Source: Chiloscyllium plagiosum
Taxonomy: Eukaryota
Reading direction: 5' to 3'
NCBI RefSeq assembly: GCF_004010195.1
Contig: NC_057718.1
Location: 43,780,280-43,844,279 of the forward strand
DNA length: 64,000 nucleotides
Part shown: positions 1 to 64,000 of the stretch, piece after piece
How the letters are laid out: each line of letters opens with the position of its first letter
How positions within the stretch are numbered: the first letter of the stretch is position 1
Translations under genes and position numbers: made by a program
The notes under the pieces: generated by a model
What the model was told of the DNA's origin: nothing
Databases searched by the model: none
The model's input: the letters and a program-made list of their open reading frames with translations, nothing else

Positions 1-548
1 TCAAGAAAAATATGTGTGTTGTCACAAAATTAGTCCCTTTTCTTGCTAAAAGCTGTTCCTTGGCTTAAGGAGACTCCGACCCTGATTTTTGTCAGAGAGG
101 CAATTAACCAGGTTGGACTCCGATCTGTCTGGTGTGGTACAGAGATGAAAAGGATTTTGAGAGGCCTTTTGTTTATATGTAAACAGATGAGACTTCAGGC
201 CAAAGTGGTCATGCTTTAGATGTGACCTGTATAAAGGAAAGGGGAGTGGTCAGCTCTCTAGCTGAGCTGGGCTGAGCACTTTTAGTTCAGGCTTGAACTG
301 GGAAGTTCAACAGGGAGCTGTGTGTAAACTTTCTCTCTTTTCTGCCCTTCAACTTCAACCTGTAAGCATGTGTTCCATTTATACTGGGTTTTAAAGGGAG
401 TTTGCTTACTGGGACTGTTGTATGTATTCAGAACAGCATAATTAAGTCTAGTTGGATAGTAGGATTCTGTAGGGGTTCTTTATTCTGTTCTTTGTGTTTC
501 ATTGTGTACTTTTGTGAATACATTTTTTGTCTGTTTTAAAATCTAGTA

Positions 549-750
549 CTGAAAATGTGTTGCTGGAAAAGCGCAGCAGGTCAGGCAGCATCCAAGGAAC
601 AGGAGAATTGACGTTTCGGGCATAAGCCCTTCTTCAGGAATGCCCAAAATGTCGATTCTCCTGTTCCTTGGATGCTGCCTGACCTGCTGCGCTTTTCCAG
701 CAACACATTTTCAGCTCTGATCTCCGCCATCTGCAGCCCTCACTTTCTCC
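549..750. mobile_element. Penelope-like terminal (pseudo-LTR) hairpin insertion with 14-bp TSD
   Basis: 75-bp inverted arms at 549-623 and 640-714 with 3 mismatches; TTTAAAATCTAGTA duplicated at 535-548 and 751-764. Confidence 0.8.
606..641 (-). ncRNA. Minimal type-I hammerhead ribozyme-like motif in the Penelope terminus
   Basis: Minus strand reads ATTC-CTGAAGA-A-GGGC-TTAT-GCCC-GAAA-CG-TC: CUGAnGA box, 4-bp stem II, GAAA box, palindromic ACGU and a GUC triplet. Confidence 0.6.
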
Positions 751-885
751 TTTAAAATCTAGTAGTAACCTAGCTATCTTATTCCGGGTAATTCACTGTA
801 CACTTACTGAAACAAATTGCAAAGTTAGATCAAGGGCTGCCTGCTTAAAGATGTTTTGAGTGGTCTAGCTGAGTCCATAACAGAT

Positions 886-905
886 TGGGAGCTCTTTGCG
901 GAATT
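886..905 (+). promoter_or_regulatory. Degenerate primer-binding site, tRNA-Pro-like
   Basis: TGGGAGCTCTTTGCGGAATT lies 3 nt after the LTR end and resembles TGGGGGCTCGTCCGGGATT. Confidence 0.55.
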
Positions 906-982
906 TTAAACAGCGAGTGGTAGGTGCTAGTGTCTTTATTTCAGGTGTTGACTTAGTTGGGTAGACAAAGCTTGGGATAGGA

Positions 983-3900
983 ATGGCTCTTTCAGTCGCC
1001 AAAAGATTTCTGGAAGTGGATGTGATGACTTTGGAGGTTTTGCAAGAAGTCAATAAGACCAAGCTGCAGGAATTAGCAGACCAGCGGGGATTAGAACTGC
1101 CTCCTTCTGTGAGGAAAGGAGAGATAAATACAGCAGTAGCTCAGCATTTAAACTTGCTGGCGAAACCATCAGAATCTATAGAGTTGGCAAGAATTCAATT
1201 GCAAATGAAACAGCTTGAGTTAGAGGCGAGAGGTAAGGAAAGGGCAGCAGAAATAAAACAGTTTGAGTTACGATTAAAAGCAAAAGAGAGGGAAAAAGAG
1301 AGCAGAGAAAGAAAAAGAGAGTGATTTTGAACTCCAAAAACTGAGACTTGAAAAGGAAAGTCAGCATAAAAAGCTGGAGATAAAGGCTGAGGATAAGCTC
1401 AGTGAGGAAGTAATGTGAACTCATGTGGAAGAGCAGAGAGTTAAAACAGCAAGGTTAGCAGCTGAAGTGGCTGGTGATTATTTGCTGGTCCATAAAACTT
1501 GGTTTGGCTTTCACTGTCAATTTCAGTCCATGAGGGATAGAAATTAGGGCAAAGAGAAATCCTCATGTGGAAAGGGAAAGGTAGATCTCAGTGAAGATTA
1601 TAAGGATAACTTATCACAGGGTAAAAAAGAAACCCTTGAGGAGTACAAAGAAGTTAAAAGGTTCAAGTGTTTTCATTGTAAAAAAGTGGACCATACAAAA
1701 TCAGTGTTGGTGGGCAAGGAGAAAGCCAGATGTAGGAAAGCAAAAAATTCTGGAAGTTTTGTTGGACTCTTAACAAAAGGCACAAGGAAAGTTAGACAAC
1801 TGCCTCAGAGTGTACAAGATGATCAGCGGTTGATTAAGGAGGAAGTGCCAGATCTGCTTAAAAAATATTCACGCAAGGGTAAAGGTTATTCAAATAGGCC
1901 AGGAGTAATAGGTAAGGAGGTTACAATATTAAAGGACACAGGATCCTCTCAGTCTGTAATGCTAAAGGGTGAGGAGACATGTACTACTGAGCGACTATTG
2001 CCAGAAAAGGTACTGGTAACAGGAATTCATGGTGAGACAAAAAGTGTTCTGTTATGTAAAGTGAGGCTAGAAAGTCCAGAGAAAAGTGGAAAATTTGTGG
2101 TAAGATATTAGACAAACTCTCAGCTCCAGGAATACAATTCATCCTTGCAAATGATATAGCTGATTCACCAGTAGGTGAAAAGCCAGTGGAGATGCAGGCA
2201 ACTGAAGACCTGGAGATGTTTTTCCATCAATTTTCCTTGATTGTGTGATCACAAGATCGCAGAGGGACAAGTTGAAGCAGAAGAGATCAAAAGGCACAGA
2301 TAAGGAAGCTGATATAGTGTTATCCCAAACTTTCTTTGATCAGATAAGTGGATCAGAGAAGTGCAAATAGGTAAACATGCAAGTATCTTTAGCTCCGCTA
2401 AACTGATTGAATTAAAGCAGAAAGCTGAGGAGTTTAAACAGTTATATCAAAAGGCATTTAGAAAGAAAGAAAGTGAATGCATTCCTATGTGTTATTACTT
2501 AATGAGGAAATGGAGACCATCACACATTCAAGCAGATGAGAAATGGGCAGAGATTCATCAAACTGTTTTGCAAGTAGGGTATAGAAAGGAGGTACTGCGT
2601 GAGCGTATGAGCTGCCACTTGGAGTTCATTTAAGGGTGAGGAAAACGCAAGCTGTAGTTGAATTTTGCAAGACGTCATACATGTCAGCAAATCGGAAGTA
2701 TTTAAACACATGATTTACCTTTAATACCTATTCTAGCATTTGAGGAACCTTTCACAAGAGTCTTGATTGATTGCATAGGACCCCTACCTCAAACAAAAAG
2801 TGGGAATAAGTATTTATTAACAATAATGGATGTGTTGACTAGATTTCTATAGGCAATTCCATTATGCAGCATCAAGGCTAAAAGAGTTGTAGAAGAATTA
2901 CTTAAATTTTTTACTAGATACAGGCTACCAACAGAGATTCAGTCAGAGCAAGGATCCAACTTTACATCCAAACTATTCAAGGAGGTTATGGATAACTTTG
3001 AAATGAAGCAGTTCAAATCTACTCCGAACCACCCGGAATCGCAGGGACCGCTAGAGAGATGGCATCAAAAACTAAAGACGATGTTGAAGGCTTATGGTCA
3101 GGATTACCCAGATGATTGGGATAAGGGAATCCCGTTTTTACTTTTTGTGATCAGAGATGCACCAAATGCATCAAAAGAATTGGCCAAATTCCGTCCATTT
3201 GAATTAATTTTTGGGGATGAAGTAAGAGGACTGTTAAAATTGATTAAGGAGAAATTAATAAGTCAGAATTCAGAGACCACCTATTTGGAATATGTGCCAA
3301 ATTTTAGAGGACAATCAAATAGAGCTGGAGAGTTGATTGGACAGCATTTAAAAGTATTACAGCATACAATGAAACAAGAAGTGGATAAGAAATTACAAAT
3401 TCGCAGTGTTACAATTTGGGATAAGGTATTGGTGTTACTTTTGGTAACAGGTGAGCCTTTAAAAGCAAGGTTTAATGAACCTTATCAAATTAAGAAGAAA
3501 TTGAGTGAGGTGAACTACTTAATAAGGCCTCCAGACAGGAAGAAATCTCACAGAGTGTGTCATGTGAATAGGCTCAAAAGGTATTTTGATAGGGAAGGAA
3601 AGCAAAAGGAGAAGGTGTTAATGATTACAGCACAGAAGGAAGAACCAAGTTCAGAGGAATCTGAATTGAACATTCCTCAAATCAAATTGGACAATGAGGA
3701 AGTTGTCAAAAATTGGGATAAATTATTGAGTTAGTGTTAGGTAAGGGGTAAATGTAGGGGTACGGGTGGGTTTCGCTTCGGCGGGTCGGTGTGGACTTGT
3801 TGGGCCGAAGGGCCTGTTTCCACACTGTAATGTAATCTAATCTAATCTAATCTAAAAATAATCTAATCTAAAACCAAGTTCAGAGGAATCTGAATTGGAC

Positions 3901-4610
3901 ATTCCTCAAATCAAATTGGACAATGAGGAAGTTGTCAAAAATTGGGATAAATTATTGTGTTACCTTCCACAAGAAAATCAAGATGGTGATTTTTTAGTTA
4001 CTCATGGAAGGGACATTTACAGCATTTATTGGACTTGTTTGATCGACTTTGGAAGGCAGGCTTGGGGTAAACCTAGTTAAAAGTGAATTTGCCAAAGCCC
4101 AAGTCACCTTCCTGGGCCATGTCATTGAACATGGATAAGTGGCCCCACGGGATGCGAAACCAAAAGTAATTGAGGAATTTCCCACACTGTCAACAAAGAA
4201 AGCAGTACTACAGTTCCTGGGGATTGAGTGGATTTTACTGAAAGTTTGTGCCAAACTTTAGCAGCGTGGCTGCTCCACTCACCGAATTGTTAAAAAAGGG
4301 CAAGAAGTTTCAGTGGACAGTGGACTGTCAGAAGGTATTTGACAGTCTAAAAACTATGTTAATCACTACCCCAGTGTTAGCCGCACTGGATTACATGAAG
4401 CTTTTCAAGGTGGCTATTGATGCCAGTGATGTGGGTGTCGGTGCAGTGCTCCTGCAGGAGGATAAAGAAGGAATAGAAAGACCCATCGGGTATTTTTCCA
4501 GGAAGTTGAACATTCATCAACAGAAATATTCAACAGTGGAGAAAGAGACTTTAAACTTGATATTGGTATTACAACATTACAGTGTTTAAATTACCAGCAA
4601 TGCATCTAAG
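983..4610 (+). mobile_element. Decayed Gmr1-like Gypsy gag-pol (gag, zinc knuckle, protease, integrase, partial RT, RNase H)
   Basis: CFHCKKVDH knuckle near 1667; ILKDTGSSQS protease near 1926; integrase IDCIGPLP..IQSEQGSNF..HPESQGPLERWH at 2760-3065; RT C-terminus near 3985-4240; RNase H IDASDVGVGAVLLQ..YFSRKL at 4415-4510. Many stops and frameshifts. Confidence 0.92.
3734..3871 (+). mobile_element. 5'-truncated HE1/V-type SINE with (TCTAA)n tail
   Basis: GGACTTGTTGGGCCGAAGGGCCTGTTTCCACACTGTA plus (TCTAA)n; flanked by a 91-bp direct duplication at 3643-3733 and 3872-3962. Confidence 0.85.
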
Positions 4611-4619
4611 CCTTTTGTA

Positions 4620-7600
4620 CAAAAGCGAAGTTAAGTCCATAGTACAACTTGATCATCAATATCCCTGCAGGTTGCTCTATTATGAGTGGGACATACATAA
4701 GATCAAATTCAGTTCAGTTAAAAACCTATACTGGTAACGTGGTGGAAAGGTGTTGTCAAACGGAGTGCAATTTCCAACATAAAGACAAGTCACTTGAGTT
4801 ACCAGTTGTATAGCAAGATACATCAACAAATCAATGTTAATGGGAATAGAGTGATTTCAAAAGCCAAATGTAGACTTAAAGCATGGTTCCTAAACTGAGA
4901 AGACTAAGAAACTTGATCGGTTACTGACAAGATGTCGCAATATTTTCAAGGACAGCAATAAAGGTATAATTGGTATGGAACTGCACCTCTGACTGAGGTT
5001 TGGTGCAAAGCCAGACAATTTTCTTATCCTGTTAAAACCTGCGTTCGAGAAACTGAAGAGGCTAGAAAACTGAAACCAGCTCAATATGATTGAGAGAGCT
5101 AATGGTGTCACATGGTAATAGACATATGGGTTTACTCATACATCAATGAGCCTATTGGTTATGCATTTTCCAAAAGTCTTTAAAACTACATTGAGAGAAA
5201 TTTTGCATGGAGTGCTGCATAGCTTATGTAATCAGGAAGATGTATTGATTAAGACTACAGCAGAGGGAGATAATCTTCAAGTGTTGATGAAGTGCAAAAA
5301 AAGACTCAGTGATCACAATGTAAAGTCAAAAATAAGCTAGTTTGCTTGAGTGCAAACTGAGACAGTGTACTTTTGCAGGTAAATCATTGAAAAGGGGCTA
5401 CAGCTTATGAGAGGCTTTATTTGTCTTTGGGCACTAACTAATGTGCCTGAGTTTCAGTCTTTTCCAGGTATAGTACAATATTTCTCTCTATTTTCACCTG
5501 AGCTTGCAACACTGTAAGCTCCACTATATGGGCACAATAGAAATGGGGAGATTATTCAAGGACCAGCTACTGCGGGTCCTTGATAAGTATGTACCGGTCA
5601 GGCAGGGAGGAAGTTGTTGAGTGCGGGAGCTGTAGTTTACTAAGGAAGTTAAATGTCTTGTTAAGAGGAAGAAGAAGGCTTGTGTTAGGATGAGATGTGA
5701 TGACTCAGTTAGGGTGCTTGAGAGTTACAAGTTAGCCAGGAAAGACCTAATGAGAGAGCTAAGAAGAGCCAGGAGGGGACAAGAGAAGTTGTTGACAGAT
5801 AGGATTAAGGAAAATCCTAAGGCTTTCTATAGGTATATCAGGAAGAAAAGAATGACTAGAGTAAGGTTAGGGCCAATCAAGTGGTTGATGTTGTGTATAT
5901 GGATTTCAGTAAGGCATTTGATAAGATTCCCCATGATAGACTATTGCACAAAATATGGAGGCATGGGATTGAGGGTGATTTAACGGTTTGGATCAGAAAT
6001 TGGCTAGCTGAAAGAAGAAAGAGGGTGGTGGTTGATGGGAAATGTTCATCCTGGAGTTTGGTTACTATTGGTATACCACAGGGATCTGTTTTGAGACCAG
6101 TGCTGTTTGTCATTTTTATAAGTGACCTGGATGTGGGCATTTAAGGATGGGTTAGTAAATTTGTGGATGACACCAAGGTCAGTAGAGTTGTGGATAGTGA
6201 GGAAGGATATTGTAGATTACAGAGAGACATAGATAAACTGCAGAGCTGGGCTGAGAGGTGACAAATGGAGTTTAATGTGAAAAAGTTTGAGGTGATTCAC
6301 TTTGGAAGGAGTAACAGGAATGCAGTGAACTCGGCTAATGGTAAGATTCTTGGTAGTGTAGATGAGCAGAGAGATCTCGGTGTCCAGGTACATAGATCCT
6401 TGAAAGTTGCCACACGGGTTGATAGAATTGTTTAGAGAGCATACAGTGTGTTAGCTTTTATTTGTAGAGGTATTGAGTTTTGGAACCATGAGATCATGCT
6501 TCAGCTGCACAAACTTTGGTGCGGCCACATTTAGAGTATTGTGTACAGTTCTGGTCACCACATTATAGGAAGGATGTGGAAGCTTTGGAAAGGGTTCAGA
6601 GGAGATTTACCAGAGTGTTGCCTGGTATGGAAGGTAGGTCTTATGAGGAAAGGCTGAGGGAATTAAAGTTCCTTTCGTTAGAGAGAAGAAGGTTGAGAGG
6701 TGACTTAATTGAGACATATAAGACAATCAGAGGGTACAATAGGTTGGACAGTGAGAACATTTTTCCTCAAATGATAATGGCTAGCACGAGGGGACATAAT
6801 TTTAAATTGAGGGATGACAGATATAGGACAAATGTCAGAGGTAGTTTCTTTACTCAGAGTAGTAGGGGCATGGATTTCAGTAAGGCATTTGATAAGGTTC
6901 CCCATGGTAGGCTATTGCACAAAATATGGAGGCATGGGATTGAGGGTGATTTAATGGTTTGGATCAGAAATTGGCTAGCTGAAAGAAGAAAGAGGGTGGT
7001 GGTTAATGGGAAATGTTCATCCTGGAGTTTGGTTACTAGTGGTATACCACAGGGATCTACCTGCAACAGTAGTAGACTCGCCAACTTTAAGGGCATTTAA
7101 ATGGTCATTGGTTAGGCATATGGATGAGAATGGAATAGTGTAGTTTAGATGGGCTTCAGATTGGTTCCACAGATCGGTGCAACATCGAGGGTTGAAGTTT
7201 TTGTATTGTGCTGTAATGTTCTATGTTCTATATGAATTGTTGAAGAAAGACCTGAAATATGAATAGTCCAAAGCATAACAAGGTATTTATGATACATATA
7301 TGGAAAGATTTACCAGTGATACATTACTCATTCATTACAAGCAGAAGTTACCTTGTGATGGTTGGAACCATAGTGTTGGAGCAGTGATCAGTCATGTCAT
7401 TAATGATGGTCAAGAGAAGACCATGGAGAATTCACATCTCAATGTATAAATGCAAATATACACAGAAAGAAAATGAAGTACTTGTGGTCAGCTTTAAAAT
7501 CAAAGTATTTCATCAGTTTCTGTTGAGTAGAAACTTTGTGCTAGTACAGGTCATAAACCTGTAATTGCTATTCTGGGAGAAAGTGTACAATCTCAACAAT

Positions 7601-7700
7601 GGCATCATCAAGAATGCAGTGGTGTGCTGTGCTCACATTGTGCATCTCTAACTTTGAAGATCACAGTTCAAAGAAAGAATTCCATTGTTGTAGCACTGTT
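4620..7700 (+). mobile_element. Second, older Gypsy pol relic, split by a CR1 insertion
   Basis: LKTYTG near 4718; degenerate RT near 5200-5250; FQSFPGIVQY near 5455; APLY/ELLKKD joined across the CR1; RNase H VGAVISHV near 7375; HKPVIAIL and SRMQW at 7550-7620. Confidence 0.75.
5531..7227 (+). mobile_element. 5'-truncated CR1-clade LINE (ORF2 RT, 3' UTR, (GTTCTAT)n tail)
   Basis: [42 protein letters not shown] and RRLRGDLIE motifs; CTATATG TSD at 5524-5530 and 7228-7234; internal deletion near 5880. Confidence 0.95.
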
Positions 7701-7724
7701 TGGAAGCACTGTCATATACCTTTC

Positions 7725-8020
7725 ATGCGGACTCAAAGTAATCACAGTCCCGGCACATCTCTGCAGGAGTTCCTCAGAGTAGTGACCTAAGCTTTAGCTG
7801 TTTCATCAGTGACCTTCCCTCCATCATAAGGTCAGAAGTGAGGATTGTTGCACAATTTTCACACCATTCTCAACTCCTTAGACACTGTAACAGTCCATGT
7901 TCAATTGCAGCAAGACCTGAACAATATCCAAGCTTGGGCTGAAAAGTGGTAAGTAACATTCACATGAACAAATGGCAGGTAATGACCATCTCCAATAAGA
8001 GAGCATATAACCACTGCCCA
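7725..8020 (+). mobile_element. Non-LTR LINE RT fragment (same family as 19415-20130 and 33400-34340)
   Basis: GVPQS..FISDLPSIIRSEV..LQQDLNNIQAWAEKW..QVMTIS. Confidence 0.75.
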
Positions 8021-8590
8021 CTTTTCTGCATTTTCCCCATAACCTCTGATCAAGAATCTGTCTATCTCAGCCTTAAATTTACACAAGGACTCTGGCTCCA
8101 CAGCTGTTTGTGGCAAGGAGTTTCAAAGAATCACAACTCTCTGAGAGAAGAAATTTTTCCTCATCTCAATTTTAAATTGGTACCCCTTTATTCTGAGACT
8201 GTATGGTGACCAGCCTGAATGCAATACTCCAGATGTGGCCCAAACAAAGTTCTGTACAGCTCCAAGATGACCTCTCTGCTCTTCTAATCTATGTCATGAC
8301 TGATAAAGACAAGTGTCCCCTATATCATCTTAATTGCTCTATTAAGCTTTTCTGCTTTTTCAGGGATCCCTGGACAAGCAGCCTAAAAGCTTTCTGAGCT
8401 TCCTACTGTCTTGCTCTTCATTGAATATACTCTTGTTTGTTCCTTCTTCCAAAGTAAATCACTTCACACTTGTCAGGGTTAAATTCCATCTGCCACTGAT
8501 TTTCCCGTCTGGCCAATCTGTTTATATCCATCTGTAACCTAATACCGTCCTCCTCACTGTCAGCCACCTAGCCAATGCAGATGTTATCTT
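8020..8590 (-). mobile_element. CR1-clade LINE fragments
   Basis: Minus strand shows FKAEIDRFL, PHLEYCIQ and WQMEFNPDKCEVIYFG. Confidence 0.75.
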
Positions 8591-9480
8591 GACTCTGAGG
8601 ACCCCGTACAAGTTCCAGTCCTGGACTTGTTAGCTGTGTGATAATCCAGCCTCTGGCAAAGGAAAGCTAGTCCTCAGACCGTTTAAATAGGAAAGGTAAG
8701 ATGTAGGAAGAATATCCAACTAAACAAAAACCTGCGAAGTTCAAAAAAGTAATTGTTGATAGGAAGAAGTAATCAATATCATTGTGGTAAACTTGTAGAA
8801 TAGGAAATGTCATTAAAGAAACAACTTTGTGTGATGCTTTTCTTATTCTCCATGCATCTCATAGCACCCCAATGCCATTCAATAGTTTGTCGATAACATA
8901 AAAGCCAGTTAGTACATAGCAAGGTTCCATAAACAATAAGTAAGGAAAGTAAGCAGTTAATTTCTGATTGAAGGTTGCATATTGCCCAAGAACTAAGGAT
9001 GATCCATGCTTTTCTTCAAATCACTAGGATTTTCACCTGTATCTGACAGGGCCAAATATGCAGGACCTTAGATAATTGTTACCTTGAAAGAGTGTCTCTG
9101 AGAATTTGGCACTTAAATTGTGAAGTGGCATTTGAAATCACAGCCTCTGATATGGAGATGAATGTGAATCTTCCTCATTCCTTCTGTTTTCATAGGTTAT
9201 GTGTTTTGCAAATTATTTTGGCAAGAAATGTTTTTGTACTGTACTGGCTATAAAGACAAATAAAACATATTGCACAGAAATCCAAAATTACTAATTGAGA
9301 CATTGTTGTAGTCACACTTAGCAGCAACTAATACAATGTTTCATTTTCTGTGTTGAGCAGAAGATTTTTTTTTCTAATGGTTCTAATATTTGGTTCACAG
9401 TATGAAGAGAGACTGAAGAGCTTTGGTTAAGATAAAAATGATGGATATATTTTACCTGTTTATCATAATTTATTTCCAAG

Positions 9481-9683
9481 GTTTTGGTGAATGTATAGGA
9501 GACATTAAATTTGCAAACGACGTTGTTATACACTTGGCGGCTGCATCCACTAATGTGTCATTGTCAATCTGGATGGATGCTTATCATCTGACAGGATTGG
9601 TAACTGCAAAGAAAATAACTTCATTGTTGTATACACCAGGAAGGAACATGTATATGATAACGGTTTGCATCCATATTTTACTG
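9481..9683 (+). pseudogene. USH2A: USH2A exon relic (about human exon 28), frameshifted, donor lost
   Basis: Acceptor ttccaag at 9474-9480. Reads GFGECIGDIKFANDVVIHLAAASTN, then a 1-nt loss near 9555, then VIVNLDGCLSSDRIGNCKENNFIVVYTRKEHVYDNGLHPY (human GFGGCMKDVKF..VRVNLDGCLSTDSAVNCRGNDSILVY). No GT at the expected end; the 3' boundary is approximate. Confidence 0.9.
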
Positions 9684-9758
9684 AACCTTTTCACACTAAT
9701 TTTTCATACAGATTTTTCAGTACTAACTTCCAACATATAATATGTAACATGCTATTCT

Positions 9759-9835
9759 TATGAACAGAGTTATTGCAACAAATGATTAAGGCTTAATATC
9801 GGGTCTTTTGGAGCGAGGGCATGCAACATAAGAAG
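9759..9835 (+). pseudogene. USH2A: USH2A exon relic (about human exon 29) with two in-frame stops
   Basis: RVIATND*GLISGLLERGHAT*E aligns without gaps to human RVIASHEGGSVYSDWSRGRTTGA. TAA at 9787 and 9829; phase-1 donor GTAAAT at 9836; acceptor not recognisable. Confidence 0.8.
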
Positions 9836-9971
9836 GTAAATTATGACTTTTTAACCTCTTCATAATCTTGAAAAATCTATTTCAAAAGATTGGTGAGCAG
9901 TTAAGAAAAAAAGTGCTTTCCCTTAAATGATTGTTTCAACAACTAAACACTAAATATACACCATTAATTTG

Positions 9972-10188
9972 CAAGTCCAAAGATGTGCAGGAATAGGTGG
10001 ATTTGCCATGCTAAATTGCCCATGGTGTCCAGGAATGTGCAGGCTAGATGGATTAGCTATGGAAAATGAGGGGTTACAGAGATAGGGTAGAAGGGAGCTG
10101 GAACCGATGCTTTTTGGCGGGTCAGTGTAGACTCTATGGGCCGAATGGCCTGCTTCCACACTGCAGGGATTCTGTGATGATTCTATGA
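9972..10188 (+). mobile_element. HE1/V-type SINE, 3' part
   Basis: AGTCCAAAGATGTGCAGG..GCCATGCTAAATTGCCC..GGGCCGAATGGCCTGCTTCCACACTG with a (GATTCTAT)-like tail. Confidence 0.8.
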
Positions 10189-11619
10189 ATCCTGAAATGA
10201 TCAATCCTTTATTTTTAAACGGGGTGTTAACATCTTTGTTCCAATTTTAGAAATTTCAGAAACAACTGAAAACTTGAGATTCATTGCTGGCAAAGTTACA
10301 CTGGTTGGTTGTAGGTATTTAATAATATGTTTCAATAGGATAAAATTTCCCAAACATCCATTCGGCTATTTCTATTAGAAGCATTAGTGCTATCACTGAG
10401 CAAAGTTAGCAAACATATTTCTGAAACATAAGTAGCTACAAATGTCTTTGAAATAGGTTGTTGGCTTGTGTGTTGGTTCTCTGCATGTCATCAAAGGAAA
10501 ACTGGCTTCATTCTTGGTTAAGGTAAAGAGCACATTTTACAAATTTAACAGTTAATGGAAATATCGTCAATGTGATTTCCTGTACTGGCTTTGAATGCTT
10601 AAGGAGGTTTGGTAGCAATTTTCCAGATTTTTATTCTTTTTTTACCTTTGTTTTTTTTTTCTTTCTGTTTTCAGGGGATTAAATGGGAGTTTGAAAGTGT
10701 CTAAGCATCAATGCTTCAGGCAACATTAACGTGGAACAGGCTTGGTGGATCAGCTGATCTTTTCTCCGCTTGCTATTTGGAGTATATGTTTAAGAAAGAA
10801 AAATCAGAAGGGGGAGTAACTTGGTTAGGAAAATATGCTTTCACCTGGAGACAGGCTAAAACTCACTGCTTGAAAGGGTAGCAGAAACCTTTGACACCTT
10901 GAAAAGGATGTATATTTGCATTTGAAGTCCCATAATGCCAATGATACAAACCACATGCTGGATAGCGGGATTAGGTTGCATATTCAAGTTGTCAATGGGC
11001 ACAGACACAATGGGCAATGTGGCCATCATTTTGTGCCAGGAACATTTCTACCTTTTTAAACACTCTAAATATCTGAAGAGGGATATGTCCAAGATAGTGA
11101 CGTAGGGAAATACCTTCTTAAAATAGTTAACATGAACTCAATGGGTTGAATAGTTGCCTTCCACATTGCAACAAATCTACAATTTTTGTACATTTGTTTG
11201 AGTTGATTACAAACCTCAAACCTCTACTTACTGATTATACCAATGTTGGAATCAGCATTCATATACTCAATTAGAATCTGTCTGGTCTAAAATCCGTGAA
11301 CGTGCCACTTTTAGAAAACCTTAATGTCATGTTAAAGTAAGTAAGAATTGAGTTTGTATTGTGCCACTCACAATTTAAGTATGTCCCAATATACTTTAAA
11401 ATTCACAATTCACCAAGGTTTCTTCAAAAACACCTTCCAAACCCATAATGTCTACAATGTAAAAGGACAATGGATACTGATGCGTGGGAGCACCGTCCGT
11501 GTGACGTATGATCCTGACCTGAATATATATCACCCATTCCTTCGTTGCCATTTGGACAAGATCCTGAAATTATCTATCATCATTCACCATGTGGACCACA
11601 GGGCAGATGCTTAATTTTG

Positions 11620-11932
11620 TGGGAGAAGTTAGAAATAGGGATCGTTGTTTAAAAATAAGGGTTTGTGCATTTCAGATGGAAATGAGAAGCTTTTTTGCCC
11701 TCACACAGTCATGAGCCTTTGGAACTCTCTTCATTAAAATGGTTGAAACAGGGTCTTTGAATATTTTCAGCCGGGTTAGATATATTATTGGTAAGCAAAG
11801 GAGTGAAAGGTAGTGAGGGTGTAGGTGGGAGAGTAGTGTAATCTGACTCAGCCAGGATATATTTAATGGTGGAGCAGGTTTGAGAGTCTTTGCAGCCTCA
11901 TCCTGCTCCTGATTTGTATGTTCATATGTATG
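11620..11932 (+). mobile_element. CR1-clade LINE 3' end
   Basis: KIRVCAFQMEMRSFF..LWNSL C-terminal motif, 3' hairpin and (TATG)-like tail. Confidence 0.65.
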
Positions 11933-12039
11933 TACAGTCATTCAAAATGCAGCTCACCAGCCCCTTCTCAAGGGCTTTTGGGAAGGGGTAGTAAGTGCTG
12001 ATCTTGTTAGTGACAACGATATCCCAAGAATTAAATTTA

Positions 12040-12360
12040 AAAGTTTGCAGAGAGCAAAGTCTCACAAATTGTCATGAAGTAAATGACCAGAAGGTTTTTT
12101 TATGTGTAATATTGATTGGGAGGTGCATCAATGCTGGCCAAACATTCCCCCGCCTTTCTTCAAAAGGTAGTGTGGGATTTCTACATCCTTATAGTAGACA
12201 AGTATTAACATCTCATGTGAAAAATTGTAGTCTTTGATTATGTTCCCTCAGTATCACAATGCCCATGCCAGCTTTTATTATGTGCTCATGTGTCACAATC
12301 AAGACTTAAAATGATAACCTTTTGATTTAAAGGCAAGTGCGCTATGACTCAGTGAAGGCC
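12040..12360 (-). mobile_element. Old SINE, possibly Deu-domain; similar relics near 8870-9170, 61375-61600 and 62600-62800
   Basis: Shared degenerate blocks (CTTCTTCAAA..GGGATTT..CATC; CCCTCAGTA..) recur at these places. Family name is from memory. Confidence 0.4.
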
Positions 12361-12669
12361 ATCGGCCTGTAAATGAAATCTATGCCCCTTTTTTTCCATC
12401 TTATATTCAGACAACATAATTGTTCTTACTTTGTATGATTACAATGTTAGTAACTTTTCAGCATTATATTAAGCCTATCAGCATTGTTAAAATGTGGTTT
12501 GGCTATGAATTGTGTATTTGCTCTGTTTTGAAGCTCAGAAAATGTGGAACTACTGACTTTCAATGATACCAGCCCCCAGAATTGGCTTAATTGATTTGTC
12601 AGCATTGATTATTTGCTAACATGATAAATCTGTGTCAGATTGTGATGAACTGTCTGTGTTCTATCTATA

Positions 12670-12833
12670 GAGACAAAAAAAAAAACTGCAGATGCTGGAA
12701 TCCAACGTAGATTCACAGGAGGCTGGAAGAACACAGTAAGCCAGACAGCATTAGGAGATGGAGAAATGTTGACTTCTCCACCTCCTGATGCTGTCTGCCT
12801 TGCTGTGTTCTTCCAGCCTCCTGCCTGTCTACC
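12670..12833. mobile_element. Penelope-like terminal hairpin insertion with 16-bp TSD
   Basis: Inverted arms CAGGAGGCTGGAAGAACACAG and CTGTGTTCTTCCAGCCTCCTG; CTGTG(T/G)TCTATCTATA at 12654-12669 and 12834-12849. Confidence 0.75.
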
Positions 12834-13646
12834 CTGTGGTCTATCTATAAGCTTTTGTTTCAACAGGATCCCATACTCAAACTGGTACAAACTTGGTCTC
12901 ACATACAGTGTCTGCATTCTTCATCTCACCATGGTGCATTCAATGTAATTTGCAAGCTCATTGTTATTAGAGCAATATTGTCACAACCTGCAATTGTCTT
13001 TATGGCAATATAGTTTACACTATGAAAGAATATTGCATTGAGATGCAGTTGGACAAACTACTCAACGCTTTCAGGATTGCCGAAATTAACTTGTTTGCTT
13101 CCAAACTGATTAACAGACTGAATAACTAATCTCCTGCAAACTAAATACTGACTAGTTTTTCCCTTTCAATCCAAACAATTACTTGGAACATCTCAAGATA
13201 GAAAGGACCCAGTTGCTCCTGATAACTGTTGAGGAGAAATTGTTAAATTATGGCAGAAAAATGTTGCTGAGAAGAAGTCTGTACCTTCACTGAATGAGAA
13301 TTTGGGATAACTAGAACCTTCTCCCACAAAGATGAGATGACACTAATGGAGATGCATCACCCAATTAAAATGCTATAGTACATGCAGTGGGGATCTGACA
13401 GCAACCTGAGGATGGTAGATAATGAAGCAGGTTTCAACGAACCCTCCCCAAAGCCACAGGACAGGGCAAGTTGACCACCCTTGTAACTGCTGCCAGCACA
13501 ATAAAGTATAACTGTCTCTGAAGTAAACACAAAACCCTCCAAGGTTCTGGTCAGCAATATTAGGCTGAGCCCTGCTGCTCAGTTTACCAAATGACAGAAA
13601 GGCCCAGAGATCACTACAGAATCCTAGAATACATGCAACTATAAGC

Positions 13647-14125
13647 TCAAAAGATATAGGAGCAGAATGTGGCTATTCAGCCTATCGAGTCTGCTCCGTA
13701 TTTGATTATTGCTGATATGTTTCTCACCCCCATTATCCTGCTTTCTCCCCATAACCCTCCATCCCTTTACCATTCAAAAATCAATCTATCTCTATCTTAA
13801 ATACAGTCAATAACTTGGCTTCCTTAGCTCTCTGTATCAATGAGTTCCACAGAATAACCACTCTCTCGCCAAAGAATTCCCTCCTCATCTCAGTTCTCAA
13901 GGGTAGTCCCCTCACTCTGAGGCTGCATCTTCAGATCCTAGTCTCTCCTACTAGTGAAGACATCTTGTCTACATCTACCCTCGGCTTCTCGTGTTCTGTA
14001 CGTTTCAATCAGATACCACCGCCCCCCCCCCCCACCCCACCCCATCCTTCTCAACTCCATCAAGGACAGACCCAGAGACCTCAGCTACTCCTCATAATGC
14101 AAGTCCTTTATCCCCAGGATCATTC
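13647..14125 (-). mobile_element. CR1-clade LINE 3' end
   Basis: Minus strand LRVRGLPLRTEMRREF..RVVILWNSL plus the typical 3' UTR. Confidence 0.75.
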
Positions 14126-15141
14126 TTCTAAAAAGCCAGCATTACCCCAGAAATAAACCTAATAAAGGAATCCAAATTAGATTGTCTGACTCAGGGATTG
14201 TGAAAACAGCTGTGGAATACTTTACAGTTTCTCTCCATAAACTGTCAGGAACATTTAAAAAGGAAAATCACCATATGAAGCACTCCTTAGTAACATTTTT
14301 TTTTATCAACACCTCATGAATCTGGGATTGTTTCTAAACCTAAATTGCATTGAGGTCTCTGTGCTTATTGCCATGCCTAGACTGTGAATTTTGTGGTCCA
14401 TCTCTGAAAATGATCAATTCAACAAGATACAGCTTTAAAACATTAAGTTAAGGGATGGAAATGGAAACTGAGATTCCATTAAATAACTATAGTTGTATGA
14501 TCTCTGTGAATGAGAGAATGAATGAATATTTCTTTACCACTTTTTTCCTTCTTATCAGAACAAATGTTGAAAAGAAATGAACAGTGTTCATTTATTCCCC
14601 CAAAGGTGATGTTGCAAATGGATTAAAAAACATATTTAGTACATATGTATATACATCAAGCACATTCAACAACTCAACAAAGATTGCTGTTGTAATCAGA
14701 AACCTTCCAGAGCTTCTCAAACATTAAAGAAAGCTAGATAATCAATGCCTCATCTACCTCCTGATTGAACTGGAATTAAAATATTGTGTTATAAACTGCA
14801 CAGAGATAAAGAATGAAACATTATAGGGATCTGAAAGATTTGGGCTATGGGGAGATTGATGGCAGAATTGGTTGAGAAGTCTGTCAAAGCTTATCTTAAC
14901 ATTAAGAGCATCTTGCTCCATTTTTAATGCATCTAACAAGTGACGTAGCAAGGCAGCAGCAAGTTGGCAATTAAGGGAAATTATTGCTCATTAAAGGCAA
15001 TGTTAATGACTAGATTGCCTCATTAATATCCAAATTCCAAATGTACCAAACAAGCCAATTATTGAGAAATCCTAACATGGAATCAGAACAAGGAGCTACA
15101 GACTTTAGTTTGCCACTTGCTCCAAAGGACTTCCGTGGACT

Positions 15142-15552
15142 CAGAGTCATACAGCACAGAAATTGACCTTCAGTCAAATCAGTCCATGCTGAACATAATC
15201 CCAAAGTAAACTAGTCCCACCTGCCTGCTCCTGACCCATAGCCTTCTAAACCTTTTCTGTTCATGTACTTATCCAAACATCTTTTAAATGTTGTAATTGT
15301 ACGCACATCCACCACTTCCTCAGGAAGTTCATACGACATACAAACCAATCCCCCTGTGAAAAATTTGCCCTCATGTCTTTTTTAAATCTCCCTCCTCTCG
15401 ACTTAAAGATGTGCCCCCTCATCTCGAAATCTCCCAATCTAGGGAAGAGACAACTTACCCCTCTATCTATACACCTCATTATTGTATAAACTTCTATAAG
15501 ATCTCCTCTCAGCCTCCTATGCTCCAGTGAAAGAAGTCTCAGTCTATCTATG
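15142..15552 (-). mobile_element. CR1-clade LINE 3' end
   Basis: LSLEHRRLRGDLIEVYTIMR..RGHIFK and a (CTCTGA/CTCTAT)-type tail. Confidence 0.88.
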
Positions 15553-15589
15553 TTGCTAAGGACCAAGGTTCTAAGGTAGTGAGGAAGCA

Positions 15590-16070
15590 GCGCAGAGACC
15601 ATTCAGTTTACTGATATGAGAGATTGGAGTGGGTGACAGTACTTGAGACAAAATGTTGCAGGTAGTACGGAGAGCGGTAGAGCATGAGGTTTGGTGGGAG
15701 GTGGGTGCAGGAACAGACAAAGGGTGAGTATGAGGTAGTTGAAAGAACACTGTGGCACTTATTCTGGCAGAGTGGTAAAGTTCATCAATATTCTTACCAC
15801 ATTCCTGGTCATTCCCCCAGACCATTGAGACAGCATAATCCAGGTTGGAGACTTCAAAGCATGTTGCAGGGTGTGGCCTTCTTTATCAGTCCTCTGGGAA
15901 GGGGACTCATCTCCTTTACTACTCTCTTGACCAGAACCTCCATGTCCCTGGTGGAGAATCATGCTGCCAAGTTGCCTTTCTCAGAGCTCTTCACAAAAAT
16001 CCCGTACTTAGCAGGGCAGCTTCAGAATGCCAAAAGCTGCCAGTGCTCATCTGGGTGCACAGCATCTTTT
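15590..16070 (-). mobile_element. PIF/Harbinger-type Myb/SANT gene relic
   Basis: Minus strand FSTRDMEVLVKRV..NDQECGKNIDELYHSAR resembles the Myb/SANT motif FS..LE.LV..QCRKK.NDL. The following non-coding block recurs near 31330-31440 and 54180-54300. Confidence 0.55.
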
Positions 16071-16334
16071 TAACATTGCAAGGCCATTTGGGCTCCTGAT
16101 CTTTCACTGGATATCCTTTGAGTAGCGTATTGTCCTGGGATTGGTTAGTGCGCAGATGGGTTGGGAATTAGTGACAGGTGCTATAGCAATGGCATGGCTA
16201 GTCCATGAGGAGTATTTGGTCAGGAACATCAAGAAGTTTTGCATGGCTTTGTGGTGGAAATCCCTCCAAAACTTTGATGCACTTAGCTAAACAGATATTG
16301 TTGGATTCAGCTCAAAGTTTTGCAGAGATGGTAC

Positions 16335-16578
16335 CGACAGTGGGAATGTTACTGGACTAGCAATTCAGAACCCAATGCTAATATTCTGGGGATGTGGATT
16401 TGACCCACACCATGATAGCTGGTGGACATTTGAATTCCTTAAACATCTTCCCGGCACTAGCCTAGATGTGGTTGATTCTTGGTTGCCCTGAGCAAGCCCC
16501 ATGGTTGAAGGACAATTTGGGATGGACAATGTATACTAGTTTAGCCAGGGATGCCCATATTCCAAAAATAAATTTTAA
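16335..16578 (+). mobile_element. tRNA-derived SINE whose tail matches the 3' end of the LINE at 19415; partial reverse copy near 49895-50025
   Basis: CAGTGGGAATGTTACTGGACTAG head and TAGCCAGGGATGCCCATATTCC tail. Confidence 0.55.
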
Positions 16579-17589
16579 ATATAAGGTAATAAGTTGAGAA
16601 AAGTGAAATGGAAAGTGTTTTCACGTGTATTAGATGAATGGCCAGTTAGCCTGCCTCTCTGTAGTTAGGGAGAAAATGATTAAACTCCTTTCTTCCGTGA
16701 TTTGTGTGGCACGCTGTAATAGAAGCAGCAACAAATGGTCTGTGTACCATTTTGCACCACAGGCTGAATATTGCAGTTCTCTCCTTCTTGTGTACTTTAA
16801 AATTTAAAACTATTCTTTGAGAAAATTTAGTCACATTAAGGCTTATCAGAAAAATACTCAAATATATTTTAAGTCTTTCTGTTGTGTCATGCAAGTGCAT
16901 TTAACCTCTCTGGACACGACTCTGGATTCCATTTTAAAAATTTCCAATATGGGTATTAAGTATTGAATTCACAGGCTGCTTTGACCCCAATTACTGCTGC
17001 TTTCATCATTGAGGTGGGAAGCCACTATGAATATTTAGTTTTATAACTTGATATAAAGGGGATAAATATATGTAAAAGAAAATCTTTTCAAATTTGCTGA
17101 CAACTGCTGCACAAGAAGAAAATCTGCTTTTGCAATTTCCACCTGGTGCAGCAGGCAAGTCAGCCATAAAGCACCTGAACGTGGCAGATTTACTGCAGGA
17201 TTGGAGGGAGAGAAGTCTATTTGGTCACCATGTTATCACCCTTGGCAATAAATTTGGAAGTATGATAACATAATTTTGCCTAATGGAAAATATCTCAACA
17301 CCTGGAAGTCAAATGAGGTGAACTGGAGAATGGCTGCAAGTTGTTCGTCCTCTGTGTAAACATCCTTTACATGCAGTCCTTCCAGCAGAAAATGGCTCAG
17401 AAACAGATATAAATCAAATAATCTAAATTATTAACTTCAATATATTATTTGTGATAAAGAGGACATGCATAATGAATAAAAAACAAGTAACAAAGGAAGA
17501 TTCTATTTTCCGTAGTATTAAGCATTAGGTGTGCAAAATAAAATATATTTCTAAAGATTATAAAAACAGAAGTTGTGGGGAAATAAGTT

Positions 17590-17982
17590 GTACATTACAG
17601 AAACAGACCCTTCAGTCCAACTCATCCATGTTGACCAGATATCATATATTAATGTAGTCCCACTTACCAGCATTTGGCCCATATCCCTCCAAAGCCTTCC
17701 TATTCACATATCCATCCAGGTGCCTTTTAAATGTTGTAATTGTACCAGCCTCCACCACTTTGCCTGCAGTTCATTCCATGTACGCACCACCCTCTGCATG
17801 AAAAGATTGCCTCTTAAATCCCTTTTATATCTTTCCCTTCTCACCATAAACCTATGCCCTCTAGTTTTGCATTCCCCTATCCTGGGAAAAACACCTTGGC
17901 TATTCACCCTATTCATGCCCTTCAAGGTTTTATAAATCTCCATAAGGTCACCCCTCAGCCTCCGACACTCCAGGGAAAATAG
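17590..17982 (-). mobile_element. CR1-clade LINE 3' end
   Basis: RLRGDLMEIYKTLKGMNRV..TRGHRF..RVVRTWNEL. Confidence 0.9.
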
Positions 17983-18224
17983 AATACTTGACGTGTCAGG
18001 CAGCGTTTATGGTGAGAGAATCAAAGGTTGACCAACTTTCAGCAGAACTGGAAACACCTTGAGATATAAGAGGGTTCAAGCATCCATACACAGAAGGGAG
18101 AGAAAAAGACAAAGGAGAAGGTTTATGTTTGGTGAAGACAGGAAGGATTAAAAGAATAAGTGAATGCTGATTCAAGGATGAAAATTATTTTTGAGGAGTT
18201 TTAAATGGCAATGGGAGAAACTTT

Positions 18225-18930
18225 CTTTCAGTATCTATCCTATCAAGCCCCCTCAGGACCTTGTATGATTCAATCACCTCTCATTCTTCTAAACTCCAAT
18301 AGATATAGGCCAACAAGTACAACATTTGCTTGTATATAAATCAGTCAAGTGAACCCTCTGTGAATTGTTTCTAATGCAATTATGTTCTTTCTTAAGTATG
18401 GAAATAAAAATAGAATACTCCAGATGTGGTCTTAGCAATGCTATATTTAATTCCCCTTGCAACAAACAAAAGCAATCCATTTGCCTTCCTAATCACTTGC
18501 TGTGCCTACATACTAACTTCTTTTGTGATTCAAGTAACAGATAACTAAATTCCTGTGCACCACAGAGTTTGGCAATCTCTCTCCATCTACATAATTTGTT
18601 CCTTTTCTACTCTTCCTGCCATGTGGATAAGTCACCATTTTATCACATTATAATCTATCTGGCATTTTTCTTGCCTGCTGGTTTTACCTATTTATATTAT
18701 TTTGGAAATTTCTTATGTCCATCCATAATGTACTCTCCCACCTAGCTATCTTTATGCCATCAACAAATTTAGCAATCATACATTTGGTCTCTTCATCCAA
18801 GTCATTGATATAGATTGCAGGTGGCTCTGGCACTGATTCCTGTGGCATTTCACTCATTATGCCGTGCCAACCAGCATATAGACTATTCATCCCTCAACCC
18901 TGCTTCCTGATCGCTAGTCAATTCTTCATC
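18225..18930 (-). mobile_element. Old CR1 ORF2 fragment nested among Penelope fragments (about 17985-18200 and 19020-19415)
   Basis: MPQESVPEP..IYINDLDEETKCMIAKFVDG and LRPHLEYS on the minus strand. Confidence 0.75.
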
Positions 18931-19414
18931 TACTGTTGAGTCTGGTTGGTTATAATAGTTTGATTGAACTAAACAGTTCTTTCTCTCCCACCAAACTAAT
19001 TAGAACATTGTAGGACAGACAAGTCAGTGGCAGAGTGAAAAGTGAAAATTACACCTTCCTGAATGGTCAGGATTATGCTTGTGAACTGAGTTGCTGTGTT
19101 CCGAAAAGTGATCACCTGAGTTTTTTTTGCTTTCTGATGGGGAGGAAATTGCATTGTGGGCAACAAATATAGAATACTAAATAAAAGGAAGTAGAAGTAA
19201 ATTGATGTTTCTGCTGAAAGATAAATTTGGGCCCTTTTTGGGGTATCTGCAATTGCATAAACCTGTTACACTTCTAAATTTCTTGCAGTTCTGATGGAAC
19301 ATCATTTACCAAAGAGGTTAACATTCTGACTAAAGAGTTACAGCCTGACCTATTGAAGTATTTGCAGCATTTTCTATTGTTTGATCAGGTTTCCAGCATC
19401 CACAGTATTTTTTC

Positions 19415-20130
19415 TTATTCATTTATGAGATGTGGGCATCGCTGGCTGGCCAGTATTTATTGCCCATTGCAGTGCCCTTGAATGTTGGACTGAGGCTGCC
19501 TTCTTGACCTGCTGCAGTCCACCTGCTGTTGATTGCCTCACAATCCCATTAGGGAAAGAATTCCAGGTTTTTGACCCAGTGACAGTGAAGGAACAATAAA
19601 TCAGGATGGTGAGTAGCTTGGAGGGGAGGTTGCAGGTGGTAGTATTCCAATGTATCTGCTGCCCTTGTCCTTCTAGGTGGAACTGGTTATTGGTTTGGAA
19701 GGTTCTTTCTAAGGATCTTTGGTGAATTTCTACAGTGCATCCTGTAGATAGTAGCAGTAGTGTGTACTGAGCATTGGTAGTGGAGGGTGTGAATATTTGT
19801 GAATGTGGTATCCTGGATAGTGTAAAACTTTTTAAGTGTTGGTGGAGCTGCACCCAAGCAGCAAGTGAGGAGTATTCCAGCACACTACTGACTTTGTGTC
19901 TCGTAGCTCATGAAATGCTTTGGGGAGTCAGGAGGTGAATTACTTACTGCTGTATTCATAGCCTCTGATCTGCTCTTGAAGTAACTGTTTCTGTGATGAA
20001 TCCAGTTGAGCTTTAGGTCCAAGGTAACCCATAGGATGTTGATAAGTGTTGAATACTGTGCAATCATTAGTGAACATACTACTTCTGACCTTATGATGAA
20101 GAGATGCTTAACTATTGAGATGATGAGAAA
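19415..20130 (-). mobile_element. Non-LTR LINE 3' portion
   Basis: IIRSEVV..WVTLDLKLNW..MLEYSSLA..TGSKTWNSFPNGIV and 3' end GGGCAATAAATACTGGCCAGCCAGCGATGCCCACATC. Confidence 0.8.
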
Positions 20131-21702
20131 TACAAGACTTCTCATAATGGTCAAGCTACAGAAGAACAACAACAAATTGAAATCATATTAAATCAAATTT
20201 AACAGAAGATTCTTAGGCTGAAGAAAACTCATAAAAAATGCTTCAAATTTCACTTCATCATAATGGTATTAAATTATCATCTATGGATTTTTGAATTTCA
20301 TTTTCTGGACCTTTCATGAACTGAAATGGCTTTAAACAGTGACCAAAACCTTGATATAAAAATGTCCACAGGCATCACCTGACCTACACAAATTGCTATG
20401 TTTCAGGAAACTAATGTGTATTGGACAATTTGAAATTTAAAAATTACTGAAAGTCAATGAGACAAGCCAGCAAGTTCCCCTGGAGAGCTGTGAGAAGGCC
20501 TTCATCTCCTATTTAGACTTATAATTTTATAAGAATGTTCACATATTGGATATAGTGCCCTACCTGTTGAAGACAGAGAACGCATTTCAAGGACCTGGCT
20601 TCTGAAGAGAGAGAGAAGAAACTAAGGATGCAGTGTGAAACCATAGGAAAGTTACAGACTGTTGTGCCTGCACCAGTTGACGGAACATGCTGTCCATTCT
20701 AATTCTACTTACCAGCACCTAATCTGCAGCCTTGCATGTTGTTGGGCTTCTGGTGCAGATCCAGACTTCTTTCAAATGATTCAAGGGTTTCTGCCTCTTT
20801 CTGCATCAAGCCATGCAGTGAATTCCATAATTCTGTCACCCTCTGGGTGAAAAAGCTTTTGCTCATGTCCTCTCTAATCACTCTACCTTAAATCATGTCC
20901 AGTGGTATTTGACCTCTCTGTTAAAGGAAAGAGATCTCTGTAAATCTCTCCAAGCCCCTCATTATATTGCACATATCAGCCTCCTCATTTCTAAGAAAAA
21001 CAACACTAGCCTATCCAGTCTCCCCTCATACCTGCAGTTTTTCAAACCCTGTTTTCATAAATCTCCTCTACTCTCTGTACTCTCTCTACAGCAACTATAT
21101 CCTTCCTCTAATGAGGTGACTATAGCAATACAAAATAAAACTTCAACTGTGGCCCAAGCCTTTTCTTAAGTTTTTTTTCAGCATTACTCCTCTGCACTTT
21201 TACTAATGTCTCACCCAAGGAAGGAAAGTACCCAATATGCTGTTTTTGCCATTTTATCTACATGTTCCGCCACCTTCACGGAATTGTAGACATGAACTTC
21301 AAGATCACTTCCTCTATCACCCTCAATACTCTCCCATTTATTATGTATTCGCTTGCTTTAATTGTTGTCCCCAAATGCATAATTTTGCATTGATCTGTAT
21401 TGAATTCTATTGGCCACTTTCCTGGCCTCCCTTCCTCAGTCATCACCTAACTCTTAATGGACTGATAAAACATCTTTGAGTTTTCCTGAATTTTACCAAC
21501 CAATATCTTTTCTATCTTCTCTTTGCTTTTCAAATTTCTTATTTTAACTTTTTCCCTGTATTTTCTGTACTTCTCCAAGCTTCCTAAAATTTGGCTTGTT
21601 TTTGAGATTGTCTTAAGCTGTATTTTTCTGCTTTATTTTGCACTGTATGCTTTCTGATAGTGAGGAGACTCTAGATTCAGCATTCAGCATTCAGCATGAA
21701 GA

Positions 21703-21970
21703 GTGACACAGTGGCTCAGTGATTAGCACTGCTGCCTCATAGCACTAGGGTCCTAGGTTCAATTCTGGCCTCAGGTGACTGTCTGTGTGGAGTTTGTACC
21801 TTCTCCCTATGTCTGTATTGGTTTCCTCCCACAGTCCAATGATATGCAGACTAGGTGAATTGCCCACATTGTTAGGTGCTTTAGTCAGAGGGGATTGGGT
21901 TACTCTTCGGATGGTCAGTGTGGATTGGTTGGGTCATAGAGCCTGTTTCCACACTGTAGGGAATCTAATC
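21703..21970 (+). mobile_element. HE1/V-type SINE, near full length
   Basis: A box TGGCTCAGTG, B box GGTTCAATTC, V-domain TGTGTGGAGTTTG..TTCTCCC..GGTTTCCTCCCACAGTCC, tail GCCTGTTTCCACACTGTAGGG. Confidence 0.88.
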
Positions 21971-23056
21971 ATTCCTCCCTCTATCTGTGTTAGGATATGT
22001 CTACTCTGTGCCCATAGCAGCTCACTTTTGAATGTCTCCAATGATTTGCCACTTGACTTCCCTTCAGGTAGGTGTAACAAGTTCACTTTTGCCAGATTGC
22101 AGCTTTGTAAAGTTTGCCGCCCCCAATTTAGATTTCTCACTCGATTTCCATAATGCGAAACCTAACTAAATCTAATTATGATTGTAGTATCATAAATGGT
22201 CACCTACTGCCACCTCACCCAGCTTCATTTCCTAAGAATCAATCTAGAATCACACCCTCTCTCATTGGAATTGTTCAGTGCTGGATAAAATAAAGATTCT
22301 CTTCAACGCATTTCAAGAATTTTGTGTCTTTCACACTGCTTATACTCCAGGTGATATTTGAGTAATTAAAGTCATCAACTGTTATTGCCCCTATTGTTTT
22401 TGCACTCAGAAATTTGTCTAGTACAAATCAAACAGTACTGCTACCCCTTTTTCATTTCTGAGTTCAAACCATATAGTGTCATTTAATGGATGATTTAGTA
22501 TATCATCTCTCCTCACAGCTATGATTGATTCTTTAATCAATAATACTATATTCCCCATCTTTTTAACTCCTTCTCTAACCTGTCTAAAGACTCTATATCC
22601 AGGAATGTTGAGCTGCCATTTTTGTTCCTCCTCAAGCCAAGTTTCCACTGTAGCAAGTATATCACGCTGCCATATTTGCATCTGTGTCTTCAGCTCATAT
22701 CTTTATTCACCATGACCTCTGCAACTGCCTTTAAATGCAGTCAATTTTCTGTTCTGTACATTTTCAATGTCTGCTTCCTCTGTCTTTCAAAGTCATTCAT
22801 TAATTTTCTGCCCTCGTTCGCTGCATTGAAATTGCCCTCAGGTTCTCACCCACTGCCAAACTGGTTTAAATTCTCCCAATAGCATTATCAAATCTCCCTG
22901 CAAGGATATTTATCTTGGTCCTGTTCAGTGTACCATTTGGCTTGTATAGGTCCCACGTTCCTCAGAACTGTTTGCAATGCCTCAGAAAAATGATACCCAC
23001 CATTCAACATCAGTCTTTCAGCCACATGTTTAATCAATCAATTATCCTATTTCCAT

Positions 23057-23804
23057 TAAATAAAATAAAGAGCTGCTGATGCTAAAAGTCTGAAACAGAA
23101 ACAGGGATTGCTCGAGAAACTCAACAGTTCTGGCAGCATCTGTGGAGAGAAAGGAAAGTTAATGTTTTGAATCCAGTGAACCTTCTTCAGAACTGAGTAG
23201 CTGTGAAAGGAGCTACATAAACTGAAACAGGGTATGGGAAGGTGAAAAGAGTGAGCAGTAAGCAGAGATGGAGCCCAGAGAGAGAGAACAACAAGTAGGG
23301 AGACAAAGGAATGGTTGCTAGTGTGCCAGTAAGCTGCTAATGGGGACCACAAGTCAGTGAAAATGGGTTGGCTGTGCTAAAAGCAGCCCATGTTATGTCA
23401 GGGTGTGGGATGTGAAGGTGGGTAAAGGACATTGAAGAAGATGTCCAGGTTCTAAAATTATTGAACTTGATATTGAGTCCTGACGGCTGCCAGGTTGCCA
23501 ACATCATCTCACAGACTGTGTTTTTCAGCACAGACAATCCATTTTCACCTAGTTATAGTCCTCATTAGCAACCTATCTTTCTCCCTTGCATGTTATCATT
23601 TATCCCTTTGTCTCCCTATCCATCATTCTCTCTCTCTCTGGGCTCACTATTTCCCCCTCACCCCCTTTCTTCAGTGTATAAACCACCTTTTCCCAGCTCC
23701 TATCAGTTCTGAAGAAGAGTCACTGGTGCCAAAATGTTAACTCTGCTTTCTCTCCACAGATGCTGCCAGACTTGCTGAGTTTCTCTGGAAATTTCAGTTT
23801 TTGC
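23057..23804. mobile_element. Penelope-like element with inverted termini and about 13-bp TSD
   Basis: GGCAGCATCTGTGGAGAGAAAG and CTTTCTCTCCACAGATGCTGCC are inverted; a minus-strand QPSGLNIKFNNF C-terminus lies inside; ATCCT(T)ATTTCCAT at 23044-23056 and 23805-23818. Confidence 0.75.
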
Positions 23805-24971
23805 ATCCTTATTTCCATGTTCATTTGCATGTGGCATTGGGAGTAATCCTGAGACAACTGACCTTAGATGAGCTGCTTTTCAATTTCTTAACTAGCTCCC
23901 TGAAATCTGCTTTAAGGGCCTCATCCCAATTCCTACCCAAATTATTGACACCAATGTGCACCACAATCTCCAGTTAATCACCCTCTTTGAAAAGAATGCC
24001 CTGTAACCATTCTGTGACATCTTTTACCCTTACACCAGGGAGGCAACGTATCATCTTGAGGTCACATTGACAGTCACAGAAATGGCTGTCTGATCCCCTG
24101 GCTATGGAATCCCCTATTATTACCACTCTTCCATTCTTCTTCTTTGGCCTCTGAACAGCTAAGCCTCCTGTGCAATCATTGACTTAGCTGTGGCTGCACT
24201 TTAGTTACAGTAATCATTGCCCTCACCAGTATCCAAAAAGAAATACCAGTTTGCAAGCAAGATAGACTCAGGCGACTCCTGCACTGATGCATTGTTCTCT
24301 TAGATAGCCTAGCAATCACTCATTTCATCATTGCCTGTATGCTTCTATCCCACTGTGTGACCCCCCTCCCTGAACATGCTATTCACATTGTCCTCTGCCT
24401 CGCAGATGCAATGCAGTGACTGGAGCCACCATTGAACTTCTGAAACCTGGAATTCAAGCTCTACCACATATTTGTTTGACTAAACTACATGGCGTGTCCA
24501 TGACTTCACACGTACTGTAGGATATTCACTCCACTTGGCTGCTTGGCCCATAATTTTAAAAACAGTTTCTTACAAGTAGAAAATTAGAATCACTTACGAG
24601 TACTCACCAACCAGCCACACTCTCTGCACTGAAATAAAAGCCCACCACAGGAGGCAGCCACCCACTGACGTACTGTTTTCAGGCTCTCAGGCAGTTCCTT
24701 CTTGCGCTGTTCACAAGTAGTCAGACTACACCCCCTAAATGAGCACTGGCTGAGAATTCTCTCTCTCTTCCTCCATCTCTGTTCCTGACTCTCCAGAAGA
24801 AAAATCACCCTGTGATAATATTGATTAAGAAGAAACATCAGGACATCAAGAAATCAAAGGAAACTGCTTTCTTCACTACTGCTGTTCTTTCAAGAACTGT
24901 GGTCTCAAATTAAAGCCTAATGCGTCAAAGACACACTGAGGACTTCAAAATGAGTATTTATTTGTACAAGA

Positions 24972-25006
24972 TGTGTGTGTGTGTCTGTGTGTGTGTTTGT
25001 GTCTGT
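24972..25006. repeat. Imperfect (TG)n microsatellite
   Basis: TGTGTGTGTGTGTCTGTGTGTGTGTTTGTGTCTGT. Confidence 0.9.
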
Positions 25007-25049
25007 GAGAAATCACACACACATGATTTCACACAGACTGTACGCTTGA

Positions 25050-25285
25050 TTGAAATAGAAACTGTTGGAAAAGCTCAGCAATTCTGGCAGCATCTAAGAA
25101 ACTGAGGAAGGGTCACTTGACCTGCAACCTTAATTCTGATTTCTCGCCACAGATGCTGCCAGACCTGCTGAGAATCAAAGATAATGTCTCGGGTTGAGTG
25201 ACCCTTCCTCATTTCCTCAGATGCTGCCAACCTGCTGAGCTTTTCCAGCAATTTCCAATTTTCCAGCTTCTGCAGTTCTTTTATT
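25050..25285. mobile_element. Penelope-like nested hairpin terminus
   Basis: Two sets of inverted repeats: GGAAAAGCTCAGCA/TGCTGAGCTTTTCC and GAGGAAGGGTCACT/AGTGACCCTTCCTC. Confidence 0.7.
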
Positions 25286-25866
25286 ATACAGATCTTCAAA
25301 TTGATATGTAGAAGTTAAGGCTTAACTTTACATCATCATATGGAGGAGTAGTTAGACACTGAATTCAATCCAATGCAACTGACAAAGAAATTAAATAGTA
25401 ACTTATGAACTCCATTTGAAATACTGATAAATGAAATAATATTCTTTGCATTGTCTGCGTCATTGCGGTGACAATAGAAAGATCGTGGGTTGGATTCAAT
25501 GCAACTTGGAAATAGTGGCAGTGCTCACTTAGTCATGACAGAGGCTGCATGTCAATCTTCAAGTGGCTTAGTACTGCCTGTGATGAAATTGGAGACAGGA
25601 AAATGATCACAGTGCAAACTTGCCCTCTTGCAGTGAGATGTCAATTAGTCTCATTATTGAGCTGACTGACACTAATACTTCCTGAACTCTCTGGAATTTA
25701 GTGGCAGCTCAGAGATTAAATATGTGTGACATTGCCTTTCCATGCTTTCCAAAGGCCACCCAGCACCACACTTGTTAGTCATGCCTGTGCCCTTTTGGAG
25801 GAATTCTTATTTCCAAGGCATTTAGAACCAAATTGAGGGACTAACCATCTGAAGAGGGCTTACTAC

Positions 25867-26225
25867 TGAAATCCAAACTTTCTTTTGCCTCGGTCATGGA
25901 AATTGAATAGACTCGACTCAAATGCTAGCAAGAGCAAAGAAAAAGTTTATTTTTGACCTCTGCAAAGGGCCCTGATACATTGACAAGATGTCTCATGTAA
26001 GGGACACCTGATAGCTTTCACATATTCCCTTTATACTATAATTTGCTTCTCCTTATGAACACCTCAAGGCCAGGAGCCTGGAACATTCGAGTTCCTTTCC
26101 ATATATGGAGTTGTTTTTCTCATTCCTTGACTGTTGATATGGTAGTATAACTGGCTGTTGGTCGGTTTGCCTTTACATTTTTCTGTCTGTCTGCAATACT
26201 TGCCCCTATGCCTTTATAGATTTCA
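25867..26225. mobile_element. Possible solo LTR
   Basis: TGAAATC..GATTTCA 7-bp inverted ends with an internal TTTATT; no clear TSD. Confidence 0.35.
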
Positions 26226-28799
26226 CAATAAATATTAATTTTCCATTACAGCCTCCAACATTTCTGCCCACCATGACTCTACCCATAATGCCCTCCCCAA
26301 AGAACGCCATCCCACTCTCACTCTCCTGAGCTCAGGAATCCAACTGCATTCCCTGGTGAAGATATCAAGTACTATTGGCAGTAGCCAGTAATCGTGGTGA
26401 CACACCCAGCAAGAAAGAGCTGACAATCTCTGATTGGCTGGTAGCTCAGGGGCTGGAGAAAGTTTCCACTTTCTTGCTCCTAAATTCCAAGTAATCTAAC
26501 TCCACTCAGGCATCTAATTCAGTCAGGTTTGCCCCTTAGCAGCCAAATCAGTTTCCCGTGGGTTCTTTGAAAAATGGGCTGAACCCTTGCCAGTTATATC
26601 AAATTCCACCCCATAATTTTCTAAAGCAAATAGAAATGAAAGTTCATGAAGATCTGATTGTAAAACTGAATATTAAATTCTTGCTGTATTCCTTCAGACA
26701 AGGAATAAATCTGATTCCAGCTGTGGCACAGATTATTTCATATAAAAAGTTGGTAATGCATACTATTAATCAGACCCGGAGTGATCTCTGCAATAGTTTT
26801 AATTGCCTAAGTGAATCAGAGATGAAATTTTCAGCTTTTGTCCTTTAGTTGATTGTGTGTTTTAGTTGGTTTCTCACCTCTTCAATCTTATATGGTTTCC
26901 ACGTCGAGTGAAATGAGATATGAAAGAGTTGTAATATACAGGTATGACATTTATGAGGGACAAGGTGGGTGGGCTGTGTCTTTATTTTTCTTATATTTTG
27001 CAAACACTGTGGATTGCTTAAGCTATTTTATGCAGCTAGATTTTCAACAAAGCTGAATGGGATGGATGATAAAATAGACAGGCTTATTTTCAAAAGTGTT
27101 AGATGATTTCATGGTGTTAGAAGTTAATGTGTAGTAACTGCTTAAAAGTCTCCCTTTATGTGACTAACTTAACAATACACCTCTTTACTTGGACAGTTTT
27201 ATTTTACATTGTTAACATAATTTTATAATTGAAAAGATATATAACACTTTTTTTGTGTTTGCTAATGGTGAACAAAGTATATGTGAGGGGAAACTGGCTT
27301 TTGGAGTGGGAGAAACTAAACTGTTTTCATGGAGTGACTTGTGAGTCCACATATATTTCTGTTGGGCTAATCATCCATCATCCTGCCAGAAAGCTTCTTG
27401 GGTGTTGCCACTGTGTCCCTTGTGTAGTCATTTGTAATAAAATAATAACCATCTGGTATTCCTGTAATAAGCAATTAGTTACATTTGAAAGCAAATAATT
27501 TTTAGGCAACTGAATAAAGTATAACTGATTTTAAATGTTATTTATAATTTGGTTTAACCTAAACCAATGTGTTAATGTGCACAATAGTCTGATGTACATT
27601 TTCAAACTCGACTTACATCAGACAGGCCTTAGTTTTTGCTTCATTTTCAATGTTGTTATGACTGGAAATTATTTTGTTCAACTGGCTGATTAGTACCACT
27701 GTCTGTAATATACATCAACAAAGATGTGCCTTGATTTTGGATTATTAAACAATAAATTAAATTATGAAACATTAATGTCGTATTGAATTTGCAAAGCTCA
27801 ACATTGAGAAAAACAATAATTGTAGACATTATGTGATATGTTTACATATTATTAGGCACACTATATAGTAGATTTTTCTGTTATTGGTTCATTATTGTGC
27901 CTATCAAAATCAATATGTGGTCTACTGGTTGTAAATATGACCTACACCCTTCCTAATTGTGAATGTCAGCCAAATTTATTCAGGCTAGCTTTTCTTTTGC
28001 ATGTACCGCTCAGTCAAATCTATTTCTTGACTTTAACTTAGGTCAATTTCCTTCTCATTACCACTCTTTCTCTTCTCAATGGGTTGTCACGTTCAGAAAA
28101 CAGTCGAAAGTTTTCACACTTTTTCAAGGCTTACAAAGTCTTTGCTGCTTAGTGCAATCAGAAACAGACATATTTGATGCAAGATGTGTATAAAGTTTTC
28201 TTTGAGGGAAGAAACCACTTTAGGAAGGTATCTCACCTGGAGGCCTGGTTTGCAGCTGATTAAATCCATCATGAGACTCCAGGGAGAAACTAGTGTTATA
28301 ATGGAGAAAGACCATTGAAATTTGAAGCTGTGACCACAGCAGTCTGAAGGGACCACCTTAACCATTACTCTACCTGTCTTCCGTCAGATAGATTTTGAAG
28401 TTTATGACTGAACAGTGATTGTTCTAATCTTCACAGTTCCATTTGGGATTATGAAATGTGACAGTCACTCCCAGTTGTAAACCCAGTGTATCATTTTATT
28501 ATAAATTTCAAAGTATTTTGAAGAAGGATTATTGAAGTTAGTATGCTGAAAATCTGCATAGCTTTTTTTGTGAATTCATAGCAATACTTTTAAATGTTTA
28601 ATTATATGGAACTTTTCATGGAAGTCTGAAAAATAATCCTGTGTTCTCTGTTTTCATCTTTGCTACAAAGTTACAATGTTTAAATAATAAAGACTTACAA
28701 AATTTTTGCATTCAATTTACTGCAGCCTCTAATGCTGACAGATGTGTGGGCTTCATGTGGACTTCTGGTCTTTATCCAGCTCTTTTTTTTTCTTTCCAG

Positions 28800-28985
28800 T
28801 TCCACAAAATGTGTCAACTCCCTCAAGAATTCACAGTATAAATGGTTACAGAGTTAAGGTGAGCTGGGACGAGCCAGCTGAGGTCAGAGGTGTAATTGAG
28901 AAGTACATTTTGAAAGCACACAATGAGGACAGTCCCAGCACGCCCCTCATCAGAGCCAACTTTACTGACACCCGTTCCCTGGCAG
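28800..28985 (+). pseudogene. USH2A: USH2A exon (about human exon 30), FN3 domain, open frame with intact splice sites
   Basis: Polypyrimidine tract ending ttccag, 186 nt open reading (VPQNVSTPSRIHSINGYRVKVSWDEPAEVRGVIEKYILKAHNEDSPSTPLIRANFTDTRSLA), donor GTAAGC. Confidence 0.95.
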
Positions 28986-29369
28986 GTAAGCTCCACAGAC
29001 TGATGAAATAACCAAGAAAATTATTGTGTAATGAATGTAATGCAGATTGTGCCTTAATTGAATTAAAGGCTGGGTGATACAGATACAGACACCTGTCCAA
29101 TTACAGTCAGGATAAGGTGTTTACTGTTGCTGTATGGGGCTACATGAAGATGACAAGAATCATTCCTCCCACAGATTAACATAATGAAGAGGAACAGATT
29201 ATAATAGTTGCTGGCCAGTCTCTGATGTGACTGCACAAAATGTAGAAGTGTATTGGTAGCACATTTCTGCAGGCTGCATTCTTAGTATTTTAATTTGCTT
29301 GTTTTACGCTGTTACTTCTGTATAATAAGGTAATTTAAACTTGCCAATTCTTGTTTGTTCCTTTTATAG

Positions 29370-29479
29370 AAAACTTGACTGATCTGATTCCTTTTACAAA
29401 TTATAGAATAGCACCGAGTGTCTGCACATTGGCTGGCTTTTCAGACAGTGCACATGGTAGCTTACAACACCAGAAGAAG
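29370..29479 (+). pseudogene. USH2A: USH2A exon relic (about human exon 31), frameshifted
   Basis: Acceptor ttttatag. Reads NLTDLIPFTNYRIAPSVCTLAGFSDSAHG, shifts frame, then LTTPEE. Length is 110 nt, not a multiple of 3 for a phase 1-1 exon. The conserved GC Cys has become Phe; donor is GTAGAG. Confidence 0.9.
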
Positions 29480-29920
29480 GTAGAGCATTTAAAGAGGTTT
29501 TAACTTCTACATTTCTATGATGAATAATAAAATAGGTGAACAACTAAAGAATTGCAAAGCCATTTACTGGAAAACTCCAACCTAATTTGATGACAAAGTA
29601 CATTGCCAGACCATAATTGTTCCGTTTTTGGTGAGAAAATGAATCAAACTCGATACCGTTTAATGACATGCATCTTTAATAGCTGTAATGCAGATTAATG
29701 GGCTTTTTAATTGCTGTTACATTGTTCATGCAAGAGCCTCGTCGTTAATATGAGGCATCTGAAAGATTAATGAAAGCTTCTTCATTTTACTACAGCAGAG
29801 AAGTAAATCCAGGGACAGTCTGACTAAAAAGAATTGATTGTATGGCAAAGTATGAAATTGGAAATCAGATGCTTGATTTCCATGAGGTTCTTAAACCGAC
29901 AAAGTATTTTTTTTCCTAAG

Positions 29921-29938
29921 CTCCTTAGGATGTTCAAG
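29921..29938 (+). pseudogene. USH2A: USH2A: 5' 18 nt of the exon-32 equivalent (candidate micro-exon) with a nonsense codon
   Basis: Acceptor ttttttttcctaag, then (G)CT CCT TAG GAT GTT CAA G = AP*DVQ versus human APQEVQ. Homology stops abruptly. Confidence 0.75.
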
Positions 29939-30548
29939 TTTACCACATTATTTAAGCCATTTTATTTAACCTTCAAGTTCATTATTTGGAATGCCTCTGC
30001 TGCTTACTAGGCAATAGGTTTCGATTTTGCCATGATGTCTAAACAGATCCTTGAATATGCTTCATATCCATGAAGACAGTGCAGACCACAACCTCAGCCT
30101 TATAAATTTCATTCAAAACTGCAAATGACTTCGAAATTTTAGTGCCGAGGAACAGATTCTTCTATAGCAACATATAATAGATTTACTTTGCAGTGCTGTG
30201 AAGAGCAATTACTATTTTTAATCTAATTTGCCTACTGTTCCTTGAATACCTAAGTGGAACCATGGCGTGAGTTTAACAAGAGATTAACACTGAATAAAAA
30301 CAATACCTCAGAATTAATTTTACTTTAAATGCGCAAAAAAATCATTTTAAAATCAATAGCATGAGTGATCAGCTATTTTTATATATGTGTCTATAATGAT
30401 ATTGGCAAGTAAAACACAAGTATTGTAGATTGTTATTATTGAACACCATCCTATATGAAGAGTAATGGTTATTTTTAATCAATTACTTATATAATTTAGT
30501 GTCATTTCTTGCCCCTCATCATTTTAACCAAACTACCCAGTCCATTAA

Positions 30549-32700
30549 ACAACTATAGGGATGGAATCAAGATTTTCTTTTGAAAATGTGAGCATTTCTG
30601 GCAAGGTTACCATTTATTATCCATCCCTAATTGCCCTTGAGAGTACTATAGTGAGCCATCTCCTTGAACTGTAATAGCCCCATATGATGTCAATACACCA
30701 ACAATGCTGCAGGCAAGGGAATTCAAACTTTTTGAGCCAGTGACAGTAAATTAATGTATAAAATAGAGCTGAATCTTAGTGCTTTTTTGGTTAAGTGTCA
30801 GTTTTATCAAGTTTTTTTTTAAAAGATCTCTGTCCAGAAGGCCTAGCATGATCTTTCACTGTACCTTATGAAAATCACATCATTAGCAATCTACATAGCT
30901 ATTATGGTATCTCTCTTGACTAATTCCTGCCCAGCGTGCCATACCCCTTTCCTGGAAGAAATTGCCACTCACCAGTTGTTTATTAAAGAGCTGCATCACT
31001 GGCACCCACTCCATATTTAACAGGTCACTGTGCCCATAGATGTGTACTGGCATTCTGAAGCTGTCCTGCACAGTGTTTCACATTCAGTTAGAAACTGTTG
31101 GAGAAAGGGAAGGCAGTGCTATGATTCTCCAACAGGGACCTGGAGGATCTGGTGGGTTGGGTAGTCCAGAGGAGGTGCAATCTCTTTCTGGTGAACTGGC
31201 AGAGGAGGAAATAAAAAAGACCCTTGCAAACAGTCTGAGATGACAACCGGGTGACAGTGTGATCACAGTCCAGAGGAGGGGCCAGTAATGCCGCAGGAAC
31301 TTCCTGCTGTGCCAGGGTAAGTGCCGCCCTCTTTTCTCTGTATTTCATACTCACTTATCTCTGATACTGCAACCACCTCCAACCAAGGCTCATGCTCTGC
31401 TACTCTCACAATTGCCTTCAATATTTTCCCTCATTTGCTCTCACTCCCATACCATTCCTGTGAGTTGGCAATCAAGGACTTCATCCACACCCAGAGGAAA
31501 AACAGGAGCTGGAAACAGCCATGTGGGAGACAATGACCCTTAGGACCCAGAGGCTGCAGGATTGCAGCTATGCTAAGAGGACCCAGCTGACTCAATATCT
31601 GGCTGTATCCATGGACAGGTTGGTGGTTGCCATGGATAGCCAGGTCCAGCACCCTCAAGGTCTGTTGGAGAAATGCACACACCTACACTCTATTGCCCCA
31701 GCCATTGGTCCTCAGGACCAAAGTCAACAGGGTGGTGGGGAATCTGATGGCCCCTCCTCACAAGGAGACATCCAGCTGGAGGTAGGACCACAGACATGAC
31801 CCTCGAATTTATCTTCTCAGGACATGGCAGAGTTGGCCAGGCCTTTCGCCTCCACCTTGTCTGTGCTCCACCACCCCTGATCCTTGGAAGTTATAGCTGA
31901 GGACGGTCTCTGGCAAGAAGGCCCTGAGCATGCCCAGGTCATCAAAACATGACTGCTTCCAGGGTTTCCCTCCCACTCCACCAGGGCCAATAAGCTTCAT
32001 TTCAAACAGGCTCCGTCCCTCCAGCTGTGCGACGTGGGATAACACTGAGGCAGAGTGGAAGAGAAAGAAAGATAACATCCTTTTCCAAAAATGGAACTCT
32101 GGTGGCCCACATGACAACACAGTGTAAGTCACATTTGCAGAAATGTTATTGGTGCTGCACTATGATCCCTGTGGAACCCTGAATGTAACTGAGTCAATGT
32201 GATACTTATGGTGCATGCAGCATGCATCATGAACTGATGTCTAAATTGAGAGCTTTGTGCAGTATGTGGAAGCAAGATGAATAACATTTCTACAGCAATG
32301 GGCTGTGCTGACACTAACACTCCTCATGGTTGAATGTCTCTATTCTTTCTCTGGTCTCTATGTGCAATAAATGGGCCAGGGAGGTGAACAATTAATACGG
32401 AGTCAAGGCATTAAGATCATCAGGGATTAGGGAGCCAGCTGGTGTGTGCCCTGTACAACTACAGGGATGGAATCAAGATTTTCTTTTGAGAATATGAGCA
32501 TTTTTGGCAAGACTACCATTTATTATCTATTCCTAATTGCCCTTGAGAGTACTATAGTGAGCCATCTCCTTGAACTGTAATTGCCCCATGTGATGTCAAT
32601 GTGCCAACAATGCTGCAGGCAAGGGAATCCAAACTTTTTGAGCCAGTGACAATAAATTAATATATAAAATAGAGCTGAAACTTAGTGCTTATTTTGTTAA
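30549..32700 (+). repeat. 246-bp direct duplication (30549-30794 and 32455-32700)
   Basis: Gap-free alignment by eye, over 90% identical. Confidence 0.9.
30764..32454 (+). mobile_element. PIF/Harbinger-like relic (Myb/SANT gene)
   Basis: TIR-like GAGCTGAATCTTA start; a decayed Myb exon ends ..GCCAGG/GTAAGT near 31317; shares blocks with 15590-16070. Confidence 0.5.
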
Positions 32701-33399
32701 TGGACCAACGTGTAATGTTACTCCTCTCTAGGGGCCTGACTTTGGTAGGACTTAGAGGCCCACCTCTCATAGGTTGAGACGTTTACCCTGCTCAGTTTGG
32801 ATGTAGGTCACAGCCATTTTCTTTCCCATTCCATGCTTTCAATTTCCATCATGATGGAAGGTGACATCAGCCAATATCTTTAAGTCTCTGCCTTTACATG
32901 ACAGTGAGACCCTGAATGCCAATTTCTCCTTCCTGAGACCCCTTCCCATAATCTCAATAGGCTTTGCACCTCTCCAGGTACCCATCCAACACATCTACAT
33001 GTGGCTTTACTTCCCTACTATTTCCACCAGGCCCTGCTAAATGAGACAACCATGGTCATACACTGTCTACCCCTTAAAACCAGGCTGCTCCTGATCATGG
33101 AATACCCCTGTCCTGTGTTACCCCATTACCATCCATGTTTTACCATATCCCCTCCTTACAAATACAATTGCCTGCCTTCACATTGTCATCCTCTCATGGC
33201 CCCCAGCCTGCAACCCCTATTCCCACAAATATGTTCCTGAGTCTCCTTACCACAGTAGTGATGGGTGAGGCGAGAAAAGCTCATAAGGTTCTTAACAACC
33301 AGTATGTTTCCTAAATAGGCAACTCATTGCTGACTAGCAAGTATCTTGCCTCAACATCCATCAGTTGAATAAAAGATGATGTGAGGGACTTCTGAAATT

Positions 33400-34340
33400 G
33401 AATAGGCCTTGTTGGACTTCTCATTCACTTCTGCCACAAATTATGCCATAGCCAATATTATTCTCGAGTGTCACTGAAGCTATATTCATCCAGATATCTG
33501 GAAAGCTTCCAAAATACTCTTGACTTAGGGTTTATGGATGATACACAGGCTTTGGGGACTCAAGAGGTGAGTTACCTGCCACAGAATTTCCAGCTCTGGC
33601 TTTCTGTGGTAGCCACAGTATTTATTTGAATGGTTAATTGTAATCGTTAGTTTGCTGATGGTGGGGGATTCAAAGTTGTTACTTTGTTTTATTCATTCAA
33701 GGGCTAAGAGCTTTAATGGCTGAGCTAACATTTATTGCCCATGCCTAATTGCCATGGAGAAAGTGGTGGTGAGCTGTCGTCTTGAACTGCCGCTGTCCAT
33801 TTGGTGCAGGTACACTCACAATGTTGTTTGGGAGGGAATTCCAGGATTTTCACCCAATAACAATGAAAGAAGAGCAATATATTTCCAAGTCAGGATGGGG
33901 AGTGATTCATTGAATGTTAAGGGGAGTGGTTAGATTCTTTCTTGTTGGACAGGCAATGCCTGCCACTTGCATGACACAATATTATTTTCATTTACCTACC
34001 CTAAACGTTATCCAGGCAATGTATCTATACCAGCATCTGAGGAATGGCAAATGATTCTGAACATGGCCATCATTTGCAAACAACCGCATTTCTGACCTTT
34101 GATAAAACAATTGAGAATGTTTTGGCCAGTACCGCTGACAAACTCCTGTAATTATGTTTTGGAGCTGAAGTGACTGGCCTTCAACAATCCTAGCCATTTT
34201 CCTTATATTATGCATAATTCCAACAGTGGAGAGTTTTTACCAATTCCCATTGATTTCAATTTTGCTGGGGTTCCTTGATTCTACACACACTCAAATGCTG
34301 TCCTCATGTCAAGGGCAATCACTTTCACATCAGCTCACCA
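33400..34340 (-). mobile_element. Non-LTR LINE fragments (same family as 19415)
   Basis: QRSEMRLFAND and a 3' end at about 33690-33900. Confidence 0.65.
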
Positions 34341-37300
34341 ATTTCTATGTAGATAGATCAATTTATGTGTTGAAAGAGTTTCTTTTCATGCATTACATAC
34401 TGCACTTAATAAATTTCCTTCTTAGTCTTTTCCTTCCTGGTCCTGGTAAATTAAATATTTTGCTTGATGATTTGAATCAGAAAGATCAGTCATTTTCAGA
34501 TTCCTACTTTCTCTCCACAGGCAATAGTTCACCTTTTGAGTAGTTCCAGCATTTCCTGATTTGTGTTTTAGATTTTCAGCACTATAGTATTTTGCCTTTT
34601 GTATTAATAAGTTTGATATCCGTTCTGCACTGCAGAATAAATTAGGCCCTCTGTATTTCTGTAGAGTTAACTCTTTTCAAAGACTATTACCTGGAAATTC
34701 CTGTTAGTTAAACCCAGAATGTTTGCATGATATTCCTTCTGTTTGCTGGTTCAATGGTGTTAAATAACCTGTCAAAGACATGTCATGTGATTATGTTCAA
34801 CATTTGTCCATTAATGTTACCAGTAATCATTTTGAGGGTTTTAGTTCTAATTAGAGTTTTTCATAAGGTAGATTGTGCTTTCGCTTATCACATACAAAAA
34901 CTGGTATTTATTGCAGAAATTTTATGACTTCAATTCATTAGCCAAATATTTAAAATTAGAAATTCTAACATTTATTGAAGCAGAAAGAAGTGAGAATACT
35001 CAAAATATTTTCAATCACCTAAGTATCCAAAAAACATATTAATTATTATGAAAATAGGCATTTCAAATTCAAACCTACAACAGAAGTTATTGCATTTTCT
35101 CAGTTCTGGAATTTATAGGACAACCACTTCAATACTCGATACTTAGGCTGCATGGTAATTACCCCACACATTCCACCCAATTCAAATTTAGTATTGGTGA
35201 TATGATATGCATTTGTAAATGTTGAAATGATCCAGTGCTAGTTGTCTAAGACTGTTCAATTTTGTAGAAAGCAAACTAATAAAGTTTTATATAGAGAGAT
35301 TAAAAATATTGAGGCACAATATGTAGACAGTGGTGAGGACTCAACGATGTACCACTTGTACAATATGCGTGAATTTCATTTCAGTGAAATCAATGTGATG
35401 TAAAACAGTTCAGTTGCAATGGCTGTTGTGGTGCAATGTTTGTGTCTCTATCTTTGGGCATCAAGTTCTAGATTTGAGGACTACCTGTCAACAAAGCGTG
35501 TCTGTTCATGTCTGAACAGGTTTATTTCAACAACAAAAAAAGTTTCACAATGGACATCTGATCAGTTTTACTAGTTAATTTGCTCAGGCAATTAAAACTT
35601 ATCCCTCAGTTTTTCAACCTTATTCAGGAAACCTTTATTTGACCAATAAGGACAATAAGTCACAGTTAAATCCATAATATAATTACAATATATCTTAGTA
35701 GTGCTGTCACCAAGAACAAATCCTTAAGCATCATAATTTGTAAGAAAATCTAATTTATTTCCAAAGCTCTGCAAGTGACGCCAATTCCAGGAAGCTGTAA
35801 TATTTTCCATCGTATTTCTAATTTAAACATTTTGTGACTTATTCAGTTCTATACATCTCAAAAGTATTTGCTTAAATTGCACCACTTGCTTGAAAGCTTA
35901 TACCAAGATTGACATTAATAGGACCATGAAGTAATACAACTGCATGCTAACTGTTCACCTACAGCAAAGGCTATTGATTTTTTTTCATGAAGTGCTGGGA
36001 TAGTGTGATATGCAGAGTCTGATATTGACATTTGGTCTTGCCTTGGGTAAGTAAATTTTGACCTAGGGCATGCAGAGTATTCATCATGGAAAAACTTCCA
36101 TGCTGGAAAATGCATTGACATCTTTTGATGTTTACAATCACGACTGATGCAGTTCAGTCTAATAAAGATGCAGTAGAATGGAGACTAAATCTGTCTGTTT
36201 GTATTGTAATGATCATATTTGAATATGTAGTTATTCTGCTTTAATATATCTTCATTATAATGTTACTAAATGGTATAATAGATCCAATGTATGAAGAAAC
36301 AATATTGGTATCTTTTTAAATTAAAAAATAAACTAAGGCATGTACTTTGTTGTGATTCACAACTATATCTGTGATGTATAATTTAGCTTTATTTCAGATG
36401 TGAGACAAATATGTCCATTCCAGGTTTTCACTTAACATGGAAAGCTTCTCCATCTCAAGTTTCTGGGAGTAAACTGTTCTACCAAATAAGATAATGAAAG
36501 GAAATGTTCATCTTTAGCTAAAGTGCCTTCCCCATGAATTGTTGTAACATAAAAATATTGTTTACAACAAGAAGTATCACCTGAAATGAAATAAGCGATC
36601 ATCAGAGTGTAAAAGTTTTTTTAAAAACTGAGGGAAGTTTTTCAGGTACACTTCAGTCATGTTTACTTACCTGAAAAGTAAATGGTTACTGCATTACAAA
36701 ATCTCTTTCACTTGTTCACTTGATAATGGATGGATGAAAACTATCAGGGTGATAACTGTGTAGTTACTTGAATTACTGGCCACAAGGTCACTGGGTAGTG
36801 ATCAGTTATAGAAATACTACTATCTTTTCTCCTCCCTGCATTGAGGATATGAAAGACAATACTTGGACCCACACTTTCAGGTTGTGGAGATAAACCAATT
36901 CATTTCTTGAGTATGAAGTCTGGGACCTTCTTATCTGTACAACTCCACCTCCTACTTGATAAACTTGAAAAAATGAACTTTCTAAACCAAATCTATAACA
37001 CAACCATACCACTTACATATAAATATCAAATAATCCACCTTGTGCATACTATAATGTCTGTCTTTCATTAGCCTTTTACTGTTGTGGAACTCTGAGACAG
37101 TTCTCCCCTGATGGCTGCAACACAATTGGTAAAAGTATCTAACTTTCAGTGAATGAGAATGCATATGGCCTTTCAAGATGACATTAAAGAGCTAACATGC
37201 TGAATACCCATTTTTGCATTGCACCATTTCAATACTGTTTTGTAAGGAAAGCAGCTATCTGATAACATTGACGTCAGATCTCAGGTCAAATAGTGTTTAG

Positions 37301-37399
37301 AAGCCCTTAATGTAAGATGGTCATACAAGCATCTTTCCCTGTTTTGTATATATTATACATAGTTCAATAAAAAGATTTTAGTTAAAGACTAGCTGCACA

Positions 37400-38960
37400 T
37401 TCATCTCTGAGCAGGTTCGCAATAAAATGGCAATGGTGAAACCACAAAATTGTTCTTTAGATTAGCACGAAAGGTACCCAGCAGTGCAGAGAACTGATAA
37501 AGGCAAACAGTGGCAACAACCATGCTCTGACACAATACCAAGAATGGCAGACTATGCAGCAAGACAGGCAAAAGCAACAAGTAATCTGTTGCACTTTGTA
37601 AGCCCCTTTGAACATGGAAGTTTGCAGCCATGATGCTAACAGTCTGAGTTTGCGTGAGAACAATTTGAGCTGATGTGGCAGCCAGCTGACTTTGCATGAT
37701 GTCAATTTGAGCTTTCAGCATGGCATCAATAATTTGATGGTTTTTGATAGGGCTGTTTTGGAAGTTGAGATATTGGCCACTTGATCATACTACAATGTTA
37801 ATCCACAAATACACTCTTGGAGTTGACTAATACTTCTGTATCGAAAGGATGAGCTCTGAACTACATGAAAGCCATGTGCCAGATTGGTGCCAGACCCCAT
37901 CAAGTGCAAGCTTAATGGAAGATCTATTGTTGCTCCAAACATTTCAATGTCCAAACCATTTGCCTTCTTCTGCAGGTCACTTTGCCAACATTCTCACCTG
38001 AATTCTCTCCAGTACTACTCAAATGTTACATTGTCTTTCAGTCAGCTGGAACTTGCCCAGCTTCACACTTGCCCGGTTGCAGGCTGATCATGCACAATAT
38101 CTCACCATGAACGATCACAATTCTAAGCTATCCTCTAATGAATGCAACCTGTCAACATCTGGGCTGACAGCTACAAGTCTGAGAGCAAGTGACAGGGCTT
38201 CCACTTCATCACTGACTTCCTGCTTTGATACATATTGATTTTTCATCACTATCTAGACAGGTTACAGATCTTGGATATCTGAAAGGAGATAGGCATAAAG
38301 CTAGGTTTACCGCGGGAAGAGAAAAAGCATCGAGGTACGTGCTTGCACCAGCTGCAGCTTTCAAATCATAAGGAATGGTGGGATAAGGAAGAAGTGGAAT
38401 ACGAGCAGGGAAATTAAATATGAGCATCACTGTCAGCAACCTCAGCTATGGCCACTTCATTGATGGAAAACCCTATTTTCCTCATTGCAGTAAGGACACA
38501 CAGCCTTGCCTGACTGCACCAGTGAGATGCTGCTGTCTCCAGTTTTATGTCAGTGTTCTTGCAAGAGAGAGGTGAGTATGTCAATAAATGTGGTTCAATC
38601 TGTTTGGATAGTGGGGCAATCATGGTTGAACACCTGGCAGTATGTAGCATGCTGTAAGATGAGGGTGTGATATTGTGCCAAATGTGTGACACATAATGAA
38701 ATTATAAATGCTAGATGTGAGTTATGTTTGATTGTGCGGAGGTGAGTGATGGCAAGGTAGGCCAATTAGTAAGATGTGACATTTGAAGATCTCACCAGTC
38801 ATATGTGGTCATTGAGCTTCATCAATATCCTCAAGGTTAAATTCATAGCATCATCCACCATAGCTATCTAATTTTTTTGTCTCCATGACATTTGTGGGAA
38901 TGAGTGTTATGATGGGACAAACTGGTTGGCTGGTGACTAAGACACTGGCCCCACAGATAA
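37400..38960 (-). mobile_element. PIF/Harbinger-like Myb gene relic
   Basis: Minus strand IAMVDDAMNLTLRILMKLNDH near 38800-38870 and a Q/A-rich coiled-coil-like ORF at 37401-37721. Confidence 0.4.
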
Positions 38961-38984
38961 CTTACTGATTGCCAACTAATCATT

Positions 38985-39181
38985 GAGTCATAGATTCATA
39001 AAGTTGTACAGCATGGAAACAGACCCTTCAGTCCAACTTGTCCATGCTGACCAAATACTCTAACTTAATCTAGTCTCATTTGCCAGCATTTGGCCCATAT
39101 CCCTCTAAACCCTTCCTATTCATGTACCCATCCAGATGCATTTTTAATGTTGTTATTGTACCAGCCTCCACCACTTCCTCA
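38985..39181 (-). mobile_element. CR1 3' end
   Basis: CAGCATGGAAACAGACCCTTCAGTCCAAC..GTACCAGCCTCCACCACTTCCTC. Confidence 0.85.
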
Positions 39182-40332
39182 GTAAGAGCTGACAGATGAT
39201 GAGGCTGAGTATCTTGCTCTAACACGGGAAACCTGGGTTGTCAGAAGGTACAACTAGTCAGAGACTGACAGCTTTAAGGTCCTAAAGTTTTTTGATCGAG
39301 GCCTACTTCCTGGAGTAGCCAGTAGTGAGAAGGTAATTTTTTTCATCTTCTTATAGGGTGGTGTAAGAAGGGAGTCTGGGGACTTTTGAACACAAGGGTA
39401 GGGTGAGCTATTAGAGGTCATTTCATCCACACCTCTGCTTTTCACCAGATGTGGGCAATTGGAGCAACCCAACCCCAACTGCCACCTGCAAGAACTCAGC
39501 AGGCAGGTTACCATGGTTTCTTAATTGCAAAACTAGCCATTTGTCTTGCTCATTGGGGAGGCAAGTGATCGGGAAGTAGGGGTGAGTTGCAGCCCTAAAA
39601 TGACCATGAATTAGCCACTTAAGGTTTTTATTTGCTGCTAAGTTATGAAAACTGCTCATTACCATGAGTGATTTGTTGGTGGGGAGAAACAAGATTCAGG
39701 TGTGTGTAAGAGCACGTCTCCATAAACAAGAGACAAAGTGTTTCATGGGCATTCATGACCAGCAGTGAATTGCAGAAATGCCCAAGAAGTGGGTAAGTTT
39801 CTCTCCAGGGCAAACCTGTTTAATTATTTCTCTTTTTTTCACCATGTCCAGGAAGGGGAAAATTGCACCTTGTGCAGAGTCTCCTGGTCCCCTGGGAATA
39901 GGTGACATCTTTCCTCCTCTGCATCTCCTATATTAAGTGGTGTTAAGATCAGAAAATCAGTGAAATCTCGGACCTGTTCTCTGTCATGTTGTGCCATTAT
40001 TATATTTTTCTCTGGTTGAATCAGTTGCAGAATTACTTCAGGAATCTGTTTATGCCATAGTGCACCTATCTTTAAAAGGTGCAGATTGGCTTTAAGCTGC
40101 GGAATGACTTTTAACTCGTGCTTGTCTCTGACATATTTTTCAACCTCTGATGATGCACATGCACACTTATCAGCCCATTTAGTACTGGCTGCTTGCTGGA
40201 ATCATTGAACATCAGCGTGAAGTGTACTGGAGTAACTGACATGTTAATCCTGCATTGCAATCTGCATGTCCATTTTTGAGTTCTTATTGAATTTTGCAGC
40301 CTATTTTGTCAAATGTTATTATTTTATTCTAG

Positions 40333-40476
40333 GTCCAACTGCTGTGCCTTTTCATACATTGTTACTGGTATCATAGCCTTTACCAAATCATGCAAATGCT
40401 ATTATCATCAATTATTCAATGTTCAAAGATGGCCAACTCATCTATAAAGGCAAAGAGCAAACATGCACTGTAACTA
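40333..40476 (+). pseudogene. USH2A: USH2A: remaining 144 nt of the exon-32 equivalent, Trp to stop, donor mutated
   Basis: Preceded by ttattattttattctag. Reads PTAVPFHTLLLVS*PLPNHANAIIINYSMFKDGQLIYKGKEQTCTVT versus human PVAKSLPSSLLLSWNPPKKANGIITQYCLYMDGRLIYSGSEENYIVT. TAG at 40374; donor reads ATAAGT instead of GTAAGT. Confidence 0.9.
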
Positions 40477-40852
40477 ATAAGTTTTGGGTTTTGTATTAGA
40501 CCCAATGAAGTAAAGTGCTTGATTCAAAAAGTACAATATTTTGTTCTTAATGAAACATTGGAAGTAAAAATGTCAGAAATATATTGAGTGCAAATGTGAG
40601 GAAGTAAAAAGTTATATTGCTATAATTTAATTGCATATGCAACATTTAAATTATCTACTAGAATGACTAGTTTGTTTTGACTTGTTGTTAGATGGCATTA
40701 TCACAGGCGATATATAAGAGTGAATTATTGTCATTTCATATATACACTGAATTAATTTAAAATTCAGAAAAGGTTGAATACATCCTTTATACACTGATTA
40801 AAATAAACTGACTTTGTGAAGTGCATTATTTTGGCTTTTGTGCTTCCATTTA

Positions 40853-41438
40853 GAGTGGAATCTTGTGGAATTGCAGGGGTCAAACTGTCAGATGGAGAGC
40901 TAGCAAGGGCCCAGTGGATCCTCTTTGCAGGAAACTCTACCCATCAGGCACTTAGAAGGACAATAGTGGCCTTGCCCTCAGATCAAGGACACTTTGGAGG
41001 TTGGGGGAGGAAGGCTTATGTGCCTGAAACCAGCAGCTCTTGTGTCACTGAGGAGATAGTGGCAGAATGACATTCAACTGAGGGTTAAAATCATTGCTGG
41101 AACCTAGGATAGAGGTGAGTGATGGCAGGACAAGAGTTAAATGGGATCACTGGGTGACAAGAAGGTGATGAGCTTGGTGTGAAGACAAAGGTGGGTACCC
41201 CCCACACTGAGTGATTATTCCTTCCCCCAATTCCATATGGCTCAAAGGCTGTAAGCTATGCCCTATAGATTATTTGATATGTTGGACTGTCAAAACCTGA
41301 AAGTGGGGATTTGGTGGTGAGGAAAGAGGCTGCACACTTATTGAGGGAGGATGACTGGGTCCTCATATGTCGTTGTCCCTCAAATTAAATGCTCCCCTCG
41401 ATCAAACCTGCCATGGGGAAGGACGTAAGATTTTGCCC
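40853..41438. mobile_element. Harbinger-like non-autonomous element
   Basis: Imperfect TIRs GAGTGGAATCTTG and TAAGATTTTGCCC, with TTA on both sides (40850-40852, 41439-41441). Confidence 0.55.
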
Positions 41439-41456
41439 TTAGAGGTGCTTATAATG

Positions 41457-41922
41457 TTTATGATAGAATCCCTACAATGTGGAAGCAGGCCATTCAGACC
41501 CACCCCACCCCCTCCTATATCTCTGCATTTCCCATGCCTAACCCACCTATACCTAGACACTATGGGCAATTTAGCATGGCCAATTCACCTAACCCACATA
41601 TTTATGATAGAATCCCTACAATGTGGAAGCAGGCCATTCAACCCACACCAACCCTCCAAAGAGCATCCCATTCAGACCCACCCCACCCCCTCCTATATCT
41701 CTGCATTTCCCATGGCTAACCCACCTATACCTAGACACTATGGGCAATTTAGCATGGCCAATTCACCTAACCCACATAGATTTTGAGTGTGGGAGGAAAC
41801 TAGAGGAAACCCACACAGAGAGGGGAAGAGCATGCAAACTTCACATACAGTCACCCATGGGCAAAATTGAACCTGAGTCCTGGTACTAGCAGGCAGCAGT
41901 GCTAATCACTAAGCCACCATGC
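41457..41922 (-). mobile_element. HE1/V-type SINE with tandemly duplicated 3' half
   Basis: Head on the minus strand GGTGGCTTAGTGATTAGCACTGCTGCC; 41457-41600 repeats 41601-41779. Confidence 0.88.
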
Positions 41923-43026
41923 TGCTCTATTTCATGAATCTCTCTCTCTAATGTTCTTTTAGCAGTTGTTCCCTGTATTTCTGCCAAAGCTTTATTTATA
42001 AAGGCCTGGATATTGCAAATGGCAAGACAGTTGTTGTTCCAGTGCTGAAACCCTATGGCAGCACACATCAAAAGAATTGGCAGAAAATTGCATATTCTCC
42101 TCGGCAATTGCTCATTGTCGGGGCCCCTCTGAAAGTCTCCATTGAGACCTGAGAATTCAAAAAGATTCCAACTAAATTAAGTAAAATAGCTTCTCAGGAA
42201 AAGGTGGGCTAGTAAATAAAAGCAAAATACTGCAGATTCTGGAAATCTGGAACAAGCACAGAGAATGCAAGAGAAGCTCAGCAGGTTTGGCAGCATCTGT
42301 GGAAAAGTTTTGAGTCCAGTATGACTTTTCATCAGGCTATTAGTCTAACTCCCAAGTGATTACTAAACTGAATCCATTCTTAGCTCAGGCATCCACAATT
42401 GCATCTGCAGCAAACTACATACACTTCCCTCCAATCCTGACCCAATACTCGCCCAGTTTATTCAGCCATCCTTCAATCACTCTGTTCCAGACCCCCCATC
42501 TATCTGACATACTTTCCCGTTCTCTTGCTCCTAACCTGACACCCTTTGGCTCCTACTGGACCCAATTCCACACACCCAAGTCCCATGTTGCCAGACTTGT
42601 GACCTCCGCCAACCCCCAGACCTGAACCTACCCCCACACTCGCCAGATCTTGTCCCATCACCCTGACCTGCCATAAGCACTGCATCACTTCACCTGAGCA
42701 CCTTGCCATCTTGGACTATGATATCCCAAGTACTTCATATTCTATCCTCTCATTACTTGGCATCCTATCCATTTGCACCCTACTCCTTATGCAGCTGGAG
42801 CTATACTTACGTTCCACCCTACTCCCCACCCTTTTGGCATCATACCCCCTTGCAGCCCATTCCTATCCAGCTGGCACCTTGTGCTATAAACACACTGTCA
42901 GAATGCAAACCTAGTTCCATATTTCTGAAGAAACCAAAGCAGAATGTCCTCTCAGAAATGCAGACCTCCCTTCTTTCATGAAGTAGAAGAGTTCCTTGGA
43001 AATTCTGGCCCAGTGTTTAGATTTAT

Positions 43027-43193
43027 AGATTAGATTAGATTCCCTACTGAATGGAAAGAGGCCATTTGGCCTAACAAGTCCACACCGACCCTCCAAAGAG
43101 CAACCCACTCAGACCCATTCCCGCACCCTGACTAATGCACCTAACACTATGGGCAATTTAGCATGACCAATCCACCTAACCTGCATATCTTTC
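43027..43193 (-). mobile_element. HE1/V-type SINE 3' part
   Basis: (GATTA)n tail, AACAAGTCCACACCGACCCTCC, ACTATGGGCAATTTAGCATG. Confidence 0.85.
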
Positions 43194-43897
43194 TGAAAGA
43201 AATGTTTAACATGCTTCTCTGATTATTCAATTCTCAGTAACTCCCGGCTTAATCACTATACTCTTCTAGTTTTAGAATTTGCCATCTTGCCGTTCATTTC
43301 CCATCAGCTGTTGCTGTTGCCCTTTAGCTTTTGGCTTTGTCCATTACAATTTTCAACACTTAACATTTCCTATCATCTGAACAGTTTCACATCCCTGCCT
43401 GATTTTTCATCTTTAAAAATTTAATCATCCAGCTGTCTCCTTCATCTTTATCCTGGCTTGATCCCCATAAACTTCAAACCAGGTTCTTCAACAACACAGA
43501 TGTTATTGTGACATCACAACAGCTGCTAATACAGAAGACTTCTTTGATTTGTATCTTGTAGTTATTTTCTGTTCTCTTTACTGTTTGTCCAACTAAAAGG
43601 GCAATTCCTGACTCAATCTCTGATGACCAGGCTACTTTCCAACTATCTGTCTTAGTTTGAAAAAGCACTTCTGGCTTTACTCTTTTTTTTTTCTAATCTT
43701 CCCATCTTTCTGGTGAGGAACTGAGGTCTTCCTGGTTGAATCTTAACTACTGTATAGACAAGAGAGCTGTACTTTTTTTTCAGTTCTGCTCCTTTGTTTA
43801 GTAATTTTCCCAAGTTGTCCTTATTTTATGTTTGTTGTACTCACTTGTTTCAAATATTTCCATTTCATCCCTGTCAACTCTGCCTCTCCCTTGCAGT

Positions 43898-44243
43898 TAT
43901 AGAGTCACAGAGATGTACAGCACAGAAATAGATTCTCTGGTCCAACTCATCCATGCTGACCAGATATCCTAAAATAAATCTAGTCCCATTTGCCAGCACT
44001 TGGCCCATATCCCTCTAAATCCTTCCTATTCAAATACCCATCCAGATGCCTTTTAAATGTTGTAATTGTACCTGCCTCTCCTACTTCCTCTGGTAGCTCA
44101 TTCCATACACTGACCACCTTCTGTGTGAAAATGTTGCCCCTTAGGTCCTTTTAAATCTTTCTCCTCTCACCTTAAAACTATGCCTTCTAGTTTTGGAGTC
44201 CTTCACCCTGGGGAACAGACCTTATCTGTTTACTCTATTCATT
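43898..44243 (-). mobile_element. CR1 3' end
   Basis: Same 3' UTR and C-terminus as 17590-17982 and 61863-62098. Confidence 0.88.
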
Positions 44244-44499
44244 TTTTTAAGTTAGAACTTGACTCTAAATTCAACTGTATACTCATAATGTAAGACATCA
44301 AGACTGATTCTGACCTCACTCAAAGGCCATTTAATTTAAATTGAACACAGTTTGTGGGATGGTGCCCAGGAGTGTGAACGCAGTCCCTGTCCCAGCCCTG
44401 GCCATTTAAGGAGAACTCGAGTGGATCTACAGTCACCCCAGCTGAAACTTCACCAGGGAGAGTCTACTGTTGGTGCAATTGTAAAGGAGTAGCTAGCAG

Positions 44500-44790
44500 T
44501 AGCAATGGATGAAAGAGCAGTAGATAAAGAGGAAGCATTTAGAATGTTGTGAATAATCAAATTAGAAAAGGTCACCCATTCCTGATAGATTGAACCCTGA
44601 AGTACTGAGGGTGAAAATTATGAGGCCTCTTGTCATAATCTTCCAAGTGTCCTTATATATGGAGCTGGCACTAGAGGATTCAAGGACTGAGGATGTTGCA
44701 TCCCTGTTCAAAAAAGGTGGAGATGGATAAGCCTGAAAACTAGTCAATGCAACACAATCGAGGGAAATCTTTTCGAGAAAATGGAAAAGA
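44500..44790 (+). mobile_element. Old CR1 ORF2 fragment
   Basis: KLEKVTHS..LVIIFQVSL..LEDSRTEDVASLFKKG. Confidence 0.6.
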
Positions 44791-46080
44791 AATTGAGTTC
44801 TGTAGCACACATTGCATGGAGCCTATAACTTCAACTTTATGGCTAAGCTTTGGTGTCGAATGGTTGATTAGAGTGCTATCAATACCCTCAAACACAATTT
44901 GCCAACAATCCTACAGTCATTATTTTCCCTCTGTCATTGACCATTACATTATCTTCTTTCCATCAAGGCCAAAACCTTACGCAAAATATATATTTCGACT
45001 CAAATTTACAAAGTAAATAATGCCATAACACATACAAAAATAGTTAATTACCTTTGGCCTTTCTTTATACTTCTCTGTCTGTCATCTTCTCTCCTGTTCT
45101 TAGAGATCTCTTCAGTTACTGTAGCTCGGCTGAAAGAAGGCACTGACTTTCAGTTGAGAAGATTGTAAGTGTCTTTGTAAGGCATCCATCAAGCAGCTCT
45201 GGACCTGGAAGGCCTAGCATCAAGCGGTACCAGCTTGACATGAGCTGGCTGGTAGGTGAATTAATTAGTGGTGGGACCATGATTTCTGTCAATCTGAGAA
45301 AACAGGTTATTATTTGCTGCTACTATTCTGGAGCAGCATTGCTTGTAATCCTTTGGAGAATAGTTGGATCTGCATCCCCTTTGAACACTGGAATTTTGTG
45401 ATATGTTGGTAGTAGTCTCAGCTTCTATTGTAGCATTCACAATGATTTAGACTTATCCTGATATTGGGCAGTAGATGCAGCATATTGGGTGAGTTCATAG
45501 GCCCAGCTAATGAAGGTGAACATCAATTCTATATTGTAAAGGATGCTTTGTCTAAAACCCTATGTTATGAGGTACTTGATTCTGCCATGTTTCTTGTTAT
45601 TGATTAAAATGTGTGCACATTAATCAACCTTTTCTATGACCTTCCTCATCTGTCCTTTCCAAAAGAATTAGTGTGGGATCTTGTATCAGAGAAACTGATT
45701 ATTTTTGTTCCCAGCTTTGATTCCTATGCACTTATGCCTGACGCCTCACCACATGCAGATCATGTCTTTAAGCTATCTGTTTAAGCTAGGACAGTTTCAC
45801 TATCTGAGTTGGTAGCTACAACTGTGAGATTGAGTACTTCATCTTCATTTTCTTGTTTTTGCCTCCTCCACTGACTGTATGCAGCTTTCTGTTTCTGGAT
45901 ATTTGAAAACAAAAAGGGAGAAGCGTTCTGGTGTGGTCAGGACAGTGAGGAAAGTTCCATCAATAGTGTGATGTATGGTATATAATATCATTTTGTTTTA
46001 GGGTTTTTGTTTGAGCAAGTGACATTGGGTTTTGATCTGTCTATGTGAAGGGGGCTTAATGATGAGTGTGTAAGTACTTC

Positions 46081-47080
46081 TGTCTGAAATAAATGCACAG
46101 AGACCAGGTCCCATTACCAAGTCACCCTTTATTTACTAATGCACAGTACACTGGCTATGGCCAACCAGTTCAGAGTCAATTCTCAACTGAGGAGATTTGA
46201 ATCTCCTGGTTATATTGTTCAGCCAAGGCTTTTCTGTTTGGGGTTGTTAACTTGGGTCAATCAAGCACTTCATAGCTAACAAGGTCAACCTGATCCCAAT
46301 CACTACACTATTGCTATGGCAATTTTAAAAAAAAAAAACAATATGAGTGCGACTTTTTAAGAGAGTTGTGTGATTTTGTTTCCACTTGGTGATATTATAC
46401 ATGGCCAAAGCAAACTGTGATATATTAGGCCATTATTTAGGTTCTGGAATCATTTTGGTGATTTAGTGGAAACAACAATAGCTTGGAATAATCCTTTTGG
46501 TTTCACTTAGGAAGGTTTCATGTCCTGGTTGAAGCTGGATGAGTAAAGTTAATTTTGATGAGAAGAGATCATTTAGAACTGTTAAGATATAGATTACCTC
46601 ACTGTAGGCAGTTTAGCTTGAAAGTTCCAAACCAGAAGTGTTTGGTTACAACCATAAAGGCGTTATTCCAAGTTGATAAAATCCAAGTCAAATAGTATGA
46701 AGGCTCCAGGAAGAGATTATCAGATTCTCAAGCTGAGGAATTGAAGCCCCACAACTAAATTAAGCTTAATAGAGAAATATTTTTGCTGTGAGTACAATGA
46801 CGGCAGGGTTTGAGATTAATGAGATTGTATTTTCCAGATGTTTCTAAATCTTTCAACTTGTGTTATATGTAAGTAGTTTGGTTTGCTCTATTCTAACTTC
46901 ATTTCTTTTGTGTGATAAACTTCTGTTTGGTTTTTAAAACTGAATCTGCAGCATTGCATGTTTGTGTTTGAGTGAAAGGCCACCTCATTAAAATAAAATA
47001 AAATAAAATATGATCTATCAAACCAGATTTCAGTCTGGAATCTGACTGCCCAGTGATAACATCAGCTGTGATTGTAATAG
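46081..47080. mobile_element. Two adjacent LTR-like relics (about 46081-46307 minus, 46311-47080 plus)
   Basis: The first ends ..CACTACA (TGTAGTG on the minus strand) with TTTATT. The second ends ..TCTGACTGCCCAGTGATAACATCAGCTGTGATTGTAATA, similar to shark Gypsy LTR ends. Confidence 0.45.
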
Positions 47081-49599
47081 TAATCTCGCCCACATATGAT
47101 GATTACAGTCTCAGTTTGCTCATTCGATGAGAGACAGCAACATCTCCTCCATGATGACTAAACATACAGATGAACATGTTTTCCAGCTGTTTCTTAATGC
47201 CTGCTAATGTGCACAATCTTCTCCTAAAAATACAAGAGAAGTATTGAGTGTCATGCAGTTCATTTGAGTGATATGACTTGTTATAAGCTGAGGATTTATG
47301 AGCTGTGAATTGTGGCTCTGAAGCCTGCAGCACCATTAAGTATATGAGGGCATTGCTAGACTCTACTCCTGCCTCACTTTATCTGCTACTGAAGTTCTCA
47401 CCTGTGCCTTTTTTTAACTTTGCGGCTTACGTATTCCACTGTTTATCTAATCATTTCCCCATGATCTATCTTCCATATACTTGACATTGTCCAAAGCTCT
47501 GCAGCCCCTCTCCTAGTAATTCCAAAATAATTTGCTGGGTGTGCTGCAGCAGGCCAATGAAGTAGGTCAAATTTTAATATTTATATTCGATCCATGGGCA
47601 TTAAGAATTTCCTGGATGAAGTGTGAAGTGTAGATCATTAAGAAACAAACAGCAAGGGACCCAGACCTGAACTCTATGATATGCCACAGGACACAAGCTT
47701 CCAGTCACAAAAACCTTTGATCATCACCCTCTGAGAATTGAATACATAAAACAAAATAACAGTGAATTTTAGGGAAGTTGAGCAGTGAGGATGACATGTC
47801 TGAGACAATAAGAAAACCTGATTTTCCTTCTATTCTTTTCAATGGAAGGAAAGTTGGACAGATTTTGTTTGAGATATAGAATGCTTCCTTTTGAATTTTC
47901 CCCTGTGTACTGTGTTCAGACAATAAGTACATAAATCTCCCTCTATATCTTACGCCATCTTCCCACTGAGCATGATGGAACAGAAACAAGGGACTTGCTA
48001 TATGTGATACATTGTGCATGTGCAAAAGGCTGCATTTGTAACTATTGCAGTAGACAGAACTTTTAAGATTATCCCATTCTCTTATCTCTTGTGGTTTACT
48101 GCTTGCCTCTTGTGTTGCCATAAAGTCTTCTATTTTCAATTTCAATGAGCAAAGCGACTAAAAGAAAGAATACTTGGTGTAGTTTCCCATTGCCTTATTC
48201 GTGCATGCTTAAAGCAAGCACAAACCCTCCTCAGGAGGGATTCCTCCACCTCTAAGCAGCTGCTGTACCTCAAGTTCGAGCTGTGCCATCATTACCACTG
48301 AAAAATTAATGGCTCCTTCATCGTGTATGGCATGTAAATCTGAGCATGCAACTATCACTTGGGCCTCAAATAACTCACTAAGTGGCAGGAATGACCACAG
48401 CTTAAAGTCTCAAATGATCTGCTGTGCTACATAAAGTGCATATTCAGATTCTAATTAATTTAGTGTTGTTGATAACCTACAATTTATCTTTGTAGAAAAT
48501 TTGATACCACAGAGTTGCCACAAGTTATTTCCATTTTCCTTTCATGCAAAGCACTTTCTTAGTTACAGCAAGAAATTGGTTTAGAAGTTGTTTGTCTGAT
48601 AAAGTGCACTATAGTTTTCAGCCAGATAATTGGAAAACAAATCCTTAACTGGCTGTAAATTATGTATCATTCTCATCTTTTAGTGTTCATCTATTTATTT
48701 CATAAAATAAGATCAATGAAATTCCGCAACAATAGCAGGAAATCAATTTGAAAATAGTGCATCATTTATGGCCTTTATTGTAAGTTATAGCTTGTTTGAC
48801 AGTAATCGGGTAGGCTGCCACATAGCAGATGTAATTTCTTGTAACGCATCTTCAGATAAAATTTGTCGATCCATTTCTAATGCAGCCACTGCGATCTGTT
48901 TTTCCTGCTCTGATGCTTGATCTTGGACAAATAGGTAATATTTGGAATGCACAATATTGCATTGTTACCACCCATTGGATTGGAAATAGATTGTCACAAA
49001 CCATATTATAGGAAGGCATCAATTTAATATGTAATATGATATAAGATCTGAAAAGTTTTCTTTGATACTGGGAAAAGAAAATAATTGCACTTTGTCTGGG
49101 ATAATTAGATAGTAAGAATATGTACAGCACTGTTTATAGTTCCGCTAGTTTAGATTCTTTTGGTGCTTAAACTATGATCTAAACAAAATAAAATTATGGA
49201 AATTAACATAAATTGTTTGGGATATTTTAAATCAGTAAATTCCAGTCAGCAGGTAGTAAGTTGGTAAGTAGCAGAATAACTGCTACATAAGATTATAACA
49301 ATCCCAAAATGATTTAATCGAGCACAGTTTTTAATATTGACCAACTATCTGGAAACTTTTAGAATAAAGGATTCTCGGAAGAGAGGAGAGAAGACCAAAA
49401 ATGTTTCTGTTTAGTTGTATAAATATGCAATGGTTATTCAAGTACAAATTATTTTACTGTTATTATATGTTTTATTAGATTATTTATAATCTTACTACAA
49501 CACTAGTTTAACCAAAAGTCTCAATTCCTCTTCGTCCTTTGGTTTCTATTCTATCTCTCTTAGCCTGTGATGAACTTGCAATCCACATGAGTTTTAAAA

Positions 49600-49745
49600 A
49601 TGAAAAAAAAAGCTGTGTATGCTGGAAATTTGAAACAAAAACCAAAATTACTGGAAAATCACAGTAGATCTGACAGCATCTGTGGAGAACAATCAGTTGA
49701 CATTTTGGGTTCAGTGATCCTTCTTCAGAACTGTACTGAAGAACC
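49600..49745 (-). mobile_element. Penelope-like terminus with decayed hammerhead; similar termini at about 42215-42335, 56835-56970 and 60820-60940
   Basis: Minus strand CAGTT-CTGAAGA-A-GGATCACTGAACCC-AAAATGTC-AACTG, with a perfect stem I (CAGTT/AACTG). Confidence 0.65.
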
Positions 49746-51392
49746 TGCCTCCTTTCAGAAGGCTGTAAGAAGTCAGCCAGGGGCAGGAATCTGATATTGG
49801 CCTGACCATGTAAAGACAGCAGATTTCACCTCAAGGATGTTCTTAAATCAATGAATTTTTGCTTCAAAGTTTACATTAGACTGTATCTTTTTTAATTCAG
49901 ATGTTCTTCAATTCAAATTTCTTATACTGCCATGATGGAATTCAAACCCCCATCCTCAAAACATTAGCCCGAGTCTCCAGTTTGCTAGTCCAGTGACATT
50001 ACCATTAGACCATCAGCTTCTCACAGATACAAATTAATATGATCTACCAGTATTTAGGACATCTTGCTTGTGCACCTGGCAATGGATGAGCACTGATAAT
50101 CTTCTAGCTTTCAATTCATTTGTGTGGTAGGTAAAAACCTATTTTGGATTAATGATAGCATTCTTTCAATGGAAAATAATACCTGTATTGCTACTGCAGG
50201 GGTATCAGTGTAAAATAACTAGCTTCTTTTGATGCTCACATTTTGAGATACATTGCCAATTCAGGATAATTGAAGTAGATTAGATACTTGCAGGATCAAA
50301 ATGACAGCCTTTGGCCTACTCGTGGATGTGCATGATAGTCAGTGAGCAATGGTCTTATCAGGTTATCCATTATTCTACAGGATAGTTTGATCTACAATAT
50401 TTTGATTGAACTTACTGGTGAGCAAATGGCTGGGTTTTATTTCTTAGATTTCCTTTTTGGCCAGTTTTATAGCATGTGAAGCTATAGGTGTCTTGACATG
50501 TATATTGGCTTGTGATGGGGGTTTCAATAGATAGTAACAGGGAATCTATTGATAGATCTAAGATCTATCATGTTAGAAGAGGACAAAGCAGTTTCATTTA
50601 AAGAGAAATGCAAAATAGCAGAGGTGCTGTTAATAGCAAACTCCAAGCAGCTAGGACTTAGCAAAAGTTCCAGATAATTTGGAGGGAAGCCTCAAGTTCA
50701 GTAGGAAGAAAGATCTAGCAACAGAAGACTATGGAGATGTAAGAAAGGAACACATCCAACAAGGCTGTTGAAGGCATGGGTTTAAGGAATCCATGTTAAG
50801 TAATAGGTAAGCTGAGTTAGCAGTTTATTTTATGAGTATCTGGGAGAGATAGTAACTAAAGAAAGAAGCATCACATAAATGCACACCAGAAATCTGCCAA
50901 ATAGAAACCAAGCTCAACTGTGCCAGCTGAGCATAAAGCTTTAACGTAGAGGAAGTTCACTGATATAAGGCATTGCTGGAGAAAAGAAGGGACCACTCTT
51001 TCTGATATATCTGAAATGAGATGTTGCCAGTAGTTCTTGAATTGTGTGATATGGTAAGTTTTTTATGATGTACACTTTGTTCTTTTGTTGCAAGTATATT
51101 GGCAGCCTCTTGTGAATATATTCAGTGACTGACCTCATGGTGAGCAAATGATAATAAAACTTAGAGTCGATCAAGCCAATTCTCACTGTGGGATATGAAC
51201 AGCATTCCCTCGAAAGTGTATCCACTCCAAGGTTCCATGTACACCAATCTGCTTCAGCATGCCAATCACAACATTGGCTTTGAGTTCTGATGGTCACTAC
51301 TGCACACAAATTTGAGAAGCCCACTTAGCTGGAAAGAAAATTAAAGGGAACACTGGATATGGCTTGTCCAGTATTACCATCAGCTGGAATCA

Positions 51393-51688
51393 ATTAGATT
51401 ACTTACAGTGTGGAAACAGGCCCTTCAGCCCAACAAGTCCACATCAACCCACAGAAGCGTAACCCACCCAGACCCCTACATTTACCCCTTCACCTAACAC
51501 TATGGGCAATTTAGCATGGACAATTCACCTAACCTGCACATTTTTGGATTGTGGGAGGAAACCAGAGCACCCGGAGGAAACCTACATAGACACAGGGAGA
51601 ATATGCAAACTCTGCACAGAGTCGCCTGAGGCGGGAATTGAACGCAGGTCTCTGGCGCTGTGAGGCAGCAGTGCTAACCACTGTGCCA
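51393..51688 (-). mobile_element. HE1/V-type SINE, near full length and young
   Basis: Minus strand TGGCACAGTGGTTAGCACTGCTGCCTCACAGCGCC (A box), GTTCAATTCC (B box), V-domain GGTTTCCTCCGGGTGCTCTGGTTTCCTCCCACA, CR1-like tail. Confidence 0.92.
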
Positions 51689-53669
51689 ATCGTAACAATA
51701 CTTCTAACCAAAATCATTTGTCTGGATGAATCCCACTGCCACCAATTGCCCACTGTCCACTTCAGGCCAAAACACCTTTTTTGTCAACTTATTGTGCAAA
51801 AGTATTCTATTCAAACAAAGTGACTTCATAAAATTTAGTCAATATACTCTTCCATGCTGTCAACATAAATGTGCCCATGCCCTATGCAAGTTTAGCCTTA
51901 ACTTTCACAGTTCTGGATTAGATTATATTCTATTTGATATTGTCATGTTTTCAACAAAAGTACGAGGTGAAATAGCAAATTTTAAAGTATTCAGTGTTGA
52001 AAGAATACTGACATGGGCACACTTTGATTAACATACAACATACATATTTCCAAACCCCAATTTTTAAATATGTTATTAGATACATATAATTTTCTTGACC
52101 ACTTCCTTCTCGTGTTTTCTTTACTATTGGTTAATAAAAGTCCATTGCATTCTACCTAATATCTCAAAAAGCTTTTAATCTATTAGCCCTTGTGTTTCAG
52201 ATAGATTAAATTAAAATTTAGGAGTATTGAGAAAAGTACTTTCATTTCCTTTTTTTAAGGATGATGTGATCCTGTTAAGCGCAGTGTCAGCAATGCAATG
52301 CAAGATTGTGTTGTAAATGTATTATTGAACCTTTTATCCCATCTACAGCATTCTTAAGTGTCTTAAGCATTCTCACCAGTGAAAACTGTCTGTTTTCAGC
52401 TCTTAACAAAATCAAGGGAAGGAAATTCATCTTATACCTGAATGTAATAACATCAGGTTGCTCAAATATGGAGTCTCAATGAAAAGAATAATCATTCTAT
52501 TCTGATCATCTTATATGAACATTATTGCTATTTTAATACTGTTGAATGCAAAAGGTCAGATTTTAACAGATTATTATTGCATTTTTGGATCAGTATAAAA
52601 TAAGGCAGCAAATAGTTTTCACACTTGATCTTTTATGTAATGGTATTGATAAAGCATCTTTTGGTAAAACAGAGTATTTCATCAATGTAACTTTTTTTGC
52701 AAACTATGTGCTTTGAATTAATATATCCTGTTTACGACTGCTTAACTGATGCAAAAGTCATCATGGCATGCTCTTTATTATATTCATTTTGCTGCAATAC
52801 TTCCTGTACAGCTTTCCAAAGATAGCAACATTTAGATGATGTCAATGTTAGTAATAAAAAAAAGCATCATATAAACAATTTGCAAATTTAGTATTTGTGT
52901 GGAGAACAGCAATTTGGGTAACAAATGAATGTAAGCTATGCAAATTGAAGATATTTATGCATCAAGTATAACTTAAGCAATAACTAAAAAGTTCCTGTTT
53001 AATAATTAGGTGCTGACCATTTAGTTAGTACAAGACATATATAATTCACAGCATATTTGTATTTATGTGGAAAAATTTGTTTATTTTTGTTTTATTTATT
53101 TCTGTAACATACTCATGATATTAAAATTGCAGTATTTGTCACAACACCGTTGCTATAATCTTGCTTCTTTTACATCCATAGTACGGGTTCATGACTTTCC
53201 AACTTGCACAAAATGATATTTCTAATTTTCTTAATTTTGGGTTTTTTTTATCATGGTGGGATGATTGCCAAAAATGCAATGAGAAACATGATCTATCTTA
53301 TGAAGCCCTGGCTGTGTTTGATGTAAGTAATTTCCCAATCCTGTTTTTGCAATGAAGTCTCTCTGGTAATATAGGCAAATGCAGACATTCCAAACTACAA
53401 ATGAAACAAATGATGAATTCATTGTTTCCACTGCTGTTGGTTGAGGGAACTATGTCTGCTAGGACACTGTGGGAATTCACCTGCTCTTCAAACCAATTTG
53501 ACTTTCTTTTTAAGTCGATAAGGTATCTGGTCTTGAAATGGTTAATGCTAAAGAATGCATTAAGCTCTGCCCAATATGATGATGCCAAAAGGACTTGATA
53601 GGGAGAACAGCTCTGGATATTGAACATAGACGTACCGATGCATGGGGCTAAATATTGTTTTTTGAGATT

Positions 53670-56552
53670 TTTGGGGAACTTGTCACTGTGAGGGCTATTG
53701 AATTGTCTCACCCAGTCTTGCCAGACGTGCCTCATGAATTACCTATCACACCTCATGATATTTCCTAGGTCCTATTTCCACCCCAGCTTTCCACATACTG
53801 TTCCTGGAACAACTCATCACTGAGAGGATATCCTGGAATTCACTAAGATTACCTTTCACCTGTGCTATCTGTCAAAGTGTATTGAGCACCCAGGCAAGCT
53901 CTGTTAGTCTAGAATTGTCATGTCCAGTTTCTGATGTATACCTTAGACATGGCAGACAAGAGAAAATTGGCACCCTGTATTGCTAGTGGGGTCCAGGATG
54001 GGCTGGAGTCAGAATGGGATTTCCTTCTCCCTCGAGACCAGTAACGGAGACCACATCAGGCCACACCAATCTAGTCCAAGGTTGCCACCTAGGTTAAAGC
54101 TGACTCAGCCATCTAAAAGAATGCCTATCACTATAAGGTAATGTCAATATCCTTCTCATTCCTCCAGGTAGGTTACATAATCTTCTCTCTGACACCTCAG
54201 ATTTGCTCTTTCGCTGCTACTATATATACCTCCCACCAAGGATCATGCTCACCACTCTCTCAATTGCCTGCAACATCTTCCCTCACTTGCCATCTCCCAT
54301 TCCAACCTGCCACACCACTAACCCTGAATACCCCCTGTGTTGCCTTCTTGCTCACATGGGACATGTTGTCATATGCACCAACAATAATAGCTGTGCCAAT
54401 CAATTTAATCTCTCATTCCAAGGGGAAAACAACCCACAATAGGGCAGTAAGAGTCAAGATGGGTGGTGTGCTGCCTGTCTTTTATCTCCTCACTCCTTAC
54501 ATGAAGAGAGTCCTGGCTCTGACAACCTTGAGCAGGGCTTGGCATGGTCTCAGAGGCTGCCCTTGACTTACTGTTCCAGGACACATTGAGTGAAGGCTAT
54601 CTTCCTTGACTTAATTGAAGACTGAGTACTATGAGTTTTGTATTTCCAGATGAGGGTCACAAAAAGGTAATGCAAGGCAGGGATGTTGTGAATATCCAGA
54701 TAGGCTAAGAGAGAGAGTGTTATGACAGCATGTGAAGATCCTGGAGATGCAGCCTGGTCCAGTCCATGAACTGGTTGCACATCCACAAGCACACGATTTC
54801 CTTGCTGCAGCATTTCAATGATTGCTACTGGTGCTACCCTAGTTCATCATAGAACTGCAAAAATGTAATGCAAGTGGATCCAAAATTTTTCCTGCAGGGT
54901 TATTCAGTTATTTTCTGATTTTTAAGTGATTTGAATGGCTCCCAGACCCCTTGTTCTGGACACTGGACTTATTTAGGGGATGTGAAATGAAGATGCAGTA
55001 GTCAGATGTTTCAGGACAAAAGAATCTCTGCGTTCTTTTCAAATACAAAAGGTAATTATAATACAAGAAAATAGGTAACACAATAAAACAAGAAAATTGA
55101 CACTATCAATACACAAGAGAACAGTAGTACTTTAAATACACTATTAACTAGATTAACATTGTAAGAACACTATCCTACTGACACACAGAGAAAACAACAG
55201 TGTTTAATTTCAGAGTCTTTACTGAGAAATCTTACCCTTGGAGTCTTAATGCACTGTCACCACTCGTCTTCCTCTTCCTGCTAGTTAGGTTGGAACTTTG
55301 GGGTCTTGGGAACTTATGCTCACCACTGAGGAAAGCACAGTTTTGAAGAGTGGCTGGCTGTTCCCACTTGCTGCTCCCCACGCCGGGACGAAGACTTCGG
55401 AATGTGTAGGTTCATCAATTTGAGTTGAGTCCGCTGATCCGGTAAGGTGCACATTGGATCTGTTGAGTAGGTACCCGGTTTTCATTACTTTTGTCTGGTT
55501 TTGCAGGCCTGGGTTTCATCTCAGGTTTTGCCTATGGACTTTGGTGTTGGTCGGTCGGTTATTCCTCGGGGTTGTTGGTCTTTATTTATGGTGGTGCTGG
55601 TTTAGTTGCTGAGGTTCTTGCCATCATTTTTTTTTTTTGGATCAGAACAGGCTGTGTCTGGAGACTCTTGTTCAGAATTCTTGGTTGACTCTCCCCTCTT
55701 GGATGTCTTTTGTTCCGATAAAAGTTTTTGGTTTGTGCTCCATGTTTCTTGGTTCCGAAGCTGCTTGTTGGGATGTGGAAACCTGTGGGAAAGCAGTTTG
55801 TGCAGAAGGCTGTTGTGGAAAAGGCCACCTGTATTATATCTTGACATTCTCTTCTGAAGTTAATTGGCTGTTCCGATCTTGAGAGTAGGTGTGAATGGAT
55901 TTCAATTAAGGTTGAATGCCTGGTATCTCTTTAGGCCCCATAGAGTCTGCGCTGGGTAGCCCAAGATGTAAAGGATGCCTTGGCTACAGTTTATTGGCTT
56001 CTGTTTGTCCATTGAGAGGAGGTGTAAATTGGAATTCCAGCCTGAACATTGGTTCCAGATAGCTATCTCCATTCCATGAATTATGCGGTCCCCTTTACCT
56101 TTTAAAAGTTTTGAAAAGTCCAGAGTTTCATGCAATGTTTTAAATATTGGAGATTTTTGCTCAATCCTACAGACCTGAGGGTTCTTAGAGCATGATATAT
56201 GTTGGATGCCAATGTCTGTGACACATGCACTGAGATGTTGGTGCCCAGTTTCCAACATGGAGTCTTCTTAGGTCAACTGGCAAGCTGAATTTGCTTTTGT
56301 TCCTAGCTGAGCTTTCACATCATCAAGCTTATTTGGTGAGTTTGGTGGGATGGGAGAGTAAATATCAATGAGGTGAATTCACTTAGCAAGGTTTAACAAA
56401 CAATAATTAACCTCAAGTAGCAACTCCCCGCTTGAGAAAAGCATGCAAGATGGTGCAAGTCATTTCTGATGTCAAGTTAGACCTTGCTGCACTTGTCACC
56501 CAATTCTGCAACACTTCTCACAATACTGCTGAGACTCTTAAGATTCTGCCAT
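53670..56552. mobile_element. Harbinger-like relic containing an unclassified LTR-like insertion (about 54930-56280)
   Basis: Block at 54180-54300 is shared with other Harbinger relics; TIR-like TAAGATTCTGCC near 56540; the inner segment has decayed coding-like minus-strand sequence. Confidence 0.35.
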
Positions 56553-57302
56553 CATCTTTGTATCCACATCTATCATACAAAAATAATGTGCTTGTTTGAC
56601 ATCATATAATAGCTACATCTTCTTTGGGCCAACAGCCTCTTCACATTAGGCTACCTCTGGTTTGTGTCTACCATACTTGGCCAAGCAGGTCCTGTCAATC
56701 CCATTCTAAAAGGAGTACAGTGACAGCAAACCTACCTTAGTAACCAGTCCTTCAGATAGCTCACTCAATATAAGGAACAGTCATGAGGATTCATCACAAA
56801 ACAATTACATCCAACTAAACAGCAGATATTTTCAATAAAACCAAGGACTGTGGATGCTGAAGATCTTGAATAAAATCAAAATTTGCTGGAGATATTCACT
56901 GGGTCTGGCTTTCTCTGTGGAGAGAGAGCAGAGTTAACATTTCAAGTCCAGTGACTTTTCTTTAGAATCCTATTCTCTATTATCTTTCAAAAGTTAAAGT
57001 TTCATAAAATCAGTATTTCCTTAATGATCAATTAAAATTTTAACTTAAATTACATGCTTAGGTCTAATGATGAGACTTGAATTTTATGAATATCTAACTC
57101 AGAAATAAAAGTGCTTGTCTATGCTCCACACTGAGCCAAGTTGACATTTAAGAAAAGGAAGAGAATATAAACATACCATAGAATATAAACTATGATTTAA
57201 ATCACAAGCTTCTGCATCAATACTCCCCTTTATACATAATTTGAAAGCATTTTCTTTTGTATGTTGAGTCTTTCTTGAATATTTTATATGAATGATCAGT
57301 GT

Positions 57303-58150
57303 GTTACGTCTAGGTGAGGAGGGGTAATTTGGCTCTTTTTAATACCTCTCAGCTGGCGATAACAAAGATTCTGAATTATTTTTAGTGCACAGCTATACCG
57401 TACATAATTTAAAATATAAAGGAGCCAATAGCAAGGTATTTTTGAGTGGAAGAAGAATTTTATTATTTACTAACCATGAAAAAGTTATAAAGCACAATAT
57501 CAAACACACAAGCACAGGTATAAAGTTTAAAAAGAGTAGTATATCCAAAAGGAAGATCAATTATATACATTTTGCAAGTCCTTCCAGCCCTTGAGGTGTT
57601 GGGTTTTACCTGAGAGCACGTTTGTTTAATTACTGACTTGTACCCTCAGTAGTGACAAAATTTGTAGGTATTTTTGAGATCTCAATGAATTGCTGTTTCT
57701 TTGATTGACTCTATTCGTTAGGTGCAATGTTTGAGAGGCTGGGATGAACATGGAGAGAGAAAGGAAAACCTTATATTTTTATTGTTACAATTCCATGATT
57801 CTTCTCTCTTTGCCCAAAATCTGTTGCCTGAACTATAGTTCAGTTTTATATTCCCGTGCTTAGCTTTACTGTTTCTTTCTATCAAGCTGGATAAACTTTG
57901 ATGCCTATATATGGTACTTGTAGATAGATGTGAATTAAACAGGAGATGGAGATCTGAGTTTCAATGATTCTTAATGATCAAGTTGCTTTCACCACAGACT
58001 TATTCTTGTTTATTAATAGATGCCTGATCTTACCTCAACCTGGTTAGGTGACTACTATGATCATCTTAAGTTAGTGTTCTTCCCTTTTTATAATAGAAAA
58101 TTACCCAAGAACAGTCTGAAAGCATGGAAGTCAGATTGTGGAACTCTAAA
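57303..58150 (-). mobile_element. Possible solo Gypsy LTR
   Basis: Starts TGTTACG..AGGTGAG..GGGG, with TTTATT near 57459; right boundary uncertain. Confidence 0.35.
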
Positions 58151-58380
58151 ATTAATAGTTCATTTTTACCACCAGTGTAATAATGGATACAACTGGAGAG
58201 AGTGACTGGTTCAAAAATTGTTTTTGAAATAATCCATATAAACAGAAAATAAAATTAAAAAGTAAAGGTAAACATAATTGTACTGTGACTTGTTTCCATC
58301 CAATAGAGTAAGAAATGAGGCAGTTTGACAATTTATTTTCTACTTTACAAACTGTTAATTTCATGTCATATTTTGTTCTA

Positions 58381-58575
58381 CAGGTAGACAATCCTTTATC
58401 TGAAATTCCGAAATCTGAATTTTTTTTCCTGAAGTTTTTTTTTCCATTAACAATGTTGCGTGGCGTGCATACAGCTAAAGCAACTCCACACCTACTCAAC
58501 CCACGTCACTCAAATGTGATGTAGTGGCGTGACCCAGCACTGACAGGCATTAATTCTGTCTCAGTGCTCATAGTA
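58381..58575 (+). mobile_element. Tc1/mariner (Tigger-like) end
   Basis: TA followed by CAGGTAGACAATCCTTTATCTGAAATTCCGAAATCTGAA; no partner TIR found. Confidence 0.4.
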
Positions 58576-58579
58576 ATCA

Positions 58580-58857
58580 CAGCTCATAAGCCCTTGGTGA
58601 TAGGGGATCTCAGGCTAAACCAGCTCATAGGCCGTCAGTGGTAGGGGATCTCAGGCTAAACCAGCTCATAGGCTGTCAGTGATAGGGGATCTCAGGCTAA
58701 ACCAGCTCATAGGCCGTCAGTAATAGGGGATCTCAGGCTAAACCAGCTCATAGGCCGTCAGTGATAGGGGATCTCAGGCTAAACCAGCTCATAGGCCCTC
58801 GGTAATAGGGGATCTCAAGCTAAACCAGCTATAAGGCCCTCGGTGATAGGAGATCTT
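58580..58857. repeat. 41-bp minisatellite, about 6.8 copies
   Basis: Unit CAGCTCATAGGCCGTCAGTGATAGGGGATCTCAGGCTAAAC starts at 58580, 58621, 58662, 58703, 58744, 58785 and 58826. Confidence 0.95.
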
Positions 58858-59554
58858 GCCCTCGAGGTACCTGCCAATTTGATTGGTTGGTGTTTCTAGA
58901 ACTCATGGCTGTGTCACAGCTGTGGGAGCTGCTGAGGTTGCAAGAAGGAGTATGACAAAGATGGATGGCTACAGCAGACAGGTAAGCTCCTGGCTTTTAG
59001 GGTGGAGAAGGATTTGAGGCCTCATGGATTGATGAGAGTGAGGTTGAAGATTGGGTTTTGGAGGACAGACAGTGAGGTATGTGGAAGCGGACCATCTAGA
59101 AATTAGTGCCAATGTGCACAAGGCACCATGTGAGTGATATAACTCTCTCCAAATCTGTTTAGTGTGCCACCTTGCACCAGCCTGTCCATACTAACCATAC
59201 TATGATGCTGGTAGGGTACTATCTAGATCAATCAATATGACAATAAGCTCAATTGATCCTTAACTGGTTATTTAAGTGTGCCAGGCAATTTGCTGATTGC
59301 AGTACCTATCTATCCATTCTATTCTGCTGGGCAGCTCAATGGTGGTTTTGCCACCCTTTGTTCTGCATGCGCTCCCCACCCTGCACATTCCCAGTGGAGG
59401 AAGTTGTAAAATCCAGGAGACGACACTTAATATACAATATATTAAAATGAATAATGAAGACACATTATAATACAATATGATTGATAGTTATCTACACTTT
59501 GTTAGTTGCTAAATCACACATGGTACATTGAAAATGGATGTTCTTCTCTTACAG

Positions 59555-59671
59555 GGTTAGCTGGCTATTCCCCACATCAGCTCGTGCTTGAAGCATGCAC
59601 AGTTGTTGGCTATGCAAACAGTTTGCAGATCACTGTGTTTATATCCTGGACTCAAGAAGCATATATGTGCA
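59555..59671 (+). pseudogene. USH2A: USH2A exon relic (about human exon 33) with an internal frameshifting deletion
   Basis: Acceptor ttcttctcttacag. Reads LAGYSPHQLVLEACTVVGYANSLQITVF, lacks about 15 codons (2 nt remain), then ILDSRSIYVQ. Phase-2 donor GTATGT. Confidence 0.9.
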
Positions 59672-61227
59672 GTATGTAGCCTTCACAAAACACCATTTAT
59701 GTTCTGTATACTATAAAATTCTCCAAAGGGATCAATCAGAAAGCGTTTGTGACAGAAAATTTAATTTAACTGATTAAATGCATCAAAGTGATTAGTTTAG
59801 TGATACTGTGAACCGTTGATTATCATTTGCTGTTCAGAAGCCAACTTAATACTATTATTAGGTTTAAAAAATCAAGTTAGCTACCTACAATTTGAAGGAA
59901 TATTGATGGCTGTGTTGATATTTAGAAAGAAAATTTATTTCATCTCCTCTGAAATTACTGGATACTGTTACATTTATATGGGAAAGAAATAATCTGTTTC
60001 AGGATTTAAATAAAAATCTATTTAATTTTTAGCCTTTTTTTAACAACGTCACATGACGACTAAAGCCTGCGGTTAGCTAATGTTTGAAATTGCTAAGTCA
60101 AAACAGTCGATCGCTAAGCTTACCCAAATATATCTCGGGGTTACACTTGCCATAAATCTGTCGCATCGTAAAATTCTTTCTGAAAATCATATAGGATTTT
60201 TATTATGGATTATAGGATTTAATAGAATTCTATAGCAGAAGCTGTAAATTATATGGAATTTTTACAATTGATAATAAGATTTAACAGGATTATATAGTAC
60301 ACCCTATAAATTATGGGCAATTTTTAGAATTGCAGAGTTTTTCCTATTTTTCTTAATTGAATAACATACCTCTATTTTCTGCAAATAATGGAATCTGTTG
60401 ATGAATTAGCCAAGCAGGCCTTGCAATTATTTTTCCAAAAATATGTATTTGTCACCCAGGCTATTTGGACACAAGTTATTCTATGTTTCAACTCCAATTC
60501 TTTTATATACATGAAAAGTATCTGACTTTTCCATTTCATTCTACTTTCCCTAAGAATATATTGATATCATTGTGAGTCACTCTGGAGAAAGCCAAAACTT
60601 AACTTCTCCTTCTAAAAGTTGAATGCCTTCAGTAAATTCATTTTATAATGATAAGTTTATAATTAGATTTAATTGCATATTTTCCATATAAGAGTTTGGG
60701 TTGTTTCACATTTTACCTTTTTCCTTCCAATTTGAAAAGTGAATGGTCTAATTTGTGTCTGTAATTTGTTGTTGATTGTTGTTTTAAGTTGCTACAACCA
60801 CAATTTCAAAAATAAATTGGAGATGCCAGTGTTAGACTGGGGTGTACAAAGTTAAAAATCACACCACACTAGGTTATAGTCCAACAGGTTTAATTGGAAG
60901 CACTAGCATTCGGAGTGCTGCTCCTTCATCCACAACCACCTTATTCTTATTCTTATTTTTATTTATATACCTCAACCTTCATTGCTTTACAGGAAGATCC
61001 AAGGAGTATTAAGACCAGGATACATTTATACCTAATGCAGATTGCTAACATTATTGTTCTATAGTTCTATTGTCTATTTTTTCATGTCATGATATAAAGA
61101 AGCATTTACTGTCAGTGAAATTTTTTTGATGAAGTTGATGATATCACCATCAGTTTGAATGCTACTTGCAAGTTGCTGTGATCACAATAATAATGGTGCA
61201 TTCATGCATTTCATATTGAGGTGTATT

Positions 61228-61349
61228 TTTCTTCGCTACATTGATGACTGTATCGGCGCTACCTCGTGCTCCTGCCTGACCTGCTGTGCTGTTCCAGCAA
61301 TAAAGTTTCAACTTTGATCTCCAGCATCTGCAGACCTCACTTTCTCCTC
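61228..61349 (+). mobile_element. Collapsed Penelope: RT core joined to the terminal repeat
   Basis: FLRYIDDCIGATSCS (61228-61272) is fused to TGCCTGACCTGCTG..CATCTGCAGACCTCACTTTCTCC; GTATT on both sides. Confidence 0.75.
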
Positions 61350-61862
61350 GTATTGCTCACAATCTCAATCATGAGGAGCATAAGGGTATAAACATACATT
61401 TGTCAATTGTCTGATATCCAAATAAAACTCACTTTTTGAGGAGGATCTCTCTGTGACTGAGGTGGCTCTAAGATACCATTCCTGATGAAGGAAATTCAGA
61501 ACCAAGTTGCTGTAATACATGTAATAACTGTACAGCTGGACCAGGAGGCTTTGGCAGTATTCCAACGTGCTATGCAAGGTTAAGCAACCTTGCTCACTAA
61601 TTTTCCAACACATAGGTGGACAAGTAGCAGAAAGTTAAACATTTTTATTGGTTAAACTTCTGAAGTATACTGCCATATACCTGAAATTCGTAAACACTAT
61701 CTCTCGTCCTGTGGTAGAAATGTACATTATATAAAAGAAAAATAGAAATTCCACATGTGTGGATTGCTCAATAGCTTGATTTGAATACTTTTGAGCATGG
61801 TGATATGTTATTGTATAAATCAAATACCTAGTTAACAAAAATAATTTATGGGGGTAATAGCT

Positions 61863-62403
61863 TAGAGTCATAGAGATGTACAGCATGAAACAAACCCTTC
61901 AGTCCAACTCTTCCATGCCAACCAAATATCTCAACCCAATCCAGTCCCACCTGCCAGAACCCAGTCCATATCCCTCCAAACCCTTCCTATTCATATACCC
62001 ATCCAAATACCTTTTAAATGTTGCAATTGTACCAGCCTCCACCACTTCCTCTGGCAGTTCATTCCATACATGTACCACCCTCTGCATGAAAATGTTGCAT
62101 CACGTTAGCCAACCTCCAGTCTTCTGGCACCTCACCTGTGACTATCGATGATACAAATATCTCAGCAAGAGGCCCAGCAATCACTTCTCTAGCTTCCCAC
62201 AGAGTTCTTGGGTACACCTGATCAGGTCCTGGGGATTTATCCACCTTTAACCGTTTCAAGACATCCAACGCTTCTTCCTCTGTAATCTGGACATTTTGCA
62301 AGATGTCACCATCTATTTCCCTACAGTCTATATCTTGCATATCCTTTTCCACAGTAAATTCTGATGCAAAATATTCATTTAGTATCTGCCCCATTTTCTG
62401 TGA
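61863..62403 (-). mobile_element. CR1 LINE with large internal deletion
   Basis: ILNEYFASEFT..KSPGPDQVYPRTLWE..VPEDWRLANV is joined near 62099 directly to the ORF2 C-terminus and 3' UTR. Confidence 0.9.
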
Positions 62404-63402
62404 CTACTGAAGTCACAGTTACATCACAGCTTACCCTGAGACGCTCATCTAGTTAGTCATCATACCCAAATCTAAACATTTCTCCCCTAAGTACTTTTGC
62501 AGTTTCTATCATGATTAACTAAAACTATTTTCTTAACATTACTAACTGGAGCATTTAACTAAAAGTATTCCCTTTAAGATTGATCAATTGTACTTCCAAG
62601 TCAACCATCTCCCATCAAAATCTATTATCCATAGATTCAAGCACTGCAGAGATCTCACAATTCTCCCTGATGTGGTCATCTTGTGCGATGCAGATGGTGT
62701 TAGCCTGAAGGTTGACCTGGAATTGTATATATTGTAAATATGACACTGGCTCAAGTCATGCTCCAGCATGATCAGATCTTAAGTTCTGGATCTTTGGCCT
62801 AAAGTGGAGAGTGTAGTGTGTATTCCAGGTGTGGAAAAGTTACTGCCACAATATGCTGATCCAGAGGTGTTAGGAAAGGTTTGGTATTGTTGGTAAAGGC
62901 AAAAGCTGAGACTTGAGTCATGGCCTTCCTAGCACTCAGGCTCAGTGATTTGCATCTTGTGCACCACTCTCCTGGATCCTGCAGACATTTGGTTCATTTG
63001 TTCCACTCCATCCACTTCAAATTGAATTGTATCCAAAATATGTGATCTGACCTCTTCTTAAATATATTAATGAGTTCACTGCCTGTTGTCAGTGAAAACG
63101 CTAGCTCCTAAATCAAGGTTCACTTGAAAATCCGAACCAGTGGACCTCTTGTGAACAGTCTTGTGATTTATTTTTAATTATCATCTCATTACCATGTCAT
63201 TTCCATTTAACGATGAGTTGATGGGGGGGTGAAACTGGAAAGTAGTTTCTAAAATCTTTAGTAATTGGATATAAATAGGTTAAATGAGCTCATTAGAATT
63301 CTATATTTAAGCTAGATGAACAAAGATGTTTTGCCAACTATAATGAATTGTCGATATACCTTTTTTGAGTCTGAGTAAATTATATTTCTCTGGCAAATTT
63401 AG

Positions 63403-63567
63403 GTGGAATGAACCTGCAGAAATTAATGGTCATCTTGAACTTTACTTTCTATATGTTTGGGCCAATGAAGAGAATTTAAGGAACATAAATGTAATAGCTC
63501 CCAACTAGTTGTGAATTTCACTGTGGGATAATTTGAAACTGAGACAAAATACTTTATAAAACTTTCT
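63403..63567 (+). pseudogene. USH2A: USH2A exon relic (about human exon 34) with frameshift, stop and degenerate donor
   Basis: Acceptor aatttag. Reads WNEPAEINGHLELYFLYVWANEENLRNIN, about 7 nt lost near 63491, then NSSQLVVNFTVG*FETETKYFIKLS. TAA at 63529; followed by GCATCT rather than GT. Confidence 0.88.
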
Positions 63568-64000
63568 GCATCTATGTGCTATTAAAACTTAAAATGTTGA
63601 AATCTATGTTAACGGTTTTATGCCAACCTTGTGAGATTTTGATTTTTAAAAATAATCTGTTAGTATATGATGTGTTGTCTGGAAAGGGTCTCCATATGGA
63701 CAAACATAATGGCATAACTAAATTTGTAATCCAAAGTGCCCCTTTTCCATCACTTTGTGTTCACCTGCAAATTTTACCAACTCAAGCCACATTGAATTTA
63801 GGATTACTTTCTAATTGAAATATTACTTGGGGGAAAAAAAAGATTATTAGCTGCTGAGAGGGCACAGGTTCAATACTATGCAAGGTTTTAAATTCGTAGG
63901 AAATGTGATTGAATCAATGCCCTGACATCATCTCAGCCATTTCTGGGTTTGCTGATGAGGCTTTCAGATAGGTAACTTTTATTTGTGAAAACTTACTGTT

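Follow-up and report, generated by a model that had tools for sequence, protein, structure and literature searches.

The USH2A (Usherin) Locus of the Shark Chiloscyllium plagiosum as a Probable Unitary Pseudogene

Seven Usherin Exons within the Window

The window analyzed here, a stretch of 64,000 nt from the genome of Chiloscyllium plagiosum, contains seven successive exons of USH2A on its + strand, which together correspond to approximately residues 1880–2241 of the usherin of the basking shark (Cetorhinus). Four reference usherins, those of Callorhinchus (P0002), Pristiophorus (P0007), Alligator (P0003), and Cetorhinus (P0047), were aligned to the window by tblastn, and they match the + strand exons in the order that a sequence-only reading of the same DNA had given. 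Exon alignments were also made to five cartilaginous-fish references, and each lesion was read codon by codon, by coordinate, in the assembly alone. The exons, with the evidence by which each was delimited, are as follows.

9481..9835, + strand: USH2A pseudo-exon A (tblastn, reference alignment, codon reading)
28800..28985, + strand: USH2A exon B (sequence, homology, Pfam)
29370..29479, + strand: USH2A pseudo-exon C (reference alignment, codons)
29921..29937, + strand: USH2A micro-exon of 17 nt (sequence, reference alignment, codons)
40332..40476, + strand: USH2A pseudo-exon D (tblastn, reference alignment, codons)
59555..59671, + strand: USH2A pseudo-exon E (tblastn, reference alignment, codons)
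63403..63571, + strand: USH2A pseudo-exon F (tblastn, reference alignment, codons)

Searches with the window exons yielded 45 proteins at E ≤ 1e-10, nearly all of which are named usherin or USH2A by their source. In the search with exon B the only hit was usherin, with one protein at E 5e-29 among 8 candidates. Exon B, which encodes the first half of a fibronectin type III (FN3) domain, is 73% identical to sturgeon usherin (E 5e-29) and, by tblastn, 84% identical to the usherin of Pristiophorus and 88% to that of Cetorhinus; its Pfam fn3 match (E 3e-4, 21.4 bits) lies under the curated cut-off of 25. Its splice sites are good (acceptor ...ttccag, donor gtaagc). Codon reading leaves this as the sole undamaged exon among the seven, in agreement with the earlier claim that six are broken.

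Exon A comprises the end of the second laminin-G domain and the start of an FN3 domain (approximately residues 1880–1975 of Cetorhinus usherin). Its frame changes between 9554 and 9557, and TAA stops occur at 9787 and 9829, both in sequence alignable to coding residues; a donor GT follows at 9836. The segment at ~9686–9765 is ambiguous, with some 57–60 surplus bases around 9700–9765 that resemble an internal duplication but may also be a very short, old intron. A short intron at 9684–9765 with a dead donor at 9683 was considered as well and is unsupported, since coding similarity (F-T-E) runs in frame past 9683. Exon C carries the second half of the FN3 domain begun in exon B. Here the conserved Cys of the C-T-x-x-G-C motif has become Phe (TTT at 29438), the frame changes by ~4 nt at 29450–29452, and a TAG that was absent from the earlier list of stops lies at 29458 in the subsequently aligning frame (TW*LTTPEE versus TWKLTTPEE in the reference). 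The micro-exon retains its acceptor AG (29919–29920) and donor GT (29938–29939) and reads AP*DVQ, with a TAG at 29926, where the references have APKDVQ or APEDVQ.

Exon D, the first half of the FN3 domain that follows the one formed by exons B and C, has a TAG in place of a conserved Trp at 40374, Asn-Ala in place of Asn-Gly at 40395–40400, and AT at 40477–40478, where a donor GT is expected. Exon E has lost a conserved Cys to Tyr (TAT at 59611) and, near 59640, ~46 nt whose deletion breaks the frame and takes away ~15 codons; its donor GT (59672) is undamaged. Exon F has a deletion of ~7 nt near 63493, a Gln codon changed to TAA at 63529, and CT rather than the expected GT at the donor position (63572–63573). 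All five stops listed by the sequence-only reading (9787, 9829, 29926, 40374, and 63529) were thus recovered by codon reading, as were its four frameshifts (placed here near 9555, 29451, 59640, and 63493) and its two losses of conserved Cys; the donors that it had called dead are so in exons D and F, whereas the one near 9683 is not confirmed, coding similarity continuing there in frame.

Decay across the Whole Gene and Its Lineage

USH2A is colinear on one strand of contig C9, from 43,412,977 to 44,395,559 (~0.98 Mb). In three protein searches of the species' own genome, 46 matches of usherin grade fell on C9, in colinear order (13 of 27, 17 of 21, and 16 of 26 matches per search) and one on an unplaced contig (C96568). 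The C9 matches are 34–90% identical to their queries, mostly 50–90%; the remaining matches lie on other contigs, are 24–52% identical, and look like paralogues. When Cetorhinus usherin was chained along C9 by tblastn, 60 colinear pieces running from one end of the reference to the other (residues 1–5221) accounted for 3645 of its 5221 residues; in the middle of the gene the analysis covered the surroundings of protein matches found with a strict first look, and 1576 of the 5221 residues fall outside the recovered pieces. The domain series is in order: N-terminal laminin-type region, FN3 arrays, transmembrane helix, and PDZ-binding C-terminus.

An automated count over 48 exon-like blocks found 46 internal stops and 12 frameshift junctions, that is, at least 58 frame breaks. 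By this count 29 of the blocks are broken and 19 are without a lesion, although three of these "clean" blocks proved, when inspected by eye, to be broken just past the aligned piece. Stops fall within 33 of the 46 C9 matches, as against 3 of the 27 matches on other contigs, and conserved Cys residues of both laminin-EGF and FN3 motifs have been lost. Exon skipping as a means of rescue was rejected, with at least 29 broken blocks scattered across the whole gene. Frame breaks extend from the first coding exon, whose codon 12 is the first stop, as far as the last fibronectin domain. Because the N-terminal exons, which are common to the short secreted isoform, are broken from that exon onward, the loss is wider than the knockout of at least the long isoform that had been claimed: as far as the reading frames tell, neither the short secreted nor the long transmembrane usherin can be made.

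Annotated usherin is present in four other sharks, Cetorhinus maximus (P0047, 5221 aa), Mustelus asterias (P0048, 5221 aa), Scyliorhinus canicula (P0049, 5263 aa), and Pristiophorus japonicus (P0007, 3417 aa), and in the chimaera Callorhinchus milii (P0002, 4760 aa); in Cetorhinus, Mustelus, and Scyliorhinus, three of the four sharks, it is full length (5221–5263 aa). The loss is therefore lineage-specific, and the earlier view of USH2A as dead in an elasmobranch holds for C. plagiosum but not for elasmobranchs at large. Over 3456 aligned columns the decayed usherin is 68–70.5% identical to those of the four sharks, which are 83–88% identical among themselves. Its terminal protein branch (0.35 versus 0.05–0.07 in sister species) is ~4–5 times longer, and a three-point estimate for residues 1–5043 gives 0.25 versus 0.054 for Cetorhinus. 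The loss sits on a galeomorph branch outside Lamniformes and Carcharhiniformes. A batoid placement of the genome was rejected (AU test, p 5e-7). By a rough estimate, made without nucleotide sequences of the intact species, the ectodomain has long been free of selection, for ~0.10 neutral substitutions per site; roughly estimated again, the loss is several times older than the split from two related species in public runs.

Independent Reads, Copy Number, and the 3′ End

Read runs were compared with the assembly over one large exon of 1248 nt outside the window, and the stops are present again. The contig from run X1 shows 0 substitutions and a single 2-nt difference from the assembly (at L028:1891); that from run X5, which has the same species label and comes from another study, shows 6 substitutions, none of them in a stop, so that all stops of the large exon are repeated in contigs from an independent study. 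In organism B, a related species (run X9), 6 of 7 of these stops are unchanged, in a sequence that differs from the assembly by 34 substitutions, 31 of them listed, and four length differences (1, 8, 2, and 8 nt). Organism C, a third species (run X15), has further deletions (1, 3, 1, 11, 1, and 1 nt), most of which break the frame, and 40 substitutions, 8 of them listed. Among the 30 substitutions listed between organisms A and B, 15, 10, and 5 fall at codon positions 1, 2, and 3, respectively. Indels whose lengths are not divisible by three, together with so few third-position changes, point to evolution without purifying selection.

We consider it very probable that the window covers the central part of a galeomorph shark's native USH2A locus and that the gene is a unitary pseudogene. 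The proposal that the gene decayed neutrally over a long time at its native site, introns included, draws support from colinearity, the single copy, the spread of the lesions, the branch length, and the independent reads of the large exon. That the gene is instead functional and the lesions are errors of sequencing or assembly has a negligible probability in our judgment. Indels are typical of long reads, and X1 and the assembly do differ by 2 nt, but most lesions are substitutions to stop (46) or losses of conserved Cys or Trp, which reappear, in the case of the large-exon stops, in another study and largely in another species; moreover, amino-acid divergence is raised gene-wide, which errors could not produce. 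It is somewhat less far-fetched, if still very improbable, that this is a decayed duplicate and that an intact USH2A exists elsewhere, perhaps in unassembled sequence. The assembly is fragmented, one exon lies on the unplaced 18-kb contig, and searches with a strict first look can miss matches. An intact copy would nonetheless match very strongly, given that the large exon scores 442 bits in the own-genome protein search even in its decayed state, and no second copy of USH2A was found by three protein and two DNA searches of the 3.56-Gb assembly of 101,977 contigs; the DNA of the large exon finds nothing but itself, and so does that of exon B. The exon on the unplaced contig has diverged no less than the others (61% identity) and supplies a piece missing from the C9 series, and each of four runs gives only one long contig over the large exon at a likeness of at least 85%. 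Finally, introns are kept, with acceptor and donor sites still recognizable, which argues for the ancestral site rather than a retrocopy; a two-exon nuclear-receptor DNA-binding domain (C9:43,210,224–43,212,722), putatively ESRRG, lies ~200 kb upstream, where ESRRG would be expected. No KCTD-type BTB (BTB_2) match was found near C9:44.4 Mb, on the 3′ side of the gene. Elsewhere in the genome, an ADGRV1-like candidate locus at C2:47.48–47.75 Mb looks open.

A different qualification concerns the 3′ end. Residues 5044–5221 (C9:44,383,822–44,395,562) are encoded by three exons with open frames, good acceptors, and gtaag/gtaat donors, which specify the transmembrane helix, the cytoplasmic tail, and the PDZ-binding end and finish in a natural TAA after ...TDTQL. 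They look slowly evolving or constrained, and "completely dead" may be too strong a term for this part of the gene. It is a genuine if minority possibility that the gene is dead as usherin while these exons persist as a small coding unit of their own, made up of a short ecto-stub, the transmembrane helix, and the tail with its PDZ-binding end, that would be transcribed from an internal start and still engage USH2 scaffold partners. Only 22 of 180 residues differ from Cetorhinus, versus 13 in Mustelus and Scyliorhinus, an excess divergence of 5% as against 18% in the remainder of the gene (Poisson P ~1e-4 for ≤22 differences with 45 expected, in a region chosen after the data were looked at). 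The three-point branch is correspondingly short (0.07 versus 0.048 for Cetorhinus), the 180 codons hold zero lesions (P ~0.05 at the gene-wide lesion density), no long open frame occurs on the strand opposite the terminal exons, and an in-frame ATG, which may be there by chance, lies 7 codons upstream of the acceptor of the transmembrane exon. Against this, the excess is reduced in the two exons directly upstream as well (three-point branch 0.144 versus 0.063), one of which carries a TAG right after ...TSDKS; the same picture could arise if mutation is slower in this region or if the 3′ part died later. In the fuller version, which we hold to be rather doubtful, selection would have preserved the last three exons as a free-standing mini-protein of ~180–190 residues, still docking to scaffolds of the whirlin and PDZD7 type, as the 5,000-residue ectodomain decayed; if true, this would mean that the intracellular role of usherin is separable in nature from its role as an extracellular link.

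Usherin Loss and Known Systems

On the reading of USH2A as a unitary pseudogene, the ectodomain would have been freed from selection long ago, after which point mutations, small deletions, and splice-site changes would have built up independently, exon by exon, and the photoreceptor periciliary complex and the ankle-link region of the hair bundle would be built without full-length usherin. Loss of USH2A causes Usher syndrome type 2A in people, and the gene is thought to be essential for long-term vision and normal hearing. A shark lineage long without full-length usherin would be a natural knockout and a natural experiment, suggesting that periciliary complex and hair bundle can both persist in its absence. 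It invites a search for compensation, with the open-looking ADGRV1-like locus and a conserved usherin tail, possibly persisting as a small protein, as starting points. It would also be a dated, if roughly dated, clade-level loss of a sensory gene within sharks, and it carries a caution for annotation pipelines, in which such a locus may be silently dropped or patched. Our literature searches found no published description of USH2A loss in sharks, and the main texts of 20 papers searched, shark and ray genome papers among these, contain 0 mentions of USH2A.

The usherins of other cartilaginous fishes are orthologous to the gene described here and share its exon order and its domain series down to ...TDTQL, with 84–94% identity in the best-kept exons; theirs are open frames that are 83–88% identical among sharks, whereas the C. 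plagiosum gene has at least 58 frame breaks and an identity of 68–70.5%. The C. plagiosum lineage is, to our knowledge, not known to be blind. That constraint on USH2A can relax naturally in vertebrates has a precedent in blind subterranean mammals, in which USH2A is among 208 genes with increased divergence (Forward Genomics; PMC4948712). Those mammals have degenerate eyes, and their case is reported as raised divergence in a gene list, not as a described pseudogene; the shark USH2A, in contrast, appears thoroughly disabled.

According to one review, laboratory knockouts of Ush2a/ush2a, engineered in mouse, zebrafish, and rabbit, show photoreceptor dysfunction or slow degeneration, with hearing defects in some lines; the zebrafish knockouts share the photoreceptor dysfunction or slow degeneration, and one line has an impaired startle response to sound (PMC8417766). 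In these animals usherin is absent from the periciliary membrane complex and the ankle-link region, the state that we infer for the shark, but the shark loss would be fixed and ancient and must then be tolerated or compensated. Lineage-specific losses of visual genes, such as opsins, have been described in cartilaginous fishes (PMC12361510, PMC11979771), and the loss proposed here resembles them as a lineage-specific loss from the visual system of sharks and rays. It differs in kind: the opsin cases are losses of receptor genes with spectral simplification, whereas USH2A is a structural and adhesion gene common to photoreceptors and hair cells.

The usherin exons of the window

Three-frame translation of the places named in the sequence-only reading gives fibronectin-III-like pieces interrupted by stops. 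One clean exon (28800-28985) had a sole match, sturgeon usherin (73% identity, E 5e-29; one protein of eight candidates), and in a second protein search 45 proteins reached E <= 1e-10; their sources label nearly all of these usherin or USH2A, and P0002 of Callorhinchus and P0007 of the sawshark Pristiophorus are included. In tblastn, these two proteins and alligator usherin gave an identical ordered series of matches on the + strand, spanning Callorhinchus residues 1421-1781. Decayed retroelement remains lie upstream of the first exon (exon A), in an intron.

Features of the window
2853-3731, +, integrase (Pfam), part of the retroelement remains (2853-7097)
4242-4586, +, RT-RNase H (Pfam), same remains
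6492-7097, +, reverse-transcriptase fragment (Pfam), same remains
9477-9727, +, usherin tblastn match
28799-29005, +, usherin tblastn match
29372-29455, +, usherin tblastn match
29921-29937, +, USH2A micro-exon of 17 nt
40326-40475, +, usherin tblastn match
59545-59681, +, usherin tblastn match
63401-63570, +, usherin tblastn match

Codons were read by coordinate against an alignment of five cartilaginous-fish usherins, and six of the seven exons are broken. The five stops reported earlier (9787, 9829, 29926, 40374, and 63529) are all present, and a further TAG lies at 29458 in exon C, in the reading frame matched to usherin downstream of the frame change. All four reported frameshifts are real (9554/9557, ~29451, ~59640, and ~63493), that at ~59640 being a deletion of ~46 nt and that at ~63493 involving ~7 nt. 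Both cysteines of the C-T-x-x-G-C motif are replaced, by Phe at 29438 and Tyr at 59611. Two of the splice donors described as dead carry AT (40477) and CT (63572) instead of GT, and the one placed near 9683 is not confirmed: F-T-E runs on in frame there. Exon A holds ~57-60 extra bases at 9686-9765; these contain a second, diverged ...Y-R-x-x-A-S/T-N... segment and are likely an internal tandem duplication, less probably a very short old intron.

Extent of the decay and copy number

The assembly (3.56 Gb in 101,977 contigs) was searched with three protein queries: sturgeon usherin, a C-terminal stretch of Callorhinchus usherin, and a middle stretch of that of Cetorhinus. C9, the contig that contains the window at positions 43,780,280-43,844,279, received 13 of 27, 17 of 21, and 16 of 26 of the matches, respectively, all on the + strand and in protein order. 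The remaining matches, on other contigs, are 24-52% identical, a level that points to laminin-, netrin-, and FN3-type relatives. Internal stops occur in 33 of the 46 C9 matches versus 3 of 27 elsewhere, some of them representing intron read-through at match edges. Full-length Cetorhinus usherin (P0047, 5221 aa) forms a tblastn chain of 60 colinear pieces over C9:43,412,977-44,395,559 that covers 3645 residues. Taken as 48 exon-like blocks, this chain is interrupted by 46 internal stops and, where pieces adjoin, by 12 frame changes; an automated count gives 29 broken and 19 clean blocks, three of the latter being broken immediately past the aligned piece.

The first stop is codon 12 of the first coding exon; cysteines are gone from the laminin-EGF exons, one of which holds three frame changes; and the largest exon carries six stops and several deletions. 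Lesions so distributed would disable both the short secreted and the long transmembrane isoforms, as defined in PMC8417766. The earlier proposal that at least the long isoform is lost thus holds for that isoform and widens to the short one.

No intact USH2A was found elsewhere among three protein and two DNA searches of the assembly; in the latter, the 1248-nt large exon, which lies outside the window, and exon B each matched themselves alone. The C9 series lacks the exon that corresponds to Pristiophorus residues 339-408; that exon lies at the end of an unplaced 18-kb contig.

Exon on the unplaced contig
C96568:17,790-17,999, minus, USH2A exon, 61% identity (stretch L008)

Because of this identity and a decay like that of the rest of the gene, its position probably reflects an assembly gap, not a second copy. 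Introns are retained. A two-exon nuclear-receptor DNA-binding domain ~200 kb upstream of the gene, where ESRRG is expected, is a candidate for it by position; on the KCTD3 side, no KCTD-type BTB match was found near C9:44.4 Mb.

Reads, lineage, and age of the loss

Public runs were searched with the large exon, which was found in eight runs of organism A (the same species label; two studies) and in seven and five runs of two related species, B (word shares 0.20-0.34) and C (about 0.20-0.21); no RNA run was listed among those carrying it. Reads were compared over L028:950-2850, the stretch around this exon; the window lesions are those of the assembly sequence. Run X1 (A) may have been the source of the assembly; its contig shows no substitutions and one 2-nt insertion, an AT at L028:1891 inside the pseudo-exon. 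X5 lacks this insertion, which is either polymorphic or due to a minor error of assembly. The contig from X5 (A, another study) has six substitutions and no indel, and none of the seven stops of the stretch is touched. X9 (B) shows 34 substitutions in about 1330 nt (31 listed), deletions of 1, 8, 2, and 8 nt, and one changed stop (TAG at 1618); X15 (C) shows 40 in about 1018 nt (8 listed), with deletions of 1, 3, 1, 11, 1, and 1 nt. Thirty listed A-B substitutions in the exon fall 15, 10, and 5 at codon positions 1, 2, and 3. Confirmation of the lesions in reads, which the sequence-only reading had called for, comes for the large exon alone, its stops being repeated by the independent study behind X5. 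Within this exon the lesions are real, occur in independent individuals, and are largely common to at least one related species, and its sequence has drifted regardless of frame since A, B, and C split. A short interspersed repeat in the intron before it (L028:1173-1525; C9:44,294,854-44,295,206) recruits contigs whose summed word depths reach the millions in each of the four runs, across the three organisms, and is an extremely abundant element common to related species.

Usherin is annotated in Cetorhinus maximus (5221 aa), Mustelus asterias (5221), Scyliorhinus canicula (5263), Pristiophorus japonicus (3417), and Callorhinchus milii (4760). The description of the gene as dead in this elasmobranch therefore applies to the C. 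plagiosum lineage, four other sharks and a chimaera having an annotated protein. No batoid (ray or skate) or carpet-shark usherin appeared among the best 120 of 279 protein matches, which may reflect database content or may reflect further losses.

The conceptual translation, with stops written as X and breaks as gaps, shares 68-70.5% identity with the four sharks across 3456 alignment columns; among the sharks themselves identity is 83-88%. A maximum-likelihood tree (LG+G4, quick search) places the species as sister to Cetorhinus plus (Mustelus, Scyliorhinus), with Pristiophorus outside (SH-aLRT 99) and a terminal branch of 0.35 versus 0.05-0.07. Approximately unbiased (AU) tests rejected groupings with the two carcharhiniforms (p 0.004), with Cetorhinus (p 0.003), and with Pristiophorus (p 2e-6), and a position outside all four sharks (p 5e-7); these groups were named after the tree was seen, and the long branch could pull the placement downward. 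The 3622 codons of aligned DNA hold 49 stops; with 4.4% of single-base changes producing a stop, this implies roughly 0.10 substitutions per site since loss of constraint, several times the pairwise differences measured over the large exon (0.026, A-B; 0.039, A-C). The estimate is a rough one, and nucleotide sequences of intact species do not enter it.

The transmembrane-tail exons and natural parallels

Last three USH2A exons
C9:44,383,822-44,395,562 (L030:1498-1728; L032:1504-1725 and 2611-2700), Cetorhinus residues 5044-5221

These exons encode a short stub, the transmembrane helix, and a cytoplasmic tail with the PDZ-binding ...TDTQL end; their frames are open and free of lesions, acceptors and donors are good, and the natural stop is kept. 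Against Cetorhinus, 22 of 180 positions are changed, compared with 13 in Mustelus and Scyliorhinus. The excess difference is 5% versus 18% in the rest of the gene (Poisson P about 1e-4, for a region picked after the data were seen), and three-point branches are 0.07 versus 0.048 for Cetorhinus here and 0.25 versus 0.054 elsewhere. These exons have diverged at about the slow pace seen in sharks whose gene is intact, within a gene that has otherwise decayed.

The contrast may come from a small product that survives, from a 3' part that died later, or from a mutation rate that is low locally. An in-frame ATG lies seven codons upstream of the transmembrane exon. The preceding exon has a TAG directly after ...TSDKS, so no long protein can extend into the last three exons, and their opposite strand has no long open frame. 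The transmembrane-tail module, which appears to be conserved, most merits further study. For ADGRV1, usherin's extracellular partner, eight Calx-beta and one EPTP matches cluster as expected (C2:47,484,767-47,751,745, +) with a stop inside one of the nine, which suggests that this gene may be intact.

The sequence-only observation of a dead USH2A is confirmed. Its interpretation, long decay at the native locus, is supported and can be extended, the gene being a unitary pseudogene of a galeomorph shark lineage and of real interest for Usher-syndrome and hair-cell biology. The papers listed on USH2A and sharks were clinical or mentioned the gene incidentally; the one paper that carries both 'usherin' and 'shark' is a 2010 review of matrix evolution. 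The listed genome and sensory papers on sharks and rays do not name USH2A in their main texts, and no description of a shark USH2A pseudogene was found. Lineage-specific loss of sensory genes is a known kind of event; the shark case appears new. Its nearest natural parallels are the inclusion of USH2A among 208 genes of raised divergence in blind mammals (PMC4948712) and two USH2A amino-acid changes in a cavefish (PMC4698820).

Follow-up and report, generated by a model that had tools for sequence, protein, structure and literature searches.

The USH2A locus

The window, a stretch of 64,000 nucleotides of Chiloscyllium plagiosum DNA whose own numbering is used throughout, holds the equivalents of usherin exons 28 to 34, colinear on the plus strand. 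Six of the seven carry stops, frameshifts or deletions, and USH2A is consequently classed here as a pseudogene. The exon-28 and exon-29 equivalents (9481..9835) contain a frameshift in the former and two stops in the latter, which also matches weakly; exon 31 (29370..29479) is frameshifted and 63% identical; exon 33 (59555..59671) has an internal deletion of about 15 codons together with a frameshift; and exon 34 (63403..63570) has a stop, a frameshift and an unrecognisable 3' end. By simulation, the exon identities fit about 15-20% neutral change per site, an age that leaves ample time for insertions.

Exon 30 (28800..28985, plus strand) keeps its frame and splice sites intact and agrees with the usherin of the basking shark, Cetorhinus, at 59 of 63 residues. 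It is thus 94% identical, whereas its neighbours are 36-63% identical and broken. Its survival suggests that the dead gene still contains a regulatory element specific to sharks or still gives rise to a transcript. USH2A is listed with ESRRG in a 72-element ultraconserved cluster (PMC3436827).

Exon 32 in two pieces

The exon-32 equivalent lies in two pieces, 10.4 kb apart. The 5' piece (29921..29938, plus strand) is 18 nt long and reads (A)P*DVQ(G); a stop replaces the Lys of shark APKDVQ, and the other five of the six residues are identical. The 3' piece (40333..40476, plus strand) is 144 nt long, starts GPTAVPFHTLLLVS*, has one in-frame stop, matches Cetorhinus usherin at 27 of 49 residues, and is no more decayed than exons 28, 31, 33 and 34. 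Between them stand 10,394 nt (29939..40332). The pieces sum to 162 nt, or 54 codons, align with shark usherin without a gap, and are divided exactly in frame, both ends of the split being at phase 1. An initial sequence-only reading had given these same coordinates and lengths, which are confirmed, and an ungapped alignment to the human peptide.

The short piece is distinctive despite its size. Of the 10,832 positions that separate exon 31 from the 144-nt piece, one matches APKDVQ this well; on the whole plus strand two of 63,780 do, and only the one at 29921 is preceded by AG. Immediately upstream lies the original exon-32 acceptor (29908..29920, plus strand), a T-rich tract followed by AAG, which gives intron 31 a length of 441 nt. 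The exon starts at a phase-1 boundary in an Ala codon, as it does in primates; marmoset exons 30 and 31 together encode 102 residues, equal to the 306 nt of human exons 30 and 31 (PMC10258241). The sequence-only reading had given 162 nt as the length of human exon 32. A search of the published literature found no printed figure for that length, but the marmoset block of 54 residues supports it indirectly, as does a cited paper in which skipping of human exon 32 leaves the frame intact. The split of the exon is real.

The two junctions

At the 5' junction, the segment begins TT when read in frame, and no in-frame GT follows the 18-nt piece. As had been reported, the segment starts TTTACC with a GT one base upstream; a canonical GT..AG reading from that GT leaves an exon of 161 nt, out of frame. 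Compared with the donor consensus RAGT at +3..+6, GTTTAC matches at none of four positions and the in-frame start at one, against 3, 3, 1, 4 and 3 of four for five other donors of the gene. The likelihood ratio of a donor against background is 0.03-0.14, given typical donor frequencies and an assumed decay of 15%. Donors do decay in this gene, since the true donor of exon 31 also keeps just one of the four RAGT positions and the GT is gone at the donors of exon 28 and of the 144-nt piece (exon 32b), the latter having AT for GT while keeping four of four at +3..+6. A single 5-nt slippage deletion could likewise erase a perfect donor at the 5' junction. An apparent short, imperfect tandem duplication (29933..29987, plus strand; two 8-mers repeated with a period of about 39 nt), read directly from the sequence, crosses this junction, and neither of its copies has GT after AAG.

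At the 3' end, the segment finishes in ttctag, an acceptor TAG with 11 pyrimidines in 18 and no upstream AG. This had been described as a clean acceptor. It is an ordinary one, matched or beaten by 24% of 4,236 AG sites (6.7% if YAG and the absence of an upstream AG are required) and joint weakest of the seven acceptors scored. The segment has the YAG and pyrimidine tract of a U2-type intron and lacks both a frame-keeping GT or GC donor and the RAGT consensus. Micro-exons are up to about 27 nt long; the 18-nt piece has the size, the preserved frame and the acceptor of one, but its donor is absent and it contains an in-frame stop, and it is not counted as such.

The two junctions resemble each other. 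In register, the acceptor-like end of the segment (40302..40332, plus strand) is identical to 29908-29938 at 18 of 31 bases, with six of the last eight, and is a candidate decayed target-site duplicate. Agreement is 6/8 and 7/10 at the junctions, compared with 2-4/8 and 3-4/10 at five true introns. Among 282 acceptor-like sites, 18/31 is reached by the site itself alone (seven lengths having been tried). Of acceptor-like sites, 4.6% reach 6/8 and 3.5% reach 7/10; by length, the background for a target duplication among such sites is 0.35-8.9%, the site itself counted in. The 18-nt piece differs from its supposed copy at eight positions, and at every one of them it is the piece that fits the shark peptide, a one-sidedness that does not fit equal neutral decay of two copies, and four of the eight changes on the downstream copy are to T. 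According to a review, direct repeats of at least 5 bp flank 26% of conserved Drosophila introns (PMC3443670). By itself the short match is weak, and the similarity is taken as a statistical hint of a target-site duplication. A long gapped duplication (40-150 nt) was dropped, as acceptor-like controls gave 3.5-8.5%.

The intervening segment

The 10,394-nt segment is a mosaic of AT-rich unique DNA and dispersed repeats, with a GC content of 39.7%. Self-hits cover 11% of it, compared with 8.5-15% in three introns of the gene; it had been called full of old repeats, but it is no richer in them than those introns and resembles the gene's other introns in both GC and repeat cover. Its first 600 nt are AT-rich (31.5% GC; 6% of windows are as low), like the flanks of true introns. 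Within 30549..32700, two direct repeats of 246 nt (30549-30794 and 32455-32700), 92% identical, flank a 1.66-kb GC-richer repeat that has copies near 15.6-16.1 kb and 53.7-54.3 kb of the window. The pair shows that insertions with flanking duplications entered the segment, apparently at a later time, and both it and the 1.66-kb repeat appear to be younger than the death of the gene. Another dispersed repeat of about 200 nt (38986..39186), perhaps a SINE or LINE tail, has four further copies in the window, to which it is 75-85% identical. Tandem repeats amount to five short rows, none of them long.

No terminal inverted or long terminal repeats were found at the segment ends among the 20 largest of 48 direct families and the 25 longest of 64 inverted pairs, which bears out what had been noted by inspection. 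Searches for transposase or reverse transcriptase remnants gave no Pfam family in the six whole frames of the segment and none above the curated cut-off in 39 pieces; Rfam gave no match in 29400-41000; and neither the first 380 nt nor the last 1.1 kb recurs elsewhere in the window at E < 1. Several local origins were also considered and rejected. For a tandem duplication from neighbouring introns, nhmmer with 13 overlapping pieces, run over the remainder of the window, returned dispersed repeats only; nothing matched introns 29 or 32 colinearly. Local alignment did not rise above background either for intron 31 with the segment end, where 84 of 105 control windows scored as high, or for the segment start with the 144-nt piece, where 18 of 104 did. 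Finally, the extension of the 15.6-16.8 kb repeat toward 30314, considered as a repeat ending at the junction, is poorly aligned and stops short of 29939.

Intact usherins of relatives

Of 17 chondrichthyan usherin records, two do not reach across the site; the other 15, from seven species, all contain the six residues of the short piece, although protein models cannot show introns. Intact chondrichthyan usherins, under their source names, include those of Cetorhinus maximus (XP_078412490.1), Carcharodon carcharias (XP_041063177.1), Heterodontus francisci (XP_067901794.1), Scyliorhinus canicula, S. torazame, Mustelus asterias (XP_078086591.1) and Callorhinchus milii. Among the 15 are two lower-grade models, one without eight other segments, that still keep the six residues, and at the protein level none of 127 aligned usherins is without either exon-32 piece. 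In the intact usherins of cartilaginous fishes, the block starts AP[KE]DV[QR]; in intact sharks, the junction codon is Ala, Asp, Pro or Thr and not Gly. An intron at this site in bony vertebrates had been named as one observation that would overturn the sequence-only reading; the protein models, within the same limit on what they can show, point to one 54-codon exon in birds.

A word search with the 144-nt piece for genomic open reading frames of relatives showing the exon start gave no candidate, and a profile search gave 19 proteins, 15 or more of them longer than 600 residues and none a short genomic frame. A metagenome scan with a five-shark exon-32 alignment reduced 143 candidate stretches to five loci, none of them an orthologue of exon 32: one is an usherin-like gene matching residues ~2730-3230, off the exon-32 position, and the other four are weak scattered matches, as FN3 proteins in general would give. 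Among the papers listed in literature searches, none dealt with the loss of USH2A in sharks or with its exon structure there.

Origin of the split

The account that we favour, and hold to be somewhat better than an even prospect, is that of an old insertion into a dead or dying USH2A, later enlarged by repeats; the split is then probably an ordinary scar in a dead gene. The sequence-only reading had offered an insertion or a chondrichthyan-specific or ancestral intron. Of these, the insertion is preferred because the donor is missing, the junctions are alike and disabling lesions occur at six further places in the gene; the ancestral intron is disfavoured. In this model, DNA that was either an old transposon or captured in break repair would have entered a once-continuous 162-nt exon, probably when the gene was already dead or dying, and a short target with AG at its end would have been duplicated in the process. 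The acceptor-like end may derive from the second copy of this target, now decayed; a working donor need never have existed. Younger repeats would then have landed inside, bringing the segment to 10.4 kb, and the segment is predicted neither to be spliced nor to have a function. The suggestion that this insertion was the inactivating hit finds no support, since the order of lesions is unreadable from one sequence and the 144-nt piece has decayed no further than four of the other exons.

A lineage-specific intron gain is a possible but doubtful alternative. Here, a target-duplicating insertion over an AG|G(T) proto-splice site would have become a true 10-kb intron, spliced while USH2A worked and setting off an 18-nt micro-exon; the second copy of the exon start would have drifted or been selected into a pyrimidine tract, and the donor would have been lost after the gene died. 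Such a history would account for a split exactly in frame with phase 1 at both ends, and for a pattern of 18/31 similarity in which all eight changes are downstream and half of them to T, as if the upstream copy alone had stayed coding. In addition, the joined exon reads AAG|GT, a context described for gain by transposon insertion or tandem duplication (PMC3443670), and there is a precedent in notothenioid slc26a2, where intron gains from transposon-like DNA are reported (PMC12357937). However, no donor consensus remains, the acceptor is weak, and the junction codon of intact sharks is not Gly, so that the GT of the proto-splice site requires an extra change. Furthermore, vertebrate intron gain is described as rare (PMC3964593, PMC12357937), and the first of these sources places intron change lowest in C. 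milii among the vertebrates compared.

It is less likely still that the segment is an old intron common to cartilaginous fishes, whether it arose in their stem or is ancestral and disappeared from bony vertebrates, with an 18- or 17-nt micro-exon in intact sharks. The segment does resemble the gene's other introns in GC and repeat cover, with an AT-rich unique 5' end and a YAG end, and a phase-0 GT..AG intron followed by a single 1-nt deletion would explain the upstream GT and the Gly codon together. Against this, GTTTAC fits none of the four donor positions, and a junction similarity of 7/10, seen at so few acceptor-like sites, is not predicted. That none of the 15 chondrichthyan models drops the six residues also counts against an old intron, though weakly, because most models miss little. 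Lastly, it is very improbable that 10.4 kb of foreign sequence came to lie within the exon through misassembly. The two pieces keep order and frame and add up to exactly 162 nt, nothing being lost or repeated between them, and the 29933-29987 duplication runs across the 5' junction. The best runs of one organism contain 0.85-0.92 of the words of 28700-30400, compared with about 0.72 from the 5' side alone, so that the DNA of both sides occurs in that organism (presence, not adjacency); the shares in runs of two other organisms, 0.68-0.71 and 0.62, are compatible with divergence or with absence of the segment. The runs listed include no RNA, which says nothing about expression.

If the segment is an insertion in a dead gene, it has little importance in itself; as a rare shared marker, it could help to put the USH2A lesions in order and to date the gene's loss in related sharks. 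A formerly spliced segment, on the other hand, would make it possible to trace the gain of an intron in cartilaginous fishes, whose introns are reported to change very slowly, and the dead gene would then be a fossil record of how an intron arose in a vertebrate group with some of the most stable introns. Biologically, the larger point is that Chiloscyllium plagiosum has lost USH2A more widely.

Comparison with known systems

Compared with intact chondrichthyan USH2A, seen as proteins, exons 28-34 of the FN3 region have the same residues in the same order, but the Chiloscyllium copy has lesions in six of seven exons and a split exon-32 block. The split itself resembles an insertion with target-site duplication into a pseudogene exon in its in-frame break, similar junctions, lack of a usable donor and nested younger repeats; it differs in that terminal repeats, a tail, a protein remnant and a second copy of either end were not found here. 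With intron gain at an AG|GT proto-splice site, whether by break repair, tandem duplication or transposon insertion (PMC3443670 and, for slc26a2, PMC12357937), it shares the AAG|GT context, the preserved frame, the junction repeats and the acceptor-like 3' end. In contrast to those cases, the host gene is dead, there is no in-frame GT, and the segment is 10.4 kb long and predicted not to be spliced.

A more surprising lead is that exon 30 alone has survived in this window. It resembles the regulatory coding exons, or exonic remnants, of bystander genes described by Dong et al. (PMC2831330), in which one exon stays conserved after its host has decayed. In exon 30, conservation was measured on the protein only, and the frame and splice sites are intact as well.

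The division of exon 32

Seven usherin (USH2A) exons lie colinearly on the + strand of the window, equivalents of exons 28-34 in the numbering of the human gene. The sequence-only reading had held that exon 32 is split in two, and coordinates, peptide match and a conserved boundary all confirm this: a 5' piece of 18 nt (29921-29938, + strand) and a 3' piece of 144 nt (40333-40476, + strand), 162 nt in sum, lie 10,394 nt apart. Intact sharks read AP[KE]DVQ at the start of exon 32; the 18-nt piece reads AP*DVQ, matching the shark peptide at five of six residues with a stop in place of Lys. In a scan with APKDVQ from exon 31 to the 144-nt piece, no other of 10,832 positions scored so high, and among 63,780 in the window it was the sole AG-preceded one to do so. 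The start of AP*DVQ is a conserved exon boundary, since marmoset exons 30 and 31 together encode 102 residues, equivalent to the 306 nt that PMC10258241 gives for the human pair; the paper also states that skipping of exon 32 leaves the frame intact. In the bird models among 23 proteins compared, the 54 residues of exon 32 act as one block, with one model lacking all 54 and three fragments ending at the last of them.

Of 17 chondrichthyan records, 15 cover the site and each of these contains the six residues; none of 127 aligned vertebrate and invertebrate usherins lacks either piece. Judged from proteins, in which introns are invisible and most models miss little, the relatives lean slightly toward an unsplit exon. 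None of five loci from a metagenome scan with a five-shark exon-32 alignment reached the exon-32 position. One of them (L002, 1-4425) lies on a contig from a marine metagenome and holds an usherin-like gene of several exons, covering residues about 2730-3230; the 10 kb upstream on that contig may cover the position and offer an outgroup intron test.

Decay of the gene

The USH2A gene in the window is dead, its decay being confirmed there. Identity to the intact usherin of the basking shark, Cetorhinus maximus (XP_078412490.1), is 60, 36, 94, 63, 55, 44 and 48% for exons 28-34 in order (the 44% of exon 33 being depressed by an internal deletion), versus 78-100% for intact sharks over the same exons. 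Stops, frameshifts or deletions occur in every exon but exon 30, and simulation puts neutral decay at ~15-20% per site. The exon-33 equivalent (59555-59671) has lost ~15 codons internally, yet its acceptor and donor survive; intron 28 (about 9685-9755) spans just ~70-80 nt. Nothing in the evidence shows that the segment was the inactivating hit, as had been suggested. Full-length usherins were found in seven chondrichthyan species; no carpet-shark or ray usherin was among the best 120 of 291 full-length hits of the protein search, which hints that rays too perhaps lack an intact model. The searched literature, which takes in few subscription journals, yielded no study of how USH2A is built or lost in sharks.

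Insertion or intron

The segment (29939-40332) looks like an insertion that may have duplicated its target site. Its two junctions share 6 of 8 and 7 of 10 bases; in five true introns the figures are 2-4 of 8 and 3-4 of 10. Over 31 nt in register they match at 18 positions; among 282 acceptor-like sites this one alone reaches that figure, and among AG sites 0.19% do. Seven lengths were tried, the remaining ones giving 0.7-8.9%. This likeness would fit the decay of a target-site duplication, the AG having come from its second copy. Against insertion, a review cautions that 26% of conserved Drosophila introns carry 5-bp repeats at their ends (PMC3443670). The AT-rich start of the segment also counts against it, as do the negative searches: neither terminal repeats nor a transposon protein was found in the segment, nor a second copy of either end in the window, and as a transposon the segment is at most putative. 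An imperfect tandem duplication across the 5' junction (29933-29987) recalls templated insertion at a repaired break, with a possible further copy, less exact, at about 40309-40324.

We judge, rather than compute, the standing of four readings, and insertion into a dead or dying gene seems to us the probable one, if by no great measure. Priors favour it: young insertions occur throughout the introns of the dead gene, whereas intron change is reported to be rare in vertebrates (PMC12357937) and, in a comparison of several of them, to be least in C. milii (PMC3964593).

The 18-nt piece differs from the 18 nt before 40333 at eight positions, and at all of them the shark peptide agrees with the piece. 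Homology may thus be confined to the last ~8 bases; alternatively, coding selection continued to act on the upstream copy after the duplication, which would be a case of true intron gain. All eight differences fit such a gain in this lineage; it is nevertheless an unlikely reading, and an ancestral intron is more doubtful still. By its donor the segment does not qualify as an intron: an in-frame GT is absent at its 5' end, and a splice at the GT one base earlier would give an exon of 161 nt. At +3 to +6, where the donor consensus is RAGT, it matches 0 or 1 of 4 bases, against 3, 3, 1, 4 and 3 at the other donors. By our estimate the missing donor perhaps weighs five- to tenfold against an intron and not more, because donors decay in this gene (the 144-nt piece has AT, and exon 28 is apparently without GT) and a single 5-nt slippage could erase a perfect donor at the segment start. 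The 3' end has YAG, 11 of 18 pyrimidines and no AG upstream; this acceptor is equalled by 6.7% of 4,236 AG sites and is joint weakest among seven scored. A second acceptor-like AG (40298-40299) lies 33 nt, or 11 open codons, before the 144-nt piece, in frame (40281-40332).

Misassembly is very improbable; at least half of the words of 28700-30400 occur in 20 of the 24 listed runs (three organism labels, seven studies), and in organism A, one such label, the best word share exceeds the maximum from the 5' side alone, a measure of word content and not of adjacency.

Content of the segment

In GC content (39.7%) and repeat cover (11%) the segment is similar to the other introns of the gene; it showed neither paralogy with adjacent introns nor any Rfam match. 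It holds a 1.66-kb repeat bracketed by 246-nt direct repeats (30549-30794 and 32455-32700, 92% identical), and a 200-nt repeat whose four other copies are 75-85% identical to it. Both have diverged less than the dead exons have, from which we infer that the segment grew after the gene's death. The 246-nt repeats resemble a target duplication of unusual length. A portion of the 1.66-kb insert looks like the decayed Myb/SANT gene that a Harbinger-type element would carry, a likeness that Pfam did not confirm. Elsewhere, broken open frames at 865-4589 suggest, by eye, an LTR retrotransposon of the Gypsy type, with stretches like gag, integrase and RNase H; behind them, at about 5600-7100, come fragments of LINE reverse transcriptase.

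Survival of exon 30

The exon-30 equivalent (28800-28985, + strand) has an intact frame, a strong acceptor and a GTAAGC donor. It keeps 59 of 63 residues of the basking-shark peptide (94%), whereas the six other exons are broken, at 36-63%; at the 70% retention expected under neutral decay, the chance of this is ~4e-6. In four intact sharks exon 30 ranks first in conservation among five exons (96% vs 83-94%); in sauropsids, mammals, otophysan fishes and amphibians it is not (46-75%), so that the extra constraint is seen among cartilaginous fishes only. Exon 30 is possibly an exonic enhancer of the ESRRG block, specific to sharks; alternatively, it may belong to a transcript that has survived. 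ESRRG adjoins USH2A (PMC3033182), the two lie within a cluster of 72 ultraconserved elements (PMC3436827), and regulatory exons that outlive their host genes have been described (PMC2831330).
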